A stretch of 64,000 nucleotides of DNA from Polyangia bacterium (GTDB taxonomy: Bacteria; Myxococcota_A; Polyangia; Nannocystales; Nannocystaceae). Position numbers and translations under genes: made by a program. The notes under the pieces were generated by a model. The model did not search any database. It had not been told where the DNA came from and saw only the letters and a list, made by a program, of their open reading frames with translations. The DNA is taken from positions 147,599 through 211,598 of the forward strand of contig JAUIFF010000001.1 of NCBI GenBank assembly GCA_030429545.1, given 5' to 3'. This document shows, piece after piece, positions 1 through 64,000 of this stretch; positions within the stretch are counted from its first letter, which is position 1; each line of letters starts with the position of its first letter.

Positions 1-886
1 TAAGGCGGGTGCGATCGGCAAAGCCAAACGGGTCGACCGGGCGCAAAAACAGGGCCTTGCATCCCAGGTTGACATATGTATCAACAATTTCTTTCCACAG
101 TGGGAGCGTGGCCTTGGTGGTCGTCATGAGGGCCTCGCAGTGGTACAGCGTGGTGTCGAGACCCATCTCTTCGTAGGCTTGGTTGATCCGCTTGATCCAA
201 AACACGGCCTTTTGAAACGCATCCATGGTCGCCAACTTGCGCTGGGCGTTGTGGAGTTTTTCGGGGCCATCGATGCTTGTACAAATTTGTACGCGGTTTT
301 CGAGCAGGTACTGCAACTTCTCCTCAGTCATGAGCGAGAGGTTGGAGACCATCGTGAACTCGAGGTTCTTGCCCAGCGATTTATTTTTCTCGCGGGCGTA
401 CTCGATGATGTGTTTGACCACCTCAAAGTTAACTAGCGGCTCGCCGCCCTGGAACTCGATGGTGACAAACGGATTGGTCGTCGACAGGGCGATGTCCACC
501 GACTTCTCGGCGATTTCCGGCGTCATGTCGGTGTGGACCGCATCCATGTTGGCCCGCGAGGCGTGGCAGTAGATGCAGGTCTCGTTGCAGCGCAGGGTGA
601 CCACCATGACGTGGAGGTTGGGACCGGCGTGCAAAAAGTGTTTGCGGGCCTGCATACGGGCAACGGCATCGGCCACCCGGTAGGTTTTGCGGACAAAGTT
701 CTTGGCGTCGAGCCGCTTGTAGAGCTCGCTCTCCTCCTCGACATCACCCTCGGCGTAGCGCTTAAACTCCTCCTGGGTGAGCAACAAGAAGTTGCCCTCA
801 AAGTTGGTAATGAGGATTTTGTCGGCCACCTGGCGATAGCGAAAAAACGCCTGGAAACTGGTGCTGGGCTTTAATTGGGCGAGCAT
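1..886 (-). CDS. Radical SAM peptide/protein maturase, partial (C-terminus cut by the window edge)
   Basis: Minus-strand ORF from ATG at 886 running off the window start, so absent from the ORF track. Hand translation MLAQLKPSTSFQAFFRYRQVADKILITNFEGNFLLLTQEEFKRYAEGD...LHVMVVTLRCNETCIYCHASRANMD...EFQGGEPLVNF. CNETCIYC is a CX3CX2C radical-SAM 4Fe-4S motif and GGEPL is a SAM-binding motif. Its start ATG overlaps the stop of the upstream 74-aa ORF (TAATG). Confidence 0.75.
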   Translation of the reverse strand, partial: MLAQLKPSTSFQAFFRYRQVADKILITNFEGNFLLLTQEEFKRYAEGDVEEESELYKRLDAKNFVRKTYRVADAVARMQARKHFLHAGPNLHVMVVTLRCNETCIYCHASRANMDAVHTDMTPEIAEKSVDIALSTTNPFVTIEFQGGEPLVNFEVVKHIIEYAREKNKSLGKNLEFTMVSNLSLMTEEKLQYLLENRVQICTSIDGPEKLHNAQRKLATMDAFQKAVFWIKRINQAYEEMGLDTTLYHCEALMTTTKATLPLWKEIVDTYVNLGCKALFLRPVDPFGFADRTRL

Positions 887-1110
887 TAGCTAGCTCCTCC
901 GCGCTGGATCGTGAGCCCTAGGGCGTAGTTGCAAAACTCGTTGCGCAGGCGGTCGGCCATCTGCGGACTTTTGCTGATGAGCTCGACAACCCAGGCATCG
1001 TCCTCTTGTTTGAGCTCGAACGCTGCGAAGTTCGAGAACGCCTTGACGGCCTCGTCGAGCGCTTCGCCGGCGTACACCTGTTTGTCAAACCGCAGGGTCT
1101 GCGCACTCAC
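886..1110 (-). CDS. Small protein (74 aa) translationally coupled to the radical SAM gene; possible HxsD-like partner
   Basis: ORF 886..1110(-). Its stop overlaps the rSAM start and its start overlaps the upstream gene's stop (ATGA-type). Good GC3 bias. Motif LRNEFCNYAL loosely resembles the LLNDYxLRE signature of the His-Xaa-Ser system protein HxsD; this is a weak match. Confidence 0.5.
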   Translation of the reverse strand: MSAQTLRFDKQVYAGEALDEAVKAFSNFAAFELKQEDDAWVVELISKSPQMADRLRNEFCNYALGLTIQRGGAS

Positions 1111-1607
1111 GATGCTGCCCCTTCGTTGGAAGCCTCGGGCTCATCTTGCTTCTGCACTTTCTTGCCGTGCTTGTCCTCCCACGACTGGGCGATGCCCAAC
1201 GGGTCGTCGAAGGCCTCGTCGGAGAAGTCAAACGAGGCGAGGTCGTCGAGCGAGGGCTCGCCCATCGCCCCGGCAATCGCTTGCATGGTGACGGTTTCGA
1301 TGATGGTGCGGTTGTCCTGGGTGATTTGGTGACGCCACGCGCACGAGAGCAACTCGTTGGCAAACTCGCCGACAAGCGCACGCAGGGCCTCGGCCTCGGG
1401 GGCGGCATCTTTGGCCGAGAGGGTGACACGAAAAACCTTGTCGTCGGGCCGATCGATGAACACGTAACACCGGTCGATAAAAATGTAGGATGCGCCGTAC
1501 AGCGCCTGGAGCGGGTAAACCTCAGCGTCGAGGTTGATGCTCACCCGGCCCGCACCGAGCTCGGCTTGGAGGATGCCTTGGGGAATATCCGAAAGTTGTG
1601 TGCCCAT
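1107..1607 (-). CDS. Hypothetical acidic protein, first gene of the rSAM operon
   Basis: ORF 1107..1700(-). The track start at 1700 is a TTG; the first ATG (MGTQLSDIPQGIL...) is at 1607. Strong GC3 codon bias. Acidic C-terminal tail (DDLASFDFSDEAFDDPLG...EPEASNEGAAS). No recognisable domain. Confidence 0.5.
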   Translation of the reverse strand: MGTQLSDIPQGILQAELGAGRVSINLDAEVYPLQALYGASYIFIDRCYVFIDRPDDKVFRVTLSAKDAAPEAEALRALVGEFANELLSCAWRHQITQDNRTIIETVTMQAIAGAMGEPSLDDLASFDFSDEAFDDPLGIAQSWEDKHGKKVQKQDEPEASNEGAAS

Positions 1608-1856
1608 CGATTGTGATCCTGCTGCTGCAGCCGTCCGAGCGAACCCGGGCAGCCGGGGTGCCGGATGGTAACAGGAATCCCGCGGGAGACCCCGTCCCAA
1701 TCAGTGTGCCCCAGGGAATTCTCCGCCCGGTGCAAGCCGGTTTTATCAACCGTGCAGTCGATCTTTACGGTTGGGTGACATGGGTCAGTGGCCGTTTCGA
1801 GATCTTGGCCTAGGCTTGATCGTGAGGAGGTTAGGGGCCGCGCCCCGGATGTATAG

Positions 1857-2474
1857 ATGTTTCGCCAGCCAGCCCAAGCGATCACTTCATACCGCGTCGA
1901 CACCTCGCTCGATGAGCGTCAACGCGAGCTCGCCGACCGCCTTTTAACGGCGGCCAACGAGGCTATTGGACTGGCGATCCTCACCCTCGAAGATGGTTCA
2001 AACGAAGATCTCAGTCGCAGTGAGCGGCACGAGCGGGCAGCGACCGCCCGTCAGTTCTTGGTCGAAGCTGTCACCGCGCTTTCGCGAGCTCGGGTGCTGA
2101 TCCCCGCTGTTCGGACCTATACGGTGGCGGTCATCACCACCGCCGAAACCTCGATCGATGCCGAGCTCGGTCGTCTCCACCAGCTCGCCGTACGGATGCT
2201 GTGGCACAACCACAACCTGTTTCCCAAGCGCATACGCGGTGATCTCAATGCCGAAGACGAGGCCCAGTTGGCCGTTTTTTGCAATGCTCTTGCCCGCAAC
2301 GCCCGGATCGACCGCTTGATGGAGTACCGCTGGATCGTGATTTCGGTAGTGCTCGCTGGGCTCGGCCCGCTGCTCGGAGCACCTTTAATCAGTGCCTACA
2401 TGTTTGTTGTCGCAACTGGCCTGACTGCGGTTCATCTCGCGCGAGCTGCTCGGCGTGCTGCCACGTTCGGGTAA
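1857..2474 (+). CDS. Hypothetical protein with C-terminal transmembrane segment
   Basis: 205-aa ORF with good codon bias and a C-terminal hydrophobic stretch (WIVISVVLAGLGPLLGAPLISAYMFVVATGLTAV). Divergent from the rSAM operon. Confidence 0.45.
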   Translation: MFRQPAQAITSYRVDTSLDERQRELADRLLTAANEAIGLAILTLEDGSNEDLSRSERHERAATARQFLVEAVTALSRARVLIPAVRTYTVAVITTAETSIDAELGRLHQLAVRMLWHNHNLFPKRIRGDLNAEDEAQLAVFCNALARNARIDRLMEYRWIVISVVLAGLGPLLGAPLISAYMFVVATGLTAVHLARAARRAATFG

Positions 2475-2529
2475 GCACTCGGCGCTTTGCACCCGAAGGT
2501 CGTTTAAGTCGAGGACGACCGCGAGCTTG

Positions 2530-2725
2530 GGCTACTCCTCTTTGGGGAATCAACCAGCTTCGTCGGGCACTGTGCGCATCGGTCGAACTCAAGCTGTCGG
2601 CCGAACGCGCATCACCCAGCCCTTCGTCGGGCACAGTCGGACGACCGCACGTGGGCCACTCCTCGTTGGGGGAATCAACCAGCCCTTCGCCGGGCACAAA
2701 CTCGAGCTGTCGGGCGCGGGCGACT
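2530..2725. repeat. Intergenic imperfect direct repeats (~65 bp, 2 copies plus a partial third) between convergent genes downstream of parB
   Basis: ctcctctttggggaatcaaccagcttcgtcgggcac...tcgaactcaagctgtcggccg at ~2536 recurs as ctcctcgttgggggaatcaaccagcccttcgccgggcac...ctcgagctgtcgggcg at ~2661. A shorter tcacccagcccttcgtcgggcac copy lies at ~2612. Confidence 0.6.
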
Positions 2726-3632
2726 AGTGCCCAGGCTGCAAAAACACATTGAGCAGGCGTTCTAGCTCGTCGAGGCTTTGATACGGAACCTCGATCTTGC
2801 CGGCGCCCTTGCGCGCGCGATTTGGTTTGAGAGCAACCTTGACTCCGAGCGAGCGTCGCAGCCGTTGCTCGAGGTCGCGAACAATGACATCGCGGCGGCG
2901 TTGCTCTGGATCGACTTCGGCTTCGGGCTCATCTTCGGCTTCCCACGAGCGGACGGCAGCCTCCACGGCCCGAACACTCAGGCGGTTGCGGATCGCCTCG
3001 TGGGCGAGATCGATCATGTCTCCCTGGTCGGAAAGGCCGAGTAGGGCACGGGCATGCCCCATCGAAAGCGCACCCTCTACCACCAGGTCTTGGACCTGTT
3101 GCGGCAGCTTGAGCAGGCGTAATGCATTGCTGACGGTGCTGCGGTCCTTGCCGAGCCGGGTGGCGAGTTGCTCGTGGGTGTAGCCCGCGAGGTCCATCAG
3201 CCCCTCGAACGCTCGGGCTTCTTCAATCGGATTGAGATCCTCGCGCTGCAGGTTTTCGACAATCGCAAGCTCTAGGCGCTCCTGCTCAGATGAGTCACGG
3301 ACAATCACTGGGACTTCGTGCAGTCCGGCGAGGCCGGCCGCCCGCCAGCGGCGTTCGCCGGCAATGATCTGATAGTTGCCGGTGTCGAGCGGGGTGACCA
3401 CGAGCGGTTGAATGATCCCGTGTTGCTTGATGCTTTCGGCAAGGTCGTGCAGGGCTTCGGGCGAAAACACCTTGCGCGGTTGTTCGCGGTTTGGCGCGAG
3501 GCTTTCGATCGGCAGTTGCCGCAGCCCCGAGCGCGGGTGCGAAGCGGGCACGGGAGTGGGCTCTTCGGCCTGTTTTTGGGGCAATAGGGCCCCGAGGCCA
3601 CGGCCTAGCGGACGTCGTTTGGGAGTGCTCAC
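2724..3632 (-). CDS. parB: Chromosome partitioning protein ParB
   Basis: 302 aa. N-terminal RRPLGRGLGALL, GERRWRAA box and HTH region, all typical of chromosomal ParB/Spo0J. Overlaps the parA stop (operon). Confidence 0.92.
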   Translation of the reverse strand: MSTPKRRPLGRGLGALLPQKQAEEPTPVPASHPRSGLRQLPIESLAPNREQPRKVFSPEALHDLAESIKQHGIIQPLVVTPLDTGNYQIIAGERRWRAAGLAGLHEVPVIVRDSSEQERLELAIVENLQREDLNPIEEARAFEGLMDLAGYTHEQLATRLGKDRSTVSNALRLLKLPQQVQDLVVEGALSMGHARALLGLSDQGDMIDLAHEAIRNRLSVRAVEAAVRSWEAEDEPEAEVDPEQRRRDVIVRDLEQRLRRSLGVKVALKPNRARKGAGKIEVPYQSLDELERLLNVFLQPGH

Positions 3633-4453
3633 GCAGTCGCCCTTTCTTCGATACGGGTCAAAAGTTCGTGGGCAAGGTCGAGGTAGGCTTGAGCTCCCTT
3701 ACTCTCGACATCGTACAAAAGTGCCGGTTTGCCGTGGCTCGGGCTTTCGCTCAAGCGGATGTTTTGCGGGATCCGGGTGGCGAACGCGTATTGCGGAAAG
3801 TGCTCGGCAACCTCGGCAACCACACTCTGGGCGAGGTTGGTCCGGCGGTCGAACATACAAAACACGATCCCCTCGATGTGAAGACGTGGGTTGAGGGCTT
3901 CGCGAACCGCAGCGATGGTGTTGTGCAAGGCACTGAGCCCCTCGAGCGAAAAGTAGCGGGCCAACATCGGTATGAGGACGCGATCAGAGGCGACCAAACC
4001 GTTTAAAGTGAGTAGCCCCAACGACGGCGGGCAGTCGATAAAGACAAATCGATATTGCTTTGCCGCGATCGCCCGGGCGAGCGCCCGCGACAGGCGTGTT
4101 TCGCGGTGTTCGGCCTCGACCAACTCGATTTCGGCCCCGATCAAATCAGGCGACGCGGGCACGAGGTGGAGTTCGGGCAGTTCGGTCGGCAGGGTGACCG
4201 CTTCGAGGGAGGCCTCGCCAAGGAGCAATTCGTAGGTTCCGCGCTCTACCTGTTCACGCGGGTAGCCCAGCGACGACGACGCGTTGCCCTGTGGATCGAG
4301 ATCGACCAGCAATACCGGAAACTCGGCGGCAGCGAGACTCGCAGCGAGGTTGACCGCGGTCGTCGTTTTCCCAACACCACCCTTTTGGTTGCTGACCGCG
4401 AGGACAGTCGTTGGGTGTGTCGTCGATGCACAAGCCTCCGGCACAGCGGGCAT
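3629..4453 (-). CDS. parA: Chromosome partitioning ATPase ParA/Soj
   Basis: 274 aa. Deviant Walker A KGGVGKTT, typical ParA length. Immediately upstream of parB with a 4-nt overlap. Confidence 0.92.
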   Translation of the reverse strand: MPAVPEACASTTHPTTVLAVSNQKGGVGKTTTAVNLAASLAAAEFPVLLVDLDPQGNASSSLGYPREQVERGTYELLLGEASLEAVTLPTELPELHLVPASPDLIGAEIELVEAEHRETRLSRALARAIAAKQYRFVFIDCPPSLGLLTLNGLVASDRVLIPMLARYFSLEGLSALHNTIAAVREALNPRLHIEGIVFCMFDRRTNLAQSVVAEVAEHFPQYAFATRIPQNIRLSESPSHGKPALLYDVESKGAQAYLDLAHELLTRIEERATA

Positions 4454-4608
4454 TCCTTACCACAACGGATCGCACGGTTCGTCCCAGGAAGTGGCCGATT
4501 CGAACTGGCGATCAAAAGTCGGTAGGTTTTTTGCCTACATGTCGGATGATCAATTACATCCTCTTTATCGATACCGCGTGGGTGTCGAACAGGAGTCAGG
4601 AGACAGAC

Positions 4609-4773
4609 ATGAGTTACTTCCGTACGCGTTTTCGCAGCTTCGAAGAGTTCCAACGCGAGGTCAGCTACCACCGTGAAGAGCTTGGCAAAGACGAGCTCGA
4701 GCTGTTGCGCGAGCTCGAGGATGAAGACAACTTTGACCGCCGCCCGCGTCAAGCTCGCGCCTACTGGGAGTAA
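4609..4773 (+). CDS. Putative small protein (54 aa) on the opposite strand within the parA upstream region
   Basis: ATG at 4609 preceded by aggagtcaggagacagac (strong RBS). Charged sequence MSYFRTRFRSFEEFQREVSYHREELGKDELELLRELEDEDNFDRRPRQARAYWE with GC3 ~70%. Confidence 0.4.
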   Translation: MSYFRTRFRSFEEFQREVSYHREELGKDELELLRELEDEDNFDRRPRQARAYWE

Positions 4774-4777
4774 CCGA

Positions 4778-6184
4778 TTAGCTGCCGGGTGTGGGTTCGG
4801 CGAACGCCCACGAACTCGGCAGGTCGGGATCTTGTGGCGAGCGCACCACTGCCTGTTCGGTGTGGAGCGGATTGGGCTCAGCCGACGGATCCTCCCATTG
4901 CCGGTAGGTCGAATGCGGTTGGCCCTCGGGGTCGAGTAGCACCACCGGCTCGGTCGAAGTCAGGCCGCCATCGGCAAGCGTCGTATCGTCGGTCTCGAGC
5001 ACCAGGGCATCGCCGCCAACACCCTGGTATGCGTTGCCCACCAGCAGCGCGACATGTCCCGGCGCGAGGCATGTCTGGGGCTGACACCCGCCGTCACCTG
5101 CACGGTACAAAAGCGGATCTGTGCCCGGAGCATCGTCGACAAGACTGTCGGCGATTTGCCAATTTTGCAGGTCAACTTCTACATCGGAAGTATTGATCAA
5201 CTCGATGAACTCATAATGTTTTTCCTGTGAGCCCGAGCCCTCCGGATTGGCCAACACTTCGCGGATCACAAGTGCGCCGGGAGGCGTTGGTTCAAGCTCT
5301 CCTTCGGTCATTTCGCCCTCGGTTGTCTCGCTCTCACCGGTTGTTTCAGAGTCGGTCTCGCCTGGCTCCGGCAGCGAAACTTCGCCGGGCGATGGTGGGC
5401 ATGCGAGCCAATCGGCCGCGGAGTTGGTGTCGATGTCAAACGGAACGCGGCAGATCGAGTTGCCGCTTTCGGGGGTTTTTGCGGCCGGCATGGCAAAGTC
5501 ATCTTTGTTGGCAAAAGGTGGCGGTTGCGGACCGCCGTAGACCACCGCATCGATCACCTCCTCGGTTGCGCTATCGGCCACAAGCACCGCTCCGTCGGCG
5601 TTTCGCAACCCTGAACTCGCGGCGAAAGCGAGCTCCACGCCAGCGTCGCCCAGGACGATCGCCGGGTCGGGGAGGGCGGCGGCTTCAAACCTCTGCACCA
5701 CGACTGTCTGCCCCGGGTCGAGTTTGAGATCGCCCCAGCCGAGTTCGTCAAAGTCGAGCGTTGGCCACGTGCGCGCCTGGAGTTGAAGCCCGCCAAGTTC
5801 GATCGGTGTGTTGCCGGTGTGGACCAGCTCGACAAACTCCGGTGCTCCCGGGCCGCCGTCTTTGCCCTCGGGATTGCTGTGGACTTCGGTGAGCAGCAAC
5901 CATTGCAAGTCGGGGTTTGGCTCGGGCTTAGGCGTCGGATGCGGGCCTGTCGGAGCGGGCGGTGTCCACTGCTTGTCGGGGGGTTGGAGGTTGGGACCGC
6001 CGGTGGACGGGCCAGGGAGATCTGGCCATGAAGGCGTGTCGAACGGACCGGCGATACCGGTCGTGGTGTCGGCAGGCAGCGATGGGTCGGAACTGCAAGC
6101 GGCCGTTGCGGGAAAGCTCATCAACGTGCCGAGTCCGAGTTGCAGGAACAAAAGGGTTGTGGGTCGAGACACAGGGGTCATGAC
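4778..6184 (-). CDS. Secreted lipoprotein with two lamin-tail (LTD) domains
   Basis: Start refined to MTPVSRPTTLLFLQLGLGTLMSFPATAAC (signal peptide, lipobox Cys). Two LTD-like segments: LLLTEVHSNPEGKDGGPGAPEFVELVHTGNTPIELGGLQL and LVIREVLANPEGSGSQEKHYEFIELINTSDVEVDLQNWQIAD. Pro/Thr/Glu-rich linkers. Confidence 0.7.
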   Translation of the reverse strand, partial: VMTPVSRPTTLLFLQLGLGTLMSFPATAACSSDPSLPADTTTGIAGPFDTPSWPDLPGPSTGGPNLQPPDKQWTPPAPTGPHPTPKPEPNPDLQWLLLTEVHSNPEGKDGGPGAPEFVELVHTGNTPIELGGLQLQARTWPTLDFDELGWGDLKLDPGQTVVVQRFEAAALPDPAIVLGDAGVELAFAASSGLRNADGAVLVADSATEEVIDAVVYGGPQPPPFANKDDFAMPAAKTPESGNSICRVPFDIDTNSAADWLACPPSPGEVSLPEPGETDSETTGESETTEGEMTEGELEPTPPGALVIREVLANPEGSGSQEKHYEFIELINTSDVEVDLQNWQIADSLVDDAPGTDPLLYRAGDGGCQPQTCLAPGHVALLVGNAYQGVGGDALVLETDDTTLADGGLTSTEPVVLLDPEGQPHSTYRQWEDPSAEPNPLHTEQAVVRSPQDPDLPSSWAFAEPTPGS

Positions 6185-6326
6185 CGCACCCCATCGGTCG
6201 CGCGCGCGAGTTGTTGCACCCACACTCAAATCAATTGAGCGCGAGCACATGCGTGATTTGAGCAACTTCGCGTGAAATGTCGGTTGTTGACAGGTCCAGC
6301 GCCAGTGTTACCGTTGCGCCGAACTT

Positions 6327-8738
6327 GTGACTGATAACGTCTCACATTCCGCACCCCCCTCAGACTCTGAACCCGTTGAACTGCCTCCGGAACTTTCCCT
6401 GCTTCCGCTGCGCAACTCGGTTTTATTTCCCGGCTCGATCATCCCTATCGATGTGGGCCGGCCCAAGTCGGTCCGCCTGATCGAAGAGGCCATCGCCAAC
6501 GAACGGCCGATCATCGGGATCGTCGCCCAAAAGGAAGCCCGCGTCGAAAACCCCTCGCGCGACGACCTGTTCAGCGTTGGCTGTGCAGCTCGGATCCTCA
6601 AGGTCATCAAGCTGGCGAAGGATAACTACAGCGTCATCCTCCAGGGGGTCGCCCGGATCCAGCTCGACGAACTCGTCGCCGAGGAGCCGTTTTTACAGGC
6701 TCGAGTCACAGAGATTCCCGACATCCATGTCGACCGCGCCGAGTCCGAGGCTCTCGTCCTCAACATCAAAGACACGGCCAAACGCCTGATCGCCCTGGTC
6801 CCCGAGCTTCCCCGCGAAGCTGCGGCTCTGATCGACAGCGTGTCCGACCCGAGCCAGGTCGCCGACCTCGTCATCAGCAACCTCGACATCGAGACCAGCG
6901 AAAAGCAGGACGTTTTAGAGTCGAACCACGTCAACGAACGCCTGCGTCAGGTGTTGACGCTGCTCACCCGGCAACTCGAGATTCTCAAAGTCCGCGAGCG
7001 GATCAACTCCCAGGTCCAGGAGGAGATGGGCCACAGCCAACGCGAGTATGTGCTGCGGCAACAACTCAAAGCCATCAAGGGCGAGCTCGGTGAGATCGAC
7101 GAAGATGGTGGTGACGTCGAGGAGTTCGACCGCCGGATCAAAGAGGCCAAGATGCCCGAGGAGGCAGAGCGGGCCGCTCGCAAGCAGCTCGACCGGCTCA
7201 AGTCGATGCAGCCTTCGAGTGCCGAGTACACGGTGACCCGCACCTACTTAGAATGGCTCACCGACTTGCCGTGGTCGATCTCTACTGAAGATCAGTTGGA
7301 GATCCAGACCGTTCGCGATGTCCTCAACGAAGACCACTACGACCTCGAAAAGGTCAAAAAGCGGATCCTCGAGTACATGGCGGTGCTCAAGCTCAACGCC
7401 TCAAAAAAGGGTCCGATCCTGTGTTTGCTCGGCCCGCCCGGCGTCGGCAAGACCTCGCTCGGCAAAAGCATTGCTCGGGCGATCGGCCGCAAGTTTGTCC
7501 GGATCTCCCTCGGTGGCGTGCGCGACGAGGCCGAGATTCGCGGTCACCGGCGGACCTACGTTGGTTCGTTGCCCGGCCGCATTGTTCAGGGGCTCAAAAA
7601 AGCCGGCACCAACAACCCGGTGATCATGCTCGACGAGATCGACAAACTCGGGCACGATTTTCGCGGCGACCCGGGTGCGGCACTTCTCGAAGTTTTAGAC
7701 CCCGAGCAAAACCACACGTTCAGCGACCACTACCTCGAAGTCACGTTTGACCTCTCGCGGGTGATGTTTATCGCCACCGCCAACTACCTCGATCCGATTC
7801 CGCCGGCCCTCAAGGACCGTTTGGAAATCCTCGAGTTGCCCGGCTACACCCGCCAGGAAAAGCTGGCGATCGCCCGCCGGTTTTTGTTGCCTAAGCAAAT
7901 ATCGGAACACGGACTGCTCGATCACAGCGTCGAAGTTACGTTTGCCGACGAAGCCCTGTTGGAGCTGATCGACAGCTACACCCACGAGGCTGGCGTTCGC
8001 AACTTAGAGCGCGAGATAAGCTCAGTGATCCGCGGGATCGCGGTCAAGGTTGTCGAGGGCGAAGTCGGTAAGCAGATCGCGGTCGTCCGCGACGACATCC
8101 CCGGCTACCTCGGTCCGCAAAAATACCTCTCGGAGATGGCCGAACGGACAGCCGAACCTGGGGTTGCCACTGGACTTGCGTGGACACCCGTCGGCGGCGA
8201 GATCATGTTTGTCGAGGCCACCCACATGCCGGGCAAGGGCGGCTTGATGCTCACCGGACAACTCGGCGACGTCATGAAAGAGTCGGCCCAGGCGGCGATG
8301 AGCTACGTCAAGAGTCGGCACGCCCAACTCGGCATCGAGCACAGCCAGATCGAGGGCCACGACATCCATGTCCACGTGCCAGCGGGTGGGATCCCCAAAG
8401 ATGGTCCGTCTGCCGGTGTGGCGATGTTCTCGGCGATCGTTTCGCTACTCACCAAAACCTGCATCCTCCCCGATGTCGCCATGACCGGCGAAATCACCCT
8501 GCGTGGTCTCGTGCTACCGGTTGGCGGGATCAAAGAAAAGATGCTGGCGGCCCACCGTGCCGGTATCAAGCACATCGTGCTCCCCGAGCGAAATGCCAAG
8601 GACGTTGTCGACGTACCCGAGGAGATCCGCGAGGAGATGCAAATCAGCTACGTCAAGAACGTCAACGAGGTGCTCGACAAGGTGCTCGACCGCGGCTCGT
8701 CTGAACAGGCGTCGAAACCGGCCGAATCGGCGGATTGA
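6327..8738 (+). CDS. lon: ATP-dependent Lon protease
   Basis: 803 aa. N-terminal LON domain (LPLLPLRNSVLFPGSIIPIDVGR), AAA+ Walker A GPPGVGKTS, C-terminal protease domain with the catalytic PKDGPSAG serine motif. Confidence 0.95.
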   Translation: MTDNVSHSAPPSDSEPVELPPELSLLPLRNSVLFPGSIIPIDVGRPKSVRLIEEAIANERPIIGIVAQKEARVENPSRDDLFSVGCAARILKVIKLAKDNYSVILQGVARIQLDELVAEEPFLQARVTEIPDIHVDRAESEALVLNIKDTAKRLIALVPELPREAAALIDSVSDPSQVADLVISNLDIETSEKQDVLESNHVNERLRQVLTLLTRQLEILKVRERINSQVQEEMGHSQREYVLRQQLKAIKGELGEIDEDGGDVEEFDRRIKEAKMPEEAERAARKQLDRLKSMQPSSAEYTVTRTYLEWLTDLPWSISTEDQLEIQTVRDVLNEDHYDLEKVKKRILEYMAVLKLNASKKGPILCLLGPPGVGKTSLGKSIARAIGRKFVRISLGGVRDEAEIRGHRRTYVGSLPGRIVQGLKKAGTNNPVIMLDEIDKLGHDFRGDPGAALLEVLDPEQNHTFSDHYLEVTFDLSRVMFIATANYLDPIPPALKDRLEILELPGYTRQEKLAIARRFLLPKQISEHGLLDHSVEVTFADEALLELIDSYTHEAGVRNLEREISSVIRGIAVKVVEGEVGKQIAVVRDDIPGYLGPQKYLSEMAERTAEPGVATGLAWTPVGGEIMFVEATHMPGKGGLMLTGQLGDVMKESAQAAMSYVKSRHAQLGIEHSQIEGHDIHVHVPAGGIPKDGPSAGVAMFSAIVSLLTKTCILPDVAMTGEITLRGLVLPVGGIKEKMLAAHRAGIKHIVLPERNAKDVVDVPEEIREEMQISYVKNVNEVLDKVLDRGSSEQASKPAESAD

Positions 8739-9024
8739 TTGCACGCACACCGAGTGTCACCGCAGCTCTCGCAGTTGCGGTGGCATCTCAATTGGTTTTT
8801 TCGCGTCACGGCCAATCTACACGTGAAACGGGCATGGGCAACCTCACTAGTTTTTTCTCGATAAAGTTGGGCATCAGCGGTTGCGAAAATCTGAGTCGAT
8901 CGCAAGGTTCCGCCCGTGGCAACGCCGGCCAAACACCCCACCGGCCCCGATCGCTCGCCACACAAGTTTAGAGAGACCCCTTCGACGCGAACCGTGGCGT
9001 TGAAGCCCTGAAAGGACATCGAAA

Positions 9025-10944
<1,920 letters not shown>

Positions 10945-10965
10945 CCCGCCCACGGGTTTGAAACG

Positions 10966-10990
10966 GGCCGGCACCAAGCCGGCCTTTTTC
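10966..10990 (+). terminator. Rho-independent terminator of dnaK
   Basis: GGCCGGC-accaa-GCCGGCC hairpin followed by TTTTT, 22 nt after the dnaK stop. Confidence 0.75.
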
Positions 10991-11285
10991 ATTGGTTCGG
11001 CGCGATACATTTAAGTTGTTCATACATATAATATAGATGTTGATACATGTATGATTCGTAGGTGTGGGCAAAATTGAACGTCGATCGAGCCTTGGTAGGC
11101 GCGCGCACCAAAAATTGGCGGGCCCCCTTGCTTCCCGGCGACAACTTCCCTAAGCTTCCTGTGGGCGCGCAGGGGTGCCCAACCCGCCAGAAGATGGATT
11201 CACCCTGCTTGTTTGTTACGGTTGTTCGTCATTGCAACCACTTCTCGGCCGAGATTGTGCGGGGCCAGGTCGATGGGGATGTGCG

Positions 11286-11813
11286 ATGAACGATGCAATT
11301 TCAGAGTTAAAAATTCGTGCCCGTATGCTGCATAAACGGGTGCAATCTGGTGATACCGCGGCCCTCGAACGGGTCCGTCGTGGGCAACAGCTCACGCCCG
11401 ATACGGTCCAACACAAACACTGCCTCGCGGCAGTGGCCCGCGAGAATGGGTTTCGCAGCTGGCAGCATGCAACCCGCGTGGTTCGTGGTGATGTCGGTGA
11501 GCAGGACTTTGGCAAGTTGCTGGTGCCTGGCCATTGCGGTGGGTTTTTAAACGAGTGGTTCGCCGACTACGACCAGGCGCTGGCCGCCAAACAGGCGAAT
11601 AATCGCTTCTTGTTGGCGTATCAGCGGCACTTTGTGGTGGTCACGGCCGACTTTATCCGCGCGCTCGGGCTCGATCCAAACGACCCGGATTGGCGGCGAA
11701 TCAACCGTAATTGGGTGCAACCAGGGGATGTGCGTGCCCGCGAACGCCTCTACGGGCGCTTGCTTGGCCAGCGGGCCAACGGCGCTCCGGCGAACACACA
11801 ACCGGACTGTTAA
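11286..11813 (+). CDS. Hypothetical protein
   Basis: Track ORF 11175..11813. Start refined to ATG 11286 (MNDAISELKIRARMLHKRV...). Good codon bias, no recognisable domain. Confidence 0.45.
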   Translation: MNDAISELKIRARMLHKRVQSGDTAALERVRRGQQLTPDTVQHKHCLAAVARENGFRSWQHATRVVRGDVGEQDFGKLLVPGHCGGFLNEWFADYDQALAAKQANNRFLLAYQRHFVVVTADFIRALGLDPNDPDWRRINRNWVQPGDVRARERLYGRLLGQRANGAPANTQPDC

Positions 11814-12097
11814 GCCATGTTGGGTGACGGACACCGATACAAGGTGTCCGCCCCTCGGGTGGCGTTGCCAACCGGTTCGCTCTCGGAGGCCTCCATAAAT
11901 CGCGAACAAGGGGCTTGATTGGTCGACGCGCCAACGGCTCCAGGCGAATGCAAGGTCAGTCTGTTGAGCCTTGTGTTAGCGACGGACACCAGCGCGAATG
12001 CTGCCTGGTGTCCGTCGACTGGGGCGGTGGTTATGGCAGTGGCTAGTGTTTGACTTTGTCAACGAGCTGGCAGTTGCTGGAATATCTGCCCTTGCTC

Positions 12098-13045
12098 ATG
12101 CATACATCGCCTGTGCGCCGCTACTTGTTGACCGCAACCGTCCTCGCTTTGGCCCCCCTTACCGGGTGTGCAAGCCAGTCCGTGGCCACGCCCGACCGCG
12201 GCCTCGAAGCGAATCCTCCTGTTTGTGTCGAACGTCGGCAGGCCGAGGTCCAAGGTCCCGTCGCCGAGGCTTCGCAGGCAAAGCCCCGGGTGATTGTCGA
12301 CACCCACGGCCGAGACCTATTTGCTGCCGAGGGGGTCGACGGGGCGTTTGTGCTGCTCGACCCGGCTAGCAACACGCGCCGTGAGGTCAATGCCGCCGAG
12401 GTCGAGACTGGCCATATTCCTGCATCTACATTTAAAATTCCCAACACCCTGATTGGCCTCAACACCGGGGTGATCGACGGGGTGGGGTTTGCGTTGCCAT
12501 GGGACGGTGTGGAGCGTCAGGTCAAGGCCTGGAACCGCGACCACGATCTCGCCTCGGCCATGAAGTACTCCGTGGTGTGGTTTTACCAGGAGGTCGCCCG
12601 CCGAATCGGTGAGGAGCGGATGCAGCAATGGGTCGAGCGTTTCGCCTACGGCAACCGCGATATCGGCGGGGGCATTGACCAGTTTTGGCTCGACGGCAAC
12701 CTCCGAATTTCACCGCGTGAGCAGGTTGGGTTTTTGTTGCGTCTACACCGAGGTGAGCTGCCGGTGAGTATGGAAAGCCGCGCGATTGTCGACGACATCA
12801 CGGTGCTAGACCGTGGCAGCGACTATGTACTGCGGGGCAAGACGGGGCTTGGAGGCGAGGCGGGCAACACCGTTGGTTGGCTCGTCGGCAGTGTCGAGCG
12901 CGGAGGCCAGCGGGTTTTCTTCGCCACCTTGGTGCTCGCCGAAGGCGAACAGTTTCAAAAAGTGATGCCCATGCGGATGCGGCTGACAAAGCAGTTTCTC
13001 CACCGCTATGGCGTGCTGGCTGAAGACACAGCAACTGTCGAGTAG
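12098..13045 (+). CDS. Class D (OXA-type) beta-lactamase, lipoprotein
   Basis: Start refined to MHTSPVRRYLLTATVLALAPLTGC (lipoprotein signal). Class D motifs present: S-T-F-K (PASTFKIPNTLIGL), FAYGN (YGN), KTG (LRGKTGLG) and WLVG. Confidence 0.85.
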   Translation: MHTSPVRRYLLTATVLALAPLTGCASQSVATPDRGLEANPPVCVERRQAEVQGPVAEASQAKPRVIVDTHGRDLFAAEGVDGAFVLLDPASNTRREVNAAEVETGHIPASTFKIPNTLIGLNTGVIDGVGFALPWDGVERQVKAWNRDHDLASAMKYSVVWFYQEVARRIGEERMQQWVERFAYGNRDIGGGIDQFWLDGNLRISPREQVGFLLRLHRGELPVSMESRAIVDDITVLDRGSDYVLRGKTGLGGEAGNTVGWLVGSVERGGQRVFFATLVLAEGEQFQKVMPMRMRLTKQFLHRYGVLAEDTATVE

Positions 13046-13198
13046 TTGTGTGCAAACTCTGTGAGTTGGCTTCGAGTAGAAACCAATCGCGTATAAACAC
13101 CTTCGTTTGCGGTGCTGCGCTGACGATTGGCGAATTGCTACCCAAAACGTCTTAGGTGGATCCACTTGTGGAGGGGAGAATTTGCTAGGTTCTTGCGT

Positions 13199-14659
13199 AT
13201 GAACCGCACGATTGGACCGATCATTGCTGCATTTGGGTTTGCCTTGATGGGCTGTGGCGATGGAAGCGGTGACGCGACCGGGACCGACTCCGCCGGGACC
13301 ACAATTTCGACCACGACGAACACCCCAACCACCGACCCAGGGACATCGATGGGGAGTGATGGCACCTCCGACACATCGGCGGGTTCCGAAACAGCCGGCG
13401 AGACGGACGCGACCACTGCCGGTCCGACGACCGATCCGTCGACCACCGATCCGTCGACGACAGACCCGTCGACCACCGATCCGACAGACCCGTCGACGAC
13501 AGATCCGTCGACGACAGATCCGTCGACGACAGACCCGTCGACCACCGAGGAGCCAACCACCGACGGTTCGACAACTGGGATGGAGTGTGGCGACCCGGAC
13601 TTCACGCCCGACCCGGACAAGACTTTTTTGTGGGCCGCCAACAGCTCGCAGGGCACCATCTCGAAGATCCGGACCAGCGATGTCACCGAGGTGGGTCGCT
13701 ATTACGTGCGTCCCGACAACGCCGGAAGCCCTTCGCGTACTTCCGTAAGTCTCACAGGACATGTCGCAGTTGCCAGCCGCAACGGCGGGGTCACCAAGAT
13801 TTGGGGCGACGAAAGCCTCTGTGCAGATACAAATGGTACCCCGGGGATCCAAACCTCGACCAACAACCAGCCGCTGCCGTGGGGCGAAGAAGAGTGCATC
13901 GCTTGGCACACGCCGTTCACCTACGCCAGCCAACGGCCGGTTGCCTGGGGCCCCGGTGTTCTCAACGAAGTCACCTGTGAGTACGAGGGGGAGGAGCTGT
14001 GGACGTCGGGCAACAACAACAACGGCGGCCTCGACATCATGATCCTCGACGGCGATGACGGCAGCGTCAAAGAGATGATTACCGTGCCTTCGGGCGGACC
14101 GAACCTCAATGCCGACCTCTACGGTATCTACGGGGCGGCGGTTGATCCCGAGGGCAACTTCTGGGGGTCGCAGTTGGGTACCAGCGGCAAGTTGCTCAAG
14201 GTCAACCGCGAGGACATGAGCTACGAAATCTACGACACGCCCAATGGCCCGCACTGGTACGGCATGACAGTCGACTCAGACGGCTACGTGTTTTTGTGTA
14301 GCAACACGGTCGGTCGGTTTGACCCCGTCAACCTGATCTGGGACCAGGCCCAGGTTGGTGGCTGGACGGGGTGCATGTCCGATGGTCAACCCGATGGTCT
14401 GTTGTGGATGAGCAACGGCAACGGGGTTGTCGGGGTCAATCGCCAAAGCCTCCAGGTCGAGAAGATGTGGCCGGCAGCCGGGTCCTATGGGATCAGCGTC
14501 GACTTTGAGGGCTATGTGTGGGCGGTGGCCAACGGCTCCAACGTCAGCAAAATCGATCCGGACACCGGCGAGTACACGACCTACTCCGGCCTTGTTGGTG
14601 CGTATACATATTCCGACATGATCGGATTTGGACTCGCCCAGGTGATTGTCCCGATGTAA
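13199..14659 (+). CDS. Secreted lipoprotein with a Thr/Asp/Pro/Ser tandem-repeat linker and a beta-rich C-terminal domain
   Basis: Start refined to MNRTIGPIIAAFGFALMGCGDG (lipobox). (TTDPS)n repeat region at ~13430-13560 encoded by 15-bp tandem DNA repeats. C-terminal domain rich in Gly/Trp/Asn with no recognised family. Confidence 0.6.
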   Translation: MNRTIGPIIAAFGFALMGCGDGSGDATGTDSAGTTISTTTNTPTTDPGTSMGSDGTSDTSAGSETAGETDATTAGPTTDPSTTDPSTTDPSTTDPTDPSTTDPSTTDPSTTDPSTTEEPTTDGSTTGMECGDPDFTPDPDKTFLWAANSSQGTISKIRTSDVTEVGRYYVRPDNAGSPSRTSVSLTGHVAVASRNGGVTKIWGDESLCADTNGTPGIQTSTNNQPLPWGEEECIAWHTPFTYASQRPVAWGPGVLNEVTCEYEGEELWTSGNNNNGGLDIMILDGDDGSVKEMITVPSGGPNLNADLYGIYGAAVDPEGNFWGSQLGTSGKLLKVNREDMSYEIYDTPNGPHWYGMTVDSDGYVFLCSNTVGRFDPVNLIWDQAQVGGWTGCMSDGQPDGLLWMSNGNGVVGVNRQSLQVEKMWPAAGSYGISVDFEGYVWAVANGSNVSKIDPDTGEYTTYSGLVGAYTYSDMIGFGLAQVIVPM

Positions 14660-14803
14660 ATTGCCGGCTATTCCGGCAACGGGCGGGCTGTGGTGCACAC
14701 AGTCCGCTTTTTTTGCGCATGACCTGGCGCGCGACCATAGGGCGCGATCTTGACGCCTAAAAAAACATGTAACGCTTGCCTCGACCCATCCGTGGAGAGG
14801 TGG

Positions 14804-15481
14804 ATGGCAACCACAACAAACAACAAGCGACTGGCATTGGTCCAGGCCGTCTCGGGCCTGGCATTTGCGGTTTTCTCAACGCTGCACCTCACCAACACGA
14901 TGGTCTCGGCCCTCGGTCCGGGGGCGTACAACGGGTTTCAGCGGGTCATCCGGCCGTTTTACCAACATCCGGTGGTGGAGATATTGCTGGTCGCGGTGCC
15001 GCTTGTGGTGCATGTCGCCTGCGCAGTTATCTCCGTCAAACGTCGCCCGCGGGCACGTAAGCCGCCCAACCTGCGCCTACGGCTACATCGCTACAGCGGG
15101 TACTTTCTCGCGCTCGTCGTGTTTGGCCACACCGCGGCAACCCGCGGCATCATGTTGGCGTTTGGCGTGCCACCCGAGTTCGAGGGGCTCTCGTTTTCGA
15201 TGGCTTGGATGCCCCAGATGTTCTACCCGTACTATGCGATGTTGGCCCTGTGTGGCCTCTACCATACGGTTTACGGGACAACACAGTCCCTACGGCTGCT
15301 CGGTGTGCGGGTGCCCGCCGCCATGAGCCGTGGCCCCAGGTTTTGGCTCCCACTGGCGATCCTCGGTGGATGCCTGGTCGTGGGTGTGTTGAGTTTTGGC
15401 GGATGGCTGTATGCCATCGAAGACCCCATGCAAAACGACTATGCCCGCGTGTACTTGGAGGAGCTCGGGATGGGCGAGTAG
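14804..15481 (+). CDS. Integral membrane protein with His-containing TM helices (cytochrome-b-like?)
   Basis: ATG at 14804 preceded by GGAGAGG RBS. About 5 predicted TM helices with conserved-looking His residues (HLTN, VVHVAC, FGHTAATRG); reminiscent of heme-binding b-type membrane subunits but unverified. Confidence 0.45.
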   Translation: MATTTNNKRLALVQAVSGLAFAVFSTLHLTNTMVSALGPGAYNGFQRVIRPFYQHPVVEILLVAVPLVVHVACAVISVKRRPRARKPPNLRLRLHRYSGYFLALVVFGHTAATRGIMLAFGVPPEFEGLSFSMAWMPQMFYPYYAMLALCGLYHTVYGTTQSLRLLGVRVPAAMSRGPRFWLPLAILGGCLVVGVLSFGGWLYAIEDPMQNDYARVYLEELGMGE

Positions 15482-15640
15482 GGGGCTGCAAAGCAGCGAA
15501 TGAGCCGACAACCCGAGCCATAGCCAAACCGCGATGCGTGTGTTGATACAAGTTGTTGTCACGTCATCGGTCGGCTGACGTGGCGAGCAACCGGCGAGCG
15601 CTCCTTGTCGGGTCGACGCCATCCGGCGAAACTACAGCCC

Positions 15641-16426
15641 ATGCCTGCGCCGACCTGGTTTTCGAGCAATCCCGACCGCGCCTGGGGTGAGCGCTTTTTC
15701 CTTATCTACTCGCCCATCTGGATCGTGGCCGTGGCGGCGATCATGCTCAGCGGTTGGGTCCTCAAGTTGCAAGATCTCGGCTTACTTGTGTTTGCATCGA
15801 TCGTGGCGGCGCCGCTGGTTGGCTACCCGTTGGTGGCCCGGCGCAACAGCGGGGTCGTGTGGTTTCAAAGCTACTGGTTTCGCTTCAATCTGTGGATCGC
15901 AATCTATGTGTTTGCCGGCTCGTACATCGGTAGCCACTATTTTTTTGATGTCCTGGGGATGCGTTACGCGTTTGCGTGCACGTGGACGCTCGAGGCTGCG
16001 TTGGTGGGGCAGGGCAGTGGCGAGGTCCCCATCTTTTTATATGTACTTACACAGGCCTACTTCGTTACCTACCACACCATACTCGTGCTGGTGATGCGTC
16101 GACTCGAGCGGGCGACCGGCGGTAGCCGGGTGGCATTTTGGGTTGGCCTGCTGTTTGTCGCCTATGCGGTGGCCTACGCCGAGACCCTGTTTATGGCCCA
16201 TCCGAGCCTTGCCGACGTGTTTTGGTACGAGGAGCGCGGCGAGATGCTGCGCTACGGTTCGATCTTTTATGCGACCTACTTCCTCGTTAGCGTGCCGTTT
16301 TTGATGCGGCTTGGCGAGGGCGAGCCGGGCACCTGGCCCGTCCGTCGGGTGGTGTGTGAGGCCCTCGCTGCCAGCATGCTGATGTTTTACGCCCTCGACT
16401 TTTGGGCGCTACTCGGACTGTTTTGA
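15641..16426 (+). CDS. Polytopic integral membrane protein, function unknown
   Basis: About 7 hydrophobic helices, rich in Trp/Tyr/Phe (YWFRFNLWIAIYVFAGSYIGSHYFFD). Start uncertain (15605 or 15641). Confidence 0.45.
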   Translation: MPAPTWFSSNPDRAWGERFFLIYSPIWIVAVAAIMLSGWVLKLQDLGLLVFASIVAAPLVGYPLVARRNSGVVWFQSYWFRFNLWIAIYVFAGSYIGSHYFFDVLGMRYAFACTWTLEAALVGQGSGEVPIFLYVLTQAYFVTYHTILVLVMRRLERATGGSRVAFWVGLLFVAYAVAYAETLFMAHPSLADVFWYEERGEMLRYGSIFYATYFLVSVPFLMRLGEGEPGTWPVRRVVCEALAASMLMFYALDFWALLGLF

Positions 16427-16482
16427 CACGGACTCAATATTGTTGTTTGTGCATGTAGTTGGTGTGGCCCACCGGTTCGAAA

Positions 16483-16514
16483 TAAAAAATGCCGCGACTG
16501 ACGCGGCATTTGTT
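16483..16514. terminator. Bidirectional intrinsic terminator between convergent genes
   Basis: aataaaaaATGCCGCGactgaCGCGGCATttgtt: an 8-bp perfect stem flanked by an A-run on one side and a T-rich run on the other. Lies between the 16426(+) and 16528(-) gene ends. Confidence 0.7.
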
Positions 16515-16527
16515 CAACATGTTGTAG

Positions 16528-16995
16528 CTACATGCCGAGAATACGAAACTTCGGGTCGTCGATTTCGGCATCTTGAGCGTACTTGCGGGCGGCCTGGCGA
16601 ATGAGCGCCTTGAGGTCCTCCCACCGCCACGGCTTGGTGACGTACTTCCAAATCAGACCCTCGTTGAGTCCGCGAATCACCACGTTGATATCGGAGTAAC
16701 CGGTAATCAAAATCCGGATGGGCAGCGGATTGATCTTTTTGAGATGTGTGAACAGCTCGACGCCGGTCATCCCGGGCATCCGCTGGTCGCTAATGACGAG
16801 GTGAATCTCGTGCTGCTTGAACAGCTCGAGTGCGTCCTGGCCACTATTTGCGGTGTAGATAGTAAAGATCCCGCGGAAGCCTTCTTCGAGCGATGCAATA
16901 ATCCCGCTCTCGTCGTCGACGATAAGAAGCGACAGCTTGGGGCCCTTTTGGTCCTTCTTGACCTGACCTGTTTTTCGGAATTCCTTCCAACCCAC
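16528..16995 (-). CDS. Single-domain response regulator (CheY-like receiver)
   Basis: 155 aa. LLIVDDE, phospho-acceptor-region DQRMPGMTG and conserved K (KP) of a REC domain. No output domain. Confidence 0.85.
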   Translation of the reverse strand: MGWKEFRKTGQVKKDQKGPKLSLLIVDDESGIIASLEEGFRGIFTIYTANSGQDALELFKQHEIHLVISDQRMPGMTGVELFTHLKKINPLPIRILITGYSDINVVIRGLNEGLIWKYVTKPWRWEDLKALIRQAARKYAQDAEIDDPKFRILGM

Positions 16996-17027
16996 GGGTG
17001 CCTCCTCAAGTTGCTGTGGTGAAATGC

Positions 17028-18410
17028 CTAAACATAGCGAAAAGTTGATGAGAAATGGCGGATCCCTGGTGCCTCTACATCAAAGCACAGTCCGCGGCGT
17101 TGCGACGAGCCTTTTTCTTCGTACACCGTCCGAACAACGTCTGCGACGTACTCTAGGTGCTCAAAGGTATAGGCCCGCCGGGGAATGGTGATCCGGCAAA
17201 GGTCCATTGCCGGGCGAATGTTCTCCCCGGTGTCGGGGTCGCGACCTATCAGACACGAACCGACTTCGACGCACCGGATGCCGCCTTCTTTATAAAGCTC
17301 GACACACAGTAGCTGGGCCGGGAACTGGTCCTGGGGGACGTTGGGGAAAAACCGGCGGGCGTCGATGAACACGGCGTGGCCGCCAATCGGATGGACGATG
17401 GGTACGCCAAAGGAGTCGAGTAACTCACCTAGGCGCCGAACCTGTCCGATGCGATAGGTCAGGTAGTCGAGGTCAACGACCTCTTTGAGGCCCTGGGCAA
17501 GTGCCTCCATCGCGCTGCCCGACATGCCGCCGTAGGTGTAAAAACCCTCAAACAAAATGGTCGGGGTTTTGACCCGCTCGTACAGCTCTTCGGATTCACG
17601 GATGCCAATAAATCCGCCGATCGGAACCAGGGCGTCCTTTTTCGAAGACATTGTACATGCATCGGCATGCTTGAACATCTCGCGGACGATGTAGGGGATC
17701 GGCGTGTCGGCGAACTCCTCTTCGCGGGTTTTGATGAAGTAGGCGTTCTCGGCAAAGCGGGCGGCGTCGTAGACAACCGGCAACCCGTATTTGTTGGCCA
17801 GTGCCCGGACGTCGCGGAGGTTTTGCATCGAAACCGGCTGGCCGCCCCCGGAGTTGCAGGTGATGGTCACGAGGATGTAGGCGACGTGGCGCGCCCCGTA
17901 CTCGCGGATGACCGCCTCGGTTTTTTCGATGTCGATGTTGCCCTTGAAGGGGTGGTCCCCCTCGGAGCGACGACCGGCGTCGATCGTGCAGTCGATCGCG
18001 CGACCCCCCGAAAACTCGATGTGGGCCTTGGTGGTGTCGAAGTGCGAGTTGCCCGGGACGATCTGGTTTTTCTTGATCATCACGAAGTTCAACACCTGCT
18101 CCGCGGCACGCCCCTGGTGGACAGGAATCGTGTAGCGAAAGCCCATGGTCTCCATGACCTGCCGCTCCATCGCCCGAAAGGAGCGCGAGCCGGCGTAACT
18201 CTCGTCGCCGTTCATCGAGCGTGCCAGCTGCATGGCCGAGATGGCCCCGGTGCCGCTGTCGGTCAAGAGGTCGATGTAGACATCTTCGGCGTCGAGCTGA
18301 AACACGTTGAGCCCAGCCGCCGAAATCTTCTTGTTTCGCTGCTCGAGCGACGGGAGCTTGAGCGGCTCGATGACCTTGGCCCGAAACGGGATGATGGTCC
18401 TCTTCGACAT
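17028..18410 (-). CDS. tnaA: Beta-eliminating lyase family: tryptophanase or tyrosine phenol-lyase (PLP-dependent)
   Basis: 460 aa, full-length and colinear with the TnaA/TPL family (typical ~456-471 aa). Tryptophanase and TPL cannot be told apart by eye. Gene symbol is tentative. Confidence 0.7.
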   Translation of the reverse strand: MSKRTIIPFRAKVIEPLKLPSLEQRNKKISAAGLNVFQLDAEDVYIDLLTDSGTGAISAMQLARSMNGDESYAGSRSFRAMERQVMETMGFRYTIPVHQGRAAEQVLNFVMIKKNQIVPGNSHFDTTKAHIEFSGGRAIDCTIDAGRRSEGDHPFKGNIDIEKTEAVIREYGARHVAYILVTITCNSGGGQPVSMQNLRDVRALANKYGLPVVYDAARFAENAYFIKTREEEFADTPIPYIVREMFKHADACTMSSKKDALVPIGGFIGIRESEELYERVKTPTILFEGFYTYGGMSGSAMEALAQGLKEVVDLDYLTYRIGQVRRLGELLDSFGVPIVHPIGGHAVFIDARRFFPNVPQDQFPAQLLCVELYKEGGIRCVEVGSCLIGRDPDTGENIRPAMDLCRITIPRRAYTFEHLEYVADVVRTVYEEKGSSQRRGLCFDVEAPGIRHFSSTFRYV

Positions 18411-20425
18411 CAGTTTGCCTGCTCCTTCGCTTCAACCGTATCGGGCGCGGGGGCCGAACTTGGGATTTGAATCGTAAACACTGTACCCCCACTCTCGCGA
18501 CGTGCCGCCCATATCTTACCGCGGTGTTCTTGGATAATGCGATAGCTGATCGACAGTCCGAGTCCCGTACCTTTACCCACCGGCTTGGTCGTAAAAAACG
18601 GGTCAAAGATTTTGTTGATGTGCTCTTCGTCGATGCCCGAACCATTGTCGAGCACCTGTATTTGCAGCCAGTCGTCGATGCGTCGCGTGATGACTTTGAC
18701 TTCGCCCCAGCGGTCGCAGGCATCGATGGCGTTGTTGACCAGGTTGAGCACGACCTGGTTGAGTTTAGCCGGGAAGCACGGATAGGGGCGGTCGAGTTGC
18801 AAGTCGTCGAGGACCGAAACCGAGGCGTCCTTGGCGACCTTGCGCAGAATCATGAGGGTCTGGCGGATGCCCTCGTCGATGTCAGCTTCCTGAAACGAGG
18901 CCTCGTCTAGGCGCGAAAAGTTTCGTAGACCGAGGACAATCTCGGCCATGCGATCGAGCCCGACCATGCTCTCCTCTAGTAGTTTGTCGACACGGCCTAA
19001 AAGGATGTTGACGGGGTCGCCCTCGGCTTCGGAGCGCTGGGTGACGTAGTCGAAAAACTCGCGCAACAAACCCTCACGTGCATCTTCGGGCAGGTCCTCG
19101 AGTTCGTAGCGAACAGACCGCACATCGTCGCTGTAGGTGGGGTTGCCCACAAGCCGGTCGAGGAGATCCAACCCGGCCTGATGTCGCGCACCGGCCGGAA
19201 TCTCTTCCTGATTTTCGAGCCATGTCCGAATCGACAGGCGAAGTTCGGCCATCTTGAGCCGCTCGCGTGCGAGCTGGGTGTTGTTGCGACTAAACGCCAG
19301 CGGGTTGTTGATCTCGTGGGCGACACCGGCGGTCAGCTGCCCGAGGCTCGCCAACTTCTCGCTTTGGACCAGTTGCGCCTGGGTGCTCTTGAGCTCGTCG
19401 ATGTTCGACTCGAGCCCACGCAACAACAGGTTGTTTTGCAGGGCGATGGCTGCCTGCGAGGCCAGGGATGTCGCAAACTCCTGGGAACGCTGGTCAAACG
19501 GCAGGACCGCGGTCTCAACGTTTTCGTGGGTGAGCTTGATGTGCCGGTCGGTCTTGCGGTTGATCAGCTGCAACACCCCGATGGTTTCATCGCGGTGGTT
19601 TTTCATTGCCAATACAAGCATCGAGCGGGTGACATAACCGGTGTTGATGTCGAACGCCGGGTTGAAGCTGTAGTCGGCACTGGGATCGATGTTGTAGGCG
19701 TCGGCGATGTTGAGTGGGACACCGGTGACCGCGGCATAGCCCGCGAGCGTCTGCCGGTTGATCGGCAACGTAAACTGCTTGAGGGTGGGGGTCTCGATCG
19801 AATCGTTTTGCGCCACCGAAAATCGCAGCCGGCGTTCGCCGTCGGCATCGCGCTCGAGCACGTAGAGGCTGCCGGCATCGGAGCAGGTGAACTCGCGGAT
19901 CGTTTGTAGGATCAACGTCAGCAGGCTGTCATGGTCGTGCTCGGTCGACAGCGCAATGCCGATGCGATTGAGCTCGTGGATCTCGTGGCGACGCAGGTCG
20001 AGTTCGTCGTCGAGAATACGGTAGCGGCTGAAATGGGCGAGTTCGCGGACGGCACAGCGCAGTACCCCTGCGAGGTTGTCCCGCGACGTCTCTCCCCCGC
20101 GCCAGGTGACCAGCCCATCGGGAATACCGAGGGTGCCGATGCGTTTTGGGTTTTTGAGGAGTGAAACAACACGCACCGGGCCGACCGGATTGAGACTGGC
20201 CAGTGCCTGGCGGCCGGTATCACCGGATTGGTTGATGAGTGCGTCGTCGACCAGCAGCAAGATGGCCTGCGCATCGCCGAGTTCGGCGAGACATCCCGCG
20301 AGTTCTCCGGCCCCCACCGGACGCCGATCGAGCCCGAGTCCCTCGAGTGCTCCGGCGTCGGGAGATTGGTCAAAGTCGGTTGCGTAGACGGCTACCGGAC
20401 GGTTGGGGTCGTGACGGGACGACAT
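18410..20425 (-). CDS. Cytoplasmic sensor histidine kinase with GAF domain
   Basis: 671 aa, no TM segment. Central GAF-like region, HisKA ([13 protein letters not shown]) and HATPase_c ([35 protein letters not shown]). Stop overlaps the tnaA-like start by 1 nt. Confidence 0.85.
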
Positions 20426-20569
20426 GAATTGCTGTTCTTATACACCAGTCACCCGCGGTCTGGAGCCCCCGGTCCGGTGTGTGAAGGGCAACACCTGTGC
20501 AGGTTCGCCCGGTGAAAACCGCCCGGCCTGCGCAGTTGTTGCGTGCACCTGCAAGGTCGCGCACACAAC

Positions 20570-21784
20570 CTACGTCGACCCGACACGCGCGCGGGCCGGA
20601 CGGACTTTGGCATCGACCCGCAGCCCGTTGTCGAGCCACCTGCGCGCAGCCTGTTGCCCGGCTTCGTACATCGACAACAGCGCGTTGCGCTCGAAGTAGA
20701 GGTACGACCCGGCGTTGAACAGCGCGCTCGAGTTCGGCCGGATCGGGGTCAGGAGTTCGACCCGCGACAGACCTTCCTCGAGCAACCTGTCCGCAAGTTC
20801 GTTGCGCGCCAGCAGCAGTTTGCGATCGATGGTGTAGGCATTTTCCAGCAGGGTGTCGACGAGTCGCTCGAGCGCGTTGCCAAAGCTGTGGAGTTTGCGG
20901 TCTGGATTGCCCTTAACCGTGACCAGCACCGGCACGATCCGTTTGGCCCCGAGCGCAACCACGGGCGCCATCGGCGAATTGACGAGTAAGCCACCGTCCC
21001 ACAGCGTGTCACCTTGTATCTGCACAGGGTTGAACAACAGCGGAATCGAGGCGCTGGCAACCAACATGTCGAGGGTCAAAACCGGCTCGTAGCGATAGTG
21101 TTTGACCGTGGCCTGGGGCCGTTTGCGGGGCGGGTGGTTGACGATCCGCACCACTTCGCCGGTGGCGGCATTGACCGTGTTGATCGCCAGCTTCACCCCC
21201 GTCTGCACCAGCCGGTTGGCACCGAGTGCACGGGCGAGGCGATCGCGAAATGGGGCTGTGTCGAACAGGTGGGTGGTGGCGATGCCGTCGAGGACTTCGC
21301 TAAAGTTGTCGAACCGGGCGGTCAGCAAAAACTCGAGCGCAAGTGCATACTGTCCGGAAGTTCGGTGCCAGCGGTGCTTTCGCAACAGGTCGCCAAAGAT
21401 CCGAAACTCCCGGCGCCGACGCTTGATCCCCCGCAGCGGTTCGCGGACCGCGATCTTTGCGAGCGTTGTCCACAGGCTGCTAAAGAAGGTCGCGTTGGCG
21501 CGGATCGGCGGGCTGTCGGCGATGTCGAGCCAAAACTCGAGGATGTCCTCGGGGCTGAGGCCGGCCGCAATCAGGGCGCCGTTGAGGGCCCCGGCCGAGG
21601 TTCCGCTGATCGCGGTCGGCAGGGCGCCATCGAACCCACGTGGATCTTCGTGGAGGACTTTCCATACGCCGACTTGAAAGGCCCCGCGCGCGCCTCCGCC
21701 TGACAAAACCAGCCCGGTGGGCATGCCGTGGCGCGGATGTAAATTTGGGGTACCAGACAGGGGTAGCGAATTCGCATCGGGCAT
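20570..21784 (-). CDS. Patatin-like phospholipase
   Basis: Track ORF to 22063 probably over-extended; start refined to MPDANS (21784) or MPTGLV (21724). GGGARG oxyanion motif and GTSAG (GxSxG) nucleophile elbow. Confidence 0.75.
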   Translation of the reverse strand: MPDANSLPLSGTPNLHPRHGMPTGLVLSGGGARGAFQVGVWKVLHEDPRGFDGALPTAISGTSAGALNGALIAAGLSPEDILEFWLDIADSPPIRANATFFSSLWTTLAKIAVREPLRGIKRRRREFRIFGDLLRKHRWHRTSGQYALALEFLLTARFDNFSEVLDGIATTHLFDTAPFRDRLARALGANRLVQTGVKLAINTVNAATGEVVRIVNHPPRKRPQATVKHYRYEPVLTLDMLVASASIPLLFNPVQIQGDTLWDGGLLVNSPMAPVVALGAKRIVPVLVTVKGNPDRKLHSFGNALERLVDTLLENAYTIDRKLLLARNELADRLLEEGLSRVELLTPIRPNSSALFNAGSYLYFERNALLSMYEAGQQAARRWLDNGLRVDAKVRPARARVGST

Positions 21785-21882
21785 CGACAACGCACACCAT
21801 ACAGCCTGCGGCGCGCGTTGTCTCGGTTCGCTCGGGTCGCTTGGACTCGCCCCTACTTCGACCGGGCTGATAGGGTGGGTGG

Positions 21883-22920
21883 GTGAACAACCCCGTGCGC
21901 CCAGCCGATCCCGACGCGATCCGTGAAGCGGCGGGACTGTTGCGGGCTGGAGCACTGGTCGCGTTTCCGACGGAGACGGTCTACGGCCTCGGTGCATGTG
22001 CCCTCGACATCCGCGCGGTCGGGCGGATCTTTGCCGCCAAGGGACGGCCGCCCGACAATCCATTGATCATACATGTTTCGTGCCTCGACGACATCACCCC
22101 CGAGGTTGCCTCGGTGCCGGAGGTTGCCAAACAGCTGGCGGCCAGGTGGTGGCCTGGCCCGCTCACGCTGGTGATGCCGCGTGGACCCCGGGTGCCGGAT
22201 ATCGTCACCGCCGGGTTGGCAACTGTGGCCGTGCGGGTCCCGGCCCATCCGGTTGCGCTCGAGCTGCTGCGGGCAGTGGGCGCGCCCGTGGCTGCGCCAT
22301 CGGCAAATCGCAGTGGACGGCCCAGCCCGACCCAGGCGCAACATGTGGCCGACGACCTCGGCGACCGGGTGGCGATGATCCTCGATGGCGGGGCGACCCA
22401 GGTCGGCATTGAGTCAACGGTTTTAGATGTCACATCAGACAGGCCGATGATCCTGCGCCGCGGCTCGGTGACACTCGCAGATCTCGAGTCGTGCCTGGGT
22501 GTGGGGGCTGTCGACTCGGTGAACATACACAAAGATCGGGAGGCGGCCCGTCGCTCCCCCGGCCTGCGCCATCGCCACTACGCACCGACGGCCAGCGTGA
22601 CCCTGTGCCAACCCAAAACGGCCGAGGCACTTGCAAGCGAAGCGTTGCGGCGGGGCGAGATCGTGGCCGTACTGATCCGCGGCGAAGTAGGCCAGACCAC
22701 CCTGTGTTTGCCGGAGAGGTTAGACAAAGAGCGGACCAACCGGGTGCTCATGCCCCACGCTGCGATCGACTACGCCCGCGAACTGTTTGGCTGTTTGCGG
22801 GCGCTCGACCGCCTAGGGGCCGGGGCCCTGTTTATCGAAGAAGTGCCCCGCGATGGGCTCGGCGGGCCGATCATGGACCGTCTCGAACGTGCCGCCGAGG
22901 GCAGTGGCCAGCCGCGTTGA
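21883..22920 (+). CDS. tsaC: L-threonylcarbamoyladenylate synthase (Sua5/YrdC type, with C-terminal Sua5 domain)
   Basis: 345 aa. YrdC-fold N-terminal half (LVAFPTETVYGLGACA, SANRSGRPSPT) plus a Sua5 C-terminal extension. Confidence 0.85.
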   Translation: MNNPVRPADPDAIREAAGLLRAGALVAFPTETVYGLGACALDIRAVGRIFAAKGRPPDNPLIIHVSCLDDITPEVASVPEVAKQLAARWWPGPLTLVMPRGPRVPDIVTAGLATVAVRVPAHPVALELLRAVGAPVAAPSANRSGRPSPTQAQHVADDLGDRVAMILDGGATQVGIESTVLDVTSDRPMILRRGSVTLADLESCLGVGAVDSVNIHKDREAARRSPGLRHRHYAPTASVTLCQPKTAEALASEALRRGEIVAVLIRGEVGQTTLCLPERLDKERTNRVLMPHAAIDYARELFGCLRALDRLGAGALFIEEVPRDGLGGPIMDRLERAAEGSGQPR

Positions 22921-22966
22921 GCCCTGGGATGCCGGTACACCCGTGGTAAACCGACGGGCGACACCT

Positions 22967-24313
22967 ATGGACGGCGCCGCCAACAACCCGGATAGGAGTC
23001 GACTGCACTGGCCCGTGCGCGTCGGCGTGGGGGTGGTGTTGGCATTGGTGTCGAGCCGTGCAGCTGCAAGTTTCGCGGAGCCTGTGCGCGCGCCAGTTGT
23101 CGAGGTCGCTGTGGTCGACGATCCGTCGGACATCGATGAGCGGATGGCGACAACCCTCGCGGCCCACTTTCAGACCCACGGTTTGGCCCAGGAGGTCAAA
23201 CGCACCCCGGTCGCGACGCCGGCCGAGTTGATGCAACAGGGTCGCGGGCAAATGGCCACGCGGGCGGACCAGGTCGCCTCGGTGTGGGTACACGTAAAAC
23301 CGGCAACTTCTGAGCAGCCCGGTGTGCTTCGACTCTACGTGTATCTGCAAGGTGCTGATGGCCTGGTTGGTCGCGAAGTTGCCTTGCCACGGGGGGAGAC
23401 CGCAGCGAGCCTCGAGGCCATGGCCAATGTAGCGACTGCGGTTGTGGCTGCGATTGGCGAACAGGCGCGCAGCCAAGCGACTGCCGAGGACGTCGCTGGG
23501 ACCACAAAAACTCCAGCAACCGAAGATGTCGGCGAGGGTGGACTTGTCGGCGAGGACCTGGGGCTGTTGCCAGTTTCCCAGACCGGGGAGTTGGTCGAGC
23601 GCAAGCCTGAAACACCCGATAGGCCGGCAACCACAGCCGAGCAGCCCGCCAACGCGGCGACGACCGAGCAAAAACCACCTGCTGCTGTGTCGAGCCGTGA
23701 GCGACCCACCGAGCCACGCGAGCCACGCGAGACAAGCCAAGCCGAGGTCAAGGGCCCACCGCGCTTGCAGTTGTCGCTGGGCTACGTCGGCAACACCTTT
23801 GCCCGGCCGATCCCCTGGCAAAGTGGGCTCGGCCTCCAGGTTGGGTTTTTGCTGACCCCGGCGGCCTTTATCGGGCTTGGCTACGAAGTTGTTGTACCAT
23901 CAAGAGTTGATGCGCTCGGCGTTCAAACAGTCCTGCGCCGGCATCCGATCATCGTCGAGGGGGGGTATCGCATAGGGCTTGGTAAGGGCGGGCACTGGGA
24001 CATCGGTTTGGGCGCGCGGCTGAGCCTCGACCCAATTTTGCGGACCGCGCGGGCGATGGAAATGGCACCGGTGATGGCCAATCAACGGAGCATCCGGCTG
24101 TTTTCGAGTCTCGGACCCCAGGTGTCGCTGGGCTACAGCCCGGTTTCGCCGGTGCGGATGAGCCTGTGTCTCGGGCTCGATGTCCTACTTTCCCGGGCGC
24201 AATACCGGGCCTACACGCCCGCGCCCACAACCCTTGTCGATCCCCATCCGCTCCGGTTTGTCGCCGGATTTCGTTTAGATTTTAGTATGTTGCGAAGGCC
24301 AAAGAAAAAGTGA
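22967..24313 (+). CDS. Secreted hypothetical protein with Pro/Thr/Glu-rich linker and Gly/Leu-rich C-terminal domain
   Basis: Start refined to MDGAANNPDRSRLHWPVRVGVGVVLALVSSRAAASFA (signal peptide). C-terminal 180 aa rich in G/L/V/R (possible beta-rich or outer-membrane domain). No family recognised. Confidence 0.5.
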   Translation: MDGAANNPDRSRLHWPVRVGVGVVLALVSSRAAASFAEPVRAPVVEVAVVDDPSDIDERMATTLAAHFQTHGLAQEVKRTPVATPAELMQQGRGQMATRADQVASVWVHVKPATSEQPGVLRLYVYLQGADGLVGREVALPRGETAASLEAMANVATAVVAAIGEQARSQATAEDVAGTTKTPATEDVGEGGLVGEDLGLLPVSQTGELVERKPETPDRPATTAEQPANAATTEQKPPAAVSSRERPTEPREPRETSQAEVKGPPRLQLSLGYVGNTFARPIPWQSGLGLQVGFLLTPAAFIGLGYEVVVPSRVDALGVQTVLRRHPIIVEGGYRIGLGKGGHWDIGLGARLSLDPILRTARAMEMAPVMANQRSIRLFSSLGPQVSLGYSPVSPVRMSLCLGLDVLLSRAQYRAYTPAPTTLVDPHPLRFVAGFRLDFSMLRRPKKK

Positions 24314-24693
24314 CCCGGTTGGCTGCCGGCGGGACACTATGGAGATATGGCCTGCTGCCAACAATCTTCGGTTTGGTCACCAAGGCAAGTGCCGGAAAAG
24401 CGGGCCAACGGGCCGGTCGCCGCGGGCTTGTCCCACCTGTGTGCGTGCCAGATTGTGAGGTTGGCGTGAAGGCGGCTACGGCCATGGGCTTGGAAGTTGG
24501 CGACGCGATCCTGCCGAGCCGCTGGCTGGCCGCCGCACAGTCGTGGCTGCAGGCCGTTGTGCAAAAACATGCTCATACATGTATGCCGTGGCGAGACGGC
24601 CAGTTTGCACCCATCCTCGCTGCGAGCCTGCGCAACCCCGCGGCCGCGAACGCGGAGCAAGCGTCAGGGACAACTGTCAATCTCGAGGTGGAG

Positions 24694-25257
24694 ATGGCAC
24701 GTCGGGCCGGGGAGGGCGATGCCCGGGCGCAGTCGTGGTTGATGCGGCGGGTGTTGCCCGGTGTACGTCGGGTCGCTCGCACCTTTTTTGGCTCCGCAGC
24801 CGAGGCCGACGATGCCGCTCAGATCTGTTTGATGGCGATTTTGAAGGCCGCTGGGCAATTTCGCGGGGATGCCAGCCTCGATACGTGGGCGCGCCGGATC
24901 GCGGTGCGGACCACCCTGAAGTACGCCAGGCGTGAACGCCGGCTGCGACCGGTGGCAGCCGAGTCGTCGTCACACCAAAAAGTTGTCGACGCCGGCCCCG
25001 GACCGCAAAACACAACGCTGGTCAACGATTTGCGGGTGTACCTCGGAGGCCTGTCGGAGGTTCAACGCGAGGCGGTTTTGCTGCACCACGGGCTTGGCCA
25101 CTCGCTGGCGGAGATCGCCGACATAACCGGTGCAAGTACAAATACTGTAAAAAGTCGACTGCGTCTCGCAATGGCGGCCCTGCGCAAACGTATGCGCCAG
25201 GAGTCGCAGCTGTTCCAGATCCGGGAGCAACGGGGGAAGGGGGAGGGCCGTGGCTGA
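24694..25257 (+). CDS. ECF-family RNA polymerase sigma factor
   Basis: Start refined to ATG 24694 (GGTGGAG RBS). Region 2 (RVARTFFGSAAEADDAAQICLMAILK...WARRIAVRTTLKYARRER) and region 4 HTH (LSEVQREAVLLHHGLGHSLAEIADITGASTNTVKSRLRLA). 188 aa. Confidence 0.85.
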   Translation: MARRAGEGDARAQSWLMRRVLPGVRRVARTFFGSAAEADDAAQICLMAILKAAGQFRGDASLDTWARRIAVRTTLKYARRERRLRPVAAESSSHQKVVDAGPGPQNTTLVNDLRVYLGGLSEVQREAVLLHHGLGHSLAEIADITGASTNTVKSRLRLAMAALRKRMRQESQLFQIREQRGKGEGRG

Positions 25258-26197
25258 TGCGCACAACATCGAGGAGATGCTCAGCGAGCTCGGCCAACCG
25301 CTGGCGGGCGAGCTTTCCGATGCTCAGCTGGTCGAGGCCACGCTTTCGCGGTTTGCCAACCCCGAAACTGCGGCGTTGCTCGAGCAGCTCGAGCAGACGT
25401 CACTGGCTGCGGAGCCGAGCCCAAAGCCCCGCCGACGCGGCCTGTGGATCGGGCTGGCGGTTGCCGCACTATTTGTACTTGCATTTAGTTTGTACAACGG
25501 CGGTCTGAGCCTGCTTCAGGGGGACACAAGCGTCCACGGCTCGGCGGCTTCGATGAACACCGACAGTGAGCACGTCCCCCGGGCGGTGACCTCAAAAGCC
25601 CAACCGGTGCCACAGACGTCTCGCCGCGTTGTCGCCCCCGAGCCCGAGCCCGCGACCGACCCTCGCTCGGTGGCCACTGGCGAAACCGACAACCCGGAGC
25701 CGACCGGCGAGCCGAATGAGCCAACCGGCGAACAGGCTGGGTCCGAGCAGCAAACAGGACCCGAGGTCAGCGGCGACACGACGCCCGAACCCACACCGCT
25801 TTCGCCCGACGAGTTGTTGCAACGGGCCCAACAGGCGCTGGCGAAGGGCCGCACGCGGCGGGCAAAAAAGATGTACCAGCAATTGATTTCACAATATCCC
25901 GATTCGCGTGAGGCGAGGGTTACGCGGGTCACCCTCGGGCGCATGGCACTGGCGGCAGGGCAGTATCAAACCGCCTTGCGGTCGTTTGAGCGCTACCTCA
26001 AAGGTGGTGATGGTCCCCTGCGCGAAGAGGCGGAAATCGGTCGGATCCAGGCCCTTGGGAAACTCGGGCGAAGCCAAGCCGAGCGCGCAGCGATCGCAGC
26101 ATTCTTGGGCGATCCGGCACGGGCCAACAGCCTCTACCGGGGTCGACTTGAGCGGCGGTTAAAAGCATTGGCAGGTGAGGAAAAAAGTGGCCTCTAA
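25250..26197 (+). CDS. Putative anti-sigma factor (single-pass membrane protein with periplasmic TPR-like domain)
   Basis: Overlaps the ECF sigma stop by 8 nt. N-terminal cytoplasmic segment, TM helix LWIGLAVAALFVLAFSLY, Pro/Glu-rich linker and a C-terminal helical repeat region. Confidence 0.65.
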   Translation: MADAHNIEEMLSELGQPLAGELSDAQLVEATLSRFANPETAALLEQLEQTSLAAEPSPKPRRRGLWIGLAVAALFVLAFSLYNGGLSLLQGDTSVHGSAASMNTDSEHVPRAVTSKAQPVPQTSRRVVAPEPEPATDPRSVATGETDNPEPTGEPNEPTGEQAGSEQQTGPEVSGDTTPEPTPLSPDELLQRAQQALAKGRTRRAKKMYQQLISQYPDSREARVTRVTLGRMALAAGQYQTALRSFERYLKGGDGPLREEAEIGRIQALGKLGRSQAERAAIAAFLGDPARANSLYRGRLERRLKALAGEEKSGL

Positions 26198-26786
26198 GCT
26201 GGCGGAGAATCCCTCCACCCGAGGTCGTGGGCGGCTGGCTCACAAGTCCCTTAAAGCAGTCTGGTCTGTTTGCCTAGTTCTATCGTTGGCGTTTGCGACC
26301 TTCGCCTGCACGTTGCCCGAGGATGTGGTGGTCGGCACAAAACCGGGGCCAGGGGCAACCCCGGTTGATCTCCCCTGTGGGCTCGACCCTTGTATTTGCA
26401 CGGACTTTAGCTGCGCCCAGGAGTGCGAGGCTCCGGAGCAACGCCTGTGCCGGTTTGAGTGCGCCCAAACGGCCGAGTGCAATGCCCGGTGTCAGGGCGG
26501 TGATTGTTCGAGTTTGTGCCGCGAGGATGCCCAGTGCGAGCTTTCATGTGTCGGCGGCGGTTGTGTAGCCGAATGCGCGCCCGGTGCAGATTGCCTGATG
26601 GATTGCCCCGGGGGCGGATGTTCGATGGTGTGTCGGGAGACGGCGCGGTGCCATATCGATTGCCCCGGCGGAGACTGCCTGATCGACTGCTTGGGGCCCG
26701 AAAAGTGCACAATCGCCGGTTGTGACGGGAGTTGTTCGGTCAACTGTGGGGCGATGCCCTGTGGCCCACCACCGCCGCCACCCTAG
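26175..26786 (+). CDS. Cys-rich repeat lipoprotein (CxGGxC repeats) in the ECF sigma module
   Basis: Signal/lipobox VCLVLSLAFATFAC. About 13-14-aa Cys-rich repeats (CQGGDCSSLC, CVGGGCVAEC, CPGGGCSMVC, CPGGDCLIDC). Poly-Pro C-terminus. Overlaps the anti-sigma gene end by 23 nt. Confidence 0.6.
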   Translation: MRKKVASKLAENPSTRGRGRLAHKSLKAVWSVCLVLSLAFATFACTLPEDVVVGTKPGPGATPVDLPCGLDPCICTDFSCAQECEAPEQRLCRFECAQTAECNARCQGGDCSSLCREDAQCELSCVGGGCVAECAPGADCLMDCPGGGCSMVCRETARCHIDCPGGDCLIDCLGPEKCTIAGCDGSCSVNCGAMPCGPPPPPP

Positions 26787-27080
26787 TCAGCCAGTGGATG
26801 TTCGCGACCCGGCGCTTCGCTTGTCTCTTGAGACATGTTTGAGCTCGTACACTTGAAGTAGACCCACGACAACAGCGTTTTAAGAGCCGCTGGCCCGACC
26901 ACAACTCCCGACGCGAGGCGGGGCGACGCGCGGGAAAGCCAATGACTACTCGTGTGCGAGGCCCGTTCGCACGCAGGTTAGGTGGTTTTTGAGGCAGGTC
27001 TTTCGCGGGCGCGCAGGCCCTTAAAAAAATGTCATGTCTCTTTGGACATGTTGTTTGGTAGCCTCGGGCGAGGGCTTGAT

Positions 27081-28355
27081 ATGCGCAATTGGTCGGTTGT
27101 TTCGGGGTGGGTTTTCGGTTTCGGACTTGTGTGTTCGGGGTGTTCTGGTGGTGATGGCGATACGCGCACGAGCGCAACGCTCGGGATGACGACGGTCACG
27201 CCGACCACCACCACCGCGACGATGACGACGGACGTTGGGACGACCGACATGGAAACCGGTGACCCGACCGCAGGTAGTGAAACCGACGGGACGACCGAGG
27301 TGATGACCACGGATCCGAGCGACTCGGAGTCGGAGTCGGAGTCGGAGTCGGACTCCGACGTCACGGCCGGTATGCTGTGTGGCGACGGGAATGTCGACGA
27401 TGGCGAGGAGTGTGACGACGGCAATCTCGACGACAATGATGCCTGTACAAGCATGTGCCTGAATGCGACCTGTGGCGATGGTTTGGTCAACGAAGGTGTC
27501 GAAGAGTGTGACGACGGCAACATGATCGACACCGACACGTGTACGTCGGCCTGTGTGGCAGCGACCTGTGGTGATGGCATCGTCCACGAGGGGGTTGAGG
27601 CCTGCGATGATGGCAATGACGTCGACGACGACGAGTGCTCGAATGCCTGTGCCTCGGCGAGTTGTGGCGACGGCCAGGTACAGCCTGGCGAGGAGTGCGA
27701 CGACGGAAACGATGTCGATACCGACATGTGTCTCTCGACTTGTCTCAACGCGACCTGTGGCGACGGCTTTGTCCAAGACGGGGTTGAGCAGTGCGATGAC
27801 GGTATGGAGACCGCCGAGTGCAACGCCGATTGCACACCAGCTTCATGCGGCGACGGTCAGGTGAATATGGCCGCGGGGGAGACATGCGACGACCAAAATG
27901 ATGTCAACACCGATAGCTGTGTGTCGTGCCAAGATGCCGTGTGCGGCGACGGTTTTGTCCAAGCCGGTGTCGAGGAATGCGATGACGGCAACGTGAACCC
28001 GGGTGACGGCTGCGACGAAGTCTGTATAGCGGAGTGCGCCAACATCGGCGAGGGCAACCTCATGGCCGAAAACGGCACCAACATGGGGGTTTTCTACTGC
28101 TACAACCAGGGAGACTCGATCGACACCCGCGCCCGCAAAGCCTGCCACTCGCACTTCGGGATCGGCAACTGTTGCATCATCCAAGGAGGCTACAACAGCT
28201 TGCAGTGGGGCGAGTGTAACCAGGGTGGTGGCAACGGCACCTATCACTGGCACCCAGATTCCCACCCCAATGGGCACTGCGCACCGTTTTATGTCCCGGG
28301 CGATGTCGTCAGCCCTGGGTGGTGCGGCACCATCACCGGTAGCTTCTTAGACTGA
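27081..28355 (+). CDS. Lipoprotein with Myxococcus-type cysteine-rich repeats ([13 protein letters not shown])
   Basis: Start refined to [23 protein letters not shown]. At least 7 copies of the CGDGxVxxGxExCDDGN repeat typical of myxobacterial secreted proteins. (SE)n and Thr-rich linker. Cys/Gly-rich C-terminal domain. Confidence 0.8.
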
Positions 28356-28784
28356 GGTCTCACAAGGGCCAGCGTCACCTCGCCTGCAAAGGGTGTGCGC
28401 ACCCCCAGGCGGGGCCTGCTCGAACGGGCAGACGCACACTCTTGCGTCGACCGCACGGGCCTGTGAGACATAGGTGGCCACGGGATGGACAAACAACATG
28501 TCGATACAGTGTGAGCAGCCGATGCCTGCACTCTACAGCGGTCGGCGGCAACTCTGGGAAAGATGCAGATACAATCTATCGAAACAGTCGTCGAGCGAGC
28601 AGGGCGTGGATCGGGGATGCGGGCACAGCTGAGCCAGCGTCAACGGGCAGGCGAGGCTCGGAGTACGCGTCAGGTAAACAGCGGTCGCGTGGGTCCGTTC
28701 GTGGCGAGCGACCCTTAAACTGCAAGCGGGGCCGAGTGGCCCCGCTCAAACAACTTGTTGGTACAACAACTGCGCAGCGGGCTG

Positions 28785-29549
28785 CTAGGCGACCGTGTAG
28801 TAGGTTCCCCGGCCCATGCCGTGGCGCTGGAGGTGGTCGTTTTTGACGAGCTGGCCGATGTGGAAGCGAAGTTTGCGGCGACCCATGCCGGTGGCATTTT
28901 CGAGTTCTTGCATGGTGGCACGCTCGAGTTTTTCGACGATCGGCACCAGCAGCTCGGCGGCCTCTGAAAGGCTAAGTGCCTCTGTGGCTGCGGGTTTGTT
29001 GCGCGTGGAGGTGCGCTTTTTGGAGGTCTTTTTGCTGCGAGGTGCCGGCGCGGGCTCCTCGTCGTCTTCCTCGTCGACGTACTCGTACTCGTATTCGTAC
29101 TCGTCGTCGTCGTCGGCATCGCCGTCGTCCTCGTCGACATATTCGTACTCGTACTCGTATTCGTACTCGTACTCGTATTCCTCGTCTTCGTCCTGCTCGG
29201 CCTCGACTGGCTCCCCAACCGCCGAGACTTCTTCAACCTCTTCAACCTCTTCAACCTCGTCGTCTTCGGCCGCGACGGCGAGCTTGAGTTGGGGCGGGGG
29301 GCTTACGCGCTCGCGGGTTTCGCCGGAGCCGTCGTTCAGCAGGGCGTCGGCGAGCTCTTCGAGGCACATCTCGCCAAGGTGGCCACCCCACCCAAGCGCT
29401 TGTGCAGCGTCGATGACATCCCCGAGGGTTGTCTCTTCGCCTAGGTCTTCGGCGATAGCCTCGAGCACGGCGCGGCGCTGCTCGGCGACTAAATGCTGCT
29501 CGAAGTGCTCCTCAAACTGTCGTGACTGCTGGGACTGCACGGCGCGCAA
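28785..29549 (-). CDS. Highly acidic protein with (EY)n and (EEV)n repeats and a C-terminal winged-helix-like domain
   Basis: 254 aa. Strong GC3 bias on the minus strand; the overlapping plus-strand ORF is poly-Ser low-complexity. EVEEVEEVEEV and EYEYEYEYEYEYV runs. C-terminal LSEAAELLVPIVEKLERATMQELENATGMGRRKLRFHIGQLVKNDHLQRHGMGRGTYYTV resembles a wHTH. Confidence 0.6.
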   Translation of the reverse strand: MRAVQSQQSRQFEEHFEQHLVAEQRRAVLEAIAEDLGEETTLGDVIDAAQALGWGGHLGEMCLEELADALLNDGSGETRERVSPPPQLKLAVAAEDDEVEEVEEVEEVSAVGEPVEAEQDEDEEYEYEYEYEYEYEYVDEDDGDADDDDEYEYEYEYVDEEDDEEPAPAPRSKKTSKKRTSTRNKPAATEALSLSEAAELLVPIVEKLERATMQELENATGMGRRKLRFHIGQLVKNDHLQRHGMGRGTYYTVA

Positions 29550-29677
29550 TATAGCAACCTCAACGAAGTTCGCTGCCCTACAGGTGCACCGGTGATGTGC
29601 GTCGGCCCACCAAACGCCGCCAACGACAAAACCTGCCGGACTCGGCCGGCAGGCCCGTATCGCTGCACAGGTTCGGC

Positions 29678-31924
29678 TTAAAGCGACGGCGGCGGTTGGA
29701 CGTTTGGGGTTTCGACTGCGGAGGAGGTATCTGGGGTATCTCCGACATCGGTGCTTTCGCTGCCGTCGGTATCGCCTTCGATGTCTCCTTCGGTGTCGCC
29801 TTCGGTGTCGCCTTCGCCGGTGTAGTCCACACCAGGTTTTTCGATGTAGCCGACCATGGGATTTTTGCGCTTACCCTTGATCCGGCCCTTGGTCACCATC
29901 ACGGGGATCGGCTCGGCGAGCCGGTATTTGTAGCCACGGGTAGCTAGGCGAATGCTGAACTCCTCGCCCTCGTACTCAAACTTACGCCCGTAGCCGAGTT
30001 TTTGCTGGCCCTCGCGGTTGAAGTCGCGGTGGCGGAGGATAAACGAAAACAGGCGCACGGCGTTCATGTTGTAGAGGCGGTGACAGCCGTGGCTAAACCG
30101 CCGCAAAATCGACATGTAGTCGACGCTGCCGTGGGTGCGAATGCCGTTGTCGTGGTCGGCCTTCCAGTTGCCCTCTTTGTCCTTGATCTCCTTGATGTGG
30201 TAGGCGGCCACCAGGCCATAGGCCGAGGTGTAGCTGGGCCCAAACTCGTCGTAGTTGACGACCGTTTTGACCCCGCCATCTTTCCACTTGCGGCGCACAA
30301 GTTCTGCCGGGGGCGTGGTGTTGGGCGGAATCCAGGTAGGTGCAGCTACAATTTCTTTCCAGACCCGCGGACCGACGTCGGACTCTTTGTATTTGTAGTA
30401 GACCTTGCCCTCGTTGAGCTCGTTGCGCCACGAGCCAATCGTCGTGCGCCAGCGGACCAGCGGGATCTGTTGGTCGCGGTAGGTCGTGTAAATCGTAAAC
30501 CGCGGGCGACGCTTTCGCGGCTGTGCCAGCTTTTTACCCTCGTCGTTGTAGGGGAAGTCGTACCAGACATCGCCGCGGTCGATGACCACGTTGAACGCCA
30601 TGTTGGGCTGGTAGTACTCGGGCAGCTGTGGCAGGCGTACGGCGACGACGAGTTGGTCGAAGTTTTTGTCGCTGCTCAGGGCGGCGAGTTTGTCGAGGCT
30701 CTCGCGGGCAGACTCGGGTGTTTCGAGGTTGAGCGCCTTGGTCACCGCAGCCATCGACTCGGTCGCAAGGTCGCGCAGGCCGTGCTCCTTGCCGTTGCTG
30801 TCGGTCCAGGTGAAGTCGGGCTTCCACTGGGCGGCCGAACCGTCCTCCAAAATCCCGGCTCCCGAGACCACACGCTCTTCGACCACGCGCAGCAGGCGGT
30901 TGTGCATACTGGTGTTTTGGTCGAGGGCAAGCGCGTCTAAGTTGTCGCGCTTAAAGTGGCCCCAGCCCATGATCTTGTGCTTCTTTTCAAAGGCGGCGAG
31001 GGCATGGGTCGTTGCATTATCAAAGATTCCCGGCTTGAACTTGCCCTCGCCGCTGCGGCCCGGAAACAGCTTCTCGCAGCGAAACCTTCGCTGGGCGTGG
31101 TCGATGACATCGACCCGATCTTGCAACTCGCGCCAGGCGGCGTACTTCTTGCCGAGCTTGGGATGGTCCTTGGCGGCGGCGAGTTGTTCGTCGGAGGTGT
31201 CGAGCTTGGCCTTGCGCATGGCTTTTTTCAGGCTGCTTCGCAACCACTTGGCCTTGCGGACATCCTTGTTGCCACGGGTTTTTTTGTAGGCGATCGTGCC
31301 CTGAAATCGGGTGAAAACCGTCGGGTCGAAGTTGGCTTCTTCGAGGCATTTTTCGACGTCGGGAACGTTTTTCCACTCGTCGTAAACCACCCCGATGGTC
31401 GGCGGAATCCCGTAGAGCTCTAAGTAGTTGCGCTCGCTGCCGCGGAGCTTGTCGCCGTCGGAGTCGACTTCGTTTTTGGCAAGCCCGATGTAACGCTCGC
31501 GGTAGGTGTTGGCCTGCTGGTCCTCAGCCCCGGCAGTTTTCTCGGTAAAGATGTACGGGACCCAGTTGTTGCCGAGGTCGATCGGCGTCAGTCCACGGGC
31601 CTCGACCTGACCGATATCCATGGTCTTGGGGCCATCTTTGGCCAGTTTGGCGTCGAAGACCCAGGCGTTTTTTGCCGCGTGCTCCCGCATGCTGCCCTTG
31701 GTCACCGGACCGAGCTCCAAGTCCTGTTCGATCGGAGCTTCGGGAGCTGCCGCGGGTGCCGTGTCGCGGACAACCGGTGGAGCCGTGTGCTGGTCGCGAC
31801 TTGGATCAGCGGCTTGTTGGGTACCTGAACACCCGGACAACATCCCGACGAGTGCGAGACCAACACCCGTTACGGTGTTCCAGCGGGCGCGAGACGACCT
31901 TCTAAATGCGCGAACCTCAGACAT
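29678..31924 (-). CDS. Large lipoprotein with C-terminal L,D-transpeptidase (YkuD) catalytic domain
   Basis: 748 aa. Lipoprotein signal LALVGMLSGCSG. Catalytic-site-like HG...SHGCHRL motif near residue 600. Acidic GEGDTEGDTEGDIEGDTDG tail. Confidence 0.65.
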   Translation of the reverse strand: MSEVRAFRRSSRARWNTVTGVGLALVGMLSGCSGTQQAADPSRDQHTAPPVVRDTAPAAAPEAPIEQDLELGPVTKGSMREHAAKNAWVFDAKLAKDGPKTMDIGQVEARGLTPIDLGNNWVPYIFTEKTAGAEDQQANTYRERYIGLAKNEVDSDGDKLRGSERNYLELYGIPPTIGVVYDEWKNVPDVEKCLEEANFDPTVFTRFQGTIAYKKTRGNKDVRKAKWLRSSLKKAMRKAKLDTSDEQLAAAKDHPKLGKKYAAWRELQDRVDVIDHAQRRFRCEKLFPGRSGEGKFKPGIFDNATTHALAAFEKKHKIMGWGHFKRDNLDALALDQNTSMHNRLLRVVEERVVSGAGILEDGSAAQWKPDFTWTDSNGKEHGLRDLATESMAAVTKALNLETPESARESLDKLAALSSDKNFDQLVVAVRLPQLPEYYQPNMAFNVVIDRGDVWYDFPYNDEGKKLAQPRKRRPRFTIYTTYRDQQIPLVRWRTTIGSWRNELNEGKVYYKYKESDVGPRVWKEIVAAPTWIPPNTTPPAELVRRKWKDGGVKTVVNYDEFGPSYTSAYGLVAAYHIKEIKDKEGNWKADHDNGIRTHGSVDYMSILRRFSHGCHRLYNMNAVRLFSFILRHRDFNREGQQKLGYGRKFEYEGEEFSIRLATRGYKYRLAEPIPVMVTKGRIKGKRKNPMVGYIEKPGVDYTGEGDTEGDTEGDIEGDTDGSESTDVGDTPDTSSAVETPNVQPPPSL

Positions 31925-32345
31925 ATCAACCCCTCAAAGGCAGCTTAGCTGCGTGGTTGGCAGCCTCCAAGGATACGGCCGATCGGGGCTGATTAGTCCG
32001 CTCGCGACTTTGACCACGCGCCCGGATCTCACCGCGGGACAGGGTTCGGAAAGTCACGGTCGAGAATGAGGTGTCCGCTTAAGAGGTTTGTTTGTCGCCA
32101 GGATGGGGCCGCCGGTGTGGCCTCGAAACCCCGGTGCGCAGACGCGCATTCCGAATCTCCTCGCCGTCAGGCCCCGGGGCGCAACTTTTGCTTCCCGGGC
32201 AACTCCCGAGGCAGTACTCGGCACCCGAGCTGACGAACGAGTAGCGATAATCGCGCGGTCGCAGGGCAGAGCGGACAGAAACATTGCAGCGCGGGGCTGC
32301 GGCTAGTAGAAAACACCGCGGGAGCTTTACAAGGCCGGGGGCTTT

Positions 32346-33116
32346 ATGCCACGGTCACGGCGCAGCAAGGAGACAGCGTTGTTTAGGTTCGTCAAGTCTG
32401 CACTCATCCATACCGTCGTCTTCGGACTGGCCGCCGTTACCGCAGCGGCTTGCTTCCAAGTGGACTACAACAATCCGGCACTTCGCTGCAGTCCCAAGGA
32501 CGGCGCGGAAGCCTGCCCGACCGATTACACCTGTTGTTCTGACGACCCGACCGCGGTCGGCGAGGAAAACGGCGCACTGCCCCAGTACACCCTCGCTACC
32601 TATAGCGGTGGTGTTCCAATCTTTGCCGATGGGAACAACGCACTGTCGACCCAGGGTATGTGTGTCGAGCTCACCGCAGGCATCCGCGGGGCATCGCTAC
32701 TCGGCAACGGCTGCCCGACACCCTGCGACCCAACCTGGACCGCAGAGCAAGTTGGAACCGTGTGCGGCGCTGGCCAGGAGTGTTGCCAAACCCTCCAGCT
32801 CGACTACGAAAAGGACTGTGTCCTCGACACCGGCACCAACACGTGGCGCCCGGTCAACGGCAACGACATTTTCGATGGTGGTGTCAACCCTCCGACCAAC
32901 TGGTCAGCCGGCAGTCACTCGACCCATCAGGATCCCAACGGCGCCGGTTGCATGACCTTTGTCCAGGGTGGAGATCCAACCTCGTGTTTTCGCCAGCTCA
33001 AGGTTGCCGACCGCCGCGGCTTTTGTAACGGCGCAGGGCTTTGCCCGTTGGCGGGGATGCCGAATCAGTGCGAGCTGATCAACCAAGGCATCAATCCTCC
33101 GCCTGTCGTGATGTAA
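32346..33116 (+). CDS. Secreted Cys-rich hypothetical protein
   Basis: 256 aa. N-terminal hydrophobic signal/anchor (LIHTVVFGLAAVTAAACF) and about 20 Cys. No known domain. Confidence 0.5.
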   Translation: MPRSRRSKETALFRFVKSALIHTVVFGLAAVTAAACFQVDYNNPALRCSPKDGAEACPTDYTCCSDDPTAVGEENGALPQYTLATYSGGVPIFADGNNALSTQGMCVELTAGIRGASLLGNGCPTPCDPTWTAEQVGTVCGAGQECCQTLQLDYEKDCVLDTGTNTWRPVNGNDIFDGGVNPPTNWSAGSHSTHQDPNGAGCMTFVQGGDPTSCFRQLKVADRRGFCNGAGLCPLAGMPNQCELINQGINPPPVVM

Positions 33117-33297
33117 CTTCGCCGCTGTCCGACCGAACTTGTCAGTCTTCAGCCGAAGGCTGGCAAGTTTTCCAATTAGATTCTCAACCCGCTCGCGCGG
33201 ATAGCGTGCGTGAGCCATCCGTGCATATAAGCGCGAGATGCACACCTAGTTTGGCTTCGGGCCATCCTTTACATTCCGACACTCTATCTGGCCACGC

Positions 33298-36279
33298 GTG
33301 ATCCGCGTGATGCCAAACGATGTGATGCCCATGGCAACAAGCTCGAAGAAGTCTTCCGCGAAAAAGGCCACCAAGAAAGCGGCCAAGAAGACCGCCAAAA
33401 AGAAGGCGGCCAAAAAGACGGCTAAGAAGAAGACCGCAAAGAAAAAAACGGCCAAGAAGAAGACCGCAGCCAAGAAAAAGACTGCGAAGAAAAAGACGGC
33501 CAAGAAAAAGACCGCAGCCAAGAAAAAGACGGCGAAGAAAAAAGCGGCCAAGAAGACCGCCAAGAAAAAGGCGGCCAAGAAGAAAACCGCGAAAAAGAGC
33601 TCGAAGTCAGCGGTCGGCAAACAACTGGTCATCGTCGAGAGCCCCGCCAAGGCGAAAACAATCAACAAGTACCTCGGCAACGACTTTGTTGTGCAGGCCT
33701 CCGTCGGGCATATCCGCGACCTCCCAGCCCGTGCGCCAAAGGGCAGCAAGATGCCGGTGCCCGGGGTCGACCTCGAAAACAACTTTGAGCCGACCTACGA
33801 GGTTTTGCCGAGCAAGACCAAGACCGTCAACGAGCTCAAGAAGCTGGCAAAAAACGCCGACGAAGTGTGGTTTGCCACTGACCTTGACCGCGAAGGGGAG
33901 GCGATTGCCTGGCACCTGTCGCAGGAACTTGGGATCGATCCGTCGGCGGCCAAGCGCGTCGTGTTTAACGCGATCACCGAAGAGGCTGTCACGCGGGCTT
34001 TTGCCAAACCCCGGGCGATCGACGAGAACAAAGTCAATGCCCAGCAGGCCCGGCGAATCCTCGACCGCCTCGTCGGCTACCTAGCCTCGCCGCTGCTGTG
34101 GAAGAAAGTGGCCCGCGGACTGTCGGCCGGTCGCGTGCAGTCGGTCGCCGTGCGTTTGATTGTCGAGCGCGAACGCGAGATCGACGTGTTTGTCCCGTCC
34201 GAGCGCTGGCAGGTTACGGCCCGGATCTGCAGCGACCCGAGCCAGAGCACCGCCCTCGCCAAGGCCTGGTCGGAGTTCATCGCCACTGTCGACGAAAAGG
34301 GAAGGGCGCCGACCAACAAACGCCGGAACGCGTGGATGGCCAAACAACATGCCCTCCGCGCTGAGCTGCACGAGTTTGAAGGAAAGCGGTTTTCGCTTGG
34401 GTGCCCGGCCGATGACCCCAAGGACCTGTCGGCCGAGATCAAGCGCATCGCCGAGGCCGTTGGGCTCGACGACGTCGCGGTGGTGACAACCGAGGATGAG
34501 TCGGGCAAGGGGCCGGCCAAGTACAAGCGCGTGGTGGTTGGCAAGCCGCTGGCGACCGCCCGCTACCAGGTCGATGCGATCGAAACCCGCAAGACCTCAT
34601 CGCGCCCGTCCGCACCGTTCATCACCTCGAGCCTGCAGATCGCAGCTTCGACGCGCCTGGGCTTTGCCGCCCAACGGACCATGCGAACGGCCCAAAGCCT
34701 GTACGAAGGCGTGGCGATTCCGGGGGCGGGCCAGGTCGGTCTCATTACCTACATGCGTACCGACTCGACCAACCTGTCCGGAGAGGCACTCGGCCAGATC
34801 CGCGAGTTTATCACCAAGACCTACGGCGACGAGTTTTTATCGGCCAAGCCCAACGTGTTTAGTTCGTCCAACAAGGACGCACAGGAGGCCCACGAGGCGA
34901 TTCGCCCGACCGATGTTTCCCGCACCCCCGAGTCGGTTCGCTCGGCCCTCACCGAAGAACAGTTCAAGCTCTACGACCTGATCTGGCGGCGGACCGTGGC
35001 TTCGCAGATGCCCCCGGCGCAATGGGACGCGACCAGCGTGTTTTTTGTCCGCAGCGACAAACCGACCAAGGTTCGCCTCAAGTGCACCGGCCGCTCCCTC
35101 GCCTTCGCCGGCTTTTACAAGGTTGCCGGTGTGCCGATCGACTCCGACGAGCAGACCCTGCCGGCCTTCCAAAAAGGCGACACGCTCGGTCTGTTTACCG
35201 TCGAGCCCGAGCAAAAGTTTTCAAACCCGCCGCCGCGCTACACCGAGGCTTCGCTGGTCAAAACCCTCGAAGGCGAGGGGATCGGCCGGCCGTCGACCTA
35301 CGCCTCGATCATCCAGGTCATCCAAGATCGCAACTACGTCGAGCAACTCGATCGCCGGTTTTATGCGACCGACTTGGGAGAGGTCGTCACCGACAAACTC
35401 GTCGAGGCGTTCAACGAGCTCATGAACGTTGGCTACACCCGCGAGATGGAGCAACAGCTCGACGGGATCGAGGCCGAGGGCAACGACTGGAAGCGGATGC
35501 TCGAGAAGTTCTACAAAGTCTTCTCGCGCGACCTAGAGACCGCCCACGAAAACCTGACCCACGCCAAGGCCGAAACCCAGCAAGCGCCCTACGCCTGTCC
35601 CAAGTGCGGGTCGCCGACCTGCTACCGGTTTGGCAAAAACGGTCGTTTTCTGTCGTGCACCGCCTATCCCAAGTGCGACTACGCGGCCCCGATCAACCGC
35701 GAGGGCACGCCGTTGCTACCGGAGCACGTCGACATCGTGTGCCCCGACGACGGCTCTGAAATGGAGTTGCGAAGCAGCCGCTTTGGCCCGTTTATCGCCT
35801 CGGTCAACTACCCAAAGACGGTCTTCGTGATCAACCTCGACCGCAAGGGCAACATCAAATACCCGGCGATTCCCCCGTATGTCACCGAGCTAGAGTGTGA
35901 AAAGTGCGGGGCCCCGCTCAACCTTCGCAACGGCAAACGCGGCCCCTGGCTCGGTTGCTCCAAGTTTCCGAAGTGTCGCGGGCGCAAGAGCTGGAACTCG
36001 CTCGACGACGAAACCAAGACCGAACTTGTCAACGCCTTGACCGAGCACGAAGCCAAAAATCCCCGCCCCGAGTTGCGGCGGCGGGACGGCTCGATCATCC
36101 CCGAGGGCACACCCGCCCAGGACCTCGCGCTACCAGGCCGCGAGGTTGAGCTCCAGATCCATCCAGACTGGGATGCCGACAAGGCCGAGCAAGAAAACGC
36201 GAAGGTCCCAGCCAAAGCCATCGCCCAGGCACGGGCCCAAGCGCAGTCGCAGCAACAGCAGCAACACGCCTCGACCTAG
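33298..36279 (+). CDS. topA: DNA topoisomerase I with N-terminal Lys-rich (AKKT)n extension
   Basis: TOPRIM start (KQLVIVESPAKAKTINKYLG), catalytic domain and C-terminal zinc ribbons (CPKCGSPTCYRF..., CEKCGAPL...). Residues ~14-105 are AKKTAKKKTAKKK repeats. Start at 33298 or M12 at 33331. Confidence 0.9.
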   Translation: MIRVMPNDVMPMATSSKKSSAKKATKKAAKKTAKKKAAKKTAKKKTAKKKTAKKKTAAKKKTAKKKTAKKKTAAKKKTAKKKAAKKTAKKKAAKKKTAKKSSKSAVGKQLVIVESPAKAKTINKYLGNDFVVQASVGHIRDLPARAPKGSKMPVPGVDLENNFEPTYEVLPSKTKTVNELKKLAKNADEVWFATDLDREGEAIAWHLSQELGIDPSAAKRVVFNAITEEAVTRAFAKPRAIDENKVNAQQARRILDRLVGYLASPLLWKKVARGLSAGRVQSVAVRLIVEREREIDVFVPSERWQVTARICSDPSQSTALAKAWSEFIATVDEKGRAPTNKRRNAWMAKQHALRAELHEFEGKRFSLGCPADDPKDLSAEIKRIAEAVGLDDVAVVTTEDESGKGPAKYKRVVVGKPLATARYQVDAIETRKTSSRPSAPFITSSLQIAASTRLGFAAQRTMRTAQSLYEGVAIPGAGQVGLITYMRTDSTNLSGEALGQIREFITKTYGDEFLSAKPNVFSSSNKDAQEAHEAIRPTDVSRTPESVRSALTEEQFKLYDLIWRRTVASQMPPAQWDATSVFFVRSDKPTKVRLKCTGRSLAFAGFYKVAGVPIDSDEQTLPAFQKGDTLGLFTVEPEQKFSNPPPRYTEASLVKTLEGEGIGRPSTYASIIQVIQDRNYVEQLDRRFYATDLGEVVTDKLVEAFNELMNVGYTREMEQQLDGIEAEGNDWKRMLEKFYKVFSRDLETAHENLTHAKAETQQAPYACPKCGSPTCYRFGKNGRFLSCTAYPKCDYAAPINREGTPLLPEHVDIVCPDDGSEMELRSSRFGPFIASVNYPKTVFVINLDRKGNIKYPAIPPYVTELECEKCGAPLNLRNGKRGPWLGCSKFPKCRGRKSWNSLDDETKTELVNALTEHEAKNPRPELRRRDGSIIPEGTPAQDLALPGREVELQIHPDWDADKAEQENAKVPAKAIAQARAQAQSQQQQQHAST

Positions 36280-36616
36280 CTATCAGTCCGAGAGCGTGTC
36301 CGAGGCAAATGGGCGAGCATCTTGCCCGGGCTCGCGGGAAACCGCGACTATGCCCAGGCACGGGCGCAAGCGCAGTCGCAGAAACAGCAGCAACACGCCT
36401 CGACCTAGCTATCAGGCCGAGAGCGTGTCCGAGGCAAATGGGCGAGCATCTTGCCCGGGCTCGCGGCCACCGCGACTTTGCCCAGGCACGGGCGTAAGCG
36501 CAGTCGCAGCAACAGCAGCAACACGCCTCGACCTAGCTATCAGCCCGACAGCGTGTCCGAGGCAAATGGGCGAGCATCTTGCCCGGGCTCGTGGCTGCCC
36601 GGGCTCGCGGTCACCG
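36223..36616. repeat. Tandem ~128-bp repeat, ~3 copies, beginning inside the last ~55 bp of topA
   Basis: Unit ctatcag(t/g)ccgagagcgtgtccgaggcaaatgggcgagcatcttgcccgggctcgcgg...gcccaggcacgggcg(c/t)aagcgcagtcgcag(a/c)aacagcagcaacacgcctcgacctag. Copies start at ~36280 and ~36409, with a truncated copy at ~36531. Each copy regenerates the topA C-terminal codons and stop. Confidence 0.85.
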
Positions 36617-36621
36617 CGACT

Positions 36622-36698
36622 TTGCTGTGTGTATAAACATTGAAATGTCCGCGCGAACGTTGCTATGTGTATAAACATAGAAATGTCCGCGCGCGTGG
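36622..36698. repeat. Tandem ~39-bp repeat, 2 copies
   Basis: gct(g/a)tgtgtataaacat(t/a)gaaatgtccgcgcg repeated twice. Locally AT-rich. Confidence 0.7.
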
Positions 36699-37034
36699 TG
36701 TGCAAGAAAATAAAACGCCCGTCACGGGTTCGCAGATTTGCGACTGTGTTCGCTTGATGGTGACCCAGGGAGATGTGCTTTTCGCCGGTCGGCCTCGGCA
36801 TGCATCGCAATCAAAAAGGCGACCGATGCCGAGGTTGCGCTGCGGGTGGCAACCGGCCTCACCAAGATCAACATATCGAGCCCTTTCAGACCGCAGACGT
36901 CGTTGCCAGTGTGAAGGGCTCGTTCCGGAGTGCCCTACAGATCTTGGCTAGCCTGAAAAGACCGACAATCTGGGCGAGGTCGGGCGCCAACCCCCAGCAC
37001 ATACCGCGCCCGTGACGTTGATTGAGACCTCAGG

Positions 37035-38258
37035 CTACTGTCGAACGCTGACCTCGGACACGCCCTCGGGGTAGTTCGTTTGCAAAAACGCCTCGGCATT
37101 GACGGCCCCGCGCAGGTGCAGGTCGAAGAAAGCAGATGCATATGCACTGGTTAGCCCACGGCCGATATCGACATCGAGGTATGTAAACGGCTCGCCGTTG
37201 GTCTGTCGATTACCCTCGCCGCAACCCGGGTCGAACATCTCGACAAGCCCGCAGATATCCGAAAATCCCCAGTGGCCGGCATCGTTGACCTCGACCATCC
37301 AGGCCGGAGGCGTGGCCATCATGAAGTTGTTGCGCAGCACGTTGTTGCCGAGTTCGGTGATGCTGTTGTCCTCGCGCGCAAGCACAAACAAAACCGGAGT
37401 TTTGATCGCAGCCATGGTCGGCCCGGGCAGCAGCGGATTTTCGATCGGGGCGGCGATCGGCATGATCGCTTGGACCCGCGAATCCTCTACGGCCAGCAAT
37501 CCAACAGTCGCGGCCCCGTAGCTATGTCCAATAGCGCCAACGCGCGTGGCATCGAACTGCCCCCGCACAAGTTCGGGGACCGTGGTGTCCTCCGAGTCGA
37601 GGACCGCGTCTAACACAACGCCGAGGTCCTCCCGACGGGTCCGCAAAAACTCCCCGTTGAGCGGAGCATTCATATCCGCAAGTTCATCAAAAAGCGTATT
37701 GCCCTGGTGGTCGGGCGCGACCACGACAAACCCGTGACTGGCCAGGTGCTCGGCGAGCGAAAAACTCGAAAACCGTGTACATGCATGGCAATGGGAATAA
37801 AGAATCACCGGCCACGGCCCGGGCGTGGGTAGGCCCTCGGGTGCCGCGGACGTCTGCCGGGTGGTGCCGGGGTTATGTGCAGTTGCAAGTAGATCGACAA
37901 ACTGGTCTTGGTCTGGACCCACGGGCACGAACGCCTCGATAGGCGAACCCGCAGCGGCAGCCTCCGCGACACTCGGATCCGCCGGATACCAGACCTCGAC
38001 GAGTAGCTCGCGGTCGCGGGCGCTATCGGCAACCGTAAATCGCACGTGACCAACCGGATGGGAGCCTGCTTGGGTGTAGTCCGTGTCCTCTGGTTCCGGA
38101 CCCTCGGTCGTCGTCTCGTCCGTATCGGAAGTGTCACCCGTCTCGGTGGTCTCCCCCGTCATCGAAGCGTTCGTCTCGGTCGTCGCAGATGGCTCGCTCG
38201 AACAACCTCCCAAAACTGCGAGGACAGTAAGCAGACGGGTGAGCTTGGGGTAGTGCAT
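37035..38258 (-). CDS. Alpha/beta-hydrolase lipoprotein (PAF-acetylhydrolase/lipase-like)
   Basis: Start refined to MHYPKLTRLLTVLAVLGGCSS (lipobox). GHSYGA nucleophile elbow (GxSxG). Thr/Glu-rich linker. Confidence 0.65.
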   Translation of the reverse strand: MHYPKLTRLLTVLAVLGGCSSEPSATTETNASMTGETTETGDTSDTDETTTEGPEPEDTDYTQAGSHPVGHVRFTVADSARDRELLVEVWYPADPSVAEAAAAGSPIEAFVPVGPDQDQFVDLLATAHNPGTTRQTSAAPEGLPTPGPWPVILYSHCHACTRFSSFSLAEHLASHGFVVVAPDHQGNTLFDELADMNAPLNGEFLRTRREDLGVVLDAVLDSEDTTVPELVRGQFDATRVGAIGHSYGAATVGLLAVEDSRVQAIMPIAAPIENPLLPGPTMAAIKTPVLFVLAREDNSITELGNNVLRNNFMMATPPAWMVEVNDAGHWGFSDICGLVEMFDPGCGEGNRQTNGEPFTYLDVDIGRGLTSAYASAFFDLHLRGAVNAEAFLQTNYPEGVSEVSVRQ

Positions 38259-38289
38259 GGGCGAAGGGTAAGGAAATTGGCCACGGTTC

Positions 38290-38830
38290 GCACAGCCTTG
38301 GCAGGTCAGCGCGCCACGTTCACGTGCACGCCGCACTTCTTCGCGTTGAGCATCGCCCGGGCGCGGTTGGGTCGAAAGTCCTTGCCGCGCTCAGCTCGAT
38401 GTACTCGCAGGGGGCGTGTCGGTTCGCAGTGGACGCGCCTGGCAAGAACAACTCAGGTCGCGCCGAAGCTCGGCGGGGCCACACCCTCCCACGGTAAGTT
38501 CATGGTGGCGACGCTCGTGAGACGGTGCGCGCCACGTTCACGTGCACGCCGTACTTCTTCGCGTTGAGCATCGCCCGAACGCGGTTGGGTCGAAAGTCCT
38601 TGCCGCGCTCAGCTCGATGTACTCGCAGGGGGCGTGTCGGTTCGCAGTGGACGCGCCTGGCAAGAACAACTCAGGTCGCGCCGAAGCTCGGCGGGGCCAC
38701 ACCCTCCCACGGCAAGTTCATGGTGGCGACGCTCGTGAGACGGTGTTTGGCAAGCATGCCTGGGACGCGCGCCACGTTCACGTGCACGCCGTACTTCTTC
38801 GCGTTGAGCATCGCCCGAACCGGGCCGCGG
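38290..38830. repeat. Tandem ~234-bp repeat (2 full copies plus the native copy) derived from and fused to the 3' end of the cupin gene
   Basis: The 50-bp block cgcgccacgttcacgtgcacgccg(c/t)acttcttcgcgttgagcatcgcccg occurs at ~38293, ~38527 and ~38769. The ~180 bp between blocks is near-identical (copies at 38343-38524 and 38577-38758). The cupin ORF runs through copy 3 into copy 2. Confidence 0.85.
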
Positions 38831-39201
38831 TTGGTCAGCTCGACGAGCTGCTGAAAATCCTCACCGGCGTTGAGCTCGATGTACTCACAGGGCGTGTCGG
38901 TGGCGTTCCAAAAGCAGTGCTCCACGCCCGCCGGTTTGCGCACGAAGCTACCAGCGGGCACGGTGAAGCGAAGTCCTCCCTCGCCGCCAACCTCGAACTC
39001 GAGTTCGCCGGAAATGACATAAACGGCCTGGTCTTCGGATGCATGGGTGTGGGGTGCGAGGAGCTGGTGGGGAACAAGCGTTACCTTCATCGCCGAGAAG
39101 ACACCGCCGGTGTGCTCGGTGCCGACAGCGATATAAACGTGATTACCGACCTTTTTGCCCTGGCCAGGGAGAACGAGGAGATCTTCAACAGTGTGGTTCA
39201 T
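38671..39201 (-). CDS. Cupin-domain protein whose C-terminus is encoded within the tandem repeat
   Basis: 176 aa. Cupin motifs (HTHASEDQAVYVISGELEFEV and PAGVEHCFWN). The last ~55 codons lie inside the 234-bp repeat array, so the C-terminus may be an artefact or variant of repeat expansion. Confidence 0.6.
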   Translation of the reverse strand: MNHTVEDLLVLPGQGKKVGNHVYIAVGTEHTGGVFSAMKVTLVPHQLLAPHTHASEDQAVYVISGELEFEVGGEGGLRFTVPAGSFVRKPAGVEHCFWNATDTPCEYIELNAGEDFQQLVELTNRGPVRAMLNAKKYGVHVNVARVPGMLAKHRLTSVATMNLPWEGVAPPSFGAT

Positions 39202-39290
39202 GGCGTGGCTTCTTCCGTTTGTTTGGAGCAGGTCGCGTACAATCGACCAGCTTTTTCAGGCTAGAGCTTCCCCCTTCGGCTGGCCGCGCG

Positions 39291-40358
39291 ATGGACGACA
39301 AAGACCGAGCTGATGACGCCAACCTGCATGTCCCGTCCATGCTGGCCAATTTGATGACCGCCGCTGCTGCATACGCGGTGCAGCGGGGTGTCTCCCTGGA
39401 GCAGATCGCCGAGGCAGCCGGGCTTGCGCCCAAGACTCTGATCGCTGCCCCCGAGCGGGTGCCCGAGGATGCGGTCTCGCGGATCCTCAACCTGCTCCAG
39501 CAGCGTTTCCCCGATGAGGCGGTGGCCGTTGAGATGGCGGCCGCGGCTCCCTTGCACTTTCTCGGTCCGCTCGCGCCCCTCGTGCGACTCGCACCCAATC
39601 TGCGTGCGGGCCTCGAGATGTTCGTGCACTTCCGCAGCCTGCTGTCCACACGCGCCGTGTTGGAGCTCGTCGAGGCACCGCCCGGACCCATGCTCCGGCT
39701 CGAACACCCGAACGACTTGGAGTTCGGTGGGGTGAGCACCGAGATGGGAATCGCGATGGGCGTGCGGGTGGTCGCTGAGGGCTTTTGCCTCCCCAACGCC
39801 CTGCGCGAAGTATGGTTCGAGCACCTGCCGACGGCGCCGCTCGGCAGGTACACAGAGGCCTTCTGTGTCCCAGTGCGTTTCAGGGCCCCTTGCAATGCAT
39901 TGCTGTTTCACGCCGAGCGGCTCGACGACCCCGTCGACACGGTCGCCGGTGCACAGCTCCGTGTGCTGCGGGCCCACCTAGAGCTTGTACGACAGCAGCT
40001 CGAGCAACAGGGAGAACCGGCAGAGCTCCGGCGGATCCGCGATGCGGCCGCTCAAAACGCAGCCCGCCGGGAGTACGGCGCGGCAGCACTCGCCCGTCGT
40101 CTGGGCATGAGCCTGCGGACGCTGCAGCGGCGTGTGGACGCGCTGGGCACCTCGGTCCGCTCGCTCATCGACGAAGTACGAGCGGCCACCGCCCGCCAGC
40201 TTATCTCCGACCCCGATCTGACTCTCCTCGAGGTCGCGGACGCGCTGGGATACACCACCGAAAGCGCCTTTCGCAGAGCTTTTCGCCGATGGACGGGACA
40301 CAGCCCTGCACACTACCGGCGCTCGCTCGCCGCCAGGCACGAGTCTTCGTCGGGTTAG
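39291..40358 (+). CDS. AraC-family transcriptional regulator
   Basis: Start refined to ATG 39291 (MDDKDRADD...). C-terminal AraC HTH (LLEVADALGYTTESAFRRAFRRWTGHSPAHYRR). Divergent from the cupin gene. Confidence 0.8.
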   Translation: MDDKDRADDANLHVPSMLANLMTAAAAYAVQRGVSLEQIAEAAGLAPKTLIAAPERVPEDAVSRILNLLQQRFPDEAVAVEMAAAAPLHFLGPLAPLVRLAPNLRAGLEMFVHFRSLLSTRAVLELVEAPPGPMLRLEHPNDLEFGGVSTEMGIAMGVRVVAEGFCLPNALREVWFEHLPTAPLGRYTEAFCVPVRFRAPCNALLFHAERLDDPVDTVAGAQLRVLRAHLELVRQQLEQQGEPAELRRIRDAAAQNAARREYGAAALARRLGMSLRTLQRRVDALGTSVRSLIDEVRAATARQLISDPDLTLLEVADALGYTTESAFRRAFRRWTGHSPAHYRRSLAARHESSSG

Positions 40359-40526
40359 CTGTACCTCCACGGCGTTGGTTGGCTCGTCCACTACCGAATC
40401 GTCCTCGAAGTTAGCGGTATCTTCAAGGTGTTGGCGGACTCGTCCAGACCGCGGTCGAACGTTCGGCCCACCGGTCACGACTGTCGGGCCCTTCCAGGCT
40501 GCCGAGTGTCGCCAAACCGCGGCCCT

Positions 40527-41230
40527 GCGCAAGTGCGTTGTCAGTCAGCTGCCGGTCGCAGGAGTTGGTGCGACGAATAGAGTGCGGCCTTGACCGCCGG
40601 CAGGCCGCCGCCAACCTTGGCCAGCGGGCCTCGGCCGATGTGCTGAGCAGAACAGAACCGAAGTCGTTCCGCTATCGTCGCAGATTATCCTGAGGCCTCC
40701 TATGTGCGGGAACGCGGTGAGCCGCGAGTCTCTGTAAGTGTGCCCAGTCAGCTGCCGGCCTCAGGAGTTGGTGCGGCCTTGACCGCCGGCCCCCGACGAC
40801 CGTGGCCAGCGGGTCTTAGCCGATGTGCTGATCAGAACAGAACCGAAGTCGTTCCGCTATCCTCGCAGATTATCCTGAGACCTCCTTTGTGTGGGAACGC
40901 GGTTAGCCGCGAGTCTCTGTAAGTGCTCAGTCAGCTGGCCGCAGGAGTTGGGCGGCCTTGGCCGCCGGCGGGCCTCCGACAACCGTGGCCAGCGGGTCTT
41001 GGCCGATGTGCTGAGCAGAACAGAACCGAAGTCGTTCCGCTATCGTCGCAGATTATCCTGCCGGCCGAGAATCAAACAGGAACAGAAGTCGTTGCGTTAT
41101 CGTCGCAGATTATCCTGAGGCCTCCTTTGTGCGGGAACGAGACACTTCCTCGGCAAGCCGCAAGTCTGCGCAGGTGCGTTGTCAGTCAGCTGCCGGTCGC
41201 AGGAGTTGGTGCCAGGAATAGAGCGCTCGT
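40527..41230. repeat. Tandem ~181-bp noncoding repeat array (~3.5 copies) with terminal ~60-bp direct repeats
   Basis: Units begin cagtcagctg(c)cgg...caggagttggtgcg at 40541, 40746, 40927 and 41186 (partial). Conserved core gccgatgtgctga(g/t)cagaacagaaccgaagtcgttccgctatc(g/c)tcgcagattatcctgag(g/a)cctcct(a/t)tgtg(c/t)gggaacg, with an extra diverged core at ~41075. Flanks gcgcaagtgcgttgtcagtcagctgccggtcgcaggagttggtgc occur at both ends. Confidence 0.85.
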
Positions 41231-41244
41231 TAACTGAGCACGAA

Positions 41245-41886
41245 CTAGTCCACACGAGCCCATCCCCGCGGCCAGCGTTTTTTTCGTCGGCGCAGGGGCG
41301 AGGCTACGCGTAGATCCAGATGTATCATCAAGTACTCGTCGTCGTCGTCGTTGGTGGTTGCGAACCAGGCTGGAAACGATGCCTGGGGCTCGGGTTGTCC
41401 AAACTCTAGAGGGTGGGCTTTCAACCCCCGGTACATCTTTCCGGTAGCTCCTGGCGGCAGCGTTTCGGGCAGGCCTTGGAGGACAAACAATTTGCGGGAT
41501 GGATGTTCGGCAAACCTGAACGCACACACCAGTAGTCGGCACTTCCTGTCAAAGCTGACCCAAATGTACCGTCGCCCATCGATGTGCTTGGTCGCCAAAA
41601 TTTTTCCTCGCACCCGGCGGCCGTAGGTCGAGAGCAGCGAGCGTTCGGTGTGGGTTAGGTGTAGCCGGCCATCGACTCGTGCTTCGCTGTCGAGGGGGGC
41701 CCCGTGTTCGAGACGAATGCGATGACTCAACAGAACCCGAATACGCTTTTGCCCCCCATCGACGGCCTGAACCTGTTGAAGATAGGCCCGGGTCAAGTCG
41801 ACTCGGTGTCCACAAGCACTGGCGAGCAACGCAGCAGCGATGGCGGCTAGCAGGCCAAAATAGTGATTTATTAGTTGAGTGTGCAT
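41245..41886 (-). CDS. Hypothetical secreted protein
   Basis: Start refined to MHTQLINHYFGLLAAIAAALLASACG (signal peptide). 213 aa with an acidic DDDDE near the C-terminus. No domain recognised. Confidence 0.5.
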   Translation of the reverse strand: MHTQLINHYFGLLAAIAAALLASACGHRVDLTRAYLQQVQAVDGGQKRIRVLLSHRIRLEHGAPLDSEARVDGRLHLTHTERSLLSTYGRRVRGKILATKHIDGRRYIWVSFDRKCRLLVCAFRFAEHPSRKLFVLQGLPETLPPGATGKMYRGLKAHPLEFGQPEPQASFPAWFATTNDDDDEYLMIHLDLRVASPLRRRKKRWPRGWARVD

Positions 41887-41958
41887 GATTCCTAGGCGAG
41901 GCTTTGTGGATACAATAAGGTCGCGGTTGGCTCGGTGGCGACGATGGTGCGTGCCGTA

Positions 41959-42125
41959 CAGGGGCACTTGGGGCGGGCGTGACAGATTAGGAGGTTTGGC
42001 GGCATTCCACTGGTTAGTGGGCGTGACAGTGTGGGAGGACTGGTTTTGGTCACATTTTGCAGCTTCTGGTGGGCGTGACAGCGCGTGGGAGGACCGGTTT
42101 TGGCAGCACTCCACGGGTTTAATGT
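41959..42125. repeat. Three tandem ~52-bp repeats each carrying GGGCGTGACAG
   Basis: gggcgtgacag-(3-5 nt)-ggagg-(2-3 nt)-ggttttgg at ~41966, 42011 and 42063. Lies between the tagH stop (42150) and the start of the 41886(-) gene, i.e. in that gene's promoter region. Confidence 0.75.
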
Positions 42126-42149
42126 GCGTTGTCTACGGGTGTACTAATG

Positions 42150-45100
42150 TCAAAACTCGCCAGGCTGCCAGTCGAGCTCCGCAGACGAGTTGGCTTCGGG
42201 GTTGACTGTTTGGACCAGTAGCGATGCGGTTGCGCCCACCAGTGTGCTGCCCGTGAGTCTGAGCGGTGACCTTCGTCGCCGCGTCTGTGTCATTTTTGTT
42301 CGTTCCGAAGTGTGCACAGTGAGTTGTTCTTCGAGGACTGGCTCGCCAGTGTCAAAAACGACAGCTCGTTCGAGCTCGAGGACCCATTCGGAGTGTGGAG
42401 GTTGGTAGTGCACCGTTCGCGTAAAGGTTGCCGGGCGGACACAGCCCTCCTGCGTAGGTGTGGCACCAACGACTAGCTCAGGGGTGTAAAGCTTCTCGCC
42501 GCTTCGCACGAGCAGGGTAAATTCATCACGGCATCTCGTTGTTGCAAGTGCATCGATGCATCGACGTGTCGAGAGCACAAAGTAGTCGGCAGACTGACCA
42601 GGAAAGAACTCGATTGCGGTCACTGCGGCAGCCGCCCGCATCGAACCTAACGCGCGTACTCGAAGCTCGCGCGACGAAACCTCAACCAGCGCGACTGGGC
42701 CGAGCCCCTCACCGTGGATTGTTGCCAACTGGAGCCATACCAATTCAAGCCCGGGAGCTGCGTGTGAGCGGGTAACCCGACTGGACTTTTCGATACCAAC
42801 TTCGGGGTACTCAAACTCGATGTTGGGGTCGCAGGTGTCGGTGGGTGCAGGCCACACAAACAGCTCTCCAGTACAGTCCAACAGTTTTCCGGGAGCAGAC
42901 TGAAACTGACCGTGGGTTTCCGGGTAGCTGCGCGCAAGCAGTTCGTACCAGTGTGTATCTACAATATCGTCCGAGCTCTCGGGGAGCGTATGGGCAAACG
43001 TGAGTTGGCAAAGAGGGGCGTTCGTCGGCTGGCTCGGCGGCGGGGAGCAAGCTGCAAGGACCATCAACAGGAACAACAAGATCGCCGCGGGAAGGTTCTT
43101 ACCAGTAGGAGCGGGTGTGTTTGCGAACTGTGTCGGTGATTGTTGTTCGCTATCTGGCACCCTCCGCGTGCCGAAGTCGGCAGGCTCTACAGGTGTTTTT
43201 GGAGATTGTGTCGGGGGTGCATCTTGGACACTCGGTCTCCCAAATGTGACGTGCTTTACGGGTATGTTTAGGGGTTGTGTCGGGGGCTCGTCTCGAACAC
43301 TCGGTCTCCCGAATATGACAGGCTTTTGCGGGAACTGTGTCGGAGGTTCATCTCGAAGGTTCGGTCTAGCGAATGTGACAGGTGTTACTAGGGGTTGTGT
43401 CGAAGGTTCACCTCGAACACTCCGTCGAGAGAATGTGACGGGCTTGACAGGTGTCTGCGGGGACTGTGTCGGAAGTTCATCCCGAACTCTCGGTCTCCCG
43501 AAGGGCTGGACAGGCTCGACCAGGGTTTGTGTGACGTCTCCTGTCGGGAGACTTACTTTGGAGCGTTGTGGTGGGGCACCGGGGGGCTGAACGGGCTCGA
43601 CCAGAGTTTGTGTGGCGTCTCCTGTCGGGGCACTTACTTTGGAGCGTTGTGGTGGAGCACCGGGGGACTGGACAGGCTCGACCAGGGTTTGTGTGACGTC
43701 TCCTGTCGGGCCATCTACTTTGGAGCGTTGTGGTGGGGCACCGGGGGACTGAACGGGCTCGACCAGAGTTTGTGTGGCGTCTCCTGTCGGGCCACTTACT
43801 TTGGAGCGTTGTACTGGGCCGCCGGGGGGCGGGTGCCACACCTGTGGGTGCTCGCCATCTGCAACCTCCCCAAGTGTTTGAGTGACATCGCCTGCGGCCG
43901 TCGTGTCGTGGGGGCGATCCGGCAGCAGGCAGGCAGGTCGCTTGTGGGTTACCGAGTCTTCGCCTGCGGTGCGTGGGCGGTGAGCGAGGTCGCCAACCGA
44001 AACCGGCAAAAACCGACGGGAGTCAGTCGTGTGGTACAAACGCCCGCAGATCGAAGTATATGCATTTGCAAAGTTTTTGCCAAGGAGTGCACGGTTGAGC
44101 TCCTCGTCCTGCAGTAGTTGGGCAAGCCGACGCTTAAACAGTGCCCAGCGGGCGTGCACGCGCAATGGCCAGAGTTTCCATGGAATCGTCAGTCGCCCAA
44201 GTCGAATCGCGGTTTTTCTTAAACGCCTATCGAGGGCCTTGGGTGACAAACTGTTGAGCACTGCCCGAACGCTTCCCCGCAACCCTCCCAGCAACCCTAG
44301 CTGATGGGCCATCAGGGTTTTGTAGGCTTGATTCAGTGCTTGCAGTCGCGGAGCATTGGTACCCTTAGGATCGTATAAATAGCGTAGGACATCGTTGGGG
44401 TCCTTGGGGTGGGCAAGCGGGTTATTTGCCTGAAATGGCACAACATGGGCATGCCCGTGGGCGAAGTCGATAGCTCCATCGTGCAACCCGACCAGTGCCC
44501 GAGCGTGGGCACGGGCAACTGTCACAACCCGGGTTACAAACGCCGCAATTTCATCGGAGGTTTCGAGGTTTGTCTGATTCCCGGTGAGCTCGCGGGCAAG
44601 CCAGCGTAGCGCACGTCCCGAAACGACATCTCGGTGGTGCGTAAATCCGGTTGCTTCGGGGCGTGAGCGACTTGGACCGCTTGGACCACTTGGACCGCTT
44701 GGACCACTTGGGCCACGACACGGGCCCATCGAGCGAAAGGCCGGTTCTTTCGCCAGGACCGGAAGCGACTGGCGAAGTTGGGTAAAAACCTCGTGTTGCT
44801 GCGCAGGCGTCAAGTCTGCAGTTTGCTGCCGAAGTTTGGCCAAAAGTTGTTCGCAAGCTCCAAGATACTCATTGTAAAGCGGGGTGAGAGTCTCCAGGAT
44901 GCTGGCGTTCGTTCGCGATGGACGACGCCATACCGTTGTCGGTTGGGCTTCGCAGTGCACGTCGGATGGGCTGGGTTTGTCCGTCGACCACAGCATCGTT
45001 GGCTCGCTGGGCTTCGGCGCACCCATTGCCGAGCGGAGCTCCCGTTGCAGGCGTTGCGCATGGCAGTTTTCATTGGCCGTAAGCAGCTCGCCCGGCCCCA

Positions 45101-45401
45101 GCTTGCGACTGATTGCCAGGCGTACGGGACCAAGCGTGAGCTGTGAGCTCGTTGTCAACTGGTAGGGGTTGTTTGCGGAGAGTGGGCGACCATCGAGGCG
45201 GCTGCCATTGGCTGAGTCGAGGTCGGTATACTCAACCCAGTTGCGCGAAAAATTGACGACTCCATGTAGTTGAGAAACATAGGGGGAGTTGACAACAATA
45301 TCGTTGCAAAGGTTGCGGCCGATCGAGACCGGGGAGTGCGTAAATCGCAACCGCCGCTCTAGTACTCCGTCAGGTGAATAAATATGAATATACAGATGCA
45401 T
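42150..45401 (-). CDS. tagH: T6SS-associated FHA-domain protein (TagH/Fha-like) with repeat region, TM segment and large C-terminal domain
   Basis: 1083 aa. N-terminal FHA domain (RFTHSPVSIGRNLCNDIVVNSPYVSQLHGVV...DLDSANGSRLDGRPL). Four 28-aa tandem repeats (QRSKVSGPTGDATQTLVEPVQSPGAPP). Pro-rich segment, TM helix LPAAILLFLLMVLAAC, then a ~330-aa C-terminal domain. Last gene of the hcp-tssEFG operon. Confidence 0.75.
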   Translation of the reverse strand: MHLYIHIYSPDGVLERRLRFTHSPVSIGRNLCNDIVVNSPYVSQLHGVVNFSRNWVEYTDLDSANGSRLDGRPLSANNPYQLTTSSQLTLGPVRLAISRKLGPGELLTANENCHAQRLQRELRSAMGAPKPSEPTMLWSTDKPSPSDVHCEAQPTTVWRRPSRTNASILETLTPLYNEYLGACEQLLAKLRQQTADLTPAQQHEVFTQLRQSLPVLAKEPAFRSMGPCRGPSGPSGPSGPSGPSRSRPEATGFTHHRDVVSGRALRWLARELTGNQTNLETSDEIAAFVTRVVTVARAHARALVGLHDGAIDFAHGHAHVVPFQANNPLAHPKDPNDVLRYLYDPKGTNAPRLQALNQAYKTLMAHQLGLLGGLRGSVRAVLNSLSPKALDRRLRKTAIRLGRLTIPWKLWPLRVHARWALFKRRLAQLLQDEELNRALLGKNFANAYTSICGRLYHTTDSRRFLPVSVGDLAHRPRTAGEDSVTHKRPACLLPDRPHDTTAAGDVTQTLGEVADGEHPQVWHPPPGGPVQRSKVSGPTGDATQTLVEPVQSPGAPPQRSKVDGPTGDVTQTLVEPVQSPGAPPQRSKVSAPTGDATQTLVEPVQPPGAPPQRSKVSLPTGDVTQTLVEPVQPFGRPRVRDELPTQSPQTPVKPVTFSRRSVRGEPSTQPLVTPVTFARPNLRDEPPTQFPQKPVIFGRPSVRDEPPTQPLNIPVKHVTFGRPSVQDAPPTQSPKTPVEPADFGTRRVPDSEQQSPTQFANTPAPTGKNLPAAILLFLLMVLAACSPPPSQPTNAPLCQLTFAHTLPESSDDIVDTHWYELLARSYPETHGQFQSAPGKLLDCTGELFVWPAPTDTCDPNIEFEYPEVGIEKSSRVTRSHAAPGLELVWLQLATIHGEGLGPVALVEVSSRELRVRALGSMRAAAAVTAIEFFPGQSADYFVLSTRRCIDALATTRCRDEFTLLVRSGEKLYTPELVVGATPTQEGCVRPATFTRTVHYQPPHSEWVLELERAVVFDTGEPVLEEQLTVHTSERTKMTQTRRRRSPLRLTGSTLVGATASLLVQTVNPEANSSAELDWQPGEF
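43490..43840. repeat. In-frame 84-bp tandem repeats (4 copies) inside tagH
   Basis: DNA repeats gctcgaccagggtttgtgtgacgtctcctgtcggg...ctttggagcgttgtggtgg encode the 28-aa repeat. Likely length-variable. Confidence 0.8.
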
Positions 45402-45403
45402 CG

Positions 45404-46288
45404 CTACTCCGGGTACCCTGTGAAGACCTTACTAGTGGGTGTGTGGGGAAGTTTGGTGCGCGACAGCCAGCTACGACCAAGGACGAGTTTGCCGACTTGC
45501 TGGTCGGAGCTGGCGAGGCTGCTTGGATAGACAGATACTCGTAGTGGGACGGTTTTCCCGGTGAGGAGCCGGCACTGCTTCGCCAGCGACTCACCAGCGA
45601 GCTGGTCAAAGATCTCACAGATACGGTCGACGGGCACGGCCGTGAATGTGATGGACAACCCCTCGAGCTGCTCGTGGCCAGAGCCTAGGCGAGCACAACC
45701 CAAGCGTATTTGCCCTAACCGGTGTGTTTGCCTGTGTTTGCCCGTTTGAATGCGGAGAGTTTGGTGCTCGACTCGGACCTTCCACCCGCGATTGCGAAAG
45801 TAGGTTGTCACCATCCAAATAAGTGCCCGCCGACCGCGACGTGCCCGGAGCCCGAGCTGAACGGCGAGTTCGAATCCCGGGAAGTCCACATCACAATGGC
45901 GAACGCTCGTAAATCCTGCTGCGCACAAAAACCGGCTTTGCCAGCGATCGACGGCTCCGCCCGTACACGGCTGTAGTGCTCGCACCGTGGTGACAAGCGA
46001 TACAACGAGATGTGTGTGGATGGCATCCAAGATGGCGCGGGTGGTGGGGCAATTACGTGCGGTCTGCTCGAGCAGCTCACAGAAGTCGGGTGCTAAGGGA
46101 CTGCTTTCTCCGGTGAGTGCAAGGAGCGGAGTAGAGACCGTGTACTCGGGGGACTCTTGCATGTGCCAGTCTGTTGTAGGGAACGCCTGACCCCGCGTGG
46201 TCACCCGCACTTTACGGCCGGACACGATGGCGCTAAACAGCGAAGGCCGGTTGAGACCCCGTCGAAATTTCATCTTGGCACTGTGCAT
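45404..46288 (-). CDS. tssG: T6SS baseplate subunit TssG (by synteny)
   Basis: 294 aa. Starts 5 nt after the tssF stop. Position and size fit tssE-tssF-tssG order. Sequence-level confirmation not possible by eye. Confidence 0.55.
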   Translation of the reverse strand: MHSAKMKFRRGLNRPSLFSAIVSGRKVRVTTRGQAFPTTDWHMQESPEYTVSTPLLALTGESSPLAPDFCELLEQTARNCPTTRAILDAIHTHLVVSLVTTVRALQPCTGGAVDRWQSRFLCAAGFTSVRHCDVDFPGFELAVQLGLRARRGRRALIWMVTTYFRNRGWKVRVEHQTLRIQTGKHRQTHRLGQIRLGCARLGSGHEQLEGLSITFTAVPVDRICEIFDQLAGESLAKQCRLLTGKTVPLRVSVYPSSLASSDQQVGKLVLGRSWLSRTKLPHTPTSKVFTGYPE

Positions 46289-46293
46289 GTTGA

Positions 46294-47949
46294 TTATAAG
46301 TGGAATTGGATGTTGTCGCGTAAACCCGTCACACGAACCTCGCACTCAACCTGGGTAGCGAATGAAACAGAGTCCGCAATCAGCACCTGAAGCACTCGGG
46401 AAAACACCCACGCATCGCCCCTACCTGCGAGGCATTCACTGGCGAGTTGAACCCTACACATTAAGACCTGTCTCACCTGCCCCCGGATGGCGCGGTAGAC
46501 AGGTTCGAATTCAGAGCGCTGAATAGCGGCGGCGAGTTTGAGCCCATGCGACCCGGGAACCATGAGTTTGATAGCCTGATCGAGCAAAGATTTCGACAGT
46601 TGAGCTGATTGCCGGCGGGCGTGCCATCCGAGGAGGTCCCAAGTTGGCCCGTAGTCGACGCACGGGGCGAGCCCGCGACTGACACGGGAAATGTTGGTCG
46701 CCGCGAGCATGGGTGGTGTATTCGCTGTGGGAACACAAATATCGCCGGTGCGAAGCTTGTCGAGGGCCTGGGGAGACGTTTGGCATAGGAGCTCCGTTGA
46801 AATTACATCTCCCGGCTCAAGGCTGCCCGAGGGCTCGAGCTGCAGTACCAAAAACGGCTCCCCGGGGAGGCGGGCAGTTGTATAGCGCCCAGCACATGCG
46901 TCTTTCGTCTCGTGTTGACGAGCGGGCAACCCCCGCACAAGAGGGAGGCGACCACGACTCGCGGGCCGCGAGACCGAGGCTTCCCGCACTGCAAACACCC
47001 GCGTATTTTCTCGAGTGGGCTCGAGGCAGTATTCGTGGCAATGCTCGACCATGGTGATCGGCTGTCCGCCGACCGCAAATAGGTTGACTGCTGGTACACA
47101 ACCGACGCGGAGAAAGTCTCGAAGTCCGTGTGCGCCCGAAGGTGTAGGGTTGTGGGAGAATAGCCGGAATTCGAGACTCTGGCCCTCTAGTTGTGTGAGT
47201 TGTTGCAGGCCATCGAGCTCAAAAAACAACAGGCTTTCAGGAAGGGCCGCGTACTGTTGCAGCAGCCGAAGAGCGTCTGGATACTCTGTGAGTTCAAAGT
47301 CGAGTGGTTGTAACTGACGGGTTTTGACTGTCTGAGCGGGTAGCACTCCCGCAGGTTCACCATCGATGAAGTACTCGACTTTGCAGGTGCGCCGGGTAAT
47401 GTGTTCGAAGATCGTTGCCGCGAGTCGATAGGGTCCGGCAACAAAGAACTCGATCGAACGGCTTGAAAACCGTTGCCGAGACAGGGCCAAACAGATCGAA
47501 AGATACGCTTGCCCATGTTGTTTGTGGACGAACTCGGTCGAAACTACCTCGATGTCGGGCACCGTGATGGGACGAGTTGTTGCAAATCGGCAGGACTCCG
47601 TACGTTGGTGCGAGGTTGCAACTTCCACACCTGCGGGCACGCCGAGCGCTCTACCTGCCGCCCCCCCACGTGGTTGAAACTCAAGTACTGTGATTGCGGG
47701 CAGCCCCCGGATGTAGTCCGGTGCGAACATCTCGGCTTGTTGATAGGCGAGCAGGCTACTTTCGATGGCGACACGCTGTTGCAGCGTAGCTGTTAGGTAG
47801 GCGACGCCCTGCAGTAGCTGCCGGATCTCGGGTCGGTAATTGTCTGGGGTTGCAAGGCCATGCGCGCTGTCGGGGAACTGTTCACCAAATCGGCGTGCAT
47901 CACCTGAGAGCTTCTCCAGCTCAGCGAGATATTGTTGCTCGAGTTTCAT
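46294..47949 (-). CDS. tssF: T6SS baseplate subunit TssF (ImpG/VasA family)
   Basis: 551 aa. N-terminus YLAELEKLSGDARRFGEQFPDSAHGLA...PEIRQLLQGVAYLTATLQQRV matches the conserved TssF N-terminal pattern (YL.EL..L...F...P..A..L...DP.VERLLEG.AFL). Confidence 0.75.
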   Translation of the reverse strand: MKLEQQYLAELEKLSGDARRFGEQFPDSAHGLATPDNYRPEIRQLLQGVAYLTATLQQRVAIESSLLAYQQAEMFAPDYIRGLPAITVLEFQPRGGAAGRALGVPAGVEVATSHQRTESCRFATTRPITVPDIEVVSTEFVHKQHGQAYLSICLALSRQRFSSRSIEFFVAGPYRLAATIFEHITRRTCKVEYFIDGEPAGVLPAQTVKTRQLQPLDFELTEYPDALRLLQQYAALPESLLFFELDGLQQLTQLEGQSLEFRLFSHNPTPSGAHGLRDFLRVGCVPAVNLFAVGGQPITMVEHCHEYCLEPTRENTRVFAVREASVSRPASRGRLPLVRGLPARQHETKDACAGRYTTARLPGEPFLVLQLEPSGSLEPGDVISTELLCQTSPQALDKLRTGDICVPTANTPPMLAATNISRVSRGLAPCVDYGPTWDLLGWHARRQSAQLSKSLLDQAIKLMVPGSHGLKLAAAIQRSEFEPVYRAIRGQVRQVLMCRVQLASECLAGRGDAWVFSRVLQVLIADSVSFATQVECEVRVTGLRDNIQFHL

Positions 47950-48353
47950 GGTTCGATAGGCAAAGTTGTTGAATAGTCAACGACCCGAAGGTGAAGCGGA
48001 GAAAGTGCGCGTAGACGGATAGAAAGTTGTCCTTGCGACCCCTGCACACGTGCAGTGACAACGACGTCACGAAGCCGCCCAGTTGGGGCGCAGTTGGTGA
48101 GCAACTCGATCTCACGAAGTCTCGGCTCTGCCCTCCGCAGCAGTTGTCGGAGGTTCGTTTCCAGACGCTTGTGTTCCACAGCAGCCGTGCGGCTTTCTGC
48201 GTTAATGACGAGGGCGTGACCATAAGCGGCTTTCCCCGCACCTGAGAAGGTCCAAAGCTGGGTTGAAATACTGGTGACGATTTGCTCCGCTGGGTCCACC
48301 GTAGATCGGGTGAATAGACTGAGTGGTTTTCGCCGAAAGACAGTGTTTTTCAT
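47946..48353 (-). CDS. tssE: T6SS baseplate subunit TssE (gp25-like), by synteny
   Basis: 135 aa. 4-nt overlap with the tssF start. Size and position typical. Confidence 0.55.
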   Translation of the reverse strand: MKNTVFRRKPLSLFTRSTVDPAEQIVTSISTQLWTFSGAGKAAYGHALVINAESRTAAVEHKRLETNLRQLLRRAEPRLREIELLTNCAPTGRLRDVVVTARVQGSQGQLSIRLRALSPLHLRVVDYSTTLPIEP

Positions 48354-48385
48354 GGGAAAAAGAGGGCCGGCTGGCCCTCCAATGG

Positions 48386-48883
48386 TTAGTTGTTCTTCGC
48401 CCAGGAATCCTCGTGCTCCGAATTGTGGCCTGAGCCATTGTAGATCCAGCGGATCGTATGAAAGACAAACGCAACTTCTTCAGTGGGCGGCTCGACCGAG
48501 CTCGCAGGGTCAACCGCGCTCGGCGAGTGACGTGCAATCGAAGAGATACGCCCATGGGAGATAGCGATCGTAAAGAATTGCTCCGTCGTTCCGTCGCCGG
48601 ATGGGCTCGGTCGATAGAACCGAAACTCGCCCTCAATTTCCTCATTGTTACAGAGTGCCTTCGCCAATAGGGGAGAGCTCGCGTCGATACGTTTTTGGAT
48701 GCGAATGGGCTCATAGGTACGGCGGCCGGTAGCCTGTCCGGTGCCACGTTCACGCGCGGTGCGAACCGCATCGTCGAAGCGTACACACTCGATTGAAGCG
48801 TCCCGTCCGAGCGACACTTGGGTACTTTCACCTTTAATGTCGGTGCCATTTGCGCGAAGAAAAAGATGTACTGATTCAGCCAT
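48386..48883 (-). CDS. hcp: T6SS tube protein Hcp (TssD)
   Basis: Start refined to MAESVHLFLRANGTDIKGEST... (166 aa). Hcp1-family pattern (I.G....H.G.I....F......E.....I.K..D.SSP.L..A...NEEI). First gene of the minus-strand T6SS operon. Confidence 0.8.
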   Translation of the reverse strand: MAESVHLFLRANGTDIKGESTQVSLGRDASIECVRFDDAVRTARERGTGQATGRRTYEPIRIQKRIDASSPLLAKALCNNEEIEGEFRFYRPSPSGDGTTEQFFTIAISHGRISSIARHSPSAVDPASSVEPPTEEVAFVFHTIRWIYNGSGHNSEHEDSWAKNN

Positions 48884-49077
48884 GGGAGAGTGATGATTCA
48901 GGTGCTTGAAGGTGTCAAACAAAAAATCCGAACTTTTTGATGTCCTAGATGCCGTCCTGTATTCGGGACAACGGGCCAGCGCTCCCTGATGAGGTGTGAG
49001 GTGATGTTTATAAGTGTTTGAAAATATAGAATTTGAATCTTGGTTTGAGAGTTGCTTGCATGGAAGTGGAGCAGACA
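48884..49077. promoter_or_regulatory. Divergent T6SS promoter region (hcp operon leftwards, tssJ operon rightwards), locally AT-rich
   Basis: 194-bp intergenic region between divergent operons. GC content visibly lower (tgtttgaaaatatagaatttgaatcttgg...). Confidence 0.5.
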
Positions 49078-49629
49078 ATGAAAGTAAATCTAGGTTCATG
49101 GCAAACACGTTTGAGGCGAGTGAAGTACCTCTATCTTATCGTGGGTACTTGTATTTCTTGTGGCCAGATTCAGGAGGCCGCTGTAGAGTCCCCTGCTTGT
49201 TCGGAAGAGCGGCGAGTGTTGCGGCTGCAGCTACACACGGGGGAACATATTAACCGTAGTCAATCAGGGCAGTCACTCCCGGTTCGGGTCACCGTGATTC
49301 AAAGCGAGTCCTCTCTATTGCCGTATGTTTTAGAGAAAGCTCTACAGCCGAGGGACATCCGCGATGTCGAGGAAGTTCTCGATACCCAAACGGTAACGCT
49401 ATATCCAAACGACGAATTCGTGCTTGAGGTGCCTCGTGAAGATGCCTCCGGCGTCGTAGCTGTGGCAGCTGAAGTTCGTGCTCCCCGGGGTGTTGCCTGG
49501 TTTGACGAGGTCGAGCTCGACAGCGACGGCTCCTGTCAGCCGACGAGCGTGACATCCGTAGTGAACCTTGATGAAGTCCGGGTCAGCATGACGCCATTTC
49601 GTCGGGACAGGAGTACTGGTAATGATTAG
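49078..49629 (+). CDS. tssJ: T6SS membrane-complex lipoprotein TssJ (putative)
   Basis: Start refined to MKVNLGSWQTRLRRVKYLYLIVGTCISCGQ (signal with Cys). ~183 aa. Immediately precedes tssK-tssL-tssM, the canonical position. Confidence 0.55.
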   Translation: MKVNLGSWQTRLRRVKYLYLIVGTCISCGQIQEAAVESPACSEERRVLRLQLHTGEHINRSQSGQSLPVRVTVIQSESSLLPYVLEKALQPRDIRDVEEVLDTQTVTLYPNDEFVLEVPREDASGVVAVAAEVRAPRGVAWFDEVELDSDGSCQPTSVTSVVNLDEVRVSMTPFRRDRSTGND

Positions 49630-50848
49630 CAGAAACGAACGGGTTGCGTGGCGTGATGGCATGCTACTTTTGCCACAGCACCTTCAGTATCAAGATAATG
49701 TCGTTTATCGACATCTGGCCCGCCTCGTCCAAGGTGCGCAGCCCTATCCGCACGGCCTCGTACGCCTTGACCTCGACGAATCTCTTTTGCTCGAGGGGCG
49801 CATCTCGATATCCTGGTTCGAGGCAGTTATTCCAGGCTTGGGGCTTACCTGGTGTGGTAGTCAAAGTGGGGAAGTACTCGGTCGTGAGCTGAACACTGAA
49901 GCTGATTTCGTCAAAGTCTACGTAGGTGTTCAAAATGCTGTAAGTAGGGTCTACCGGTCGTGCACGAAGAAAGTTTCAGATATAATCGAAACAGACGCGC
50001 ACACTGAAGTCGAGACTTTGGTTGATGATTTGCAGGTGCTAATCGGTGATGACGAGTGCCGGGGATTTCATGTGTGTCTGGTCGCCTGTTTAGAGCGGGT
50101 CGAAGGCCGTTTTCAGCTGAGTGAGGGGGAGGCCCCGTCTTCACTGCGCGTGGGGGCGGTGCAGAGTCTTCTAAGGAGGTTTCGCCGGGCCGGAAGCACC
50201 CTGGCGAGGGTCGTCGATGCGTTGCGTGCACGACCCGCGAGTCCGGGGTTGGGGAACGTGTTGGCGCCTTTGAGGGTTCGTCTCGAGCACCAGCTTGCGG
50301 CAAATGTTCACCCTTTCAGTGCTTGGTCGACGCTCGCGGAGGCGATTGCGGCGATGGATAGCGAGGCCAGCTTACCACTGCGTTACCGGCATCAAGCCCT
50401 AGGCTCGACAATGAAAGAAATCGAAACACAGCTTGGTGTGGTAACTGCGCAGTATCTTGAAACAGTGGAGACCGAGTTGGTGCTCGAACCACGCGACACC
50501 CACTCACTGCGCCTTGGGTTGACGGGCAAGGCCTCACTGATGGGGGTTGAGCGTGCACGCCTGATCTTTTACATGCGACGGGACGAGGACTCCTTAACAT
50601 GCGAGTCCTTGGCTCGGATATGTAAGTTTGCGCCGGAAGATAGCTTTGAGCAACGTCTGGACCGCGCGCTTCCAGGGGTGGCTCTACGCCCGAGTCGCGC
50701 CCGTTTGCAAGCGAACGAGCGGGTCCTCGAACTCGACAGTAAAAGTGCCGGTTGGCAGGAGCTACAAGCTGCGAAATCTGCAGCATTATTTGTCCCAGCT
50801 GAAGTGCTCAAGCGCGTCGAGCGGGTGAGTCTAGAACGCCTCATGTAG
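49622..50848 (+). CDS. tssK: T6SS baseplate subunit TssK
   Basis: 408 aa. N-terminus ERVAWRDGMLLLPQHLQYQDN matches the TssK signature (V.W.EGM.L.PQHFQQ.D). GGAG RBS. Overlaps the tssJ end. Confidence 0.8.
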   Translation: MISRNERVAWRDGMLLLPQHLQYQDNVVYRHLARLVQGAQPYPHGLVRLDLDESLLLEGRISISWFEAVIPGLGLTWCGSQSGEVLGRELNTEADFVKVYVGVQNAVSRVYRSCTKKVSDIIETDAHTEVETLVDDLQVLIGDDECRGFHVCLVACLERVEGRFQLSEGEAPSSLRVGAVQSLLRRFRRAGSTLARVVDALRARPASPGLGNVLAPLRVRLEHQLAANVHPFSAWSTLAEAIAAMDSEASLPLRYRHQALGSTMKEIETQLGVVTAQYLETVETELVLEPRDTHSLRLGLTGKASLMGVERARLIFYMRRDEDSLTCESLARICKFAPEDSFEQRLDRALPGVALRPSRARLQANERVLELDSKSAGWQELQAAKSAALFVPAEVLKRVERVSLERLM

Positions 50849-50865
50849 AGGAGATCGGGGATGCA

Positions 50866-51504
50866 ATGGTGAGTCTGTTTATTCAAGAAACCTCCCGCGA
50901 ACTGTGCGGAGTTGTTGCGTCTGTCCGGGGTGCTCAGTCGTTGGCCTGTACGCCCGAGGCGATCCGCCAGCTTGTCTTCGAGGCCTACAATAAAAGTCTG
51001 CAAACCGCGATAAGCCTGGGCTCCACCCGTGAGCGGGGGCGAGTTGTACTCTATCCATTTGTTGCTTTGGTCGACGAAGTCTTGTTGCGCGGCCCGGTCG
51101 AATTACGAGAGTACTGGCGAGCGAATCTCCTTCAGGCACGGATCTACGGGAATACGCGGGCAGGTGAGGACTTTTTTACGAGGCTGCGGGCGAGCTCAGT
51201 TCCGGAGGTCCGCTACGCGTATCTGCTCGCGCTTTCGCTTGGGTTTGAGGGAAAGTATGCGGGAGGCGATAGCAGTGAGCTCGTGCGTGAGCGTGAGCGC
51301 CTGTTTCGTCAGTTCGCCGAACGACCAACCCTCCATGCAAACCGAAGCTCGGAGCGACTCCAAAGTTCGCGTGTCGTCAGCCCAAGGTTCGTTGCATTTC
51401 CGGTGGCAGTTCTCGCGTGTGTCCTCATACACATCTACATGTTTCGCCGAGTCGAACAGCAAGTATCGCAATTTTTACAGTTTATCGAACACGTTTATGG
51501 GTAG
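50866..51504 (+). CDS. tssL: T6SS membrane subunit TssL (DotU family)
   Basis: 212 aa. DotU-like core (LYPFVALVDEVLL...YAYLLALSLGFEGKY) and C-terminal TM helix (FVAFPVAVLACVLIHIYMF). Confidence 0.8.
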   Translation: MVSLFIQETSRELCGVVASVRGAQSLACTPEAIRQLVFEAYNKSLQTAISLGSTRERGRVVLYPFVALVDEVLLRGPVELREYWRANLLQARIYGNTRAGEDFFTRLRASSVPEVRYAYLLALSLGFEGKYAGGDSSELVRERERLFRQFAERPTLHANRSSERLQSSRVVSPRFVAFPVAVLACVLIHIYMFRRVEQQVSQFLQFIEHVYG

Positions 51505-51512
51505 AGACAACG

Positions 51513-54500
51513 ATGGTTATCGCAAGTATCGCAATCTTAATTTTACTGCCATGGGTGGGAGCCCTCATTGGTTGGATATCCTTCAAGATGGCAGCGGTGG
51601 TTGCCCTTTTTATCGTTCTGGGCTGCCTAGCGACGATCGGAGGCCGACGGCTGTGGGAGGCTCGTACTTCAAGAAAACTCGAGGTCGAACTTCTCACCAG
51701 CGCGGAGCGACTCGACCAGGACCAAAGCCCAGATGCACAGCTTAAGCTCGAGGAGCTAAGGACATCATTTGCCGGGACAATGCGCGAGCTACGGCAGTCG
51801 CAACTCGGGGGCGGTGGGCGCCGAGCACTCTACGCATTGCCGTGGTACGTCGTGATCGGTCCGCCGGGGGTGGGGAAGACGACGGCGATTGGTCGCAGCG
51901 GGTTGAAGTTTCCGCTGCGCTCCGCAACCTCACCCATACGAGGGATCGGTGGCACGCGCAATTGCGAATGGTGGCTTGCGAACGAAGCAGTCATCATCGA
52001 CACCGCCGGTCGCTATACCGCAGATGTTGAGGACCACGGGGAGTGGCTCGAATTCCTGGGTCTACTCAAGCGCTATCGCGGAAGGGCGCCACTCAATGGA
52101 GTGATTGTCGCGGTGAGTACCGAGCACGTGTACCGGCAAGACGAGGGCGAACTCAGTCGGCACGCCCGGCAGATACGGACCCGAATTGATGAAATCCAAC
52201 GACAATTAGGCATTGTTGTTCCGGTCTACGTCATGCTCACCAAATGTGACCTTTTACCGGGTTTCTCGGAGGTTTTCGGCGAGCTCGAGAAATCAAAGTG
52301 TGATGAAGCATTTGGTGTGACGTGGGACAGCGGCCAGAAGCCGCTTGAAGGTCTGCTAGAACAGGTTCAACACACGTGTCTGACGCGTCTCCAGGAATGT
52401 CCGCGGTTGGAGGACCGCGACCAAATTTATCGCTTCGCGCACAATTTTGGTGCGCTGCTCCACTCCGCTTCCCAGCTGATCGACGAGACCTTTGCGACCT
52501 CCGCGTACGAGGAAAACCCCAGGCTTCGAGGAGTGTATTTCACGAGCGCTCTGCAGGAGGGGAGCCCCATCGACGATGCCCGGGGGAGCCTTGCGCAGGC
52601 TTTCGGAGTGTCGCTCGCCACTAGTGAGGCGAAACCCTCGGTCCAGAGGCAGTACTTTCTACGTAGACTTTTCCCGGAAAAAATCTTCACGGAAGCAGGG
52701 CTTGTCGCCCGTTCAGCTCGACGCAGTCGCCGGCGAGCAACTGTGAGACGTGCAACCGCAATCGCCATGTGTGCGTGCCTCGCAGGACTGTCCCTTGGGA
52801 GTGGTCTGGTTGCCCGCGCGGTTGGCCTCAAGGTACGTGTCGCCGAGCGTTCCCTGGGAGAAGCATCCGTGCTGCTACATCGAGGGCAGCTATCTGAAGG
52901 GTTTCGCGAGCTAGAGCTCTTGCATGATGTCGCACGAGAACCCGCAGCAACCACAAAGGTATTCCCCGAAATATATAGCTCAAGTGCGCTTAAGCGGATC
53001 GTCGCAGGCGTCCGGCAAACACGATTAGAGGCGGTTGCGACTTTTTGTGTGGAACCGGCAATCGATGAGCTGGCCACAGAGTTGCAGGGTCAACCGAGCC
53101 GAGAGCTGCTTGCGGCCATACAATTGCTATTTCACAACACCGAACAGCTGGTGGCATTTCACGATTGGTACCCCTGGCTTGTTGAGCAGGTCGCTAGTCG
53201 GACTATAGATGGCTGCCGTCAGCAGGACGTTGCCTGGTACCTGCGGACGACCCGTGGGAGCTTGGAGCCACCCGAGCAGCTAGACCGGCTGGTTGAGGCC
53301 GCCAAGTCACAGATTTTAACCGCAGAGCAGCAGCTACTCCCCCCACTTTCGCGCCTGTGTGCCGAAACAGACGAGCTCGACATCAGTTTGTCTCAGGTGA
53401 TTCGTGATGATGCAACGGTTGTGAGTGAGGTTGATGTGCCGGGTTGTTTTACCCGGGCTGGTCGGGCGCTCGTCGAGGAGCGACTCGCCGTCTTGCAAAC
53501 GCCTTCCCGGTTTGAAGCGTCGTGGGTTGCACCTACACCCAAGCGCCAGGCAGGGTGGCAGCGAGATCTCAGTGAGCTAGGCGACTTGTATACTCAAACA
53601 TATATTCGGCAGTGGAACGATTTTGTCGAAGGCGTCTCGCTACGAGAGTTCGCGGACGAACAGCTACCTGTTGTACTGCGCGCGTACATGCGGGAGCCGG
53701 GACCTGTCGAGCGCGTATTGAAATTGGTAGAGCAACAAACTCAGTTCGAGCGGGGAACTTCCTTGCAAAAGCTCGCCCTTCCACCTACTCGAAGTTCGGC
53801 GCGCGACACAAAGATTTCGCTGGCTTTCGTGGGTCTACTGTCGCTCGCCAAGGGTGGTGATGACGAACAGGCTTCGCTCGTTAGCCGTCACCGTGAGTTC
53901 ACGACCCGGGCAAGTGACGCTCTGGCAAAGCTAGCAGGCGACCCAGACGCAGCCGACAGTGTTTCGAGTGAACTTCAGGAGCTCGTTGTCGAAACCCAGC
54001 GTTTGGTCGCACAGCATCCCCAGGCGGCGCAGGCTCTCGCCCAACGCCTGCTCGTCGGGCCATTGCGACGAGCCCAAGTCGCGGCGAGTCACTCGAAGGG
54101 TGCCTGGATTCAAAGTCGCTGGTGCGGAGACGTCGTGGCGCCGATCGAGCGGGAGATTCAAAAGAAGTACCCGTTTACTCGAGACACGGACGATGAAGTG
54201 TCTGGCACGGCATTTGCCAAACTAGTCGGCTCACGAGGCTATCTATGGCGGTTTTATACAGAGTCTCTCGTCAGTCTGTTGCCCGAGACAGGTCGTGACG
54301 GTTTTCGTCGAAGTCGGCAGGCAGGCGGGCGTAAGCTGCTACGGAAGTCTATCGAGAGTTTCTACACCTCAGCCCGGGATGTCCAAACGTCGTGGGGTGG
54401 GGGCGAAGCCGAAACGCCGACTCTCGAGCTCGAACTCATGATTCATCCAACCCCGAGTGTCGGGTCCGTTCATCTACAACTGGGCGATAAAAACTACGAG

Positions 54501-54887
54501 TATCACAACGGACAGGAAACATGGCACTACATCAAGTACAGTCCCACGCGATTACCTGCGCGGCTCTCAATCACTGGCAAGAATTTTGAGCAAACAATCT
54601 ACGGCGATGGCGAGTGGAGTTTGCTCCGCCTCCTCGACCAAGGTCGCGTTGTCGAGTCCGATGACAACCAGGTTGTCATTGTCGAGTTTCCGGTGCACGG
54701 ACTATCAAGCGACCACCCGCGGATCTCCATACGCCTGTTGGGAGGCGCTGGAGAGGTCGCCCGCCGCCGAGAGTTGGGCAGCTCCGGTGAGGGGTTGCTC
54801 GGGTTGTTTCGTAACCGAGTCAGTCAGCCTCCAAAGCGTCTGGCGACAAAATCAAAGGGCTGTCATGAAATTGCTGGCGAAGAGTAG
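51513..54887 (+). CDS. tssM: T6SS membrane subunit TssM (IcmF family)
   Basis: Start refined to MVIASIAILILLPWVGALIGWISF (TM helices). Walker A GPPGVGKTT. ~1124 aa. Large periplasmic C-terminal region. Confidence 0.85.
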   Translation: MVIASIAILILLPWVGALIGWISFKMAAVVALFIVLGCLATIGGRRLWEARTSRKLEVELLTSAERLDQDQSPDAQLKLEELRTSFAGTMRELRQSQLGGGGRRALYALPWYVVIGPPGVGKTTAIGRSGLKFPLRSATSPIRGIGGTRNCEWWLANEAVIIDTAGRYTADVEDHGEWLEFLGLLKRYRGRAPLNGVIVAVSTEHVYRQDEGELSRHARQIRTRIDEIQRQLGIVVPVYVMLTKCDLLPGFSEVFGELEKSKCDEAFGVTWDSGQKPLEGLLEQVQHTCLTRLQECPRLEDRDQIYRFAHNFGALLHSASQLIDETFATSAYEENPRLRGVYFTSALQEGSPIDDARGSLAQAFGVSLATSEAKPSVQRQYFLRRLFPEKIFTEAGLVARSARRSRRRATVRRATAIAMCACLAGLSLGSGLVARAVGLKVRVAERSLGEASVLLHRGQLSEGFRELELLHDVAREPAATTKVFPEIYSSSALKRIVAGVRQTRLEAVATFCVEPAIDELATELQGQPSRELLAAIQLLFHNTEQLVAFHDWYPWLVEQVASRTIDGCRQQDVAWYLRTTRGSLEPPEQLDRLVEAAKSQILTAEQQLLPPLSRLCAETDELDISLSQVIRDDATVVSEVDVPGCFTRAGRALVEERLAVLQTPSRFEASWVAPTPKRQAGWQRDLSELGDLYTQTYIRQWNDFVEGVSLREFADEQLPVVLRAYMREPGPVERVLKLVEQQTQFERGTSLQKLALPPTRSSARDTKISLAFVGLLSLAKGGDDEQASLVSRHREFTTRASDALAKLAGDPDAADSVSSELQELVVETQRLVAQHPQAAQALAQRLLVGPLRRAQVAASHSKGAWIQSRWCGDVVAPIEREIQKKYPFTRDTDDEVSGTAFAKLVGSRGYLWRFYTESLVSLLPETGRDGFRRSRQAGGRKLLRKSIESFYTSARDVQTSWGGGEAETPTLELELMIHPTPSVGSVHLQLGDKNYEYHNGQETWHYIKYSPTRLPARLSITGKNFEQTIYGDGEWSLLRLLDQGRVVESDDNQVVIVEFPVHGLSSDHPRISIRLLGGAGEVARRRELGSSGEGLLGLFRNRVSQPPKRLATKSKGCHEIAGEE

Positions 54888-55734
54888 ATATAAGCCGCTG
54901 TCTGGGTTGAAAACTCCAAAGCTGGGGTATTTCGGCAAGGTTCCCTCACACAATGAGTTTGTCTCACACAACTTCTCCGGCGGTGTCGGTCGCGATATGT
55001 CGAAGTGTTTTGAGTTACTCTGGCAGTCTTGCGACGCGCATGACCACGTAAAGTTTGTCCTCCACCGGCACAGGGGTCGTGCCACAATGAGTGGCGTTTG
55101 CAGCGTTAGCCACGACAAAGTTGGACGGAGGGCACCATTTATTCGCTTTGCGATCCTGCCACAGTATCGTCGGGGTCAAGTTGTGCCTTTTTTGTTGTCG
55201 AGCTGGTTGTGCCAGGCCCACCGTCAGATTCCAGTAGACAACGCCCAGGCCGCTGGAGAGTTGGCACGTCGAGAAGTGATTGTGCGTCGTCAGCTACGGG
55301 AGATGTTGACATGGAAGTTGCCAAACGGGCTGAGCGGGGACGTTCTGGCAATGTCTCCCTCCGAGCGTGACTATGCATTTGCCTGCCTTTGGCAGGCGAG
55401 CCAGCGCATTCTCAGTCCTGCGGACATCGGATTTAGTCTCGAGCTTCCCGCGCCAAACGTTCTTGCTCAAACATTTTGGCACTACTATTGGCAGTCCCTG
55501 CTCGAACACACAGACCGAACAATAATTTTTTTGTGGAACGACTACTGTTCTACGATTATAGTTCAGCCCGTAGGACGAAGTCCGAACCTCGCAAGGTGGC
55601 GGCTTACGACTCCGGGGGAGGAAGCTCGCCTCAGGGTTGGGCAGGGGCTAGTAGCATCGTGGCAACAGATAGTTGAGCGCCGAGAAACAACTTTGCAGAG
55701 CACTACAGACGAGCTTGTTGACAACTTGAAGTAA
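54865..55734 (+). CDS. tagF: T6SS-associated protein TagF
   Basis: ATG at 54865, 23 nt inside the tssM 3' end. N-terminal GYFGKVPSHNEFVSHNF matches the TagF signature (GWFGKLPSRGDFV). 289 aa. Confidence 0.7.
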   Translation: MKLLAKSRYKPLSGLKTPKLGYFGKVPSHNEFVSHNFSGGVGRDMSKCFELLWQSCDAHDHVKFVLHRHRGRATMSGVCSVSHDKVGRRAPFIRFAILPQYRRGQVVPFLLSSWLCQAHRQIPVDNAQAAGELARREVIVRRQLREMLTWKLPNGLSGDVLAMSPSERDYAFACLWQASQRILSPADIGFSLELPAPNVLAQTFWHYYWQSLLEHTDRTIIFLWNDYCSTIIVQPVGRSPNLARWRLTTPGEEARLRVGQGLVASWQQIVERRETTLQSTTDELVDNLK

Positions 55735-55746
55735 TTGGAGAAAGTA

Positions 55747-56265
55747 ATGACTAAAGGAAATTCAGTCGCGCCAACAGAGCGTGTCAATATTCGCTATAAA
55801 AGCCACGTTGGTGAGGCCCAAGAAGAGGTTGAGCTGCCACTCAAGATCCTGGTCCTTGGCGACCTGACGGGTTCCGAGGACGACCGTGTTGTCGAGGAGC
55901 GCAAACCGGTTCGGGTCACGCCAGACAACTTCAACGAAGTTCTTGGGGCTTCCAATGTTCGGGTCAACTTGGACGTTACAGACCAGTTGCGAGCAGGTGC
56001 GGCCGGCGAGAAGTTGCCGGTTTCGTTACACATAAAAAAGCTCAGCGACCTGACCCCCGACGGGATCGTCGCGCAGGTGCCAGAGTTGCGTGAGCTATTG
56101 GCACTACGCAATGCCTTGAGTTCTTTGCGTGGGCCCCTCGGTAACCGGCCCAACTTCCGAAAGCGGTTGCAGCAGGCGCTATCGCAGCCGCAATTGCGAG
56201 ACGAGCTGCGCAGGGCCCTCGCAGAGGGAGAGAGCGGAGGCCAGACCGACGCGAGCGATGAGTAA
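55747..56265 (+). CDS. tssB: T6SS sheath small subunit TssB (VipA)
   Basis: GGAGAAAG RBS then ATG 55747 (the track's TTG is at 55735). ERVNIRYKSHVGEAQEEVELPLKILVLGDLTG matches the TssB core. Confidence 0.85.
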   Translation: MTKGNSVAPTERVNIRYKSHVGEAQEEVELPLKILVLGDLTGSEDDRVVEERKPVRVTPDNFNEVLGASNVRVNLDVTDQLRAGAAGEKLPVSLHIKKLSDLTPDGIVAQVPELRELLALRNALSSLRGPLGNRPNFRKRLQQALSQPQLRDELRRALAEGESGGQTDASDE

Positions 56266-56337
56266 GCGTAGGTTCTCTGAACGTCGCGGTGTGGAACATG
56301 CCGCAGATATTCCCAACCAGAATCTTTGGAGCGTGAT

Positions 56338-57819
56338 ATGGAGAAGACAGTTCAAACACAATATGCAGATAAGCCGACGACGGCACCGATTCTAGATGAG
56401 TTACTCGGCCACGCGAGGGTCGATAAAAACGATGCGGAAACCTATGCAGTCGTGCGTCAGGGAATGGGGGCGTTTGTCGAGCGTTGGGGCGAGGCGAGTT
56501 CAATGGGAACAAGTCGCGTCGATGTACAAGCTGTCGACTGCGTGATCGCTGAGCTTGACCGACGGATCTCTGCTCAGGTCAATGAGATTCTGCATACACC
56601 GGGTTTCCAAAAAATTGAATCTGCGTGGAGGGGTCTCAAGTTTCTCGTCGACCGTGTGGATTTTCGCGAGAATATCGAGGTTGAGGTCGTCAATCTGTCC
56701 AAGCAGGACCTCCGTGAAGACTTTGAAGATAGCCCCGAACGGGTAAAGTCGGGGTTGTATCGAATGGTCTACTCCTCGGAGTTTGGGACCCACGGGGGGA
56801 AACCTTACGGTCTACTTGTTGCAAACTACGACTTTGGTCCGGGGGCGAGTGATCTCGAGCTGTTGGCAGACTGCGCCGCCGTTGCTGCCATGGCCCACGC
56901 TCCAATGATCACAAATGCTGCCCCCGCAATGTTCGGAGCGAGTTCATTTGCCGAGGTTCCGCGCCTACGCGACCTTCGTTCGTTGTTTGACGGTCCGCAA
57001 TATGCCCGGTGGCAATCACTGCGTAGCAGTGAAGATGCTCGTTACTTGGGAATGTGCATGCCACGTTTTTTGCTGCGGCAACCCTACGATGCCGTCGATT
57101 TGCCTTCCCGCACGTTCTCGTTCAATGAGGAGGTTGCAGGGGAGCACGAGAACTATCTGTGGGGCTACGCCTCCATGGCATTCGCCAGCCGGGTCGCCGA
57201 TTCGTTTGCGAAGTACCGTTGGTGCCCCAACATTATCGGGCCGCAATCGGGCGGCGAGGTGCAAGGGCTACCACTGCATCACTACCACGCACTAGGCGAG
57301 TTGCAAACGAAGATTTCGACGGAGGTACTGATTTCAGAAAGGCGTGAGTTTGAGCTGGCAGAGGAGGGGTTTGTCTCGTTGGTGTTTCGCAAGGGTGCCG
57401 ACAATGCCTGTTTCTTTTCGGCCAACTCGGTGCAAAAGCCACGGGTGTTTGCAAGCGATGAGGAGGGGCAAGCAGCCGAGGCGAACTACCGTTTGGGAAC
57501 GCAGCTACCATACATGTTTATCATGACGCGGCTGGCACACTACCTTAAGGTTTTACAGCGTGAGCAGCTCGGGTCGTGGAAGGAGCGGGCGGACCTCGAG
57601 CGCGAGCTCAACCGCTGGCTCAGCCAATACGTCGCCGACATGGAGAGCCCCGCACCAGGAGTACGTTCGCGTAAACCCCTACGCCAGGCTTCGGTGGAGG
57701 TGGAGGACGTCAACGGACAGCCGGGTTGGTACCGGTGCCACCTCAAAGTTCGGCCACACTTCAAGTACATGGGAGCGTCTTTCACCCTGTCGCTGGTCGG
57801 TAAGCTCGATCGAGAATAG
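56338..57819 (+). CDS. tssC: T6SS sheath large subunit TssC (VipB)
   Basis: About 493 aa. Conserved ESAWRGLKFLVDRVDF..., C-terminal region and length typical of TssC. Start at 56338 (GGAG RBS) or 56326. Confidence 0.9.
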   Translation: MEKTVQTQYADKPTTAPILDELLGHARVDKNDAETYAVVRQGMGAFVERWGEASSMGTSRVDVQAVDCVIAELDRRISAQVNEILHTPGFQKIESAWRGLKFLVDRVDFRENIEVEVVNLSKQDLREDFEDSPERVKSGLYRMVYSSEFGTHGGKPYGLLVANYDFGPGASDLELLADCAAVAAMAHAPMITNAAPAMFGASSFAEVPRLRDLRSLFDGPQYARWQSLRSSEDARYLGMCMPRFLLRQPYDAVDLPSRTFSFNEEVAGEHENYLWGYASMAFASRVADSFAKYRWCPNIIGPQSGGEVQGLPLHHYHALGELQTKISTEVLISERREFELAEEGFVSLVFRKGADNACFFSANSVQKPRVFASDEEGQAAEANYRLGTQLPYMFIMTRLAHYLKVLQREQLGSWKERADLERELNRWLSQYVADMESPAPGVRSRKPLRQASVEVEDVNGQPGWYRCHLKVRPHFKYMGASFTLSLVGKLDRE

Positions 57820-57847
57820 ATGTAACTGAAACGCGTGGTAGGTTGAT

Positions 57848-59275
57848 ATGGATGCAAATACACCTGTTACCGATGATGTGTCGGCGTGGATCCAGCCGAT
57901 TGGTGTTGACACTCCCGCCGGAGAAGATGCTCGTTATGGGGCTAGATTTGTCCATCTGCGTAGTTTGATCTCGCAGTTAGAAAGCCCAAGTGGTGAGCCT
58001 GTCGATTGGCATCTCGTAGCCGAACTTGCTGCTGGGATCCTCAAACACGAAGCGAAGGACCTACAGGCTGCCTGTTATCTCGCTATTGCCTGGGCTCGAA
58101 CGGATTCGACGGCAGGCCTATTACGCGGCCTGACATTGCTCGACCTCCTGACGAGAGCATATGCAGATGTCATGTTCCCGTCGCCAACTCGCTTGCGCCG
58201 GCGCGAGCGAATTATGGCTTGGTATGTCGGTGAGTTGGAGCGTTTGAGCACTGGGCAAGCCACCGAGCTAGGCGTGTGGGGCAGTCCGAGTCTCGAGATA
58301 CTTCCGCAGGTTTTTGAGCGCCTAGGGGTGCAGGGTCCGAGCCTTCGGGGTTTGCATCGAGCGCATGAGCGACGACGCGTGTCGCCCAAGCAGCCGCGAG
58401 AGGCTCCCAAACCAAAGCCCGCAGCACGACCTTCAAGCCCGTCAACTCAGCCGACTACAGTTGACGTGAGCACCTTCGAGGAACCGCGAAAAGCACATCT
58501 TGCGCTCAACCAAAAACTTGTCTCGATGAGTCACAGGTTACGTGCCGCCGATCCAAAGTGTCCAGCTGGTTACCAAGTGTTGTGCTTTGGACTTTGGAGT
58601 CACCTCTGTGCTGCAACACCAGCTGTCACTCGCCCGCTAGCAACTGCTCCACTCGATCGCCTGCTACAGTCACAAACGTGGCTCCCTCTCGTGGATGAGG
58701 CGGTTGCGAAGCTCGTACAGGCGCGTTTACAGCTTGAGTTTGCCGGCTACGCGGTTGTCGGTCTTGCGTCCCTCGGGGAGAGCTATCGAGACGCTGCTGC
58801 GGCGTTGACAATCGCAACAAAGTCTTTGTTGTTACACGTACCGGGCTTGCAGCAAAGTGCGGTCGAGCGTGCAACGAACCCGGAAGTTGTTCAATGGTTA
58901 ACCGACCTCACAACTGTTAAGTCTGCCGAGGAGGAGCACTCTTCCCCGAGCGAGGCGTCGCCAGTCGCACAGCCAACAAGCCCCCGCGAACGATTCCTCC
59001 ATTACCTCGACTTTGCCACCGACCTTGTCAATCGTGGCAAACTAGAGCACGGCGCCATGACGTACTATGGGCTTTGGCGCGAGGCGGAGGCAAAAAATCT
59101 CGTGCAGTGGGAGCCCGAACTTGTGGTGCGTTGCCTCCAAGGATACTTGGCAGCGTGTCGAACAAAAACGATTCACACGCGGGGGGAGCTCTCACGCGTG
59201 TACGAGCGACTTGCCCAACTGTCACCACAGATATTCGCCGCGCAGTCACCCGAAATTTTTCAGGTCGCCGGGTAA
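57848..59275 (+). CDS. tssA: T6SS protein TssA (ImpA N-terminal domain)
   Basis: 475 aa. ImpA_N pattern: WIQPIGVDTPAGEDARYGARFVHLRS...DWHLVAELAAGILKHEAKDLQAACYLAIAWART...GLLRGLTLLDLL. Confidence 0.85.
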   Translation: MDANTPVTDDVSAWIQPIGVDTPAGEDARYGARFVHLRSLISQLESPSGEPVDWHLVAELAAGILKHEAKDLQAACYLAIAWARTDSTAGLLRGLTLLDLLTRAYADVMFPSPTRLRRRERIMAWYVGELERLSTGQATELGVWGSPSLEILPQVFERLGVQGPSLRGLHRAHERRRVSPKQPREAPKPKPAARPSSPSTQPTTVDVSTFEEPRKAHLALNQKLVSMSHRLRAADPKCPAGYQVLCFGLWSHLCAATPAVTRPLATAPLDRLLQSQTWLPLVDEAVAKLVQARLQLEFAGYAVVGLASLGESYRDAAAALTIATKSLLLHVPGLQQSAVERATNPEVVQWLTDLTTVKSAEEEHSSPSEASPVAQPTSPRERFLHYLDFATDLVNRGKLEHGAMTYYGLWREAEAKNLVQWEPELVVRCLQGYLAACRTKTIHTRGELSRVYERLAQLSPQIFAAQSPEIFQVAG

Positions 59276-59336
59276 GTTGAGTAGGGCGTTTAGGCCAGGC
59301 GTTGCGTGGCAAATCGTTAGAGGAAGGTAGGTTTTT

Positions 59337-61640
59337 GTGAATAGCGTAAATACGATAGATTTAGTCGCATGGGAGATCGAGCTTCCGCAGCGCAAGCTCG
59401 TGCTGCACGTTCGAGCGGTAGAACTACAAGAGGGGGTGTCTGCTCCCTACCGCGCAAGGGTCGAGTGTATTCAGGTCAGTGGCGAAGACCTCGGCGCCGC
59501 GGCGAACGAGCAAGAGTTTGAGCTACTCGGCGAGAACGTGTTTCTCACGCGTACACGCGGAAACCTTCGTCAAGGGTTTAGTGGAATCATCGTTGGTTTT
59601 ACGACCCTCGGAGTCACCCCGGGCCATCACAAAGATGGATCGTGTCCGGTGGTCCAACTCGAAATTGGCCCCGCGATGGTTCAGCTGCAGCATCGGCAAC
59701 ACTCACGGGTGTTCCAGGGACAGTCTTTGGTCGATATCGCCACACAGGTGCTGCAGGAGGGTCTTGATCCGTTTGCACGGGAGGTCGAGTGTTCACTTGC
59801 AGGCTCGTTTCCAAGGCGTGAAATGGTGGTGCAGTACGAGGAGTCGGACCTCGCTTTTGTCGAGCGTTTGCTCGACGAAGCCGGCGTCGACTACTTTTTT
59901 AAGCACCCTCCCGGGGAACCAGAAAAACTCGTGTTGGTGGATGCTCTCGGCAACGATGGCGAGGTAGCGACACTCGCGGGGTCCGGAAAGCTCGTGGTGG
60001 CAGGCGAGGATGCTGTTCGTAACTTAGTCGAAGGTGTATTTACACTAAAGCTCGCGCGTCAGGCCGTGCCAGAACGGATCGAGGTACGCGGGCGCGATTG
60101 GACGCGTCCCGATTACACCATCACGGGGGAGGCCGGCAAGCAGTCCGGCCACCACACGCGTTACTTGCACGACGGGCGTGTATCCCCCGGGCAGTACGGC
60201 GACGGCTCGACCTATAGCAGTGACGAAGCCAGCACGCGTGCCAGTATTGAGTTTGCCCAAAGCACCGCCAGTGGCATTGTTTTGGTGGGCGAGTCGAATG
60301 CGATTGGGCTGGTGCCCGGCCAACGCATCGAGGTGCTCGGACATCAATACGATGGGTTGGATGCAACCTATATCGTCACGCAGGTTGAACACACTGCCCA
60401 GTGTCCCGTGGAGGAGCTCGATGTCGAAGGTGGAGCGGCAGACTACACCAATCGGTTCAAGTGCGTCCCACTCGGGGCCCACTGGTCGCGGCCGCACCGG
60501 AGCCGGCCGGTCATCATGAGTATCCAAACTGCGACGGTCGTCGGCCCTGAGGGCGAAGAAATCCACACGGACGAGCACGGAAGGGTCCAGGTCCGGTTTC
60601 ACTGGGACCAGGCTGCGGGCCTACCCAACAACCAATACTCCGCGTGGATTCGCGTGGCGCAGGCGTGGTCTGGGGCAGGCTTTGGCGCTGTGTTTGTGCC
60701 ACGAGTTGGTACCGAAGTTGTGGTCAGTTTTATCAACGGCGATCCCGATCGTCCCCTCGTTACCGGGTGTGTCTATCACACCGCGTCACCGATGCCCGTC
60801 GATATGCCCGCCAAGAAGTCGCAATCTGTCATACGGACCCGCTCCACACCGGGGAGCCGCGGTTACAACGAATTGCGCTTTGAAGATGCGGCGGGGGCTG
60901 AGAAAATTTCCATGCATGCACAACGAAATCTCTGCGAGGTTGTCGGTAACGAACATGAAACCAGGGTTCGCGGAGAGCAGCGTAATTTCGTCGACAAGGC
61001 GCAGAAAGTGGTTGTTGGTGCCAGCCAAAGCATCCAGGTCGAGGGCCACCGTCAGTTGACCGTGGGAGCTGGGGAAGAGGTCATGATTAAGGGTGGGCGC
61101 GTCAGCGAGGTGGAGCAGACAGATTTTTTGCACGTCGCTGGTGCACGTCGCACGGTCGTAACCGAGGGCGAACAGCACTTCGTGGGCGGGATTTTTAACC
61201 AGGTGGTCGACGGCCCTCGTCACGACGAGGTCACCGGCATATACAACATGCAAGTGAACGAAGAGGGGGTCTTAAACTGCAAAGGGGGGTGGGAGACCGT
61301 AAGTCCCAAGATCGTGCAACTCGCCTGCCGTGAGAGAGATGGTGAGGGCCCGACACTTTCCCTCCAACCCAAACACGCAGCCCTCACGGTTGGTCAATCG
61401 GGGACGACCATCCAGCACTCCGGAGTTGTCGAAGTTGTTGCCTCAAAACGGTTATCTTTGGTGTGTGGGAGCGCCCGGATCGACATGTCTGAGGACGGTA
61501 CAATCGAGTTGTCGGAATCGAAGTCGGGAACATCGAGGATTCTCCTGCGGCCGGGCACAGTCCAAACGCAGTCGCTCAACCTGAAATCTGAGGCGATGAA
61601 TACCAACTCGATACAGGGCACGGTGGTACGAATCAATTAG
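59337..61640 (+). CDS. vgrG: T6SS spike protein VgrG (TssI)
   Basis: GTG start with GAGGAAGG RBS. 767 aa. gp27-like N-terminal half and gp5-like beta-helix with WSGAGFGAVFVPRVGTEVVVSFINGDPDRPLVTGCVYH. No obvious C-terminal effector domain. Confidence 0.85.
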   Translation: MNSVNTIDLVAWEIELPQRKLVLHVRAVELQEGVSAPYRARVECIQVSGEDLGAAANEQEFELLGENVFLTRTRGNLRQGFSGIIVGFTTLGVTPGHHKDGSCPVVQLEIGPAMVQLQHRQHSRVFQGQSLVDIATQVLQEGLDPFAREVECSLAGSFPRREMVVQYEESDLAFVERLLDEAGVDYFFKHPPGEPEKLVLVDALGNDGEVATLAGSGKLVVAGEDAVRNLVEGVFTLKLARQAVPERIEVRGRDWTRPDYTITGEAGKQSGHHTRYLHDGRVSPGQYGDGSTYSSDEASTRASIEFAQSTASGIVLVGESNAIGLVPGQRIEVLGHQYDGLDATYIVTQVEHTAQCPVEELDVEGGAADYTNRFKCVPLGAHWSRPHRSRPVIMSIQTATVVGPEGEEIHTDEHGRVQVRFHWDQAAGLPNNQYSAWIRVAQAWSGAGFGAVFVPRVGTEVVVSFINGDPDRPLVTGCVYHTASPMPVDMPAKKSQSVIRTRSTPGSRGYNELRFEDAAGAEKISMHAQRNLCEVVGNEHETRVRGEQRNFVDKAQKVVVGASQSIQVEGHRQLTVGAGEEVMIKGGRVSEVEQTDFLHVAGARRTVVTEGEQHFVGGIFNQVVDGPRHDEVTGIYNMQVNEEGVLNCKGGWETVSPKIVQLACRERDGEGPTLSLQPKHAALTVGQSGTTIQHSGVVEVVASKRLSLVCGSARIDMSEDGTIELSESKSGTSRILLRPGTVQTQSLNLKSEAMNTNSIQGTVVRIN

Positions 61641-61691
61641 CGAGGTTTTGTTGGGTACGTTTCGTTAGACAGAAGTAGGTGGCAGGTACAG

Positions 61692-62633
61692 ATGAAAGTT
61701 GTTGATTGTTTGCAACTCCACGAAGAACTTGTGGGTTTTGTCGAGCGCGGCTCCGACTGGATGCTCCTCCTCGATACTCCCGGGCCGGTGTACCGACCGG
61801 TATACGGACTACTGCGTGCAGTAAGTGAGCGCAACCCGGCGGACCTGCTCATGTCGTTTCCGGTGCCATTTTCGTCGCCCGAGCAGTTTGCCGAGGGGTG
61901 CCTCGCGGTCGCGCTCCGCTACCTACAGCAGCTCGTTGGGTTTACGGCGGAGGTCCCTGAACACACCGGTTGCCCGGTCACTGTCCTCAACCGGCTGGCC
62001 CACGACGTACAAGCTCAAATGCCACAATCGCCAGATCGTCGGCTGACGTTTGCGCTGATTCCCCCAGAAATTGCTGATACAACGAAGTGGGAAAATCTCG
62101 CTGCCCAACTGACGCCCCAGTTGTGTGCGGGGGCACCAGCCTTTGGCTGGATTGTGCGAGTAACCGAAGGCGCGCTTGCGAGTACCGCTGCCCCCGGCGT
62201 ACTGTCGCTTGGGGTAACACTTCCAACCCGCGTGGCGAAGACGCCAAAAACGGCGGAGGAGCGAGTCATGTACGGACTTTTGGCGGCCAAGCAGGCGTTG
62301 GCCCAAAAAGACTACAAACGGGCTTTGGCCTGGTGCGGGGGGCTCGAGCGGCATCCACTGGTCCAGCAGCGTGCGGCGCTGCTGAGTCAGGTTTTGATGT
62401 GCGAAGGAGATGCCCTGCGGCACACAGACTGGAAAGCCGCGCACCGTCGCTACCAGTTGGCGTTCGCAGCCGCGAGTAGCTGTCCACAAGGAGGGTATTT
62501 GTCAGGGGTGGCGATGTCTTCGCTGGCTGTTAGCGGGAAGATCGTCAATGACCCACTGACCTCTATGTATGTACAAAATGCCAAGGCGTTTCAGCAGTGG
62601 TCGCGGGGAGGTGACGAAAGCAACGGAGGCTAG
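61692..62633 (+). CDS. Hypothetical protein immediately downstream of vgrG (candidate T6SS adaptor/effector-associated protein)
   Basis: 313 aa. Good codon bias. Helical/TPR-like C-terminal region (KDYKRALAWCGGLERHPLVQQRAALLSQVLMCEG). No recognised domain. Confidence 0.5.
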   Translation: MKVVDCLQLHEELVGFVERGSDWMLLLDTPGPVYRPVYGLLRAVSERNPADLLMSFPVPFSSPEQFAEGCLAVALRYLQQLVGFTAEVPEHTGCPVTVLNRLAHDVQAQMPQSPDRRLTFALIPPEIADTTKWENLAAQLTPQLCAGAPAFGWIVRVTEGALASTAAPGVLSLGVTLPTRVAKTPKTAEERVMYGLLAAKQALAQKDYKRALAWCGGLERHPLVQQRAALLSQVLMCEGDALRHTDWKAAHRRYQLAFAAASSCPQGGYLSGVAMSSLAVSGKIVNDPLTSMYVQNAKAFQQWSRGGDESNGG

Positions 62634-62677
62634 AGAAGAGCGTAGGTAGGTTCCGCTCGCCGGTCTGCCGAACGACT

Positions 62678-62910
62678 TCGTAAAGGTAGAGACGCCGTTC
62701 GTACCTCAAGCCGGACCAGGGACAAGACGGCGGGAGCATAAGGTTTCGGCGAGAGAACAAGTGGGCAGGAGATTCGACTGCCTAGATCTTCTCGGTTATC
62801 GTAAAGGTAGAGACGCCGTTCGTACTTCAACTGGACCAGGGACAAGACGGCGGGAGCATAAGGTTTGGCGAGAGAGCAAGTGTCGATTGCCTAGACCCTC
62901 TCGGTTATTC
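62678..62910. repeat. Two tandem ~117-bp noncoding direct repeats
   Basis: cgtaaaggtagagacgccgttcgtac(c/t)tcaa...ggaccagggacaagacggcgggagcataaggttt(c)ggcgagaga(a/g)caagtg...tgcctaga...tctcggttat occurs twice, at ~62685 and ~62802. Confidence 0.8.
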
Positions 62911-62954
62911 CGGGGTTTGAAGTCCGACGCCTTGACGTGCAGTATACTTAGCCA

Positions 62955-63236
62955 ATGTACCGCCGCACAACCGCTCTCGGAATTGCTGCGGCGGTCACAC
63001 TCGGGACAGCCTGTTCGCGAGAAAAACCGCCTGCAACCCCGCCGGATGAACCCAAGGTGTTCGAGGGATTTCCCGGCGAGGATGCAATGAAAGCTCGTGA
63101 AGCAGAGCCTTCTCCTTCGTCTTCAGGCGGTGGGCCCCGGGTTCGTTGCCTGCTTGAAGCAGATAGCGACAACTGCAAGTACACAGGGCAACCAGAGGAG
63201 CTAGCGACCGGGGCGAACGAGCGTCGGTCGGAGTAA
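62955..63236 (+). CDS. Small putative lipoprotein (93 aa)
   Basis: MYRRTTALGIAAAVTLGTAC (lipobox), then a Pro/Glu-rich region and a Cys pair. Weak support. Confidence 0.35.
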   Translation: MYRRTTALGIAAAVTLGTACSREKPPATPPDEPKVFEGFPGEDAMKAREAEPSPSSSGGGPRVRCLLEADSDNCKYTGQPEELATGANERRSE

Positions 63237-63391
63237 CGTTCTCCTCCTTCAGCCAGGTAACGCTGCCTTTTGCGAAATCCCGGGTTCGTTGACTGCTTGA
63301 AGTTGATAGCTGCTCCTGTAAGGAGTGATTGAGAAAGCTGGTCCCTTGAATCCGAGTCCTGCTGCTGGGTGATGTAGTAGACACGCAGTGT

Positions 63392-64000
63392 CTACGGGTC
63401 TCGGATCAACAAGTGGCCCAACGCGTATTTGTTGTCGCCTTTGAGGGGGCGAACCCAGACCTCGTCGACATCTGTCCCAACTTCTCCAGGGAGATCGATT
63501 GTGTATACAGCTAGGCCGTTCACGCGTTTTTTGGGCCCGACCTCGGTTCGGCTGACGTCGTTTTGACGGTGGCGAAAAACAAGCTCGTAGCGGTCGCCGG
63601 AATCGAGTGAGACTTCGAGTTGGGTGCCCTTTGGGGCTCCTTGCAGGGCGATTTTGAGGCCAATACCGTCGCGTATGTGTCGGGTGCAGTCGCTCCACGA
63701 CGAACCCTCCACCCGTGGCCTTGCACTGGCTTGGCTGTAACTCATGGTTGCTGGCGGTGGGGGTTTTTTTCGGCGGCTGGCGGAGATGCGGGGGGCGCTT
63801 GCCCAACGCTTGAGTTCGTCGCGGTAGGCCTCAAGATTTTCGGCGGTGAGGGTTCGGCCGAAGTCCTTGGGGACGTCGACGCTGGGGTCGTCGAGGACCC
63901 GGGCGAGAAGTAAATCGGCTGTCGCCCGGTGTAGGTGGTTTTCGTCGCGAAAGTTGGCACGCATCGATGTCACCGAATTCGGGTCGAGAAAGGTTGTAAC
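63392..64000 (-). CDS. Hypothetical protein, partial (N-terminus beyond the window end)
   Basis: The minus-strand frame stays open to the window edge upstream of the track's Met at 63973. C-terminal beta-rich region (GTQLEVSLDSGDRYELVF...AVYTIDLPGEVGTDVDEVWVRPLKGDNKYALGHLLI). Confidence 0.4.
   Translation of the reverse strand, partial: VTTFLDPNSVTSMRANFRDENHLHRATADLLLARVLDDPSVDVPKDFGRTLTAENLEAYRDELKRWASAPRISASRRKKPPPPATMSYSQASARPRVEGSSWSDCTRHIRDGIGLKIALQGAPKGTQLEVSLDSGDRYELVFRHRQNDVSRTEVGPKKRVNGLAVYTIDLPGEVGTDVDEVWVRPLKGDNKYALGHLLIRDP

What the first reader, a model, noticed from the sequence alone, without database searches (positions are those of the whole stretch)
1..1700. Translationally coupled three-gene operon: acidic 167-aa protein, 74-aa protein, radical-SAM maturase (truncated at the window edge)
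The radical SAM enzyme (CNETCIYC cluster motif) starts on a TAATG overlap with a 74-aa protein, which itself overlaps (ATGA) a 167-aa acidic protein. Such tight coupling of small proteins to an rSAM enzyme is the hallmark of peptide-modification (RiPP-like) or rSAM-pair systems such as the His-Xaa-Ser (HxsABCD) system. The 74-aa protein has a weak LRNEFCNYAL match to the HxsD signature, but no His-Xaa-Ser repeat precursor is visible in the window. It may lie beyond the left edge, or this may be a different, undescribed rSAM system.
Basis: partly seen in the sequence, partly recalled or inferred. Interest (0 to 1): 0.5.

Follow-up and report, generated by a model that had tools for sequence, protein, structure and literature searches.

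The report
Myxobacterial His-Xaa-Ser (Hxs) operon start

Summary
On the minus strand lie three coupled genes: a 166-aa acidic protein (1607..1107), a 74-aa protein (1110..886) and a radical-SAM gene cut at base 1 (886..1).

Curated NCBIfam models identify all three. The 166-aa protein is HxsD (71.8 bits, cutoff 50). The 74-aa protein is "HxsD-like" (80 bits, cutoff 41). The enzyme is HxsB (323 bits on the fragment; 569 on the full 499-aa protein, cutoff 370).

A metagenome contig 100% identical to window 1-7458 extends past the edge. It shows the rest of hxsB and, about 420 nt on, a precursor ORF: a 60-aa leader, then HCS-HGS-HGS..., matching HxsA4. A contig from the same sample starts in that repeat (...HGSW-stop) and carries HxsC4 (620 bits, cutoff 500) and a P450.

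The order D, D-like, B, A4 recurs in most of 80 Myxococcota genome loci.

This is the NCBIfam "type 4" Hxs system. It differs from the E. coli antiphage HXS system: no signal peptide, no peptidoglycan-binding domain, 9-21 perfect HGS repeats ending in Trp, and a different gene order. Its chemistry and role are untested. Identity is near certain. Novelty is low.

The parts
1107..1607 (-). hxsD: 166-aa acidic protein (ATG 1607, stop TGA 1109..1107), first gene of the operon
   Evidence: NCBIfam TIGR03976 (HxsD) scores 71.8 bits against a cutoff of 50, over residues 26-115. Precomputed Pfam hit is PF27806 HxsD. Close homologues are named 'His-Xaa-Ser system protein HxsD' by NCBI, JGI and UniRef. 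The AF2 model has pLDDT above 90 in the core, with a beta-alpha-beta-beta-alpha topology.
1164..1271 (-). Conserved acidic C-terminal extension of HxsD (residues 113-148, GAMGEPSLDDLASFDFSDEAFDDPLGIAQSWEDKHG), lying beyond the TIGR03976 domain
   Evidence: These residues are invariant or nearly so across 48 homologues that share only 59-91% identity overall. AF2 confidence is low here (pLDDT 55-76), which is compatible with a docking segment that orders on binding. That reading is inference.
886..1110 (-). hxsD-like gene: 74-aa protein (GTG 1110, stop TAA 888..886), a paralogue of HxsD
   Evidence: NCBIfam NF038315 'HxsD-like protein' scores 80 bits against a cutoff of 41. It cross-hits TIGR03976 at E=6.5e-4. 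hhalign of the two families gives E=4.9e-4 over the whole domain. The AF2 model has pLDDT 91 and the same beta-alpha-beta-beta-alpha topology as HxsD. A 73%-identical homologue is named 'HxsD-like protein' by NCBI.
1..886 (-). hxsB, 5' 295 of 499 codons: radical SAM/SPASM maturase, cut by the window edge
   Evidence: TIGR03978 (HxsB) scores 323 bits on the fragment, over profile positions 2-279 of 466. The full-length protein from the contigs that extend the window scores 569 bits against a cutoff of 370 (L002 is 100% identical in DNA to window 1-7458).
566..589 (-). CxxxCxxC radical-SAM [4Fe-4S] cluster motif (CNETCIYC, HxsB residues 100-107)
   Evidence: Read directly from the sequence. Pfam PF04055 covers residues 94-232.
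1107..1110 (-). GTGA overlap: hxsD stop with hxsD-like start (translational coupling)
   Evidence: Read directly from the sequence.
884..888 (-). TAATG overlap: hxsD-like stop with hxsB start (translational coupling)
   Evidence: Read directly from the sequence.
1608..1856 (.). Divergent intergenic region upstream of hxsD, the presumed operon promoter region. An AGGA lies 11 nt before the ATG.
   Evidence: Inference from gene arrangement. No sigma-70 consensus match was found. The upstream sequence is shown.

Best explanation
Window 1-1607 (minus strand) holds the first three genes of a 'type 4' His-Xaa-Ser operon from a Nannocystaceae-like myxobacterium. The full order is hxsD, hxsD-like, hxsB, then (beyond the left edge) hxsA4, hxsC4 and a P450 gene.

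HxsA4 is a ribosomal precursor of roughly 100 aa. It has a conserved, hydrophilic leader of about 50-65 aa and a core HCS-(HGS)n-W.

Proposed mechanism:
- The radical SAM/SPASM enzyme HxsB and the second radical-SAM enzyme HxsC4 covalently modify the His-Xaa-Ser repeats of HxsA4.
- HxsD and its short paralogue are small adaptor proteins (beta-alpha-beta-beta-alpha, Pcc1/Rpb11-like fold). They bind the rSAM enzymes and/or present the substrate, possibly one per enzyme or as a heterodimer.

Shown here: the identities of all components, the gene order, the precursor sequence, and conservation across Myxococcota.

Inferred: that the repeats are the modification sites and that HxsD proteins partner the enzymes. 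Both rest on analogy with the E. coli HXS system, where HxsB, HxsC and HxsD are all needed for HxsA processing, a +8 Da change maps to an SHRSS repeat, and HxsC pulls down HxsD (PMC13128918).

The role of the mature product is open. I favour a leader-dependent, RiPP-like modified His-rich peptide over a peptidoglycan-anchored antiphage effector.
For: - Family assignment: HxsD 71.8 bits (cutoff 50), HxsD-like 80 (cutoff 41), HxsB fragment 323 and full-length 569 (cutoff 370).
- Extension: L002 is 100% identical to window 1-7458 and continues 1.3 kb further.
- Precursor: that extension contains an ORF MAKSDGK...GPGDSGHCSHGSHGS... on the same strand. It hits HxsA4 NF038313 at 49 bits as a truncated fragment, and 67.7-89.8 bits in full-length orthologues (cutoff 55).
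- Far side of the repeat: contig L090 from the same sample begins ...SHGSHGSHGSHGSW-stop. It then encodes HxsC4 (620 bits, cutoff 500) and a P450.
- Same contig: the HxsC4 protein and the window's HxsD and HxsD-like proteins all report the same 1,548,822-bp longest NCBI contig.
- Conservation: D, D-like, B, A4 recur in most of 80 Myxococcota loci. An HxsC4 orthologue (60-82% identity) sits directly after A4 or, where no precursor was seen, after B in about 25 of them.
- Precursor design: 45 distinct precursors share a leader motif and a near-perfect HCS(HGS)9-21 core; every complete one ends in Trp-stop.
- Paralogy of the D proteins: both fold as beta-alpha-beta-beta-alpha and are weakly homologous.
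- Experimental precedent for the pathway logic: PMC13128918.
Against: - No experiment exists for the type 4 system. No paper in the searched library mentions HxsA4 or HxsC4.
- HxsC4 fails the classical HxsC model (85-88 bits against a cutoff of 268), so its chemistry may differ.
- The Xaa position is Gly. The E. coli modified motif SHRSS and its basic residues have no counterpart here.
- The exact source genome could not be read across the repeat. Continuity of L002 and L090 is inferred from shared sample, matching repeat ends and a shared contig length.
- No leader peptidase or exporter is seen next to the operon.
- Fold matches of HxsD and HxsD-like are weak (Foldseek E about 1e-2).
- Some related loci show HxsB without a detectable repeat precursor within 8 kb.
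Confidence: 0.85

Rival explanations
1. It is an antiphage HXS defence system working as in E. coli. [quoted passage not shown]
For: HxsB and HxsD are orthologous by curated models. A His-Xaa-Ser repeat substrate and a second rSAM enzyme are present. The E. coli system is experimentally an antiphage system (PMC13128918).
Against: - HxsA4 has no signal-peptide-like hydrophobic segment (maximum Kyte-Doolittle 15-residue window 0.86).
- It has no peptidoglycan-binding domain and is only about 80-135 aa, against 214 aa in E. coli (PMC13128918).
- Its repeats are HGS, without the basic residues invoked for DNA binding.
- The gene order is D, D', B, A4, C4. In the paper's survey, 99.6% of systems are D-B-C-A and 99.7% of HxsA-bearing systems are in Pseudomonadota.
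- The operon is found in many families of Myxococcota and here sits next to parAB, not in a recognisable defence island.
- There are no specific PADLOC hits, although that database predates the paper.
Confidence: 0.2
2. It is a RiPP-type biosynthetic cluster for a released, multiply cross-linked or otherwise modified His-rich peptide, for example a metal-binding or bioactive product. Each H-G-S triplet would be one modification unit, in the manner of three-residue-motif rSAM/SPASM maturases.
For: - Leader-plus-repetitive-core precursor design with a conserved leader motif and a conserved C-terminal Trp.
- HxsB's next-best matches are RiPP maturases: CcpM, PapB, SCIFF and QhpD-type.
- Variable tailoring and transport genes occur in relatives: P450; an rSAM-methyltransferase fusion, a further rSAM, an aKG-HExxH peptide hydroxylase and an MFS transporter in Plesiocystis pacifica.
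- There is precedent for rSAM enzymes cross-linking His in three-residue motifs (HtkB/HaaB, PMC11499958) and for repeat-wise modification (TVG, PMC9062424).
Against: No leader protease or ABC exporter lies next to the operon in this organism. The accessory genes are not conserved across loci. No product is known. The only measured Hxs modification (+8 Da) is not a simple -2 Da cross-link.
Confidence: 0.45
3. It is an undescribed rSAM system, or a conventional rSAM enzyme (anSME, HemN-like) with two unrelated small ORFs.
For: Pfam-A as installed gives only generic Radical_SAM/Fer4_12 hits for the enzyme and nothing significant for the small proteins.
Against: All three proteins match specific curated NCBIfam models, the two complete ones above their cut-offs and the truncated HxsB above cut-off once read full-length. 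anSME models reach only 57-74 bits against cut-offs of 349-441. A newer Pfam family, PF27806 HxsD, hits the 166-aa protein.
Confidence: 0.02

Closest known systems
NCBIfam 'type 4' His-Xaa-Ser set: HxsA4 (NF038313), HxsC4 (NF038332), HxsD-like (NF038315), together with HxsB (TIGR03978) and HxsD (TIGR03976). These names are used by NCBI in Enhygromyxa salina, Sandaracinus amylolyticus, Pseudenhygromyxa sp. WMMC2535 and Nannocystaceae bacterium ST9.
   Same: Every component passes the corresponding curated cut-off or, where the sequence is truncated, scores in proportion. The gene order and precursor design are the same as in most of 80 Myxococcota loci. Homologues carry these names in NCBI and UniRef.
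   Different: Nothing material. This is a further member from an uncultured Nannocystaceae-like genome. The family itself is defined only bioinformatically.
E. coli HXS antiphage system HxsD-HxsB-HxsC-HxsA (Li et al., Nat Commun 2026, PMC13128918)
   Same: HxsB and HxsD are orthologous by model. There is a second rSAM enzyme. The substrate carries tandem His-Xaa-Ser repeats. The genes form a tightly linked operon.
   Different: - The precursor is short (about 100 aa), without signal peptide or peptidoglycan-binding domain.
- It has 9-21 perfect HGS repeats plus a terminal Trp, instead of five basic-residue-rich repeats.
- HxsC4 fails the HxsC model (85 bits against a cutoff of 268).
- There is an extra HxsD paralogue, and HxsD carries a conserved acidic tail.
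- The order is D, D', B, A, C rather than D-B-C-A.
- It occurs in Myxococcota rather than Pseudomonadota.
rSAM/SPASM RiPP maturases acting on short repeated motifs: three-residue cyclophane synthases including the His-linking HtkB/HaaB (PMC11499958), and TvgB poly-cyclopropylglycine (PMC9062424)
   Same: A SPASM-type rSAM enzyme with an N-terminal extension, a leader-core precursor, and a core made of repeated three-residue units that begin with an aromatic or His residue.
   Different: HxsB is a separate family (YhhB, AmcB and GrrM models score only 34-49 bits). It needs HxsD-type partners. The chemistry is unknown, and the one measured Hxs modification is +8 Da, not -2 Da.

Membership tests
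His-Xaa-Ser (Hxs) system, general (TIGR03976-03979; Haft & Basu 2011, as cited in PMC9062424) | HxsB-family radical SAM/SPASM maturase (TIGR03978, cutoff 370 bits) | tested here: met
   The window fragment scores 323 bits over profile positions 2-279 of 466. The full-length protein from the contigs that extend the window scores 569 bits.
His-Xaa-Ser (Hxs) system, general | HxsD small protein (TIGR03976, cutoff 50 bits) | tested here: met
   The 166-aa protein scores 71.8 bits. The LLNDYxLRE-region equivalent is EFANELLSCAWRH.
His-Xaa-Ser (Hxs) system, general | Adjacent protein with tandem His-Xaa-Ser repeats (HxsA) | tested here: met
   It lies outside the window, on the 100%-identical contig L002 and on L001 and L003. 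The sequence is HCS followed by at least 8 HGS, where the contigs end. The other end of the repeat is on L090.
His-Xaa-Ser (Hxs) system, general | Second radical-SAM enzyme of the HxsC family (TIGR03977, cutoff 267.9 bits) | tested here: not met
   The downstream rSAM (P0248 and the L007 orthologue) scores only 85-88 bits on TIGR03977. It belongs to the separate HxsC4 model.
Type 4 Hxs subsystem (NCBIfam HxsA4 / HxsC4 / HxsD-like) | HxsD-like protein (NF038315, cutoff 41 bits) | tested here: met
   The 74-aa protein scores 80 bits.
Type 4 Hxs subsystem (NCBIfam HxsA4 / HxsC4 / HxsD-like) | HxsA4 precursor (NF038313, cutoff 55 bits) | tested here: inconclusive
   The 88-aa fragment from this genome scores 49 bits because it is truncated within the repeat. 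Full-length orthologues score 67.7 (L015) and 89.8 (L007). The leader aligns with 44 other HxsA4 sequences.
Type 4 Hxs subsystem (NCBIfam HxsA4 / HxsC4 / HxsD-like) | HxsC4 radical SAM protein (NF038332, cutoff 500 bits) | tested here: met
   P0248 scores 620 bits. It is encoded on L090, from the same sample as the window-identical contig. It reports the same 1,548,822-bp longest contig as the window's HxsD and HxsD-like proteins.
E. coli-type antiphage HXS system (PMC13128918) | HxsA effector with signal peptide, peptidoglycan-binding domain and five basic-residue-rich HxS repeats | tested here: not met
   The leader is hydrophilic (maximum KD15 0.86). The precursor is 80-135 aa and consists of leader plus HGS repeats plus Trp only.
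E. coli-type antiphage HXS system (PMC13128918) | Gene order HxsD-HxsB-HxsC-HxsA (99.6% of systems surveyed) | tested here: not met
   The order here is D, D-like, B, A4, C4.
E. coli-type antiphage HXS system (PMC13128918) | Confers phage resistance by blocking DNA entry | not testable with these tools
   PADLOC v2.0.0 gives only generic viperin-like rSAM hits.
RiPP pathway with rSAM/SPASM maturase | Short precursor with a conserved leader and a modified core, encoded next to the maturase | tested here: met
   The leader motif LPxF..k....L...q.eisd.A is conserved, and the core is HCS(HGS)nW. It lies adjacent to HxsB. Modification itself was not tested.
RiPP pathway with rSAM/SPASM maturase | Leader peptidase and/or dedicated exporter in the cluster | tested here: not met
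   Neither is seen within 10 kb downstream in this organism or upstream in the window. An MFS transporter is present only in Plesiocystis.

The most novel reading that the evidence does not exclude
The type 4 Hxs system is not a version of the E. coli periplasmic antiphage gatekeeper. It is a Myxococcota-wide, leader-dependent peptide-maturation pathway. In it, two rSAM enzymes modify every unit of a perfect (His-Gly-Ser)n-Trp polymer, for example by repeated His/Ser cross-links or the '+8 Da' chemistry. The product would be a new kind of modified His-rich peptide. The two HxsD paralogues would form a Pcc1/Rpb11-like heterodimer that bridges the enzymes through the invariant acidic tail of HxsD.
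Probability: 0.4. Interest if true: 0.55.

Novelty: already known. Interest (0 to 1): 0.27.

Why it matters
As an annotation result it is routine. NCBI's pipeline already names these proteins.

The residual value is practical. The chemistry of Hxs maturation is unsolved. In E. coli, HxsA is insoluble when overexpressed alone and the reaction could not be reconstituted in vitro (PMC13128918).

The myxobacterial HxsA4 is a short, hydrophilic peptide whose core is 9-21 identical HGS units. It comes with its own HxsB, HxsC4 and two HxsD-type partners. That may make it a cleaner substrate for working out what HxsB and HxsC do to a His-Xaa-Ser motif. It may also show whether Hxs systems outside Pseudomonadota serve defence at all.

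Tried and rejected
- Pfam-A (installed copy) gave only generic Radical_SAM/Fer4_12 hits, and a sub-threshold TacA1 hit for the 74-aa protein. It was uninformative and was superseded by NCBIfam.
- PADLOC gave only generic viperin-like rSAM similarity.
- A sequence search of PDB for HxsD and HxsD-like found no meaningful relatives.
- Foldseek against PDB gave only weak Pcc1, Rpb11 and ferredoxin-like matches (E about 1e-2). I use this as a topology description only, not as homology. An RRE/PqqD-like fold was not recovered.
- Reading the source genome across the HGS repeat failed. Every short-read contig breaks in the repeat. An exact-match scan of JGI metagenomes with the leader DNA found nothing. 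The 1.55-Mb NCBI contig that carries these proteins is not retrievable with these tools.
- No alternative precursor was found in related loci that lack an HxS repeat.
- The sigma-70 promoter scan found nothing, and the two terminator-like sites are within what shuffles give. There are no Rfam or tRNA hits in the window.
- The window holds no HxsC4 homologue elsewhere.
- parAB adjacency as a conserved feature is rejected. It is seen only in the closest relative, L007.
Full report
**Observation**

The ORF list and raw sequence show three same-strand genes at the left end of the window, on the minus strand.
- A 166-aa protein: ATG 1607, stop TGA 1109..1107. It is acidic (pI 4.27).
- A 74-aa protein: GTG 1110, stop TAA 888..886.
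- A radical-SAM ORF: ATG 886..884, running off the window at base 1 (295 codons). Its CNETCIYC motif is at 589..566.

The junctions are GTGA (1110..1107) and TAATG (888..884).

**Identity**

NCBIfam profile searches settle the identities.

| Protein | Model | Score (bits) | Cutoff (bits) |
|---|---|---|---|
| 166-aa protein | HxsD, TIGR03976 | 71.8 | 50 |
| 74-aa protein | 'HxsD-like protein', NF038315 | 80 | 41 |
| Truncated enzyme | HxsB, TIGR03978 | 323 (profile positions 2-279 of 466) | 370 |
| Full-length enzyme | HxsB, TIGR03978 | 569 | 370 |

- The 74-aa protein also hits TIGR03976, but only weakly (E=6.5e-4).
- For the enzyme, the next-best family scores only 116 bits, and anSME models score 57 bits.
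- The installed Pfam copy gave only generic rSAM hits. Precomputed annotation lists PF27806 HxsD for the 166-aa protein.

**Extension beyond the window edge**

Exact-protein look-ups returned short-read metagenome contigs.
- L002 is 100.000% identical to window 1-7458 at the DNA level and continues 1296 nt further. L001 and L003 are 98.5-99.6% identical.
- On these contigs HxsB is 499 aa and scores 569 bits (cutoff 370).
- About 420 nt downstream, on the same strand, starts an ORF: MAKSDGKATDDLNALPTFTRKGPVLSKGQREISDKARLYADAGPASMSLTTVMVGPGDSG-HCS-HGS-HGS-... It runs to the contig end.
- All three contigs break inside this repeat. The gene caller mis-called a short minus-strand ORF there.
- The fragment hits 'His-Xaa-Ser repeat protein HxsA4' (NF038313) at 49 bits, truncated, against a cutoff of 55.

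**The far side of the repeat**

A homology search with the downstream rSAM of the nearest genome locus found a cluster whose member P0248 is carried on a 1,548,822-bp NCBI contig. That is the same longest-contig length reported for the window's own HxsD-like and HxsD proteins.
- Its Logan contig L090 comes from ERR3428548, the same sample as L002.
- L090 begins ...SHGSHGSHGSHGSW-TAG.
- It then encodes a 342-aa rSAM that scores 620 bits on 'radical SAM protein HxsC4' (NF038332, cutoff 500) but only 85 bits on classical HxsC (cutoff 268).
- A cytochrome P450 follows.

The operon in this organism is therefore hxsD, hxsD-like, hxsB, hxsA4, hxsC4, (P450). Only the join across the repeat is unassembled.

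**Comparative picture**

A scan of one genome per species found 80 loci encoding HxsB relatives at 48-94% identity. Every one whose record title names a lineage is from Myxococcota. They include the cultured Plesiocystis pacifica SIR-1, Paraliomyxa miuraensis, Polyangium fumosum, P. jinanense and Chondromyces apiculatus.
- tblastn and a repeat search show D, D-like, B, A4 in most loci.
- An HxsC4 orthologue (60-82% identity) lies directly after A4 or, where no precursor was detected, after B in about 25 loci.
- Elsewhere (Polyangium, Plesiocystis) other, more distant rSAM genes lie upstream. In Plesiocystis these are an rSAM-methyltransferase fusion, a second rSAM, an aKG-HExxH peptide hydroxylase and an MFS transporter.
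- Forty-five distinct precursors share a conserved leader motif and a near-perfect core, (A/G)(Q/G)-HCS-(HGS)9-21. Every complete one ends in Trp-stop.
- NCBI, JGI and UniRef already name homologues HxsD, HxsD-like protein and HxsC4.

**The small proteins**

- HxsD alignments show that the segment after the TIGR03976 domain (residues 113-148, strongly acidic) is almost invariant among homologues only 59-91% identical overall.
- AF2 models are confident for the HxsD core and for HxsD-like. HxsD has mean pLDDT 79, with the core above 90. HxsD-like has pLDDT 91.
- Both have a beta-alpha-beta-beta-alpha topology.
- Profile-profile comparison aligns the two over the whole domain (E=4.9e-4).
- Foldseek gives only weak matches to Pcc1, Rpb11 and ferredoxin-like modules. 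No RRE-like fold was found, and no sequence relative has a solved structure.

**What is known**

The only experimental study in the library (PMC13128918) shows that the E. coli HxsD-HxsB-HxsC-HxsA system is antiphage.
- It is processed and carries a +8 Da modification on SHRSS. Its processing needs HxsB, HxsC and HxsD.
- HxsC binds HxsD.
- In the paper's survey, 99.7% of systems are in Pseudomonadota and 99.6% have the order D-B-C-A.
- No paper mentions HxsA4 or HxsC4.

The present system shares the B and D orthologues and the repeat-substrate logic. It fails the classical HxsC model, the HxsA architecture (no hydrophobic signal segment) and the gene order.

**Mechanism and rivals**

Best supported (0.85): this is the start of a type 4 Hxs maturation operon. 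HxsB and HxsC4 modify the HGS repeats of HxsA4, with HxsD and HxsD-like as enzyme or substrate adaptors.

The biological role is unresolved.
- I weight a RiPP-like modified His-rich peptide at about 0.45. The support is the leader-core design, variable tailoring genes, and RiPP-maturase-like HxsB.
- I weight an E. coli-like periplasmic antiphage effector at about 0.2.
- An undescribed or conventional rSAM reading is excluded.

**Verdict**

The system is already catalogued down to the subtype, so novelty is low. Interest is modest. It rests on HxsA4 being a potentially tractable substrate for solving Hxs chemistry.

Noticed in passing
L007:9750-11171 (uncultured Nannocystaceae MAG, HxsB 94% identical): Here hxsA4 is fused in frame to hxsC4, giving one 473-aa ORF of leader, 18 HxS units (HCS then HGS), Trp, a linker and the rSAM domain. 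Compared with the window organism (L090: TGG TAG CAG GTG GGT TAA), L007 reads TGG TCG CAG GTA GGC CAA. Both in-frame stops are replaced, which argues for a real substrate-enzyme fusion rather than a single sequencing error.
   Followed up: partly
L001:8717-8826, L002:8645-8754, L003:3201-3310; L090:1-50, L089:1-40: Every short-read contig ends or begins inside the HGS-repeat DNA. The gene caller placed a spurious 35-aa minus-strand ORF on it. As a result, HxsA4 precursors are likely to be missed or truncated in metagenome annotations.
   Followed up: yes
window 1164-1271 (-): The acidic C-terminal extension of HxsD (GEPSLDDLA.FDFSDEAFDDPLGIAQSWE.KHG) is more conserved than the HxsD domain itself across 48 homologues, and AF2 predicts it with low confidence. 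It lies outside the region matched by the 90-position TIGR03976 profile. It may be a docking motif.
   Followed up: partly
window 2724-4453 (-) and 1857-2474 (+): parB (302 aa) and parA (274 aa) lie immediately beside the operon. They are separated from it by a divergent 205-aa protein with a hydrophobic C-terminus and no family hit. This neighbourhood is shared only with the closest relative, L007.
   Followed up: partly
window 4778-6265 (-): A 495-aa ORF (called as 467 aa) carries lamin-tail-domain (PF00932 LTD) hits and Pro/Thr/Glu-rich linkers. It is unrelated to the finding.
   Followed up: no
L015:1825-7118 and 10757-12067 (Plesiocystis pacifica SIR-1): In this locus the Hxs core genes are flanked by a 688-aa rSAM-methyltransferase fusion, a 348-aa rSAM, an aKG-HExxH peptide beta-hydroxylase and an MFS transporter, in place of HxsC4. 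The accessory enzyme set of the type 4 system therefore varies between lineages.
   Followed up: partly
L033:6502-7236: Two tandem HxsA4 genes (16 and 13 repeats) lie upstream of hxsD instead of downstream of hxsB. This is a different gene order within the same family.
   Followed up: no
L090:1251-7086 (same sample as the window-identical contig): Downstream of hxsC4 lie a P450 (best NCBIfam hits are terpene- and RiPP-type P450s, all below cut-off), two unannotated genes, a MerR regulator and a ferredoxin-reductase-like protein (FAD_binding_6/NAD_binding_1/Fer2). The last could be a P450 redox partner. The P450 follows hxsC4 only in the closest relatives (L007, L008).
   Followed up: partly
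L011, L014, L017, L018, L020, L022 and others: Several loci have HxsB and HxsD, and some have HxsC4, but no detectable HxS-repeat ORF within 8 kb. The precursor may be elsewhere, collapsed in assembly, or absent.
   Followed up: partly
window 1-64000: There are no tRNA genes and no Rfam family at gathering threshold anywhere in the 64-kb window. G+C is 59.9%.
   Followed up: yes

What the first reader, a model, noticed from the sequence alone, without database searches (positions are those of the whole stretch)
16528..20425. GAF sensor kinase, tryptophanase/TPL-family lyase and stand-alone receiver encoded as one overlapping operon
A PLP-dependent beta-eliminating lyase (the indole- or phenol-forming family) is sandwiched between a cytoplasmic GAF-HisKA-HATPase kinase and a CheY-like single-domain regulator. 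The kinase stop overlaps the lyase start by 1 nt, the regulator is 33 nt downstream, and a bidirectional terminator follows. In enterics tnaA is controlled by the TnaC leader peptide, not by a two-component system. Here the gene order suggests a signalling module in which a small-molecule product (indole or phenol) and phosphotransfer are co-regulated. This is of interest because myxobacterial development uses diffusible signals.
Basis: partly seen in the sequence, partly recalled or inferred. Interest (0 to 1): 0.5.

Follow-up and report, generated by a model that had tools for sequence, protein, structure and literature searches.

The report
Tryptophanase gene inside a two-component operon
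In a group of myxobacteria (Nannocystis and relatives), the gene for the indole-forming enzyme tryptophanase always sits between a soluble sensor kinase gene and a small receiver protein gene, which suggests that indole production is tied to a dedicated signalling pair, an arrangement not described before and testable in a cultured species.

Summary
Three minus-strand genes encode a soluble GAF histidine kinase (18410-20425), a beta-eliminating lyase (17028-18410) and a stand-alone receiver (16528-16995). The kinase stop and lyase start share one base, a 32-nt gap precedes the receiver, and one strong terminator follows.

The lyase is a tryptophanase, not a tyrosine phenol-lyase. All five residues that separate the two enzymes are of the tryptophanase type.

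The window comes from a Nannocystaceae (Myxococcota, Polyangia) genome. The same kinase-lyase-receiver order occurs in 21 other loci, including the complete genome of cultured Nannocystis pusilla. The flanking genes are otherwise unrelated, and the kinase stop overlaps the lyase start in 16 of the 21. Four lyases of the same clade and all 66 outside it lack the linkage.

Full-length kinase relatives, and most receiver relatives, sit on contigs that also carry the lyase. The sensor part of the kinase differs between lineages. The kinase core (with a helical insert), the lyase and the receiver are constant.

In Nannocystis proper, a TrpB-like enzyme and tryptophanyl-tRNA synthetase flank the cluster.

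How the module works is inferred, not shown. It is a new variant built from known parts, of moderate interest.

The parts
18410..20425 (-). Soluble sensor histidine kinase, 671 aa: receiver-like domain, coiled coil, GAF, DHp with helical insert, catalytic domain
   Evidence: Pfam GAF/HisKA/HATPase_c; AlphaFold2 model, mean pLDDT 84.8; no TM segment; orthologs 49-86% identical in Nannocystaceae
20096..20395 (-). N-terminal (beta-alpha)5 receiver-like domain of the kinase (residues 11-110), probably a pseudo-receiver
   Evidence: Secondary-structure order in the model. D60 sits at the phospho-acceptor position and is >=90% conserved, but the acidic pair, T/S and K are not conserved. The domain is absent from the shorter kinases of other Polyangia.
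19436..19936 (-). GAF domain (residues 164-330), most similar to the cGMP-binding GAF-A of PDE5
   Evidence: Pfam; PDB sequence search E 2e-18 to PDE5 GAF-A, also CyaB2, PDE2A and PDE10A GAFs; FD..TGY.T.S segment conserved
18908..19408 (-). DHp (dimerisation/phosphotransfer) helices, residues 340-506, with H-box AHEINNPL (His370, codon 19316-19318)
   Evidence: HisKA hit; invariant His370 block; helices 312-404 and 472-506 in the model
19013..19213 (-). About 65-residue three-helix insert at the tip of the DHp hairpin (residues 405-471), specific to this kinase family
   Evidence: Helices 411-426, 432-444 and 447-468 in the model. The insert is conserved, including in the short kinases (L425, D434, F457, Y460 invariant). 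Pfam HisKA matches only the first helix.
18458..18892 (-). Catalytic ATP-binding domain (residues 512-656) with N, G1, F and G2 boxes
   Evidence: HATPase_c E 3.4e-27; invariant NLVNNA, DxGx[15 protein letters not shown]
18408..18430 (-). Kinase stop / lyase start junction: GAAGGAG Shine-Dalgarno inside the kinase gene, then TGATG (1-nt overlap)
   Evidence: Sequence; overlap of 4 nt or 1 nt in 16 of 21 related loci
17028..18410 (-). Tryptophanase-type PLP-dependent beta-eliminating lyase, 460 aa
   Evidence: PF01212; NCBIfam tryptophanase subfamily NF009709, 636 bits against a cut-off of 285; specificity residues D125 F290 V381 V383 H452 and PLP-Lys K258
16996..17027 (-). 32-nt spacer carrying the GAGGAGG ribosome-binding site for the receiver gene
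   Evidence: Sequence; no terminator-like site here
16528..16995 (-). Stand-alone receiver (155 aa) with conserved N-terminal motif M-G/S-W-K-x-F-x-K-T-G and no output domain
   Evidence: Pfam REC only; D27, D28, D70, T98 and K121 conserved in 20 orthologs; nearest NCBIfam model is the REC of HD-GYP phosphodiesterase regulators
16487..16511 (-). Intrinsic terminator ending the three-gene unit
   Evidence: 10-bp stem, 6 G-C pairs, loop of 5, TTTATTT tail
20426..20569 (-). 144-nt region upstream of the kinase gene, presumed promoter region; the last ~35 nt (GTGACTGGTGTATAAGAACA...) are conserved with the closest relative
   Evidence: Sequence; alignment with L005; no sigma-70 consensus match on this strand

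Best explanation
This is a conserved three-gene operon specific to Polyangia. A tryptophanase (L-tryptophan -> indole + pyruvate + ammonia) is made together with a dedicated cytoplasmic phosphorelay.

Shown from sequence: the enzyme has the tryptophanase active site. The kinase has every catalytic motif, and the receiver has every phospho-acceptor residue. The genes overlap or nearly abut and end at one terminator. The trio is kept together across lineages while everything around it changes.

Inferred: a cytoplasmic cue acts on the kinase. In Nannocystaceae the cue would be read by a PDE5-like GAF domain, possibly binding a cyclic nucleotide. In other lineages a different GAF reads it. The cue sets autophosphorylation at His370, and the phosphoryl group passes to Asp70 of the receiver. 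The receiver has no DNA-binding or enzymatic domain, so it must act by binding another protein.

My preferred reading is that the phosphorelay gates indole output, or the cell's response to it, at the protein level. The co-encoded, translationally coupled tryptophanase is the most likely partner. The direction of control is not established: the relay could act on the enzyme, or a metabolite of the enzyme's reaction could act on the relay.
For: Gene identities.

Tryptophanase-type residues: D125, F290, V381, V383, H452, against the tyrosine phenol-lyase set T, M, M, R, F (discriminating residues from PMC5805759).

Catalytic motifs of the kinase and receiver are conserved.

One transcription unit: 1-nt overlap, 32-nt gap with an SD, single terminator.

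Conservation: the same order occurs in 21 other loci. Fourteen are species-level genomes of Nannocystaceae and relatives. The others include N. pusilla CP185339.1 and more distant Polyangia/'Deltaproteobacteria' MAGs with 64-68% lyase identity.

The kinase stop overlaps the lyase start in 16 of 21 loci.

Flanks of 11 representative loci share essentially nothing.

Reverse association: all full-length kinase relatives are Nannocystaceae, and those that could be checked are lyase-linked. At least 20 receiver relatives sit on contigs of the same length as lyase or kinase hits.

Tryptophan context in Nannocystis proper: amino-acid carrier, TrpB-like enzyme, then the cluster, orf127, TrpS.
Against: No experiment exists, and there are no transcript data.

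The receiver's target is unknown.

The kinase sensor domain is not conserved across lineages, so no single ligand can be inferred.

Four lyases of the same Myxococcota clade are not linked to the pair, so the enzyme can work without it.

A 69%-identical receiver paralog with the same N-terminal motif lies away from any lyase, next to a REC-GGDEF-EAL gene. The receiver subfamily is therefore not exclusive to the enzyme.

The lyase scores below the NCBIfam equivalog cut-offs for TnaA, so its substrate is predicted, not proven.

In Nannocystis proper the lyase-receiver spacer is 127-232 nt, which leaves room for a separate promoter there.
Confidence: 0.6

Rival explanations
1. Autocrine indole (or tryptophan) signalling cassette. 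Tryptophanase is the signal synthase. The kinase is the receptor for indole, tryptophan or a derivative. The receiver carries the output to motility, development or c-di-GMP turnover. This would be a synthase-receptor pair encoded together, as in quorum-sensing loci.
For: The synthase gene lies between the sensor and receiver genes in every linked locus. Indole induces sporulation in the myxobacterium Stigmatella (Gerth 1993 and Stamm 2005, as cited in PMC3126691). A receiver paralog lies next to a GGDEF-EAL gene. The receiver's REC is closest to those of HD-GYP c-di-GMP phosphodiesterases.
Against: The GAF domain resembles cyclic-nucleotide-binding GAFs rather than any known indole binder. 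It is replaced by a different GAF in other lineages that keep the same operon. The kinase is cytoplasmic. No binding data exist.
Confidence: 0.2
2. Co-expression without direct coupling. An ancestral kinase-receiver pair acquired a tryptophanase gene by insertion, and the trio persists because it is induced under the same condition (for example amino-acid catabolism during starvation or predation). The relay does not touch the enzyme or its product.
For: The enzyme occurs without the pair in related genomes. The receiver subfamily has a member elsewhere. The sensor domain is variable.
Against: The order with the enzyme in the middle, and the start/stop overlap, persist while the kinase diverges to 34-58% identity and all flanks are replaced. 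Full-length kinase relatives were not found without the lyase.
Confidence: 0.15
3. The lyase is not an indole-forming enzyme. It would instead be a tyrosine phenol-lyase, or act mainly on another beta-substituted amino acid (for example cysteine or S-alkylcysteines).
For: It scores below the NCBIfam equivalog cut-offs for both TnaA and TPL. PDB tryptophanases and TPLs give similar bit scores.
Against: All five discriminating residues are tryptophanase-type, and none is TPL-type. The clade is sister to Bacteroidota tryptophanases. It neighbours a TrpB-like enzyme and TrpS in Nannocystis.
Confidence: 0.05

Closest known systems
Enterobacterial tna operon (tnaC-tnaA-tnaB)
   Same: It encodes a tryptophanase with the same PLP lysine, catalytic residues and indole-specific pocket residues.
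   Different: There is no TnaC leader peptide and no room for one, because the kinase stop overlaps the start. No TnaB permease is adjacent. The enzyme gene lies inside a two-component operon. Lyase identity to the PDB tryptophanase chains that HMMER aligned (8sbg, Proteus vulgaris 1ax4) is only moderate.
Bacteroidota/Cloacimonadota tryptophanases (e.g. PDB 8sbg)
   Same: These are the nearest non-myxobacterial relatives, at 52-55% identity, and form the sister group in the neighbour-joining tree.
   Different: None of the 66 non-myxobacterial loci examined has the kinase or receiver next to the lyase.
Tyrosine phenol-lyase (Citrobacter/Erwinia TPL)
   Same: Same fold and PLP chemistry, with similar overall sequence scores.
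   Different: The TPL residues Thr124, Met288, Met379, Arg381 and Phe448 are Asp, Phe, Val, Val and His here.
REC-GAF-histidine kinases and GAF-A of PDE5 / CyaB2 (cyclic-nucleotide-binding GAF domains)
   Same: The GAF sequence is closest to PDE5 GAF-A (E 2e-18) and keeps the FD..TGY.T.S segment. The overall REC-like/GAF/DHp/CA layout resembles dual-sensor kinases such as PDB 6oap.
   Different: The NKFDE motif is only partly kept (N289, R290, F310, E316). The ligand is untested. The receiver-like domain lacks the metal-binding pair and lysine. The DHp carries a ~65-residue insert.
Single-domain response regulators (CheY, DivK, Spo0F type)
   Same: It is a stand-alone receiver with all five conserved phospho-acceptor-site residues, and it must act by protein-protein contact or as a relay step.
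   Different: It is not in a chemotaxis, cell-cycle or sporulation phosphorelay locus. It carries a family-specific 20-residue N-terminal extension. Its REC is closest to those of HD-GYP regulators and HupR.
Two-component systems reported to respond to or regulate indole in enterics (TorS/TorR on tnaA; CpxA, BaeS as indole-responsive kinases) - from my own knowledge, not checked here
   Same: They connect phosphorelay signalling with tryptophanase or indole.
   Different: Those are membrane kinases with DNA-binding regulators encoded far from tnaA. Here the pair is soluble, has no DNA-binding output and is encoded around the enzyme gene.

Membership tests
Tryptophanase (TnaA, EC 4.1.99.1) | Beta-eliminating lyase fold with the PLP-binding lysine and catalytic Tyr/Arg/Asn/Asp/Arg set | tested here: met
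   PF01212 E 4.8e-75; Y72 R101 F124 N186 D215 R218 K258 R406 aligned with PDB TnaA and TPL
Tryptophanase (TnaA, EC 4.1.99.1) | Five pocket residues that distinguish TnaA from TPL (E. coli D137 F304 V394 I396 H463; PMC5805759) | tested here: met
   Window residues are D125 F290 V381 V383 H452: four identical and I->V conservative. P. vulgaris TnaA reads DFVIH.
Tryptophanase (TnaA, EC 4.1.99.1) | Score above the curated family cut-off | tested here: inconclusive
   Above the subfamily cut-off (NF009709: 636 against 285) but below both TnaA equivalog cut-offs (577 < 750; 504 < 826)
Tryptophanase (TnaA, EC 4.1.99.1) | Releases indole from L-tryptophan | not testable with these tools
   Needs an enzyme assay
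Tyrosine phenol-lyase | Thr124, Met288, Met379, Arg381, Phe448 | tested here: not met
   Asp, Phe, Val, Val, His at these positions; below the TPL equivalog cut-off (526 < 721)
Enteric tnaCAB operon | TnaC leader peptide with Rho-dependent attenuation upstream of tnaA | tested here: not met
   The lyase ATG overlaps the kinase stop, so no leader region exists. No Rfam hit in the window.
Enteric tnaCAB operon | Tryptophan permease gene downstream | tested here: not met
   The downstream gene is the receiver, followed by a terminator
HisKA-type sensor histidine kinase | H-box histidine and N, G1, F, G2 boxes | tested here: met
   AHEINNPL (His370), [26 protein letters not shown], all invariant in 39 homologs
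HisKA-type sensor histidine kinase | Autophosphorylation and transfer to the neighbouring receiver | not testable with these tools
   Needs phosphotransfer profiling
Response regulator receiver | Acidic pair, phospho-acceptor Asp, Thr/Ser, Lys | tested here: met
   D27 D28 D70 T98 K121 conserved in 20 orthologs
Cyclic-nucleotide-binding GAF (PDE2/5/10, CyaB2 type) | Sequence membership in this GAF subgroup | tested here: met
   Best PDB matches are PDE5 GAF-A (E 2e-18), CyaB2 (4e-13) and PDE2A GAF-B (2e-7)
Cyclic-nucleotide-binding GAF (PDE2/5/10, CyaB2 type) | NKFDE motif and nucleotide-contact residues; binding of cAMP/cGMP | tested here: inconclusive
   N289, R290, F310 and E316 are present, but Asp-Glu is replaced by Ser-Gln-Glu. 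The D259..T262..T266 segment is kept. The role of these residues rests on my memory of the PDE2A structure. Binding was not testable.
Synthase-receptor signalling cassette (quorum-sensing logic) | The receptor binds the product of the co-encoded synthase | not testable with these tools
   Only co-location is shown. The sensor domain varies between lineages.

The most novel reading that the evidence does not exclude
The trio is a self-contained indole signalling circuit. Tryptophanase makes the signal, and the co-translated kinase perceives indole, tryptophan or the enzyme's activity state, either directly or through a complex with the enzyme that uses the family-specific DHp insert. The stand-alone receiver then relays this to c-di-GMP turnover, motility or fruiting-body development. 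This would be the first genetically linked synthase-receptor pair for indole. It would also give a molecular entry point to the long-known effect of indole on myxobacterial sporulation.
Probability: 0.15. Interest if true: 0.8.

Novelty: new variant of a known kind. Interest (0 to 1): 0.5.

Why it matters
Indole is a widespread bacterial signal, but how producers control it outside enterobacteria is poorly known, and so is how bacteria perceive it. Full-text searches found no paper describing a tryptophanase gene embedded in a two-component operon.

Here the arrangement is conserved across a family-to-class range of social, predatory bacteria. In a relative of these bacteria (Stigmatella), indole is known to trigger sporulation (PMC3126691). 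The arrangement is also present in a cultured, fully sequenced species, Nannocystis pusilla CP185339.1.

That makes several questions directly testable:
- whether a phosphorelay gates indole production;
- what a stand-alone receiver does to a metabolic enzyme;
- whether a PDE5-like GAF domain ties cyclic-nucleotide signalling to tryptophan catabolism.

If the coupling turns out to be mere co-expression, the finding is an ordinary lineage-specific operon.

Tried and rejected
1. Metagenome scan with a kinase alignment, meant to find kinase orthologs without a lyase. Only one true ortholog was returned (L089, lyase-linked); the other 79 loci were generic kinases with no lyase. The reverse test therefore rests mainly on the protein searches and on matching contig lengths, which is an inference.

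2. Promoter search. There is no sigma-70 consensus match upstream of the kinase and no sigma-54 spacing by eye. Only a 35-nt block is conserved with the closest relative. No promoter is claimed.

3. Rfam on the window and on the N. pusilla locus gave no hits. No tRNAs were found. A T-box or leader in the long lyase-receiver spacer of Nannocystis is rejected, because only the ribosome-binding site is conserved there.

4. orf127, the extra conserved neighbour, had no Pfam, NCBIfam or PDB sequence match, even with a 12-sequence profile. My impression that it looks like a Roadblock/LC7 fold is untested, and its structure could not be predicted under the tool's input rule.

5. Fold search with the whole kinase model returned only ordinary histidine kinases and phytochromes. 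It said nothing specific about the DHp insert.

6. TPL identity was rejected on residues.

7. Patatin as part of the operon was rejected. There is a 144-nt gap, and patatin is upstream only in the window and its closest relative.

8. 'Bidirectional terminator' is not supported.
Full report
**Observation.**
- The kinase (18410-20425, 671 aa) has GAF, HisKA and HATPase_c domains. It has no hydrophobic segment.
- The middle gene (17028-18410, 460 aa) is a beta-eliminating lyase (PF01212, E 4.8e-75).
- The last gene (16528-16995, 155 aa) is a receiver domain and nothing else.
- The kinase TGA and the lyase ATG share one base (TGATG), and a GAAGGAG lies just upstream.
- The lyase stop and the receiver GTG are 32 nt apart, with a GAGGAGG between them.
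- A 10-bp G+C-rich hairpin with a T-run at 16511-16487 is the only minus-strand terminator-like site in the region. The scan does not find it on the plus strand, so 'bidirectional' is not supported.

**What the enzyme is.** NCBIfam places it in the tryptophanase subfamily (NF009709, 636 bits against a cut-off of 285). It falls below the equivalog cut-offs for both TnaA and tyrosine phenol-lyase. PDB chains of both enzymes give similar scores.

The five pocket residues that differ systematically between the two enzymes decide the matter. These are E. coli TnaA D137, F304, V394, I396 and H463, against TPL T124, M288, M379, R381 and F448 (PMC5805759). The window protein has D125, F290, V381, V383 and H452. 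Proteus TnaA reads DFVIH and the TPLs read TMMRF in the same alignment. The PLP lysine (K258) and the other catalytic residues are present.

In a neighbour-joining tree (not bootstrapped), the Myxococcota lyases form one clade next to the Bacteroidota/Cloacimonadota tryptophanases, which include PDB 8sbg. I therefore treat the gene as a tryptophanase. Its activity is predicted, not shown.

**Origin and conservation.** The same DNA occurs on four assembled contigs from public sequencing runs. The closest genome locus is an uncultured Nannocystaceae MAG with 97% lyase identity.

In a scan of one genome per species, all 14 loci whose lyase is 73-97% identical carry the kinase upstream and the receiver downstream, except where the contig ends. 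None of the 66 loci with lyases of 55% identity or less does.

Looking up lyases of intermediate identity extended the linkage to:
- four more distant Polyangia or 'Deltaproteobacteria' MAGs (L086, L087, L171, L172; 64-68% lyase identity);
- the CG2_30_63_29 genomes;
- a JGI contig (L089);
- the complete genome of cultured Nannocystis pusilla (CP185339.1).

That makes 21 loci besides the window. In 16 of them the kinase stop overlaps the lyase start by 4 nt or 1 nt, and in one locus both junctions overlap. The 5 kb on either side of the trio share essentially nothing among 11 representative loci. Selection therefore appears to hold these three genes together and nothing else.

Four lyases of the same clade stand alone, next to a K+ transporter, an MFS transporter, peptidases or a flavin reductase. 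The linkage is not obligatory for the enzyme.

**Reverse association.** Full-length kinase relatives (49-86% identity) all come from Nannocystaceae. Below that level, only the GAF domain matches (GAF-HD-GYP proteins) or only the kinase core matches. The kinase relatives that could be checked are lyase-linked. Several others sit on contigs of exactly the same length as lyase hits, which I take as the same contig; this is an inference.

Receiver relatives with full coverage and at least 48% identity form about 85 clusters, all stand-alone. At least 20 of them share a contig length with lyase or kinase hits.

There is one clear exception. A 69%-identical receiver that keeps the N-terminal motif lies next to a REC-GGDEF-EAL gene with no lyase nearby. 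It comes from two of the same samples as the window organism.

**Anatomy of the signalling proteins.** The AlphaFold2 model of the kinase (39-sequence alignment, mean pLDDT 84.8) shows, in order:
- a (beta-alpha)5 receiver-like domain (residues 11-110);
- a long helix;
- the GAF domain (165-306);
- a continuous helix carrying His370;
- a three-helix insert (411-468) at the tip of the DHp hairpin;
- the return helix;
- the catalytic domain.

The receiver-like domain keeps an Asp at the acceptor position (D60). It lacks the conserved acidic pair and the lysine, so it is probably a pseudo-receiver.

The GAF domain is closest to the cGMP-binding GAF-A of PDE5 (E 2e-18) and to other cyclic-nucleotide GAFs. 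The NKFDE motif is only partly kept.

The kinases of the more distant lineages lack the receiver-like domain and carry a different, degenerate GAF. They keep the kinase core and the DHp insert.

The receiver has all five conserved phospho-acceptor-site residues (D27, D28, D70, T98, K121) and a conserved N-terminal extension, M-G/S-W-K-x-F-x-K-T-G. Its REC is closest to those of HD-GYP phosphodiesterase regulators and HupR.

**Extra context.** In Nannocystis proper the cluster reads: amino-acid carrier, TrpB-like PLP enzyme (NF009057, 709 bits), kinase, tryptophanase, receiver, orf127, tryptophanyl-tRNA synthetase. This supports a tryptophan/indole theme. The 127-aa orf127 also lies just upstream of the kinase in six other Nannocystaceae loci. 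It is absent from the window and has no detectable family.

**How it most likely works.**

Shown: there is a competent-looking kinase, a competent-looking receiver and a tryptophanase-type enzyme in one tightly packed, conserved unit.

Inferred: the unit is one transcript. The overlap couples translation of the enzyme to that of the kinase. The kinase phosphorylates the receiver. The receiver, having no output domain, works by binding a protein.

I favour a model in which a cytoplasmic cue read by the variable sensor domain gates indole production, or the response to it, at the protein level, with the enzyme itself the most likely partner. In Nannocystaceae the cue may be a cyclic nucleotide. 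Confidence is about 0.6 for the functional coupling as a whole and much lower for any single step.

The main rivals are:
- an autocrine indole-sensing circuit (0.2);
- co-expression without direct coupling (0.15);
- a different substrate for the enzyme (0.05).

The variable GAF argues against a conserved product-sensing GAF. It does not exclude sensing through the conserved DHp insert or through a complex with the enzyme.

**Comparison with known systems.** The enteric tna operon shares only the enzyme. There is no leader peptide, no attenuator and no permease here. I recall enteric two-component systems that respond to indole or regulate tnaA (TorSR, CpxA, BaeS); I did not check these here. 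They are membrane systems with DNA-binding regulators, encoded away from tnaA. Full-text searches found no paper describing a tryptophanase inside a two-component operon.

**Verdict.** This is a real, conserved and so far undescribed gene arrangement built from familiar parts: a new variant of a known kind. Interest is moderate (0.5), because the biology is open and a cultured host is available. The function is not yet supported by any experiment.

**Caveats.**
- MAG taxon labels are those of the depositors.
- The tree is neighbour-joining without support values.
- Contig-length matching is indirect.
- The metagenome scan for kinase orthologs was largely uninformative.

Noticed in passing
L169:12357-12740 (N. 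pusilla); also L013, L014, L016, L064, L089 downstream of the receiver; L007, L008, L010, L011, L012, L082 about 0.2-0.7 kb upstream of the kinase: A 126-127-aa protein (orf127) is a fourth conserved neighbour of the trio in 12 of the linked loci. Its position is either upstream or downstream. It is absent from the window. It has no Pfam, NCBIfam or PDB sequence match, even with a profile.
   Followed up: partly
L169:4402-14032 (also L064, L089, L013-L016): In Nannocystis proper the trio is embedded among tryptophan-related genes. An AgcS-type amino-acid carrier and a TrpB-like PLP enzyme (indole-salvage type) lie upstream. Tryptophanyl-tRNA synthetase lies downstream.
   Followed up: partly
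L173:5001-5480 and L174:5001-5480: A 159-aa receiver 69% identical to the window's, with the same N-terminal MGWK.FKKTG motif, lies away from any lyase. It sits downstream of a REC-GGDEF-EAL gene and a 433-aa unknown gene. It comes from two of the same samples as the window organism, so it may be a second copy in the same genome.
   Followed up: partly
P0180, P0182-P0186 (843-aa proteins, Planctomycetota and others): GAF-HD-GYP c-di-GMP phosphodiesterase-type proteins carry a GAF domain 41-49% identical to the kinase's PDE5-like GAF, including the [21 protein letters not shown] segment.
   Followed up: no
L037, L071, L074, L076, L079, L080 (Gammaproteobacteria, Chitinophagaceae, Bacteroidota MAGs): Two beta-eliminating lyase genes sit in tandem. 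One has the tryptophanase residue signature (D.F/Y...H) and the other the tyrosine phenol-lyase signature (T L/M M R F). These genomes pair an indole-forming and a phenol-forming enzyme side by side.
   Followed up: partly
window 20570-22063 (-) and 21883-22920 (+): The patatin-like phospholipase ORF reads 497 aa from the first ATG, but gene callers give 384 aa on the identical contigs. The longer version would overlap the divergent Sua5/YrdC-type gene, so the N-terminal ~113 codons are probably not translated.
   Followed up: no
window 20426-20470: The 35-45 nt just upstream of the kinase ATG (GGGGGC..CAG.CCGCG.GTGACTGGTGTATAAGAACA) are nearly identical in the window and in L005, while the rest of the intergenic region has diverged. 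This may be a promoter or operator, but there is no consensus sigma-70 match.
   Followed up: partly
window 15605-16426 (+): A convergent 273-aa multi-pass membrane protein has no Pfam or NCBIfam match. Among the linked loci it is conserved only in the closest relative (L005).
   Followed up: no
window 42150-61640: A type VI secretion gene cluster: FHA/TagH-like, TssF, TssM/IcmF-like and VgrG. Elsewhere in the window are Lon protease (6327-8738), DnaK (9025-10944) and topoisomerase I (33298-36279). This is core chromosome, not a mobile island.
   Followed up: no
L014:2196-2427: The 232-nt lyase-receiver spacer of one Nannocystis MAG is made largely of ~35-nt tandem repeats (GATTCGCTCCACGGCGCG.TCCGCGCCT). 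Across Nannocystis only the ribosome-binding site before the receiver is conserved.
   Followed up: partly
L086:8467-9741: An ISL3-family transposase gene lies 0.6 kb downstream of the trio in one distant MAG (GCA_029210625.1).
   Followed up: no

Follow-up and report, generated by a model that had tools for sequence, protein, structure and literature searches.

In the window, by which we mean the whole 64-kb stretch of myxobacterial DNA analyzed here, the gap between two convergently transcribed genes, an AraC-family regulator gene and a lipoprotein-type gene, is filled by an array of about four imperfect ~185-bp units (40509-41226). The array is noncoding, is absent from the relatives examined and has similar arrays of unrelated sequence nearby. 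It is probably a lineage-specific, minisatellite-like tandem duplication that took place in unconstrained spacer DNA; from the observations below we infer both the mechanism of its origin and its lack of function.

Each unit is composed of three segments, A (~60 nt), B (~69 nt), and C (a 60-nt core), which follow one another in the order A0-B1-C1-A1-B2-C2-A2-B3-C3(cut after 38 nt)-B4'(19-nt remnant)-C4-A3. Segment A is present four times, B three times in full, and C three times in full and once truncated. The array and its flanking genes are laid out as follows.

39291-40358, plus strand: AraC-family regulator gene, flanking the array on the left
40509-40585: A0, the left edge copy of segment A (A part 40509-40571, then a 14-nt piece x)
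40572-40585: piece x of A0, GACGAATAGAGTGC, which the interior copies lack
40586-40714: B1 (40586-40654) and the C1 core (40655-40714), from repeat families and alignments
40715-40899: complete interior unit of A1 (40715-40774), B2 (40775-40839) and C2 (40840-40899), from alignments
40900-41060: A2 (40900-40953), B3 (40954-41022) and truncated C3 (41023-41060, 38 nt), from alignments
41061-41149: B remnant (41061-41079, 19 nt), full C4 (41080-41139) and a 10-nt junction, from the 57-nt spacing and alignments
41150-41226: A3, the right edge copy of segment A plus x' (CAGGAATAGAGCGC), from the repeat family shared with A0
41245-41886, minus strand: gene for a 213-aa protein with a lipoprotein-type signal (LLASAC), flanking the array on the right

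The head-to-tail repeat is confirmed as real and well above chance. Tandem Repeats Finder reports 40582-41060 with a period of 185, 2.6 copies, 89% matches, and a score of 755, neighboring units match each other at E = 5e-106 in a self-BLAST, and a 33-nt motif of the core occurs four times at ≤2 mismatches as against 0 in 100 shuffles. An earlier note had given a period of 181 bp and limits of 40527-41230; the measured period is 185/183 bp, and the array extends over the 40509-41226 stated above, ending 18 nt from the stop codon of the lipoprotein gene. Spacings along the array are 185/183/57, with unit-to-unit indels of 1, 2, 3, 4, and 14 nt, and the fourth unit carries an internal deletion from mid-C3 to late B4. 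The copies have diverged by 7-15% (B1C1 and B3C3 are 93.6% identical), and since a co-occurring strain differs from the window by just 0.8%, the array must be old. Its copies have exact runs of 33-39 nt in common, which would be expected to lead to recombinational collapse, and the array has been kept nonetheless; this persistence could hint at selection on it.

Short-read contigs from three independent samples stop at the array edges (L007 ends at window position 40571 and L008 at 40562, and L004 begins at 41183), which lends the array independent support; the interior copy number is that of the window assembly only. These breaks fall where k=31 branch points are expected, around an exact 39-mer common to A0 and A3 (40533-40571 = 41174-41212), and their recurrence across the three samples proves that this segment occurs in two different contexts.

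What had been taken for a separate ~60-bp direct repeat bracketing a composite element proved to be the first and last copies of segment A. The edge repeat measures 77 nt (40509-40585 versus 41150-41226, 87% identity), and because A0 and A3 align to the interior A1 and A2, it is part of the periodic unit. Deletion of ACGAATAGAGTGCG between two GTGCG repeats of A0 yields the A1 junction exactly, as read from the sequence. A search for terminal inverted repeats at the array ends retrieved none, the two inverted repeats found being trivial 12-nt ones and neither terminal; MITE-type ends were accordingly rejected, the array ends being direct repeats of the unit. Genomic-island att repeats were likewise rejected, given that the edge repeats lie 641 bp apart, enclose only the array, and are accompanied by no integrase or tRNA. 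A Pfam scan of 10 ORFs surrounding the array, AraC and the first T6SS genes among them, found no integrase and no transposase, and a tRNA search of the 64-kb window was negative, which rejects a tRNA/att origin of segment A. With no further copy in the searches described below, neither a composite element nor the remnant of a mobile insertion, as the earlier note had offered, is borne out.

The core, previously called strongly conserved, is better conserved only mildly: substitutions counted from the alignment amount to ~6.7% in C, ~5% plus three indels in A, and ~11% plus an indel in B. The inverted repeat reported within it (gttccgc ... gcgggaac) is present as GTTCCGC...GCGGGAAC, consisting of 5 bp, a bulge, and 2 bp, which is below the 12-nt reporting limit of the repeat search; copy C4 (GTTGCGT) disrupts it with no compensating change. 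The core also contains an AAGGAGG/CCTCCTT motif. A perfect 5-bp GC palindrome spans both interior C/A junctions, C1/A1 and C2/A2, forming the hairpins CGCGG-TGAG-CCGCG (40713-40726) and CGCGG-TTAG-CCGCG (40898-40911), and resembles the terminator hairpin of topA.

The array does not look coding. Eight ORFs lie in or overlap it (nine when one starting in A3 is counted), with coding scores of -0.11 to -0.38 compared with +0.05 to +0.52 for 18 real genes; no reading frame is shared between units, and the indels include non-multiples of 3. A 104-aa ORF in one frame was compared with 1.84 billion proteins using HMMER and retrieved no real homologue, its sole match being an irrelevant coiled-coil repeat protein. 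A protein reading was rejected on the basis of the coding scores, this search, and the nature of the single match. The earlier description, in which a noncoding tandem array beside the T6SS cluster separates the AraC gene from a gene for a secreted hypothetical protein, is correct.

Among the collections, window, and relatives searched, the array is an orphan. Exact-pattern scans with the core over 596 Gb of genomes, JGI metagenomes, and viral contigs returned only chance matches of 17-26 nt, which were checked by BLAST, and distant BLASTN against plasmids and phages found no match to the unit. Motif, repeat, and profile searches of the rest of the 64-kb window revealed no further copy of the kind that a dispersed REP/MITE family would have left; elsewhere in the source genome such copies may exist. 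A profile of the unit had no match in the loci of relatives (the spacer and array of L017 and the downstream regions of L009, L011, L015, and L016), the sole match to the relatives' spacers being a chance 11-mer, GCTCAGTCAGC. DNA downstream of lipoprotein homologues (50% identical) held nothing unit-like. Nor does the array follow the AraC orthologues (85% nucleotide identity) on their downstream side; homology to these ends at 40330-40334, in the last conserved AraC codons. Derivation of the unit from the 3′ end of the AraC or lipoprotein gene was considered and rejected, the similarity being not above chance.

Beyond the lipoprotein gene lie the T6SS genes for FHA, TssG, TssF, and TssK. The named homologues of the AraC regulator are from Nannocystaceae/Myxococcota. 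The neighborhood is syntenic with that of one relative, L017 (identity to the window of 87.6% for TopA, 79.6% for the hydrolase, and 58.8% for the lipoprotein), which keeps the order TopA-hydrolase-lipoprotein-FHA-T6SS without the array; there, the stop of the lipoprotein orthologue at 15905 is followed by ~100-150 nt and then the hydrolase gene. The T6SS genes have lower GC3. Despite this, the synteny with L017 led us to reject a recent acquisition of the T6SS as an island with its end at the array; the earlier placement of the array at the left border of the T6SS region is right as to position, but the border is not a fresh island end.

Large-period noncoding arrays are not confined to this spacer. 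Five of them, mutually unrelated in sequence, occur in the 64-kb window at gene ends or in spacers, and two copy gene 3′ ends along with their terminators. Three of the arrays near the 185-bp array are given here.

36223-36595: array of the topA 3′ end including its terminator, 128 bp x 2.9
38309-38901: array of the cupin 3′ end, 218 bp x 2.7
62678-62908: further array, ~121 bp x 1.9

The TopA-hydrolase spacer of L017 has its own, unrelated 57-69-bp array, and in L015 a ~60-bp duplication of the lipoprotein gene 3′ end can be recognized by inspection. Such a variety of unrelated arrays in the window, L017, and L015 points to a general duplication process and not to a dedicated element. All resemble the 185-bp array in having units of 57-218 bp in 2-7 copies at a spacer or gene-end site, and the topA array shares with it a GC hairpin of the CGCGG-N4-CCGCG type. 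They differ in that gene 3′ ends can be seen to be the source of the topA, cupin, and L015 arrays, whereas the 185-bp unit has no recognizable parental gene, and in that the copies of the 185-bp array are more diverged (85-93% identity versus 95-98% in the neighboring arrays).

A plausible course of events would begin with a ~200-bp unconstrained spacer (A-x-B-C) between the two convergent genes, which may have been amplified head-to-tail through slipped-strand mispairing or unequal recombination. Interior copies would then have lost the 14-nt piece by deletion between the two GTGCG microrepeats, with partial homogenization, and a second deletion would have joined units 3 and 4. The edge copies would have kept the older form, and it is because both retained it that they look like bracketing repeats. 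In this proposal the array is filler where a rearranged cupin-AraC segment of 2.9 kb is joined to its surroundings, contributing at most hairpins between the converging transcripts. Of the three candidates put forward in the earlier note, the minisatellite is the one that the evidence favors.

Bacterial intergenic minisatellites, or VNTR loci, are exemplified by the MIRU-VNTR loci of Mycobacterium tuberculosis, whose units measure roughly 40-100 bp. Like these, the array is head-to-tail, noncoding, and intergenic, with imperfect copies, partial edge units, internal deletions, and neither a coding nor an RNA signal. It departs from MIRU-VNTR in its longer unit (183-185 bp) and in being, among the window, relatives, and collections searched, a single orphan locus instead of a dispersed family.

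A different account, which we judge unlikely, is that the array is the scar or filler of the rearrangement that placed cupin-AraC between the hydrolase and lipoprotein genes, the end arrays having come from a replication-based template-switching insertion or being the remains of a mobile element's ends. The segment in question was delimited by comparison with L017.

38337-41244: 2.9-kb segment without a counterpart at the syntenic site of L017

Its parts are the 218-bp array of cupin 3′-end copies, cupin (minus strand), AraC (plus strand), 150 nt of unique DNA, and the 185-bp array, so that this extra DNA is bounded by an array on the left and on the right. Homology of cupin-AraC to L009 and L010 covers only 38677-40330, stopping at both gene ends (38677 and 40330), and that of L011 covers AraC only (39124-40334); the AraC of the window has a novel 8-aa tail. 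The neighbors of cupin-AraC differ between the window and L009, as does the context downstream of AraC in L011, on whose contig the cupin side is missing. All of this would fit a rearrangement, but the 218-bp and 185-bp arrays are unrelated in sequence, no transposase, integrase, tRNA, or terminal inverted repeats were found, and similar arrays occur without evident rearrangement in the TopA-hydrolase spacer of both genomes. As the comparison at this site relies on one syntenic relative, L017, an insertion here and a deletion there are both possible. The account moreover overlaps with the favored tandem duplication, since it concerns the origin of the spacer and not the action of the array.

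It is also improbable, in our estimation, that the array is a set of tandem small-RNA genes in which every unit is an independent module, of the type of NsiR1, pxr of Cystobacter, and PrrF, a further small-RNA array of this design. The likeliest version would be transcribed from the minus strand from TTCCCG-17-GATAAT, with starts near 40677, 40862, and 41102 and ends at the next CGCGG-N4-CCGCG; alternatively, a plus-strand transcript would end at the CGCGG-N4-CCGCG hairpin and then GUCUCUGU. About equally doubtful, in our view, is the specific claim that the ~185-bp units are small-RNA genes in their own right, each equipped with a promoter and a hairpin terminator and lying most probably on the minus strand. 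In its favor, a weak sigma-70-like motif recurs at a constant position of the unit in three of the four cores.

40684-40712, minus strand: TTCCCG-17 nt-GATAAT in C1, found by reading
40869-40897, minus strand: the motif in C2, with TTCCCA, 9/12 in the consensus scan
41109-41137, minus strand: the motif in C4, found by reading

Of these, the consensus scan accepts C2 alone, and C3 retains the GATAAT -10 hexamer only. The AraC and lipoprotein genes both point into the array, and any transcription starting inside it would therefore be autonomous. The consensus fold of the minus strand relies on G-U pairs available on that strand only, and the 5-bp GC palindromes at C1/A1 and C2/A2 are like the topA terminator called by the scan. 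The promoter-like motif of the core, AAGGAGG/CCTCCTT, and the C/A palindrome are compatible with putative promoter and terminator modules. One promoter per tandem copy is moreover a known design: NsiR1 of heterocystous cyanobacteria is present in 12 tandem copies that have a promoter apiece (PMC4030482), and Cystobacter has tandem pxr paralogues (PMC5568312). The array shares with both systems intergenic direct repeats of 100-200 bp and a promoter-like motif plus hairpin at fixed positions of the unit, and with pxr also a myxobacterial host.

Several results speak against such genes. A search of the whole window against Rfam at the gathering score found nothing, and the array searched in E-value mode yielded only one nonsense lncRNA match (E = 2.4); the array has no sequence or Rfam similarity to Pxr, nor to any other family. 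Folding gave no significant z-score on either strand, the whole array scoring -0.22 and -0.96 and the individual units -1.25 to +1.40, and compensatory pairs among the copies number 0 on either strand, a count of low power with 3-4 copies. Folding and covariation analysis, which the earlier note had proposed for the core, returned no excess stability and no covariation. A terminator scan of 40200-42200 found 0 terminator-like sites versus 1.5 expected by chance, and the CGCGG-N4-CCGCG hairpin has no T-run on either strand. Promoter-like sites occur at the chance rate (5 observed versus 4.1 expected), and the -35 hexamer of the core motif matches only 3-4 of 6 positions; TTCCCG-17-GATAAT in the cores is a weak candidate promoter, a motif match and not a sign of transcription. 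The putative core stem, as noted, is broken in C4. In contrast to NsiR1 and pxr, the array lacks a clear terminator, a structural or covariation signal, and conservation in related genomes, being missing from the syntenic L017 and from all collections searched. The small-RNA array of the earlier note has in consequence gained no positive support from Rfam, folding, covariation, a canonical terminator, or conservation in L017. As a milder variant, the lineage may have unusually active 60-220-bp tandem duplication at gene ends, of which the 185-bp array would be the oldest survivor in the window.

Very little probability attaches to the array being a set of protein-binding sites (for an AraC-type regulator, a nucleoid-associated protein, or DnaA) that acts in titration, as an insulator, or as a bidirectional termination zone. 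The core has GAAC-N7-GTTC and TTATCCTGA, the motifs recur four times at regular spacing, and there is a palindromic hairpin per unit. However, no motif attains a recognized consensus, and the array is not conserved in relatives. The expected target of the AraC regulator is the divergent cupin-AraC promoter region and not its own 3′ side, and a spacing of 185 bp is atypical of known site arrays such as iterons and sopC. A DnaA box was rejected, TTATCCTGA fitting only 7/9 positions by inspection; a sigma-54 promoter and an IHF site in the unit were rejected by eye, spacing and consensus not fitting.

That the array is an artefact of the long-read metagenome-assembled genome (falsely expanded, or with its copies miscounted) is hardly credible: its interior occurs in the window assembly only and short-read assemblies fail to cross it, but 7-15% divergence with unit-specific indels is not a product of assembly error, and the contigs of three independent samples break exactly at the A0/A3 39-mer.

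As it stands, the tandem duplication favored here is one more bacterial minisatellite of little wider importance, useful mainly as a possible marker for typing strains and as a reminder that arrays of this kind interrupt short-read assemblies in this lineage. The small-RNA reading, if true, would make it a lineage-specific, multicopy regulatory RNA locus adjoining the divergent type VI secretion cluster of an uncultured myxobacterium similar to Nannocystaceae, analogous to NsiR1 and the tandem pxr paralogues and unrelated to both. Modestly more interesting is the pattern of the neighborhood, with five arrays in 64 kb, arrays on both flanks of a relocated two-gene module, and a different array in the relative. 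Should the rest of the genome show the same pattern, large myxobacterial genomes would seem either to generate tandem duplications unusually often or to tolerate them unusually well, which would offer a route to new spacer DNA and possibly to new small RNAs.

A noncoding tandem array fills the spacer between the convergent genes for an AraC-family regulator and a lipoprotein. The earlier note had located it correctly and recognized it as noncoding, but its period of 181 bp and its extent require revision: the repeats run from 40509 to 41226, with start-to-start spacings of 185, 183, and 57 nt in a repeat search. Tandem Repeats Finder reported 40582–41060 (period 185, 2.6 copies, 89% matches, score 755), neighboring units matched each other at E = 5e-106 in a self-BLAST of the window, and the 33-nt center of the core occurred four times at ≤2 mismatches compared with none in 100 shuffles. 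The setting is as follows.

39291–40358, + strand: AraC-family regulator with Arabinose_bd and HTH_18 domains, left of the array
41245–41886, − strand: 213-aa protein with a lipoprotein-type signal, right of the array
beyond the lipoprotein gene, − strand: FHA, TssG, and TssF genes
after these, + strand: TssK and other T6SS genes

With both flanking genes transcribed toward the array, neither needs a promoter there. The names on the closest AraC homologues indicate Myxococcota, probably Nannocystaceae; the AraC protein of the window carries a novel 8-residue tail.

Alignment of the units resolved three segments.

Segment A, ~60 nt: ...CGCGGTNAGCCGCGAGTCTCTGTAAGTG..CAGTCAGCTGCCGG.CGCAGGAGTTGGTGC
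Segment B, ~69 nt: GGCCTTGACCGCCGGC, a variable stretch, and GTGGCCAGCGGGTCTTGGCCGATGTGCTGAGCAGAACA
Segment C (the core), 60 nt: GAACCGAAGTCGTTCCGCTATCGTCGCAGATTATCCTGAGGCCTCCTTTGTGCGGGAACG

From left to right, with numbers denoting copies, the order is A0-B1-C1-A1-B2-C2-A2-B3-C3-B4′-C4-A3, where C3 is truncated at 41060 and B4′ comprises 19 nt. Unit copies diverge by 7–15% and carry unit-specific indels. The core, previously described as strongly conserved, is conserved only slightly above A or B. A direct repeat of ~60 bp had been taken to bracket the array as a separate element, making the whole a composite; it is in fact a 77-nt repeat (40509–40585 and 41150–41226, 87% identity) consisting of segment A of the unit itself. 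Both edge copies of A contain an extra 14-nt piece (ACGAATAGAGTGCG in A0). The A0 version has GTGCG on each side, and its removal yields the interior junction exactly, so the simplest history is an ordinary array with a derived deletion in the interior and older edges.

The array probably represents a minisatellite-like, lineage-specific amplification of the unconstrained spacer that separates the convergent genes, in line with the minisatellite candidate of the earlier note. Its anatomy, noncoding nature, orphan status, and neighborhood pattern have been shown. We infer that amplification proceeded by slippage or unequal recombination and that the array has no dedicated function. A microhomology deletion of the 14-nt piece would represent the derived state common to the interior units, with the edges retaining the older one; a later deletion would have joined units 3 and 4, and the interior copies may have been partly homogenized. 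One point of caution is that the copies are old, given their divergence versus 0.8% between co-occurring strains, yet they have exact runs of 33–39 nt in common. A rearrangement scar or filler is unlikely, and overlaps with the minisatellite-like reading.

That the array encodes protein was rejected, in agreement with the initial impression that no sensible ORF crosses it. No reading frame is preserved from one unit to the next, and all eight ORFs in or overlapping the array (nine with one starting in A3) have codon-usage scores of −0.11 to −0.38, whereas 18 real genes scored +0.05 to +0.52. A search with the longest ORF (104 aa) retrieved a single match among 1.84 billion representatives, an irrelevant coiled-coil protein. 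Nor did the analysis show signs of a dispersed repeat or mobile element. The unit has no second copy within the 64-kb window, and searches of 596 Gb of species-representative genomes, JGI metagenomes, viral contigs, plasmids, and phages returned chance matches only. No tRNA was found, no integrase or transposase was detected among 10 ORFs around the array scanned with Pfam, and the repeat search reported no terminal inverted repeats.

Tandem small-RNA genes, another candidate in the earlier note, are quite unlikely. On the minus strand, three core copies display an A/T-rich GATAAT with TTCCC(G/A) 17 nt upstream, the core contains an AAGGAGG/CCTCCTT motif, and a perfect GC palindrome marks both interior C/A junctions. 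These features are compatible with a promoter-plus-hairpin module, a candidate here by motif only, like the NsiR1 arrays (PMC4030482) or tandem pxr paralogues (PMC5568312). Promoter-consensus matches in the array region, however, occur at the chance rate (5 vs 4.1), and the remaining tests gave no support: Rfam retrieved no known RNA, no canonical terminator was detected at the array, fold z-scores of the entire array were −0.22 (+) and −0.96 (−), with individual units falling between −1.25 and +1.40, and RNAalifold found no compensatory pairs on either strand, a result of little power with three to four copies. The internal inverted repeat noted in the core consists of 5 bp, a bulge, and 2 bp, and is disrupted in C4 without compensation. 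A protein-binding or insulator array is very improbable.

An assembly artifact is scarcely credible, since the flanking genes occur on three short-read (Logan) contigs, each from a separate run, that terminate exactly within segment A, as expected of a k=31 graph at the exact 39-mer common to A0 and A3, and since the units differ by the divergence and specific indels described; the interior copy number comes from the window assembly alone.

L007, SRR24075713: ends at 40571
L008, SRR15635847, 99.2% identical: ends at 40562
L004, ERR3428548: starts at 41183

The single other TssF homologue in the protein collection (43% identity) led to a syntenic contig, L017 (GCA_964621785.1), with the order T6SS genes, FHA, lipoprotein orthologue, PAF-AH/DLH hydrolase, and TopA. 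Amino acid identities to the window are 87.6% for TopA, 84.7% for TssC, 79.6% for the hydrolase, and 58.8% for the lipoprotein. Divergence within the T6SS is very uneven (TssC 85%, TssB 65%, TssM 48%, TssF 43%, TssK 39%, TssG 33%), and third-position GC in the T6SS genes (41245–64000) is 0.55–0.65, clearly below the 0.69–0.80 of the housekeeping genes (1–40358). In L017, the public gene call at 15354–15818 is a 154-aa ORF on the strand opposite to the lipoprotein orthologue (15243–15905, +; 59% identical to the window protein), which is evidently the real gene.

The L017 hydrolase gene lies ~100–150 nt after the lipoprotein gene, a position at which the window holds an extra 2.9 kb (38337–41244) comprising, in order, a 218-bp × 2.7 array, a cupin gene (−), the AraC gene (+), 150 nt of unique sequence, and the 185-bp array. 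Two contigs with cupin-AraC homologues (L009 and L010) match at ~85% nucleotide identity only across 38677–40330, ending at both gene ends, and homology to a contig containing AraC alone (L011) ends at 40334. The pair has another neighborhood in L009, the context 3′ of AraC differs again in L011, and neither locus contains a T6SS. No unit-like DNA occurs in L017, the AraC-orthologue loci, or two loci with 50%-identical lipoproteins. Given these comparisons, the array marks the left border of the T6SS region in position, as initially described, but not the end of a recently acquired island. It is one of two arrays that flank the cupin-AraC pair, a segment that either moved to this site or disappeared from L017.

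Other tandem arrays lie nearby.

36223–36595: 128 bp × 2.9, 95% identity, copies of the topA 3′ end
36615–36693: 38 bp × 2.1, directly after the topA-end array
38309–38901: 218 bp × ~2.7, copies of the cupin gene 3′ part, the first two 98% identical
62678–62908: ~121 bp × 1.9, noncoding, 85% identity

Each topA-end copy reproduces the final 57 nt of the gene, TAG stop included, together with 3′ UTR containing a hairpin (TCGCGG-N3/4-CCGCGA), which in the last copy was called a terminator. The cupin-end array occupies the gap between the cupin stop and the hydrolase start, at the other flank of the 2.9-kb segment, and the fourth repeat sits 45 nt downstream of ORF 61692–62633, just past the VgrG region of the T6SS cluster. 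In L017, the convergent TopA-hydrolase spacer (17280–17951) harbors at least seven copies of a hairpin-rich 57–69-bp unit, GTGTTCGGCCGAGTTTCTCGCTCAGTCAGCGGCTGAGCTCGGCTGCGAGTC, unrelated to the 128-bp array in the window's equivalent spacer; turnover of arrays at this site appears to be rapid. The same gene-3′-end style recurs 3′ of a 50%-identical lipoprotein homologue (L015, 1380–1470), where the gene's last ~20 nt with the stop and the next ~40 nt are duplicated (~60 bp × 2, read by eye rather than by a repeat tool). No such arrays were found in L009 (21 kb) or L011, a comparison biased by the tendency of short-read contigs to break at them.

Repeats also occur within genes. The FHA/TagH-like gene (42150–45401, −) contains tandem repeats of 60, 69, and 81/162 bp at 43181–43830, which account for the length of its product (1083 aa vs 802 aa in L017); a short-read contig, L002, breaks off within the gene, perhaps at the repeat region. 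The 5′ part of topA (33298–36279) encodes at 33356–33597 an N-terminal lysine/alanine-rich region of 15–48-bp tandem repeats with a weak Pfam HC2 (histone H1-like) match, also present in the L017 orthologue. A 15/30-bp repeat, CGACGACAGATCCGT, is present in about eight copies at 13410–13563, where ORFs overlap on both strands.

The 185-bp array and the others of its style are mutually unrelated in sequence, and all lie at gene 3′ ends or in spacers, leaving genes intact, the pattern expected of random tandem duplication filtered by selection. Their local density and placement are the sole somewhat unusual aspect.

Follow-up and report, generated by a model that had tools for sequence, protein, structure and literature searches.

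Gene content and arrangement

In the window (the whole 64-kb stretch of DNA analysed), which comes from a Nannocystaceae-like myxobacterium, a T6SS-i island at 41245-62633 is intact and compositionally distinct; all close relatives of its TssC and TssM that were found are from Myxococcota. A preliminary description had placed the cluster at 42150-61640 and listed 12 core genes other than clpV, together with tagH and tagF. Pfam, NCBIfam and profile comparison agree with this list at the coordinates in Table 1, and 12 of the 12 core genes are intact ORFs. The island is wider than described by two genes, one encoding a lipoprotein and the other a 313-aa protein after vgrG.

Table 1. Genes and other features of the T6SS island, in window coordinates
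Feature	Coordinates	Strand	Evidence
Conserved T6SS-associated lipoprotein gene, 213 aa	41245..41886	-	Directly downstream of tagH; signal peptide ending LLASAC
tagH, 1083 aa	42150..45401	-	Pfam FHA 4.9e-10, T6SS_FHA_C 5.5e-15; NCBIfam TIGR03354 7e-19
tssG, divergent	45404..46345	-	Pfam T6SS_TssG 6.6e-07 (weak); TIGR03347 3.8e-05, below cutoff; syntenic position
tssF	46294..47949	-	Pfam T6SS_TssF 1.6e-50; TIGR03359 2.3e-53
tssE, very divergent gp25-like	47946..48353	-	Pfam GPW_gp25 E 0.003, below cutoff; between hcp and tssF
hcp (tssD), 165 aa	48386..48883	-	Pfam T6SS_HCP 2.8e-21; TIGR03344 1.5e-27; called as a gene in Logan contigs
Intergenic (promoter) region separating the divergent operons	48884..49059	.	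Read directly
tssJ, lipoprotein	49060..49629	+	Pfam T6SS-SciN 5.6e-08; TIGR03352 2.6e-07
tssK	49622..50848	+	Pfam T6SS_VasE 2.7e-28; TIGR03353 7e-41, above cutoff
tssL (DotU, short form)	50866..51504	+	Pfam DotU 8.9e-25; TIGR03349
tssM, 1124 aa	51513..54887	+	Pfam IcmF-related_N 5e-77, IcmF-related, IcmF_C
tagF	54865..55734	+	Pfam TagF_N 3.4e-08; TIGR03373 1.3e-09
tssB	55747..56265	+	Pfam T6SS_VipA 6.6e-48
tssC, 493 aa	56338..57819	+	Pfam VipB 2.9e-119, VipB_2; best PDB match M. xanthus TssC, 748 bits
tssA (ImpA_N + VasJ type)	57848..59275	+	Pfam ImpA_N 2.6e-21, T6SS_VasJ 1.4e-14
vgrG (tssI), 767 aa	59337..61640	+	Pfam Phage_GPD, Phage_base_V, Gp5_trimer_C
Conserved gene after vgrG, 313 aa; candidate adaptor or cargo	61692..62633	+	Same-position homologue in sister

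The T6SS-i membrane complex (TssJ, TssL and TssM; Pfam and NCBIfam) is present, the Walker A motif of TssM being intact (GPPGVGKTT at aa 116), as are the Hcp tube, TssA and a TssB/TssC sheath with a recycling-domain N-terminus (Pfam). In the baseplate and spike, matches of TssF, TssK and VgrG are strong and that of TssG is weak; TssE is included solely from profile comparison (hhalign, 87% probability against Myxococcus/Nannocystaceae TssE), its aligned EPR motif and its syntenic position. The sheath matches those of M. xanthus and V. cholerae in the PDB, N-terminal helix included, and its weakest match is IglB (only 269 bits for TssC). A Francisella-type T6SS-ii has an IglA/IglB-type sheath and non-canonical membrane and baseplate parts, whereas TssJ, K, L, M, E, F, G and A are canonical here.

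The closest sheath is that of the M. xanthus-type T6SS-i (MXAN_4800-4813; here Myxococcus sp. K15C18031901, L010), with TssC 66-67% identical. The two clusters share TssJKLM, TagF, TssA, B and C, Hcp, TssE, F and G, VgrG and an LLDE[IL]L N-terminal TssC helix, but identity falls to about 27-30% for TssF and TssM. The arrangement had been called canonical; the gene list is right, but the order differs from that in Myxococcus, where tssA lies before tssB, and hcp-tssE-F-G-clpV come after tssC in the same orientation. In the island the hcp-tssEFG module lies inverted, as a divergent operon, tssA follows tssC, and vgrG follows tssA. No sigma-70-like site was found in the intergenic region between the operons; a sigma-54-like TGG-N8-TTGCT at 49041-49056 shows no conservation in the sister lineage.

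Both added genes have homologs in related clusters. The lipoprotein, whose start and lipobox were read from the sequence, is 58% identical to the product of the ORF right after tagH in the sister (L007 15177-15905) and 25% identical (E 2e-05) to a lipoprotein adjoining tssJ in another Nannocystaceae cluster (L011 6545-7177); it has no match in Pfam, PHROG or PADLOC. The 313-aa protein is 47% identical to that of a 323-aa gene at the same position on the sister contig and has no match in Pfam, NCBIfam, PHROG or PADLOC; its AF2 single-sequence model (pLDDT 47) is poor, with confidence confined to a helical part. The C-terminal extension of VgrG (about 160 aa) gave no PAAR or effector domain match.

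The locus lacks clpV

TssH/ClpV, also expected of a T6SS-i, is not encoded in the locus. When every large ORF was scanned, no protein with Clp_N, AAA_2 or ClpB_D2-small domains was found in the window, whose sole AAA+ protein is Lon (6327-8738), and tblastn with a Myxococcus ClpV N-domain + AAA1 fragment gave no match in the window or on the sister contig. In clusters with TssC 57-68% identical, clpV comes directly after tssG where both are visible (L010, L016, L029), the Myxococcus gene (MXAN_4813) encoding 873 aa; in L024, L054 and L067 it lies near the tssM-upstream end, tssF and tssG being undetected in these contigs. Here the slot after tssG is taken by tagH and then the lipoprotein gene. 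No clpV is found in either of the two lineage members in which this slot is visible, namely the window and the sister MAG GCA_964621785.1, whose 30-kb contig has the same gene order with both flanks visible. JGI contig L093, a third member, covers tssF to tssC and agrees in core order over that stretch; the slot lies outside it.

That the missing gene sits just past position 64000 is highly improbable. The window does end merely 1.4 kb beyond the last cluster gene, but Logan contig L092 prolongs it by 0.9 kb, to about 64.9 kb, where a convergent gene encodes a membrane protein of at least 510 aa without an AAA+ domain. In the sister, the 4 kb after the homolog of the 313-aa gene hold an EF-Tu-like GTPase, small ORFs and a CoA-transferase, and the ClpV tblastn on that contig was negative. 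A window-edge artefact is largely refuted by these data: the absence of clpV, as first described, is real and common to sister lineages. The preliminary description had also called both flanks unrelated. This holds for the right-hand gene on L092, but the lipoprotein and 313-aa genes had been left out of the cluster; for the right flank, the statement had rested on 1.4 kb of sequence only. The left flank is syntenic with the sister (hydrolase 80% and TopA 88% identical).

Could the island be decaying or inactive, with clpV lost on the way to pseudogenisation? TssE, TssG and TssJ are very divergent, with scores under curated cutoffs, the baseplate and membrane-complex proteins of window and sister are only 23-50% identical against 88% for TopA, and the GC3 of the island is atypical. 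However, none of the 16 genes is interrupted, either in three independent samples or in the sister lineage, Hcp (89%) and TssC (87%) are conserved, and neutral decay at such divergence would have wrecked the reading frames. Frames that stay open across window-sister protein identities of 23-89% indicate purifying selection and hence function, and decay is very unlikely.

TagH, TagF and the missing kinase and phosphatase

TagH has an FHA domain at aa 25-91, with the residues GR...SxxH...NG visible, and T6SS_FHA_C reaching to about aa 495. Between this and a TM helix (aa 769-786; 43044-43097) lie in-frame, Pro-rich tandem repeats (TRF; about aa 504-768), and beyond the helix comes a periplasmic, Cys-rich domain of about 295 aa. 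The sister TagH, aligned with it, has 802 aa. Elsewhere the C-terminal domain occurs as free proteins of ~300 aa, with lipoprotein signals on all four N-termini read. The island's most unusual extra is this fusion of TagH, by way of a membrane helix, to a lipoprotein-family domain associated with T6SS.

No Pkinase, PP2C or PAAR domain was detected in any scanned ORF of the window, six-frame fragments of at least 60 aa from the two immediate flanks had no Pfam match at E<=1, and tblastn with a cluster-linked Pkinase domain was negative; as had been reported, no ppkA, pppA or PAAR gene is detectable in the window. PAAR genes are often unlinked. The minimal set for the threonine phosphorylation pathway is tagE (ppkA), tagG (pppA) and tagH in the locus (PMC13584744), and only tagH is present here. 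The occurrence of TagH and TagF without PpkA and PppA had been singled out as notable, but TagH without these partners is common, for example in V. cholerae, E. coli O157 and Y. pestis (PMC13584744). The island shares TagH (FHA) and TagF with the P. aeruginosa H1-T6SS, which has this pathway (TagQRST-PpkA-Fha1-PppA) and TagF control, but is without PpkA, PppA and TagQRST homologs. Its TagH-associated outer-envelope lipoprotein element is reminiscent of P. aeruginosa TagQ (PMC13584744), except that here TagH itself carries the lipoprotein-family domain, attached via the TM helix. Activation would presumably proceed via TagH and TagF, and phosphorylation, if any, may come from an unlinked Ser/Thr kinase, of which myxobacteria have many.

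The ClpV-docking helix of TssC and sheath recycling

Residues 18-28 of TssC (ILDELLGHARV) align with the VipB helix defined by experiment as ClpV-binding (PMC4239648), ILDELL (aa 18-23; 56389-56406) matching VipB 19-LLDEIM-24. They align also to TssC of M. xanthus, whose cluster has ClpV. By the LLDE[IL][ILM] motif, TssC belongs with the LLDEII-type, ClpV-served sheaths (Forster et al. 2014), and the same motif class is seen in clpV-linked metagenomic clusters. Window and sister lineage share an identical helix, although their residues 1-17 cannot be aligned. IglB, of the ClpB-served Francisella sheath, has no similarity to TssC before residue 65.

The island encodes a TssJLM membrane complex, a TssEFGK-VgrG baseplate and spike, an Hcp tube, a TssBC sheath, TssA and the regulators TagF and TagH, and such a system would still fire and recycle. 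We predict that the contracted sheath is dismantled by an Hsp100-family unfoldase from elsewhere in the genome, the likeliest candidate being an unlinked ClpV-type protein that would dock on the conserved N-terminal helix of TssC. For this reading as a whole, an intact T6SS-i island without a locus clpV, served by an unlinked and most likely ClpV-type Hsp100, we put the probability at about 0.5. Judged from the sequence, a ClpV-type unfoldase acting in trans is favoured, with ClpB second, because TssC keeps the docking helix and this is identical in the sister lineage. On the other side, reviews place clpV genes specifically within T6SS clusters (PMC10433429), so that orphan clpV genes are not the rule, and the helix may have been conserved for some other reason, for instance because the recycling domain has to pack in the extended sheath.

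It is conceivable, if rather unlikely, that tssH is truly lost and that housekeeping ClpB, not ClpV, disassembles the contracted sheath. Francisella T6SS-ii, whose contractile IglA/IglB sheath likewise has no dedicated locus clpV, needs ClpB for dynamic activity and gives a mechanistic precedent for recruiting an unfoldase in trans (PMC5481754, PMC10433429); the same proposal was made for the ClpV-less C. jejuni cluster (PMC3667781), and it agrees with the absence of locus clpV in both members with a visible slot. But the VipB-type docking helix of TssC is kept under evident constraint, a comparable N-terminal helix is missing from IglB, and the groove for TssC on ClpV N-domains is formed by an extra alpha-0 helix, which distinguishes them from other Hsp100 N-domains (PMC4239648).

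The island might also do without dedicated recycling, firing rarely while contracted sheaths are diluted, degraded or slowly fall apart, which we consider improbable. It contains no unfoldase gene, and V. cholerae clpV mutants keep infrequent productive firing and some killing (PMC10433429, PMC3667781); against this, loss of ClpV abolishes Hcp secretion in P. aeruginosa H1 (PMC10433429), the docking helix is conserved, and building sheaths for a single use is costly. The preliminary description had offered a distal clpV, ClpB or ClpV-independent recycling; this was the right set, but the docking helix speaks against the most exotic of the three. The Bacteroidota, cited there as a ClpV-independent model, do not serve as one, for their T6SS-iii loci carry clpV.

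ClpV-less T6SS-i systems are already known from Campylobacter and Helicobacter. These systems of C. jejuni and H. hepaticus, the closest precedent and missing from the preliminary description, are TssJLM-type, have 13 conserved genes including TagH (FHA) and are functional by experiment (PMC3667781). [quoted passage not shown] Both genera belong to a different phylum from the island and presumably to a different T6SS-i subclade. Campylobacter TagH is a 35-kDa protein for which no membrane or periplasmic extension is reported, whereas the island TagH has both.

Gene content of the cluster

Gene identities were assigned from an ORF listing of the window and Pfam/NCBIfam scans, with gene starts adjusted to those called on Logan contigs of identical sequence. 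[quoted passage not shown] Besides its Pfam match, TssE has a profile-profile match (87% probability) to Myxococcus/Nannocystaceae TssE, aligns at the gp25/TssE 'EPR' motif and is encoded between hcp and tssF. PF10712, the family matched by the ORF antisense to dnaK, represents spurious translation antisense to Hsp70 rather than a real gene.

Features of the T6SS island and its surroundings (window numbering)
Feature	Position	Strand	Remarks
ORF antisense to dnaK	9064-10881	-	Pfam PF10712 'NAD-specific glutamate dehydrogenase', E 1e-159
AraC-family regulator gene	39039-40358		adjoins island in window, not in sister contig
Tandem array	40500-41230		unit ~185-203 bp, 2.6-3.5 copies, 85-94% identity
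Lipoprotein gene	41245-41886	-	213 aa, directly downstream of tagH
tagH	42150-45401	-	FHA + T6SS_FHA_C; last of hcp-tssE-tssF-tssG-tagH
TagH C-domain	42153-43043		~295 aa, Cys-rich
TagH TM helix	43044-43097
tagH in-frame repeats	43181-43830, 44670-44711		81 nt x4, 60-69 nt x2-3, 18-nt GPS
tssG	45404-46345	-	weak, significant match
tssF	46294-47949	-	strong match
tssE	47946-48353	-	gp25 E 0.003 at best; profile-profile match; EPR motif; position
hcp	48386-48883	-	strong match; first in transcription order of minus operon
Sigma-54-like element	49041-49056		just upstream of tssJ
tssJ	49060-49629	+	weak, significant match
tssK	49622-50848	+	strong match
tssL	50866-51504	+	Pfam/NCBIfam
tssM	51513-54887	+	strong match
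tagF	54865-55734	+	weak, significant match
tssB	55747-56265	+	strong match
tssC	56338-57819	+	strong match
tssA	57848-59275	+	Pfam
vgrG	59337-61640	+	strong match
orf313	61692-62633	+	313 aa, after vgrG; 47% identical to sister 323-aa gene
Tandem duplication	62678-62908		~120 bp, 85% identity, directly after last island gene
Right-end ORF	63392-64000, on into L092 556-2088		convergent on island; membrane-anchored, at least 510 aa

Absence of clpV and of kinase, phosphatase and PAAR genes

T6SS-i systems are credited with 13 core components, ClpV being one of them. Does this one really lack it? By domain scan, the remaining sizeable ORFs of the window encode ParA, ParB, a lamin-tail-domain protein, Lon, DnaK, a PBP transpeptidase, a response regulator, a histidine kinase, a tryptophanase-like lyase, a patatin, Sua5, an ECF sigma factor, TPR and DUF4215 proteins, a YkuD protein, TopA, an alpha/beta hydrolase and an AraC regulator; Lon is the sole AAA+ protein. 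Two tblastn queries taken from other T6SS clusters, the N-domain plus AAA1 of a Myxococcus ClpV and a Ser/Thr kinase domain, gave no match in the window. No six-frame fragment of at least 60 aa in the immediate flanks (40359-42149 and 62634-64000) matched Pfam at E<=1, and a regex search for the PAAR motif returned off-frame noise only. The cluster and its surroundings therefore lack ClpV, PpkA, PppA and PAAR, which bears out what had been reported for the window, its distal 40 kb being covered through the larger ORFs only. Lon and DnaK were rejected as cluster-linked substitutes for ClpV (they are housekeeping proteins 33-36 kb away in an unrelated neighbourhood), as was the idea that the 1083-aa TagH is a ClpV in disguise (it lacks a P-loop domain).

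The other NCBI member of the TssC 90% cluster is on contig CAZUPD010000095.1 (30,096 bp) of the MAG GCA_964621785.1, here called the sister contig, which spans the entire island and both flanks. It carries, on the left, a TopA-like gene, a hydrolase, a lipoprotein, tagH, tssG, tssF, tssE and hcp and, on the right, tssJ, K, L, M, tagF, tssB, C, A, vgrG and a gene for a 323-aa protein, followed by an EF-Tu-like GTPase, two small ORFs and a CoA-transferase. Neither its gene content nor tblastn revealed clpV, a kinase or a phosphatase anywhere in the 30,096 bp. The left flank is syntenic with that of the window (hydrolase 80%, TopA 88% identical). On the right, where the claim of unrelated flanks had rested on 1.4 kb, a 2-kb Logan contig (L092) from the sample that also yielded the identical cluster prolongs the window to ~64.9 kb and extends the unrelated, convergent right-end gene, whose product has no Pfam family and no recognisable domain. 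The lipoprotein gene and orf313 are, to judge from their conservation in the sister lineage, part of the cluster. A clpV lying just past the window, which would make its absence a boundary artefact, is extremely unlikely, since the sister contig and L092 both extend the right flank without one; nor does the sister contig have ppkA or pppA there.

Like TopA, Hcp (89%) and TssC (87%) are well conserved between window and sister; TssM (50%), TssF (43%), TssK (39%), TssG (35%), TssJ (32%) and TssE (23%) are poorly conserved. In the third lineage member, a JGI contig (L093, TssC 81% identical), core order is unchanged from tssF to tssC. Reading frames that stay open across 23-89% protein identity argue for function, and against a decaying cluster, which we consider very unlikely. 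The missing clpV is confirmed as a real feature of a poorly sampled myxobacterial lineage. The preliminary description held a TssJLM-type system without linked clpV to be uncommon, but precedents are known: Campylobacter jejuni and Helicobacter hepaticus have functional ClpV-less T6SS-i clusters with TagH (PMC3667781).

Position of clpV in relatives

TssC is 65-69% identical to sequences from Myxococcaceae, Polyangiales and Nannocystaceae. Outside the three-member lineage TssF is at most 26%, and full-length TssM at most 30%, identical to anything found, and two scans of genome contigs, with orf313 and TssM as queries, found no relative. The comparison set comprised 80 metagenomic TssM loci; the TssM alignment scan, made with generic patterns, returned distant TssMs only. 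In Myxococcus sp. K15C18031901 three vgrG genes are followed by a divergent tssJ-K-L-M-tagF-tssA-B-C-hcp-tssE-F-G-clpV operon (in M. xanthus, ClpV is MXAN_4813). There clpV directly follows tssG, whereas tagH takes that slot in the window lineage. Among metagenomic clusters with TssC 57-68% identical, two (L016 and L029) likewise have clpV immediately 3' of tssG. Three other loci (L024, L054 and L067) have it near the tssM-upstream end, tssF and tssG being undetected there, and L028 and L071 have clpV fragments at the locus edges. Since relatives have clpV after tssG and this lineage has tagH in its place, the loss or relocation of clpV is a derived state specific to the lineage.

The TssC docking helix and sheath recycling

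The window TssC has the sequence 18-ILDELL-23. In phmmer searches against the PDB, ILDELLGHARV aligns with LLDEIMAQTRI of VipB, where this N-terminal helix docks ClpV, and with LLDEILSEAKL of M. xanthus; with IglB of Francisella, whose sheath is recycled by ClpB, the alignment begins at residue 65. Window and sister lineage share an identical helix even though the 17 residues before it are unalignable, and TssC of clpV-linked relatives has the same motif class. Co-evolution links TssC proteins of this motif type to ClpV proteins having an aliphatic groove (PMC4239648; PMC5048182). Indirectly, this indicates that the sheath is still recognised by a ClpV-type N-domain, and the retained helix leads us to favour an unlinked clpV, with a probability of about 0.5: the sheath would be recycled by a ClpV-type protein encoded away from the island. 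Recycling by ClpB, as in Francisella (PMC10433429), is possible but rather unlikely given a VipB-like helix that IglB does not share in its alignment. That there is no active recycling at all is improbable; V. cholerae clpV mutants retain residual activity, but the P. aeruginosa H1 system loses Hcp secretion without ClpV (PMC10433429).

T6SS-i lineages that have lost the linked clpV are natural examples of outsourced sheath recycling. The present one is a useful comparison, and makes the choice between an orphan ClpV and ClpB directly testable, because clpV still follows tssG in its nearest relatives and the docking helix persists in its own sheath. A distal clpV would make the case an ordinary one; if none exists, it is clearly more interesting.

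TagH and accessory genes

Beyond its FHA and T6SS_FHA_C domains, TagH has Pro-rich repeats, a TM helix and a conserved, Cys-rich, periplasmic C-domain. The in-frame tandem repeats encode the Pro-rich linker and are present in the window TagH only; the 802-aa sister protein lacks them, and Logan contigs built from short reads are broken there. Searched exhaustively with phmmer against 1.84 billion representatives, the C-domain gave 72 matches, 70 of them free proteins of ~190-400 aa (mostly ~300 aa); only in the window/sister lineage is the domain joined to FHA. Lipoprotein signal peptides were present in all four free sequences read, and none of ten scanned had a Pfam family. One such protein is encoded directly after tssC in the clpV-bearing L016 (19173-19988). 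In the window, TagH is thus fused to a lipoprotein-family domain that is associated with T6SS. A single-sequence AlphaFold model of the C-domain (pLDDT 35) was too poor for a fold search.

The preliminary description also stressed TagH and TagF without PpkA and PppA. Their absence stands but is not unusual: V. cholerae, E. coli O157 and Y. pestis also have TagH without them (PMC13584744). The missing pair is ordinary; the TagH architecture is not. Myxobacterial genomes hold many unlinked Ser/Thr kinases. The fusion, with the lipoprotein gene that follows, hints at direct trans-envelope control of the T6SS, and suggests a kinase-independent trans-envelope activation route not described among T6SS accessory factors. 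It is doubtful, though conceivable, that the lineage truly lacks ClpV, recycles by ClpB or not at all, and has replaced kinase activation by a membrane-spanning TagH whose periplasmic domain, jointly with the neighbouring lipoprotein, would be a direct sensor of the envelope or of cell contact.

The lipoprotein is 58% identical to its sister ORF, which the automatic gene call missed, calling an antisense ORF instead. It has no family assignment and distantly resembles a lipoprotein whose gene adjoins tssJ in a further Nannocystaceae cluster (L011, 6545-7177). Orf313, without a database family match, may act as adaptor or cargo of VgrG; its single-sequence AlphaFold model (pLDDT 47) is too poor for fold search, confident prediction being limited to helical residues ~185-265. 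Neither PHROGs nor PADLOC matched the TagH C-domain, orf313, the lipoprotein or TssE. Upstream of tssJ, the sigma-54-like element TGGTTTGAGAGTTGCT was not relied on as a promoter, as it is unconserved in the sister and has 7 similar matches in the window. Downstream of it is an alternative start (MKVNLG) with a GGAG Shine-Dalgarno.

Composition and borders of the island

GC3 of the 16 island genes is 0.52-0.66 (mean 0.60), against 0.69-0.80 (mean 0.75) for flanking genes; on the sister contig it is 0.58 for the island and 0.74 for the flanks. The cluster is therefore an island set apart by its composition, either foreign or subject to another codon regime, although its chromosomal site is conserved. 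AraC-type TagK regulators of T6SS have been described in Xanthomonas (PMC13584744). Rfam gave no match in 40-64 kb, two repeats included. The tandem array fills intergenic DNA separating the AraC gene from the island and has no counterpart in the sister contig. The tandem duplication at the other border is unrelated to that array, and Logan contigs terminate within it.
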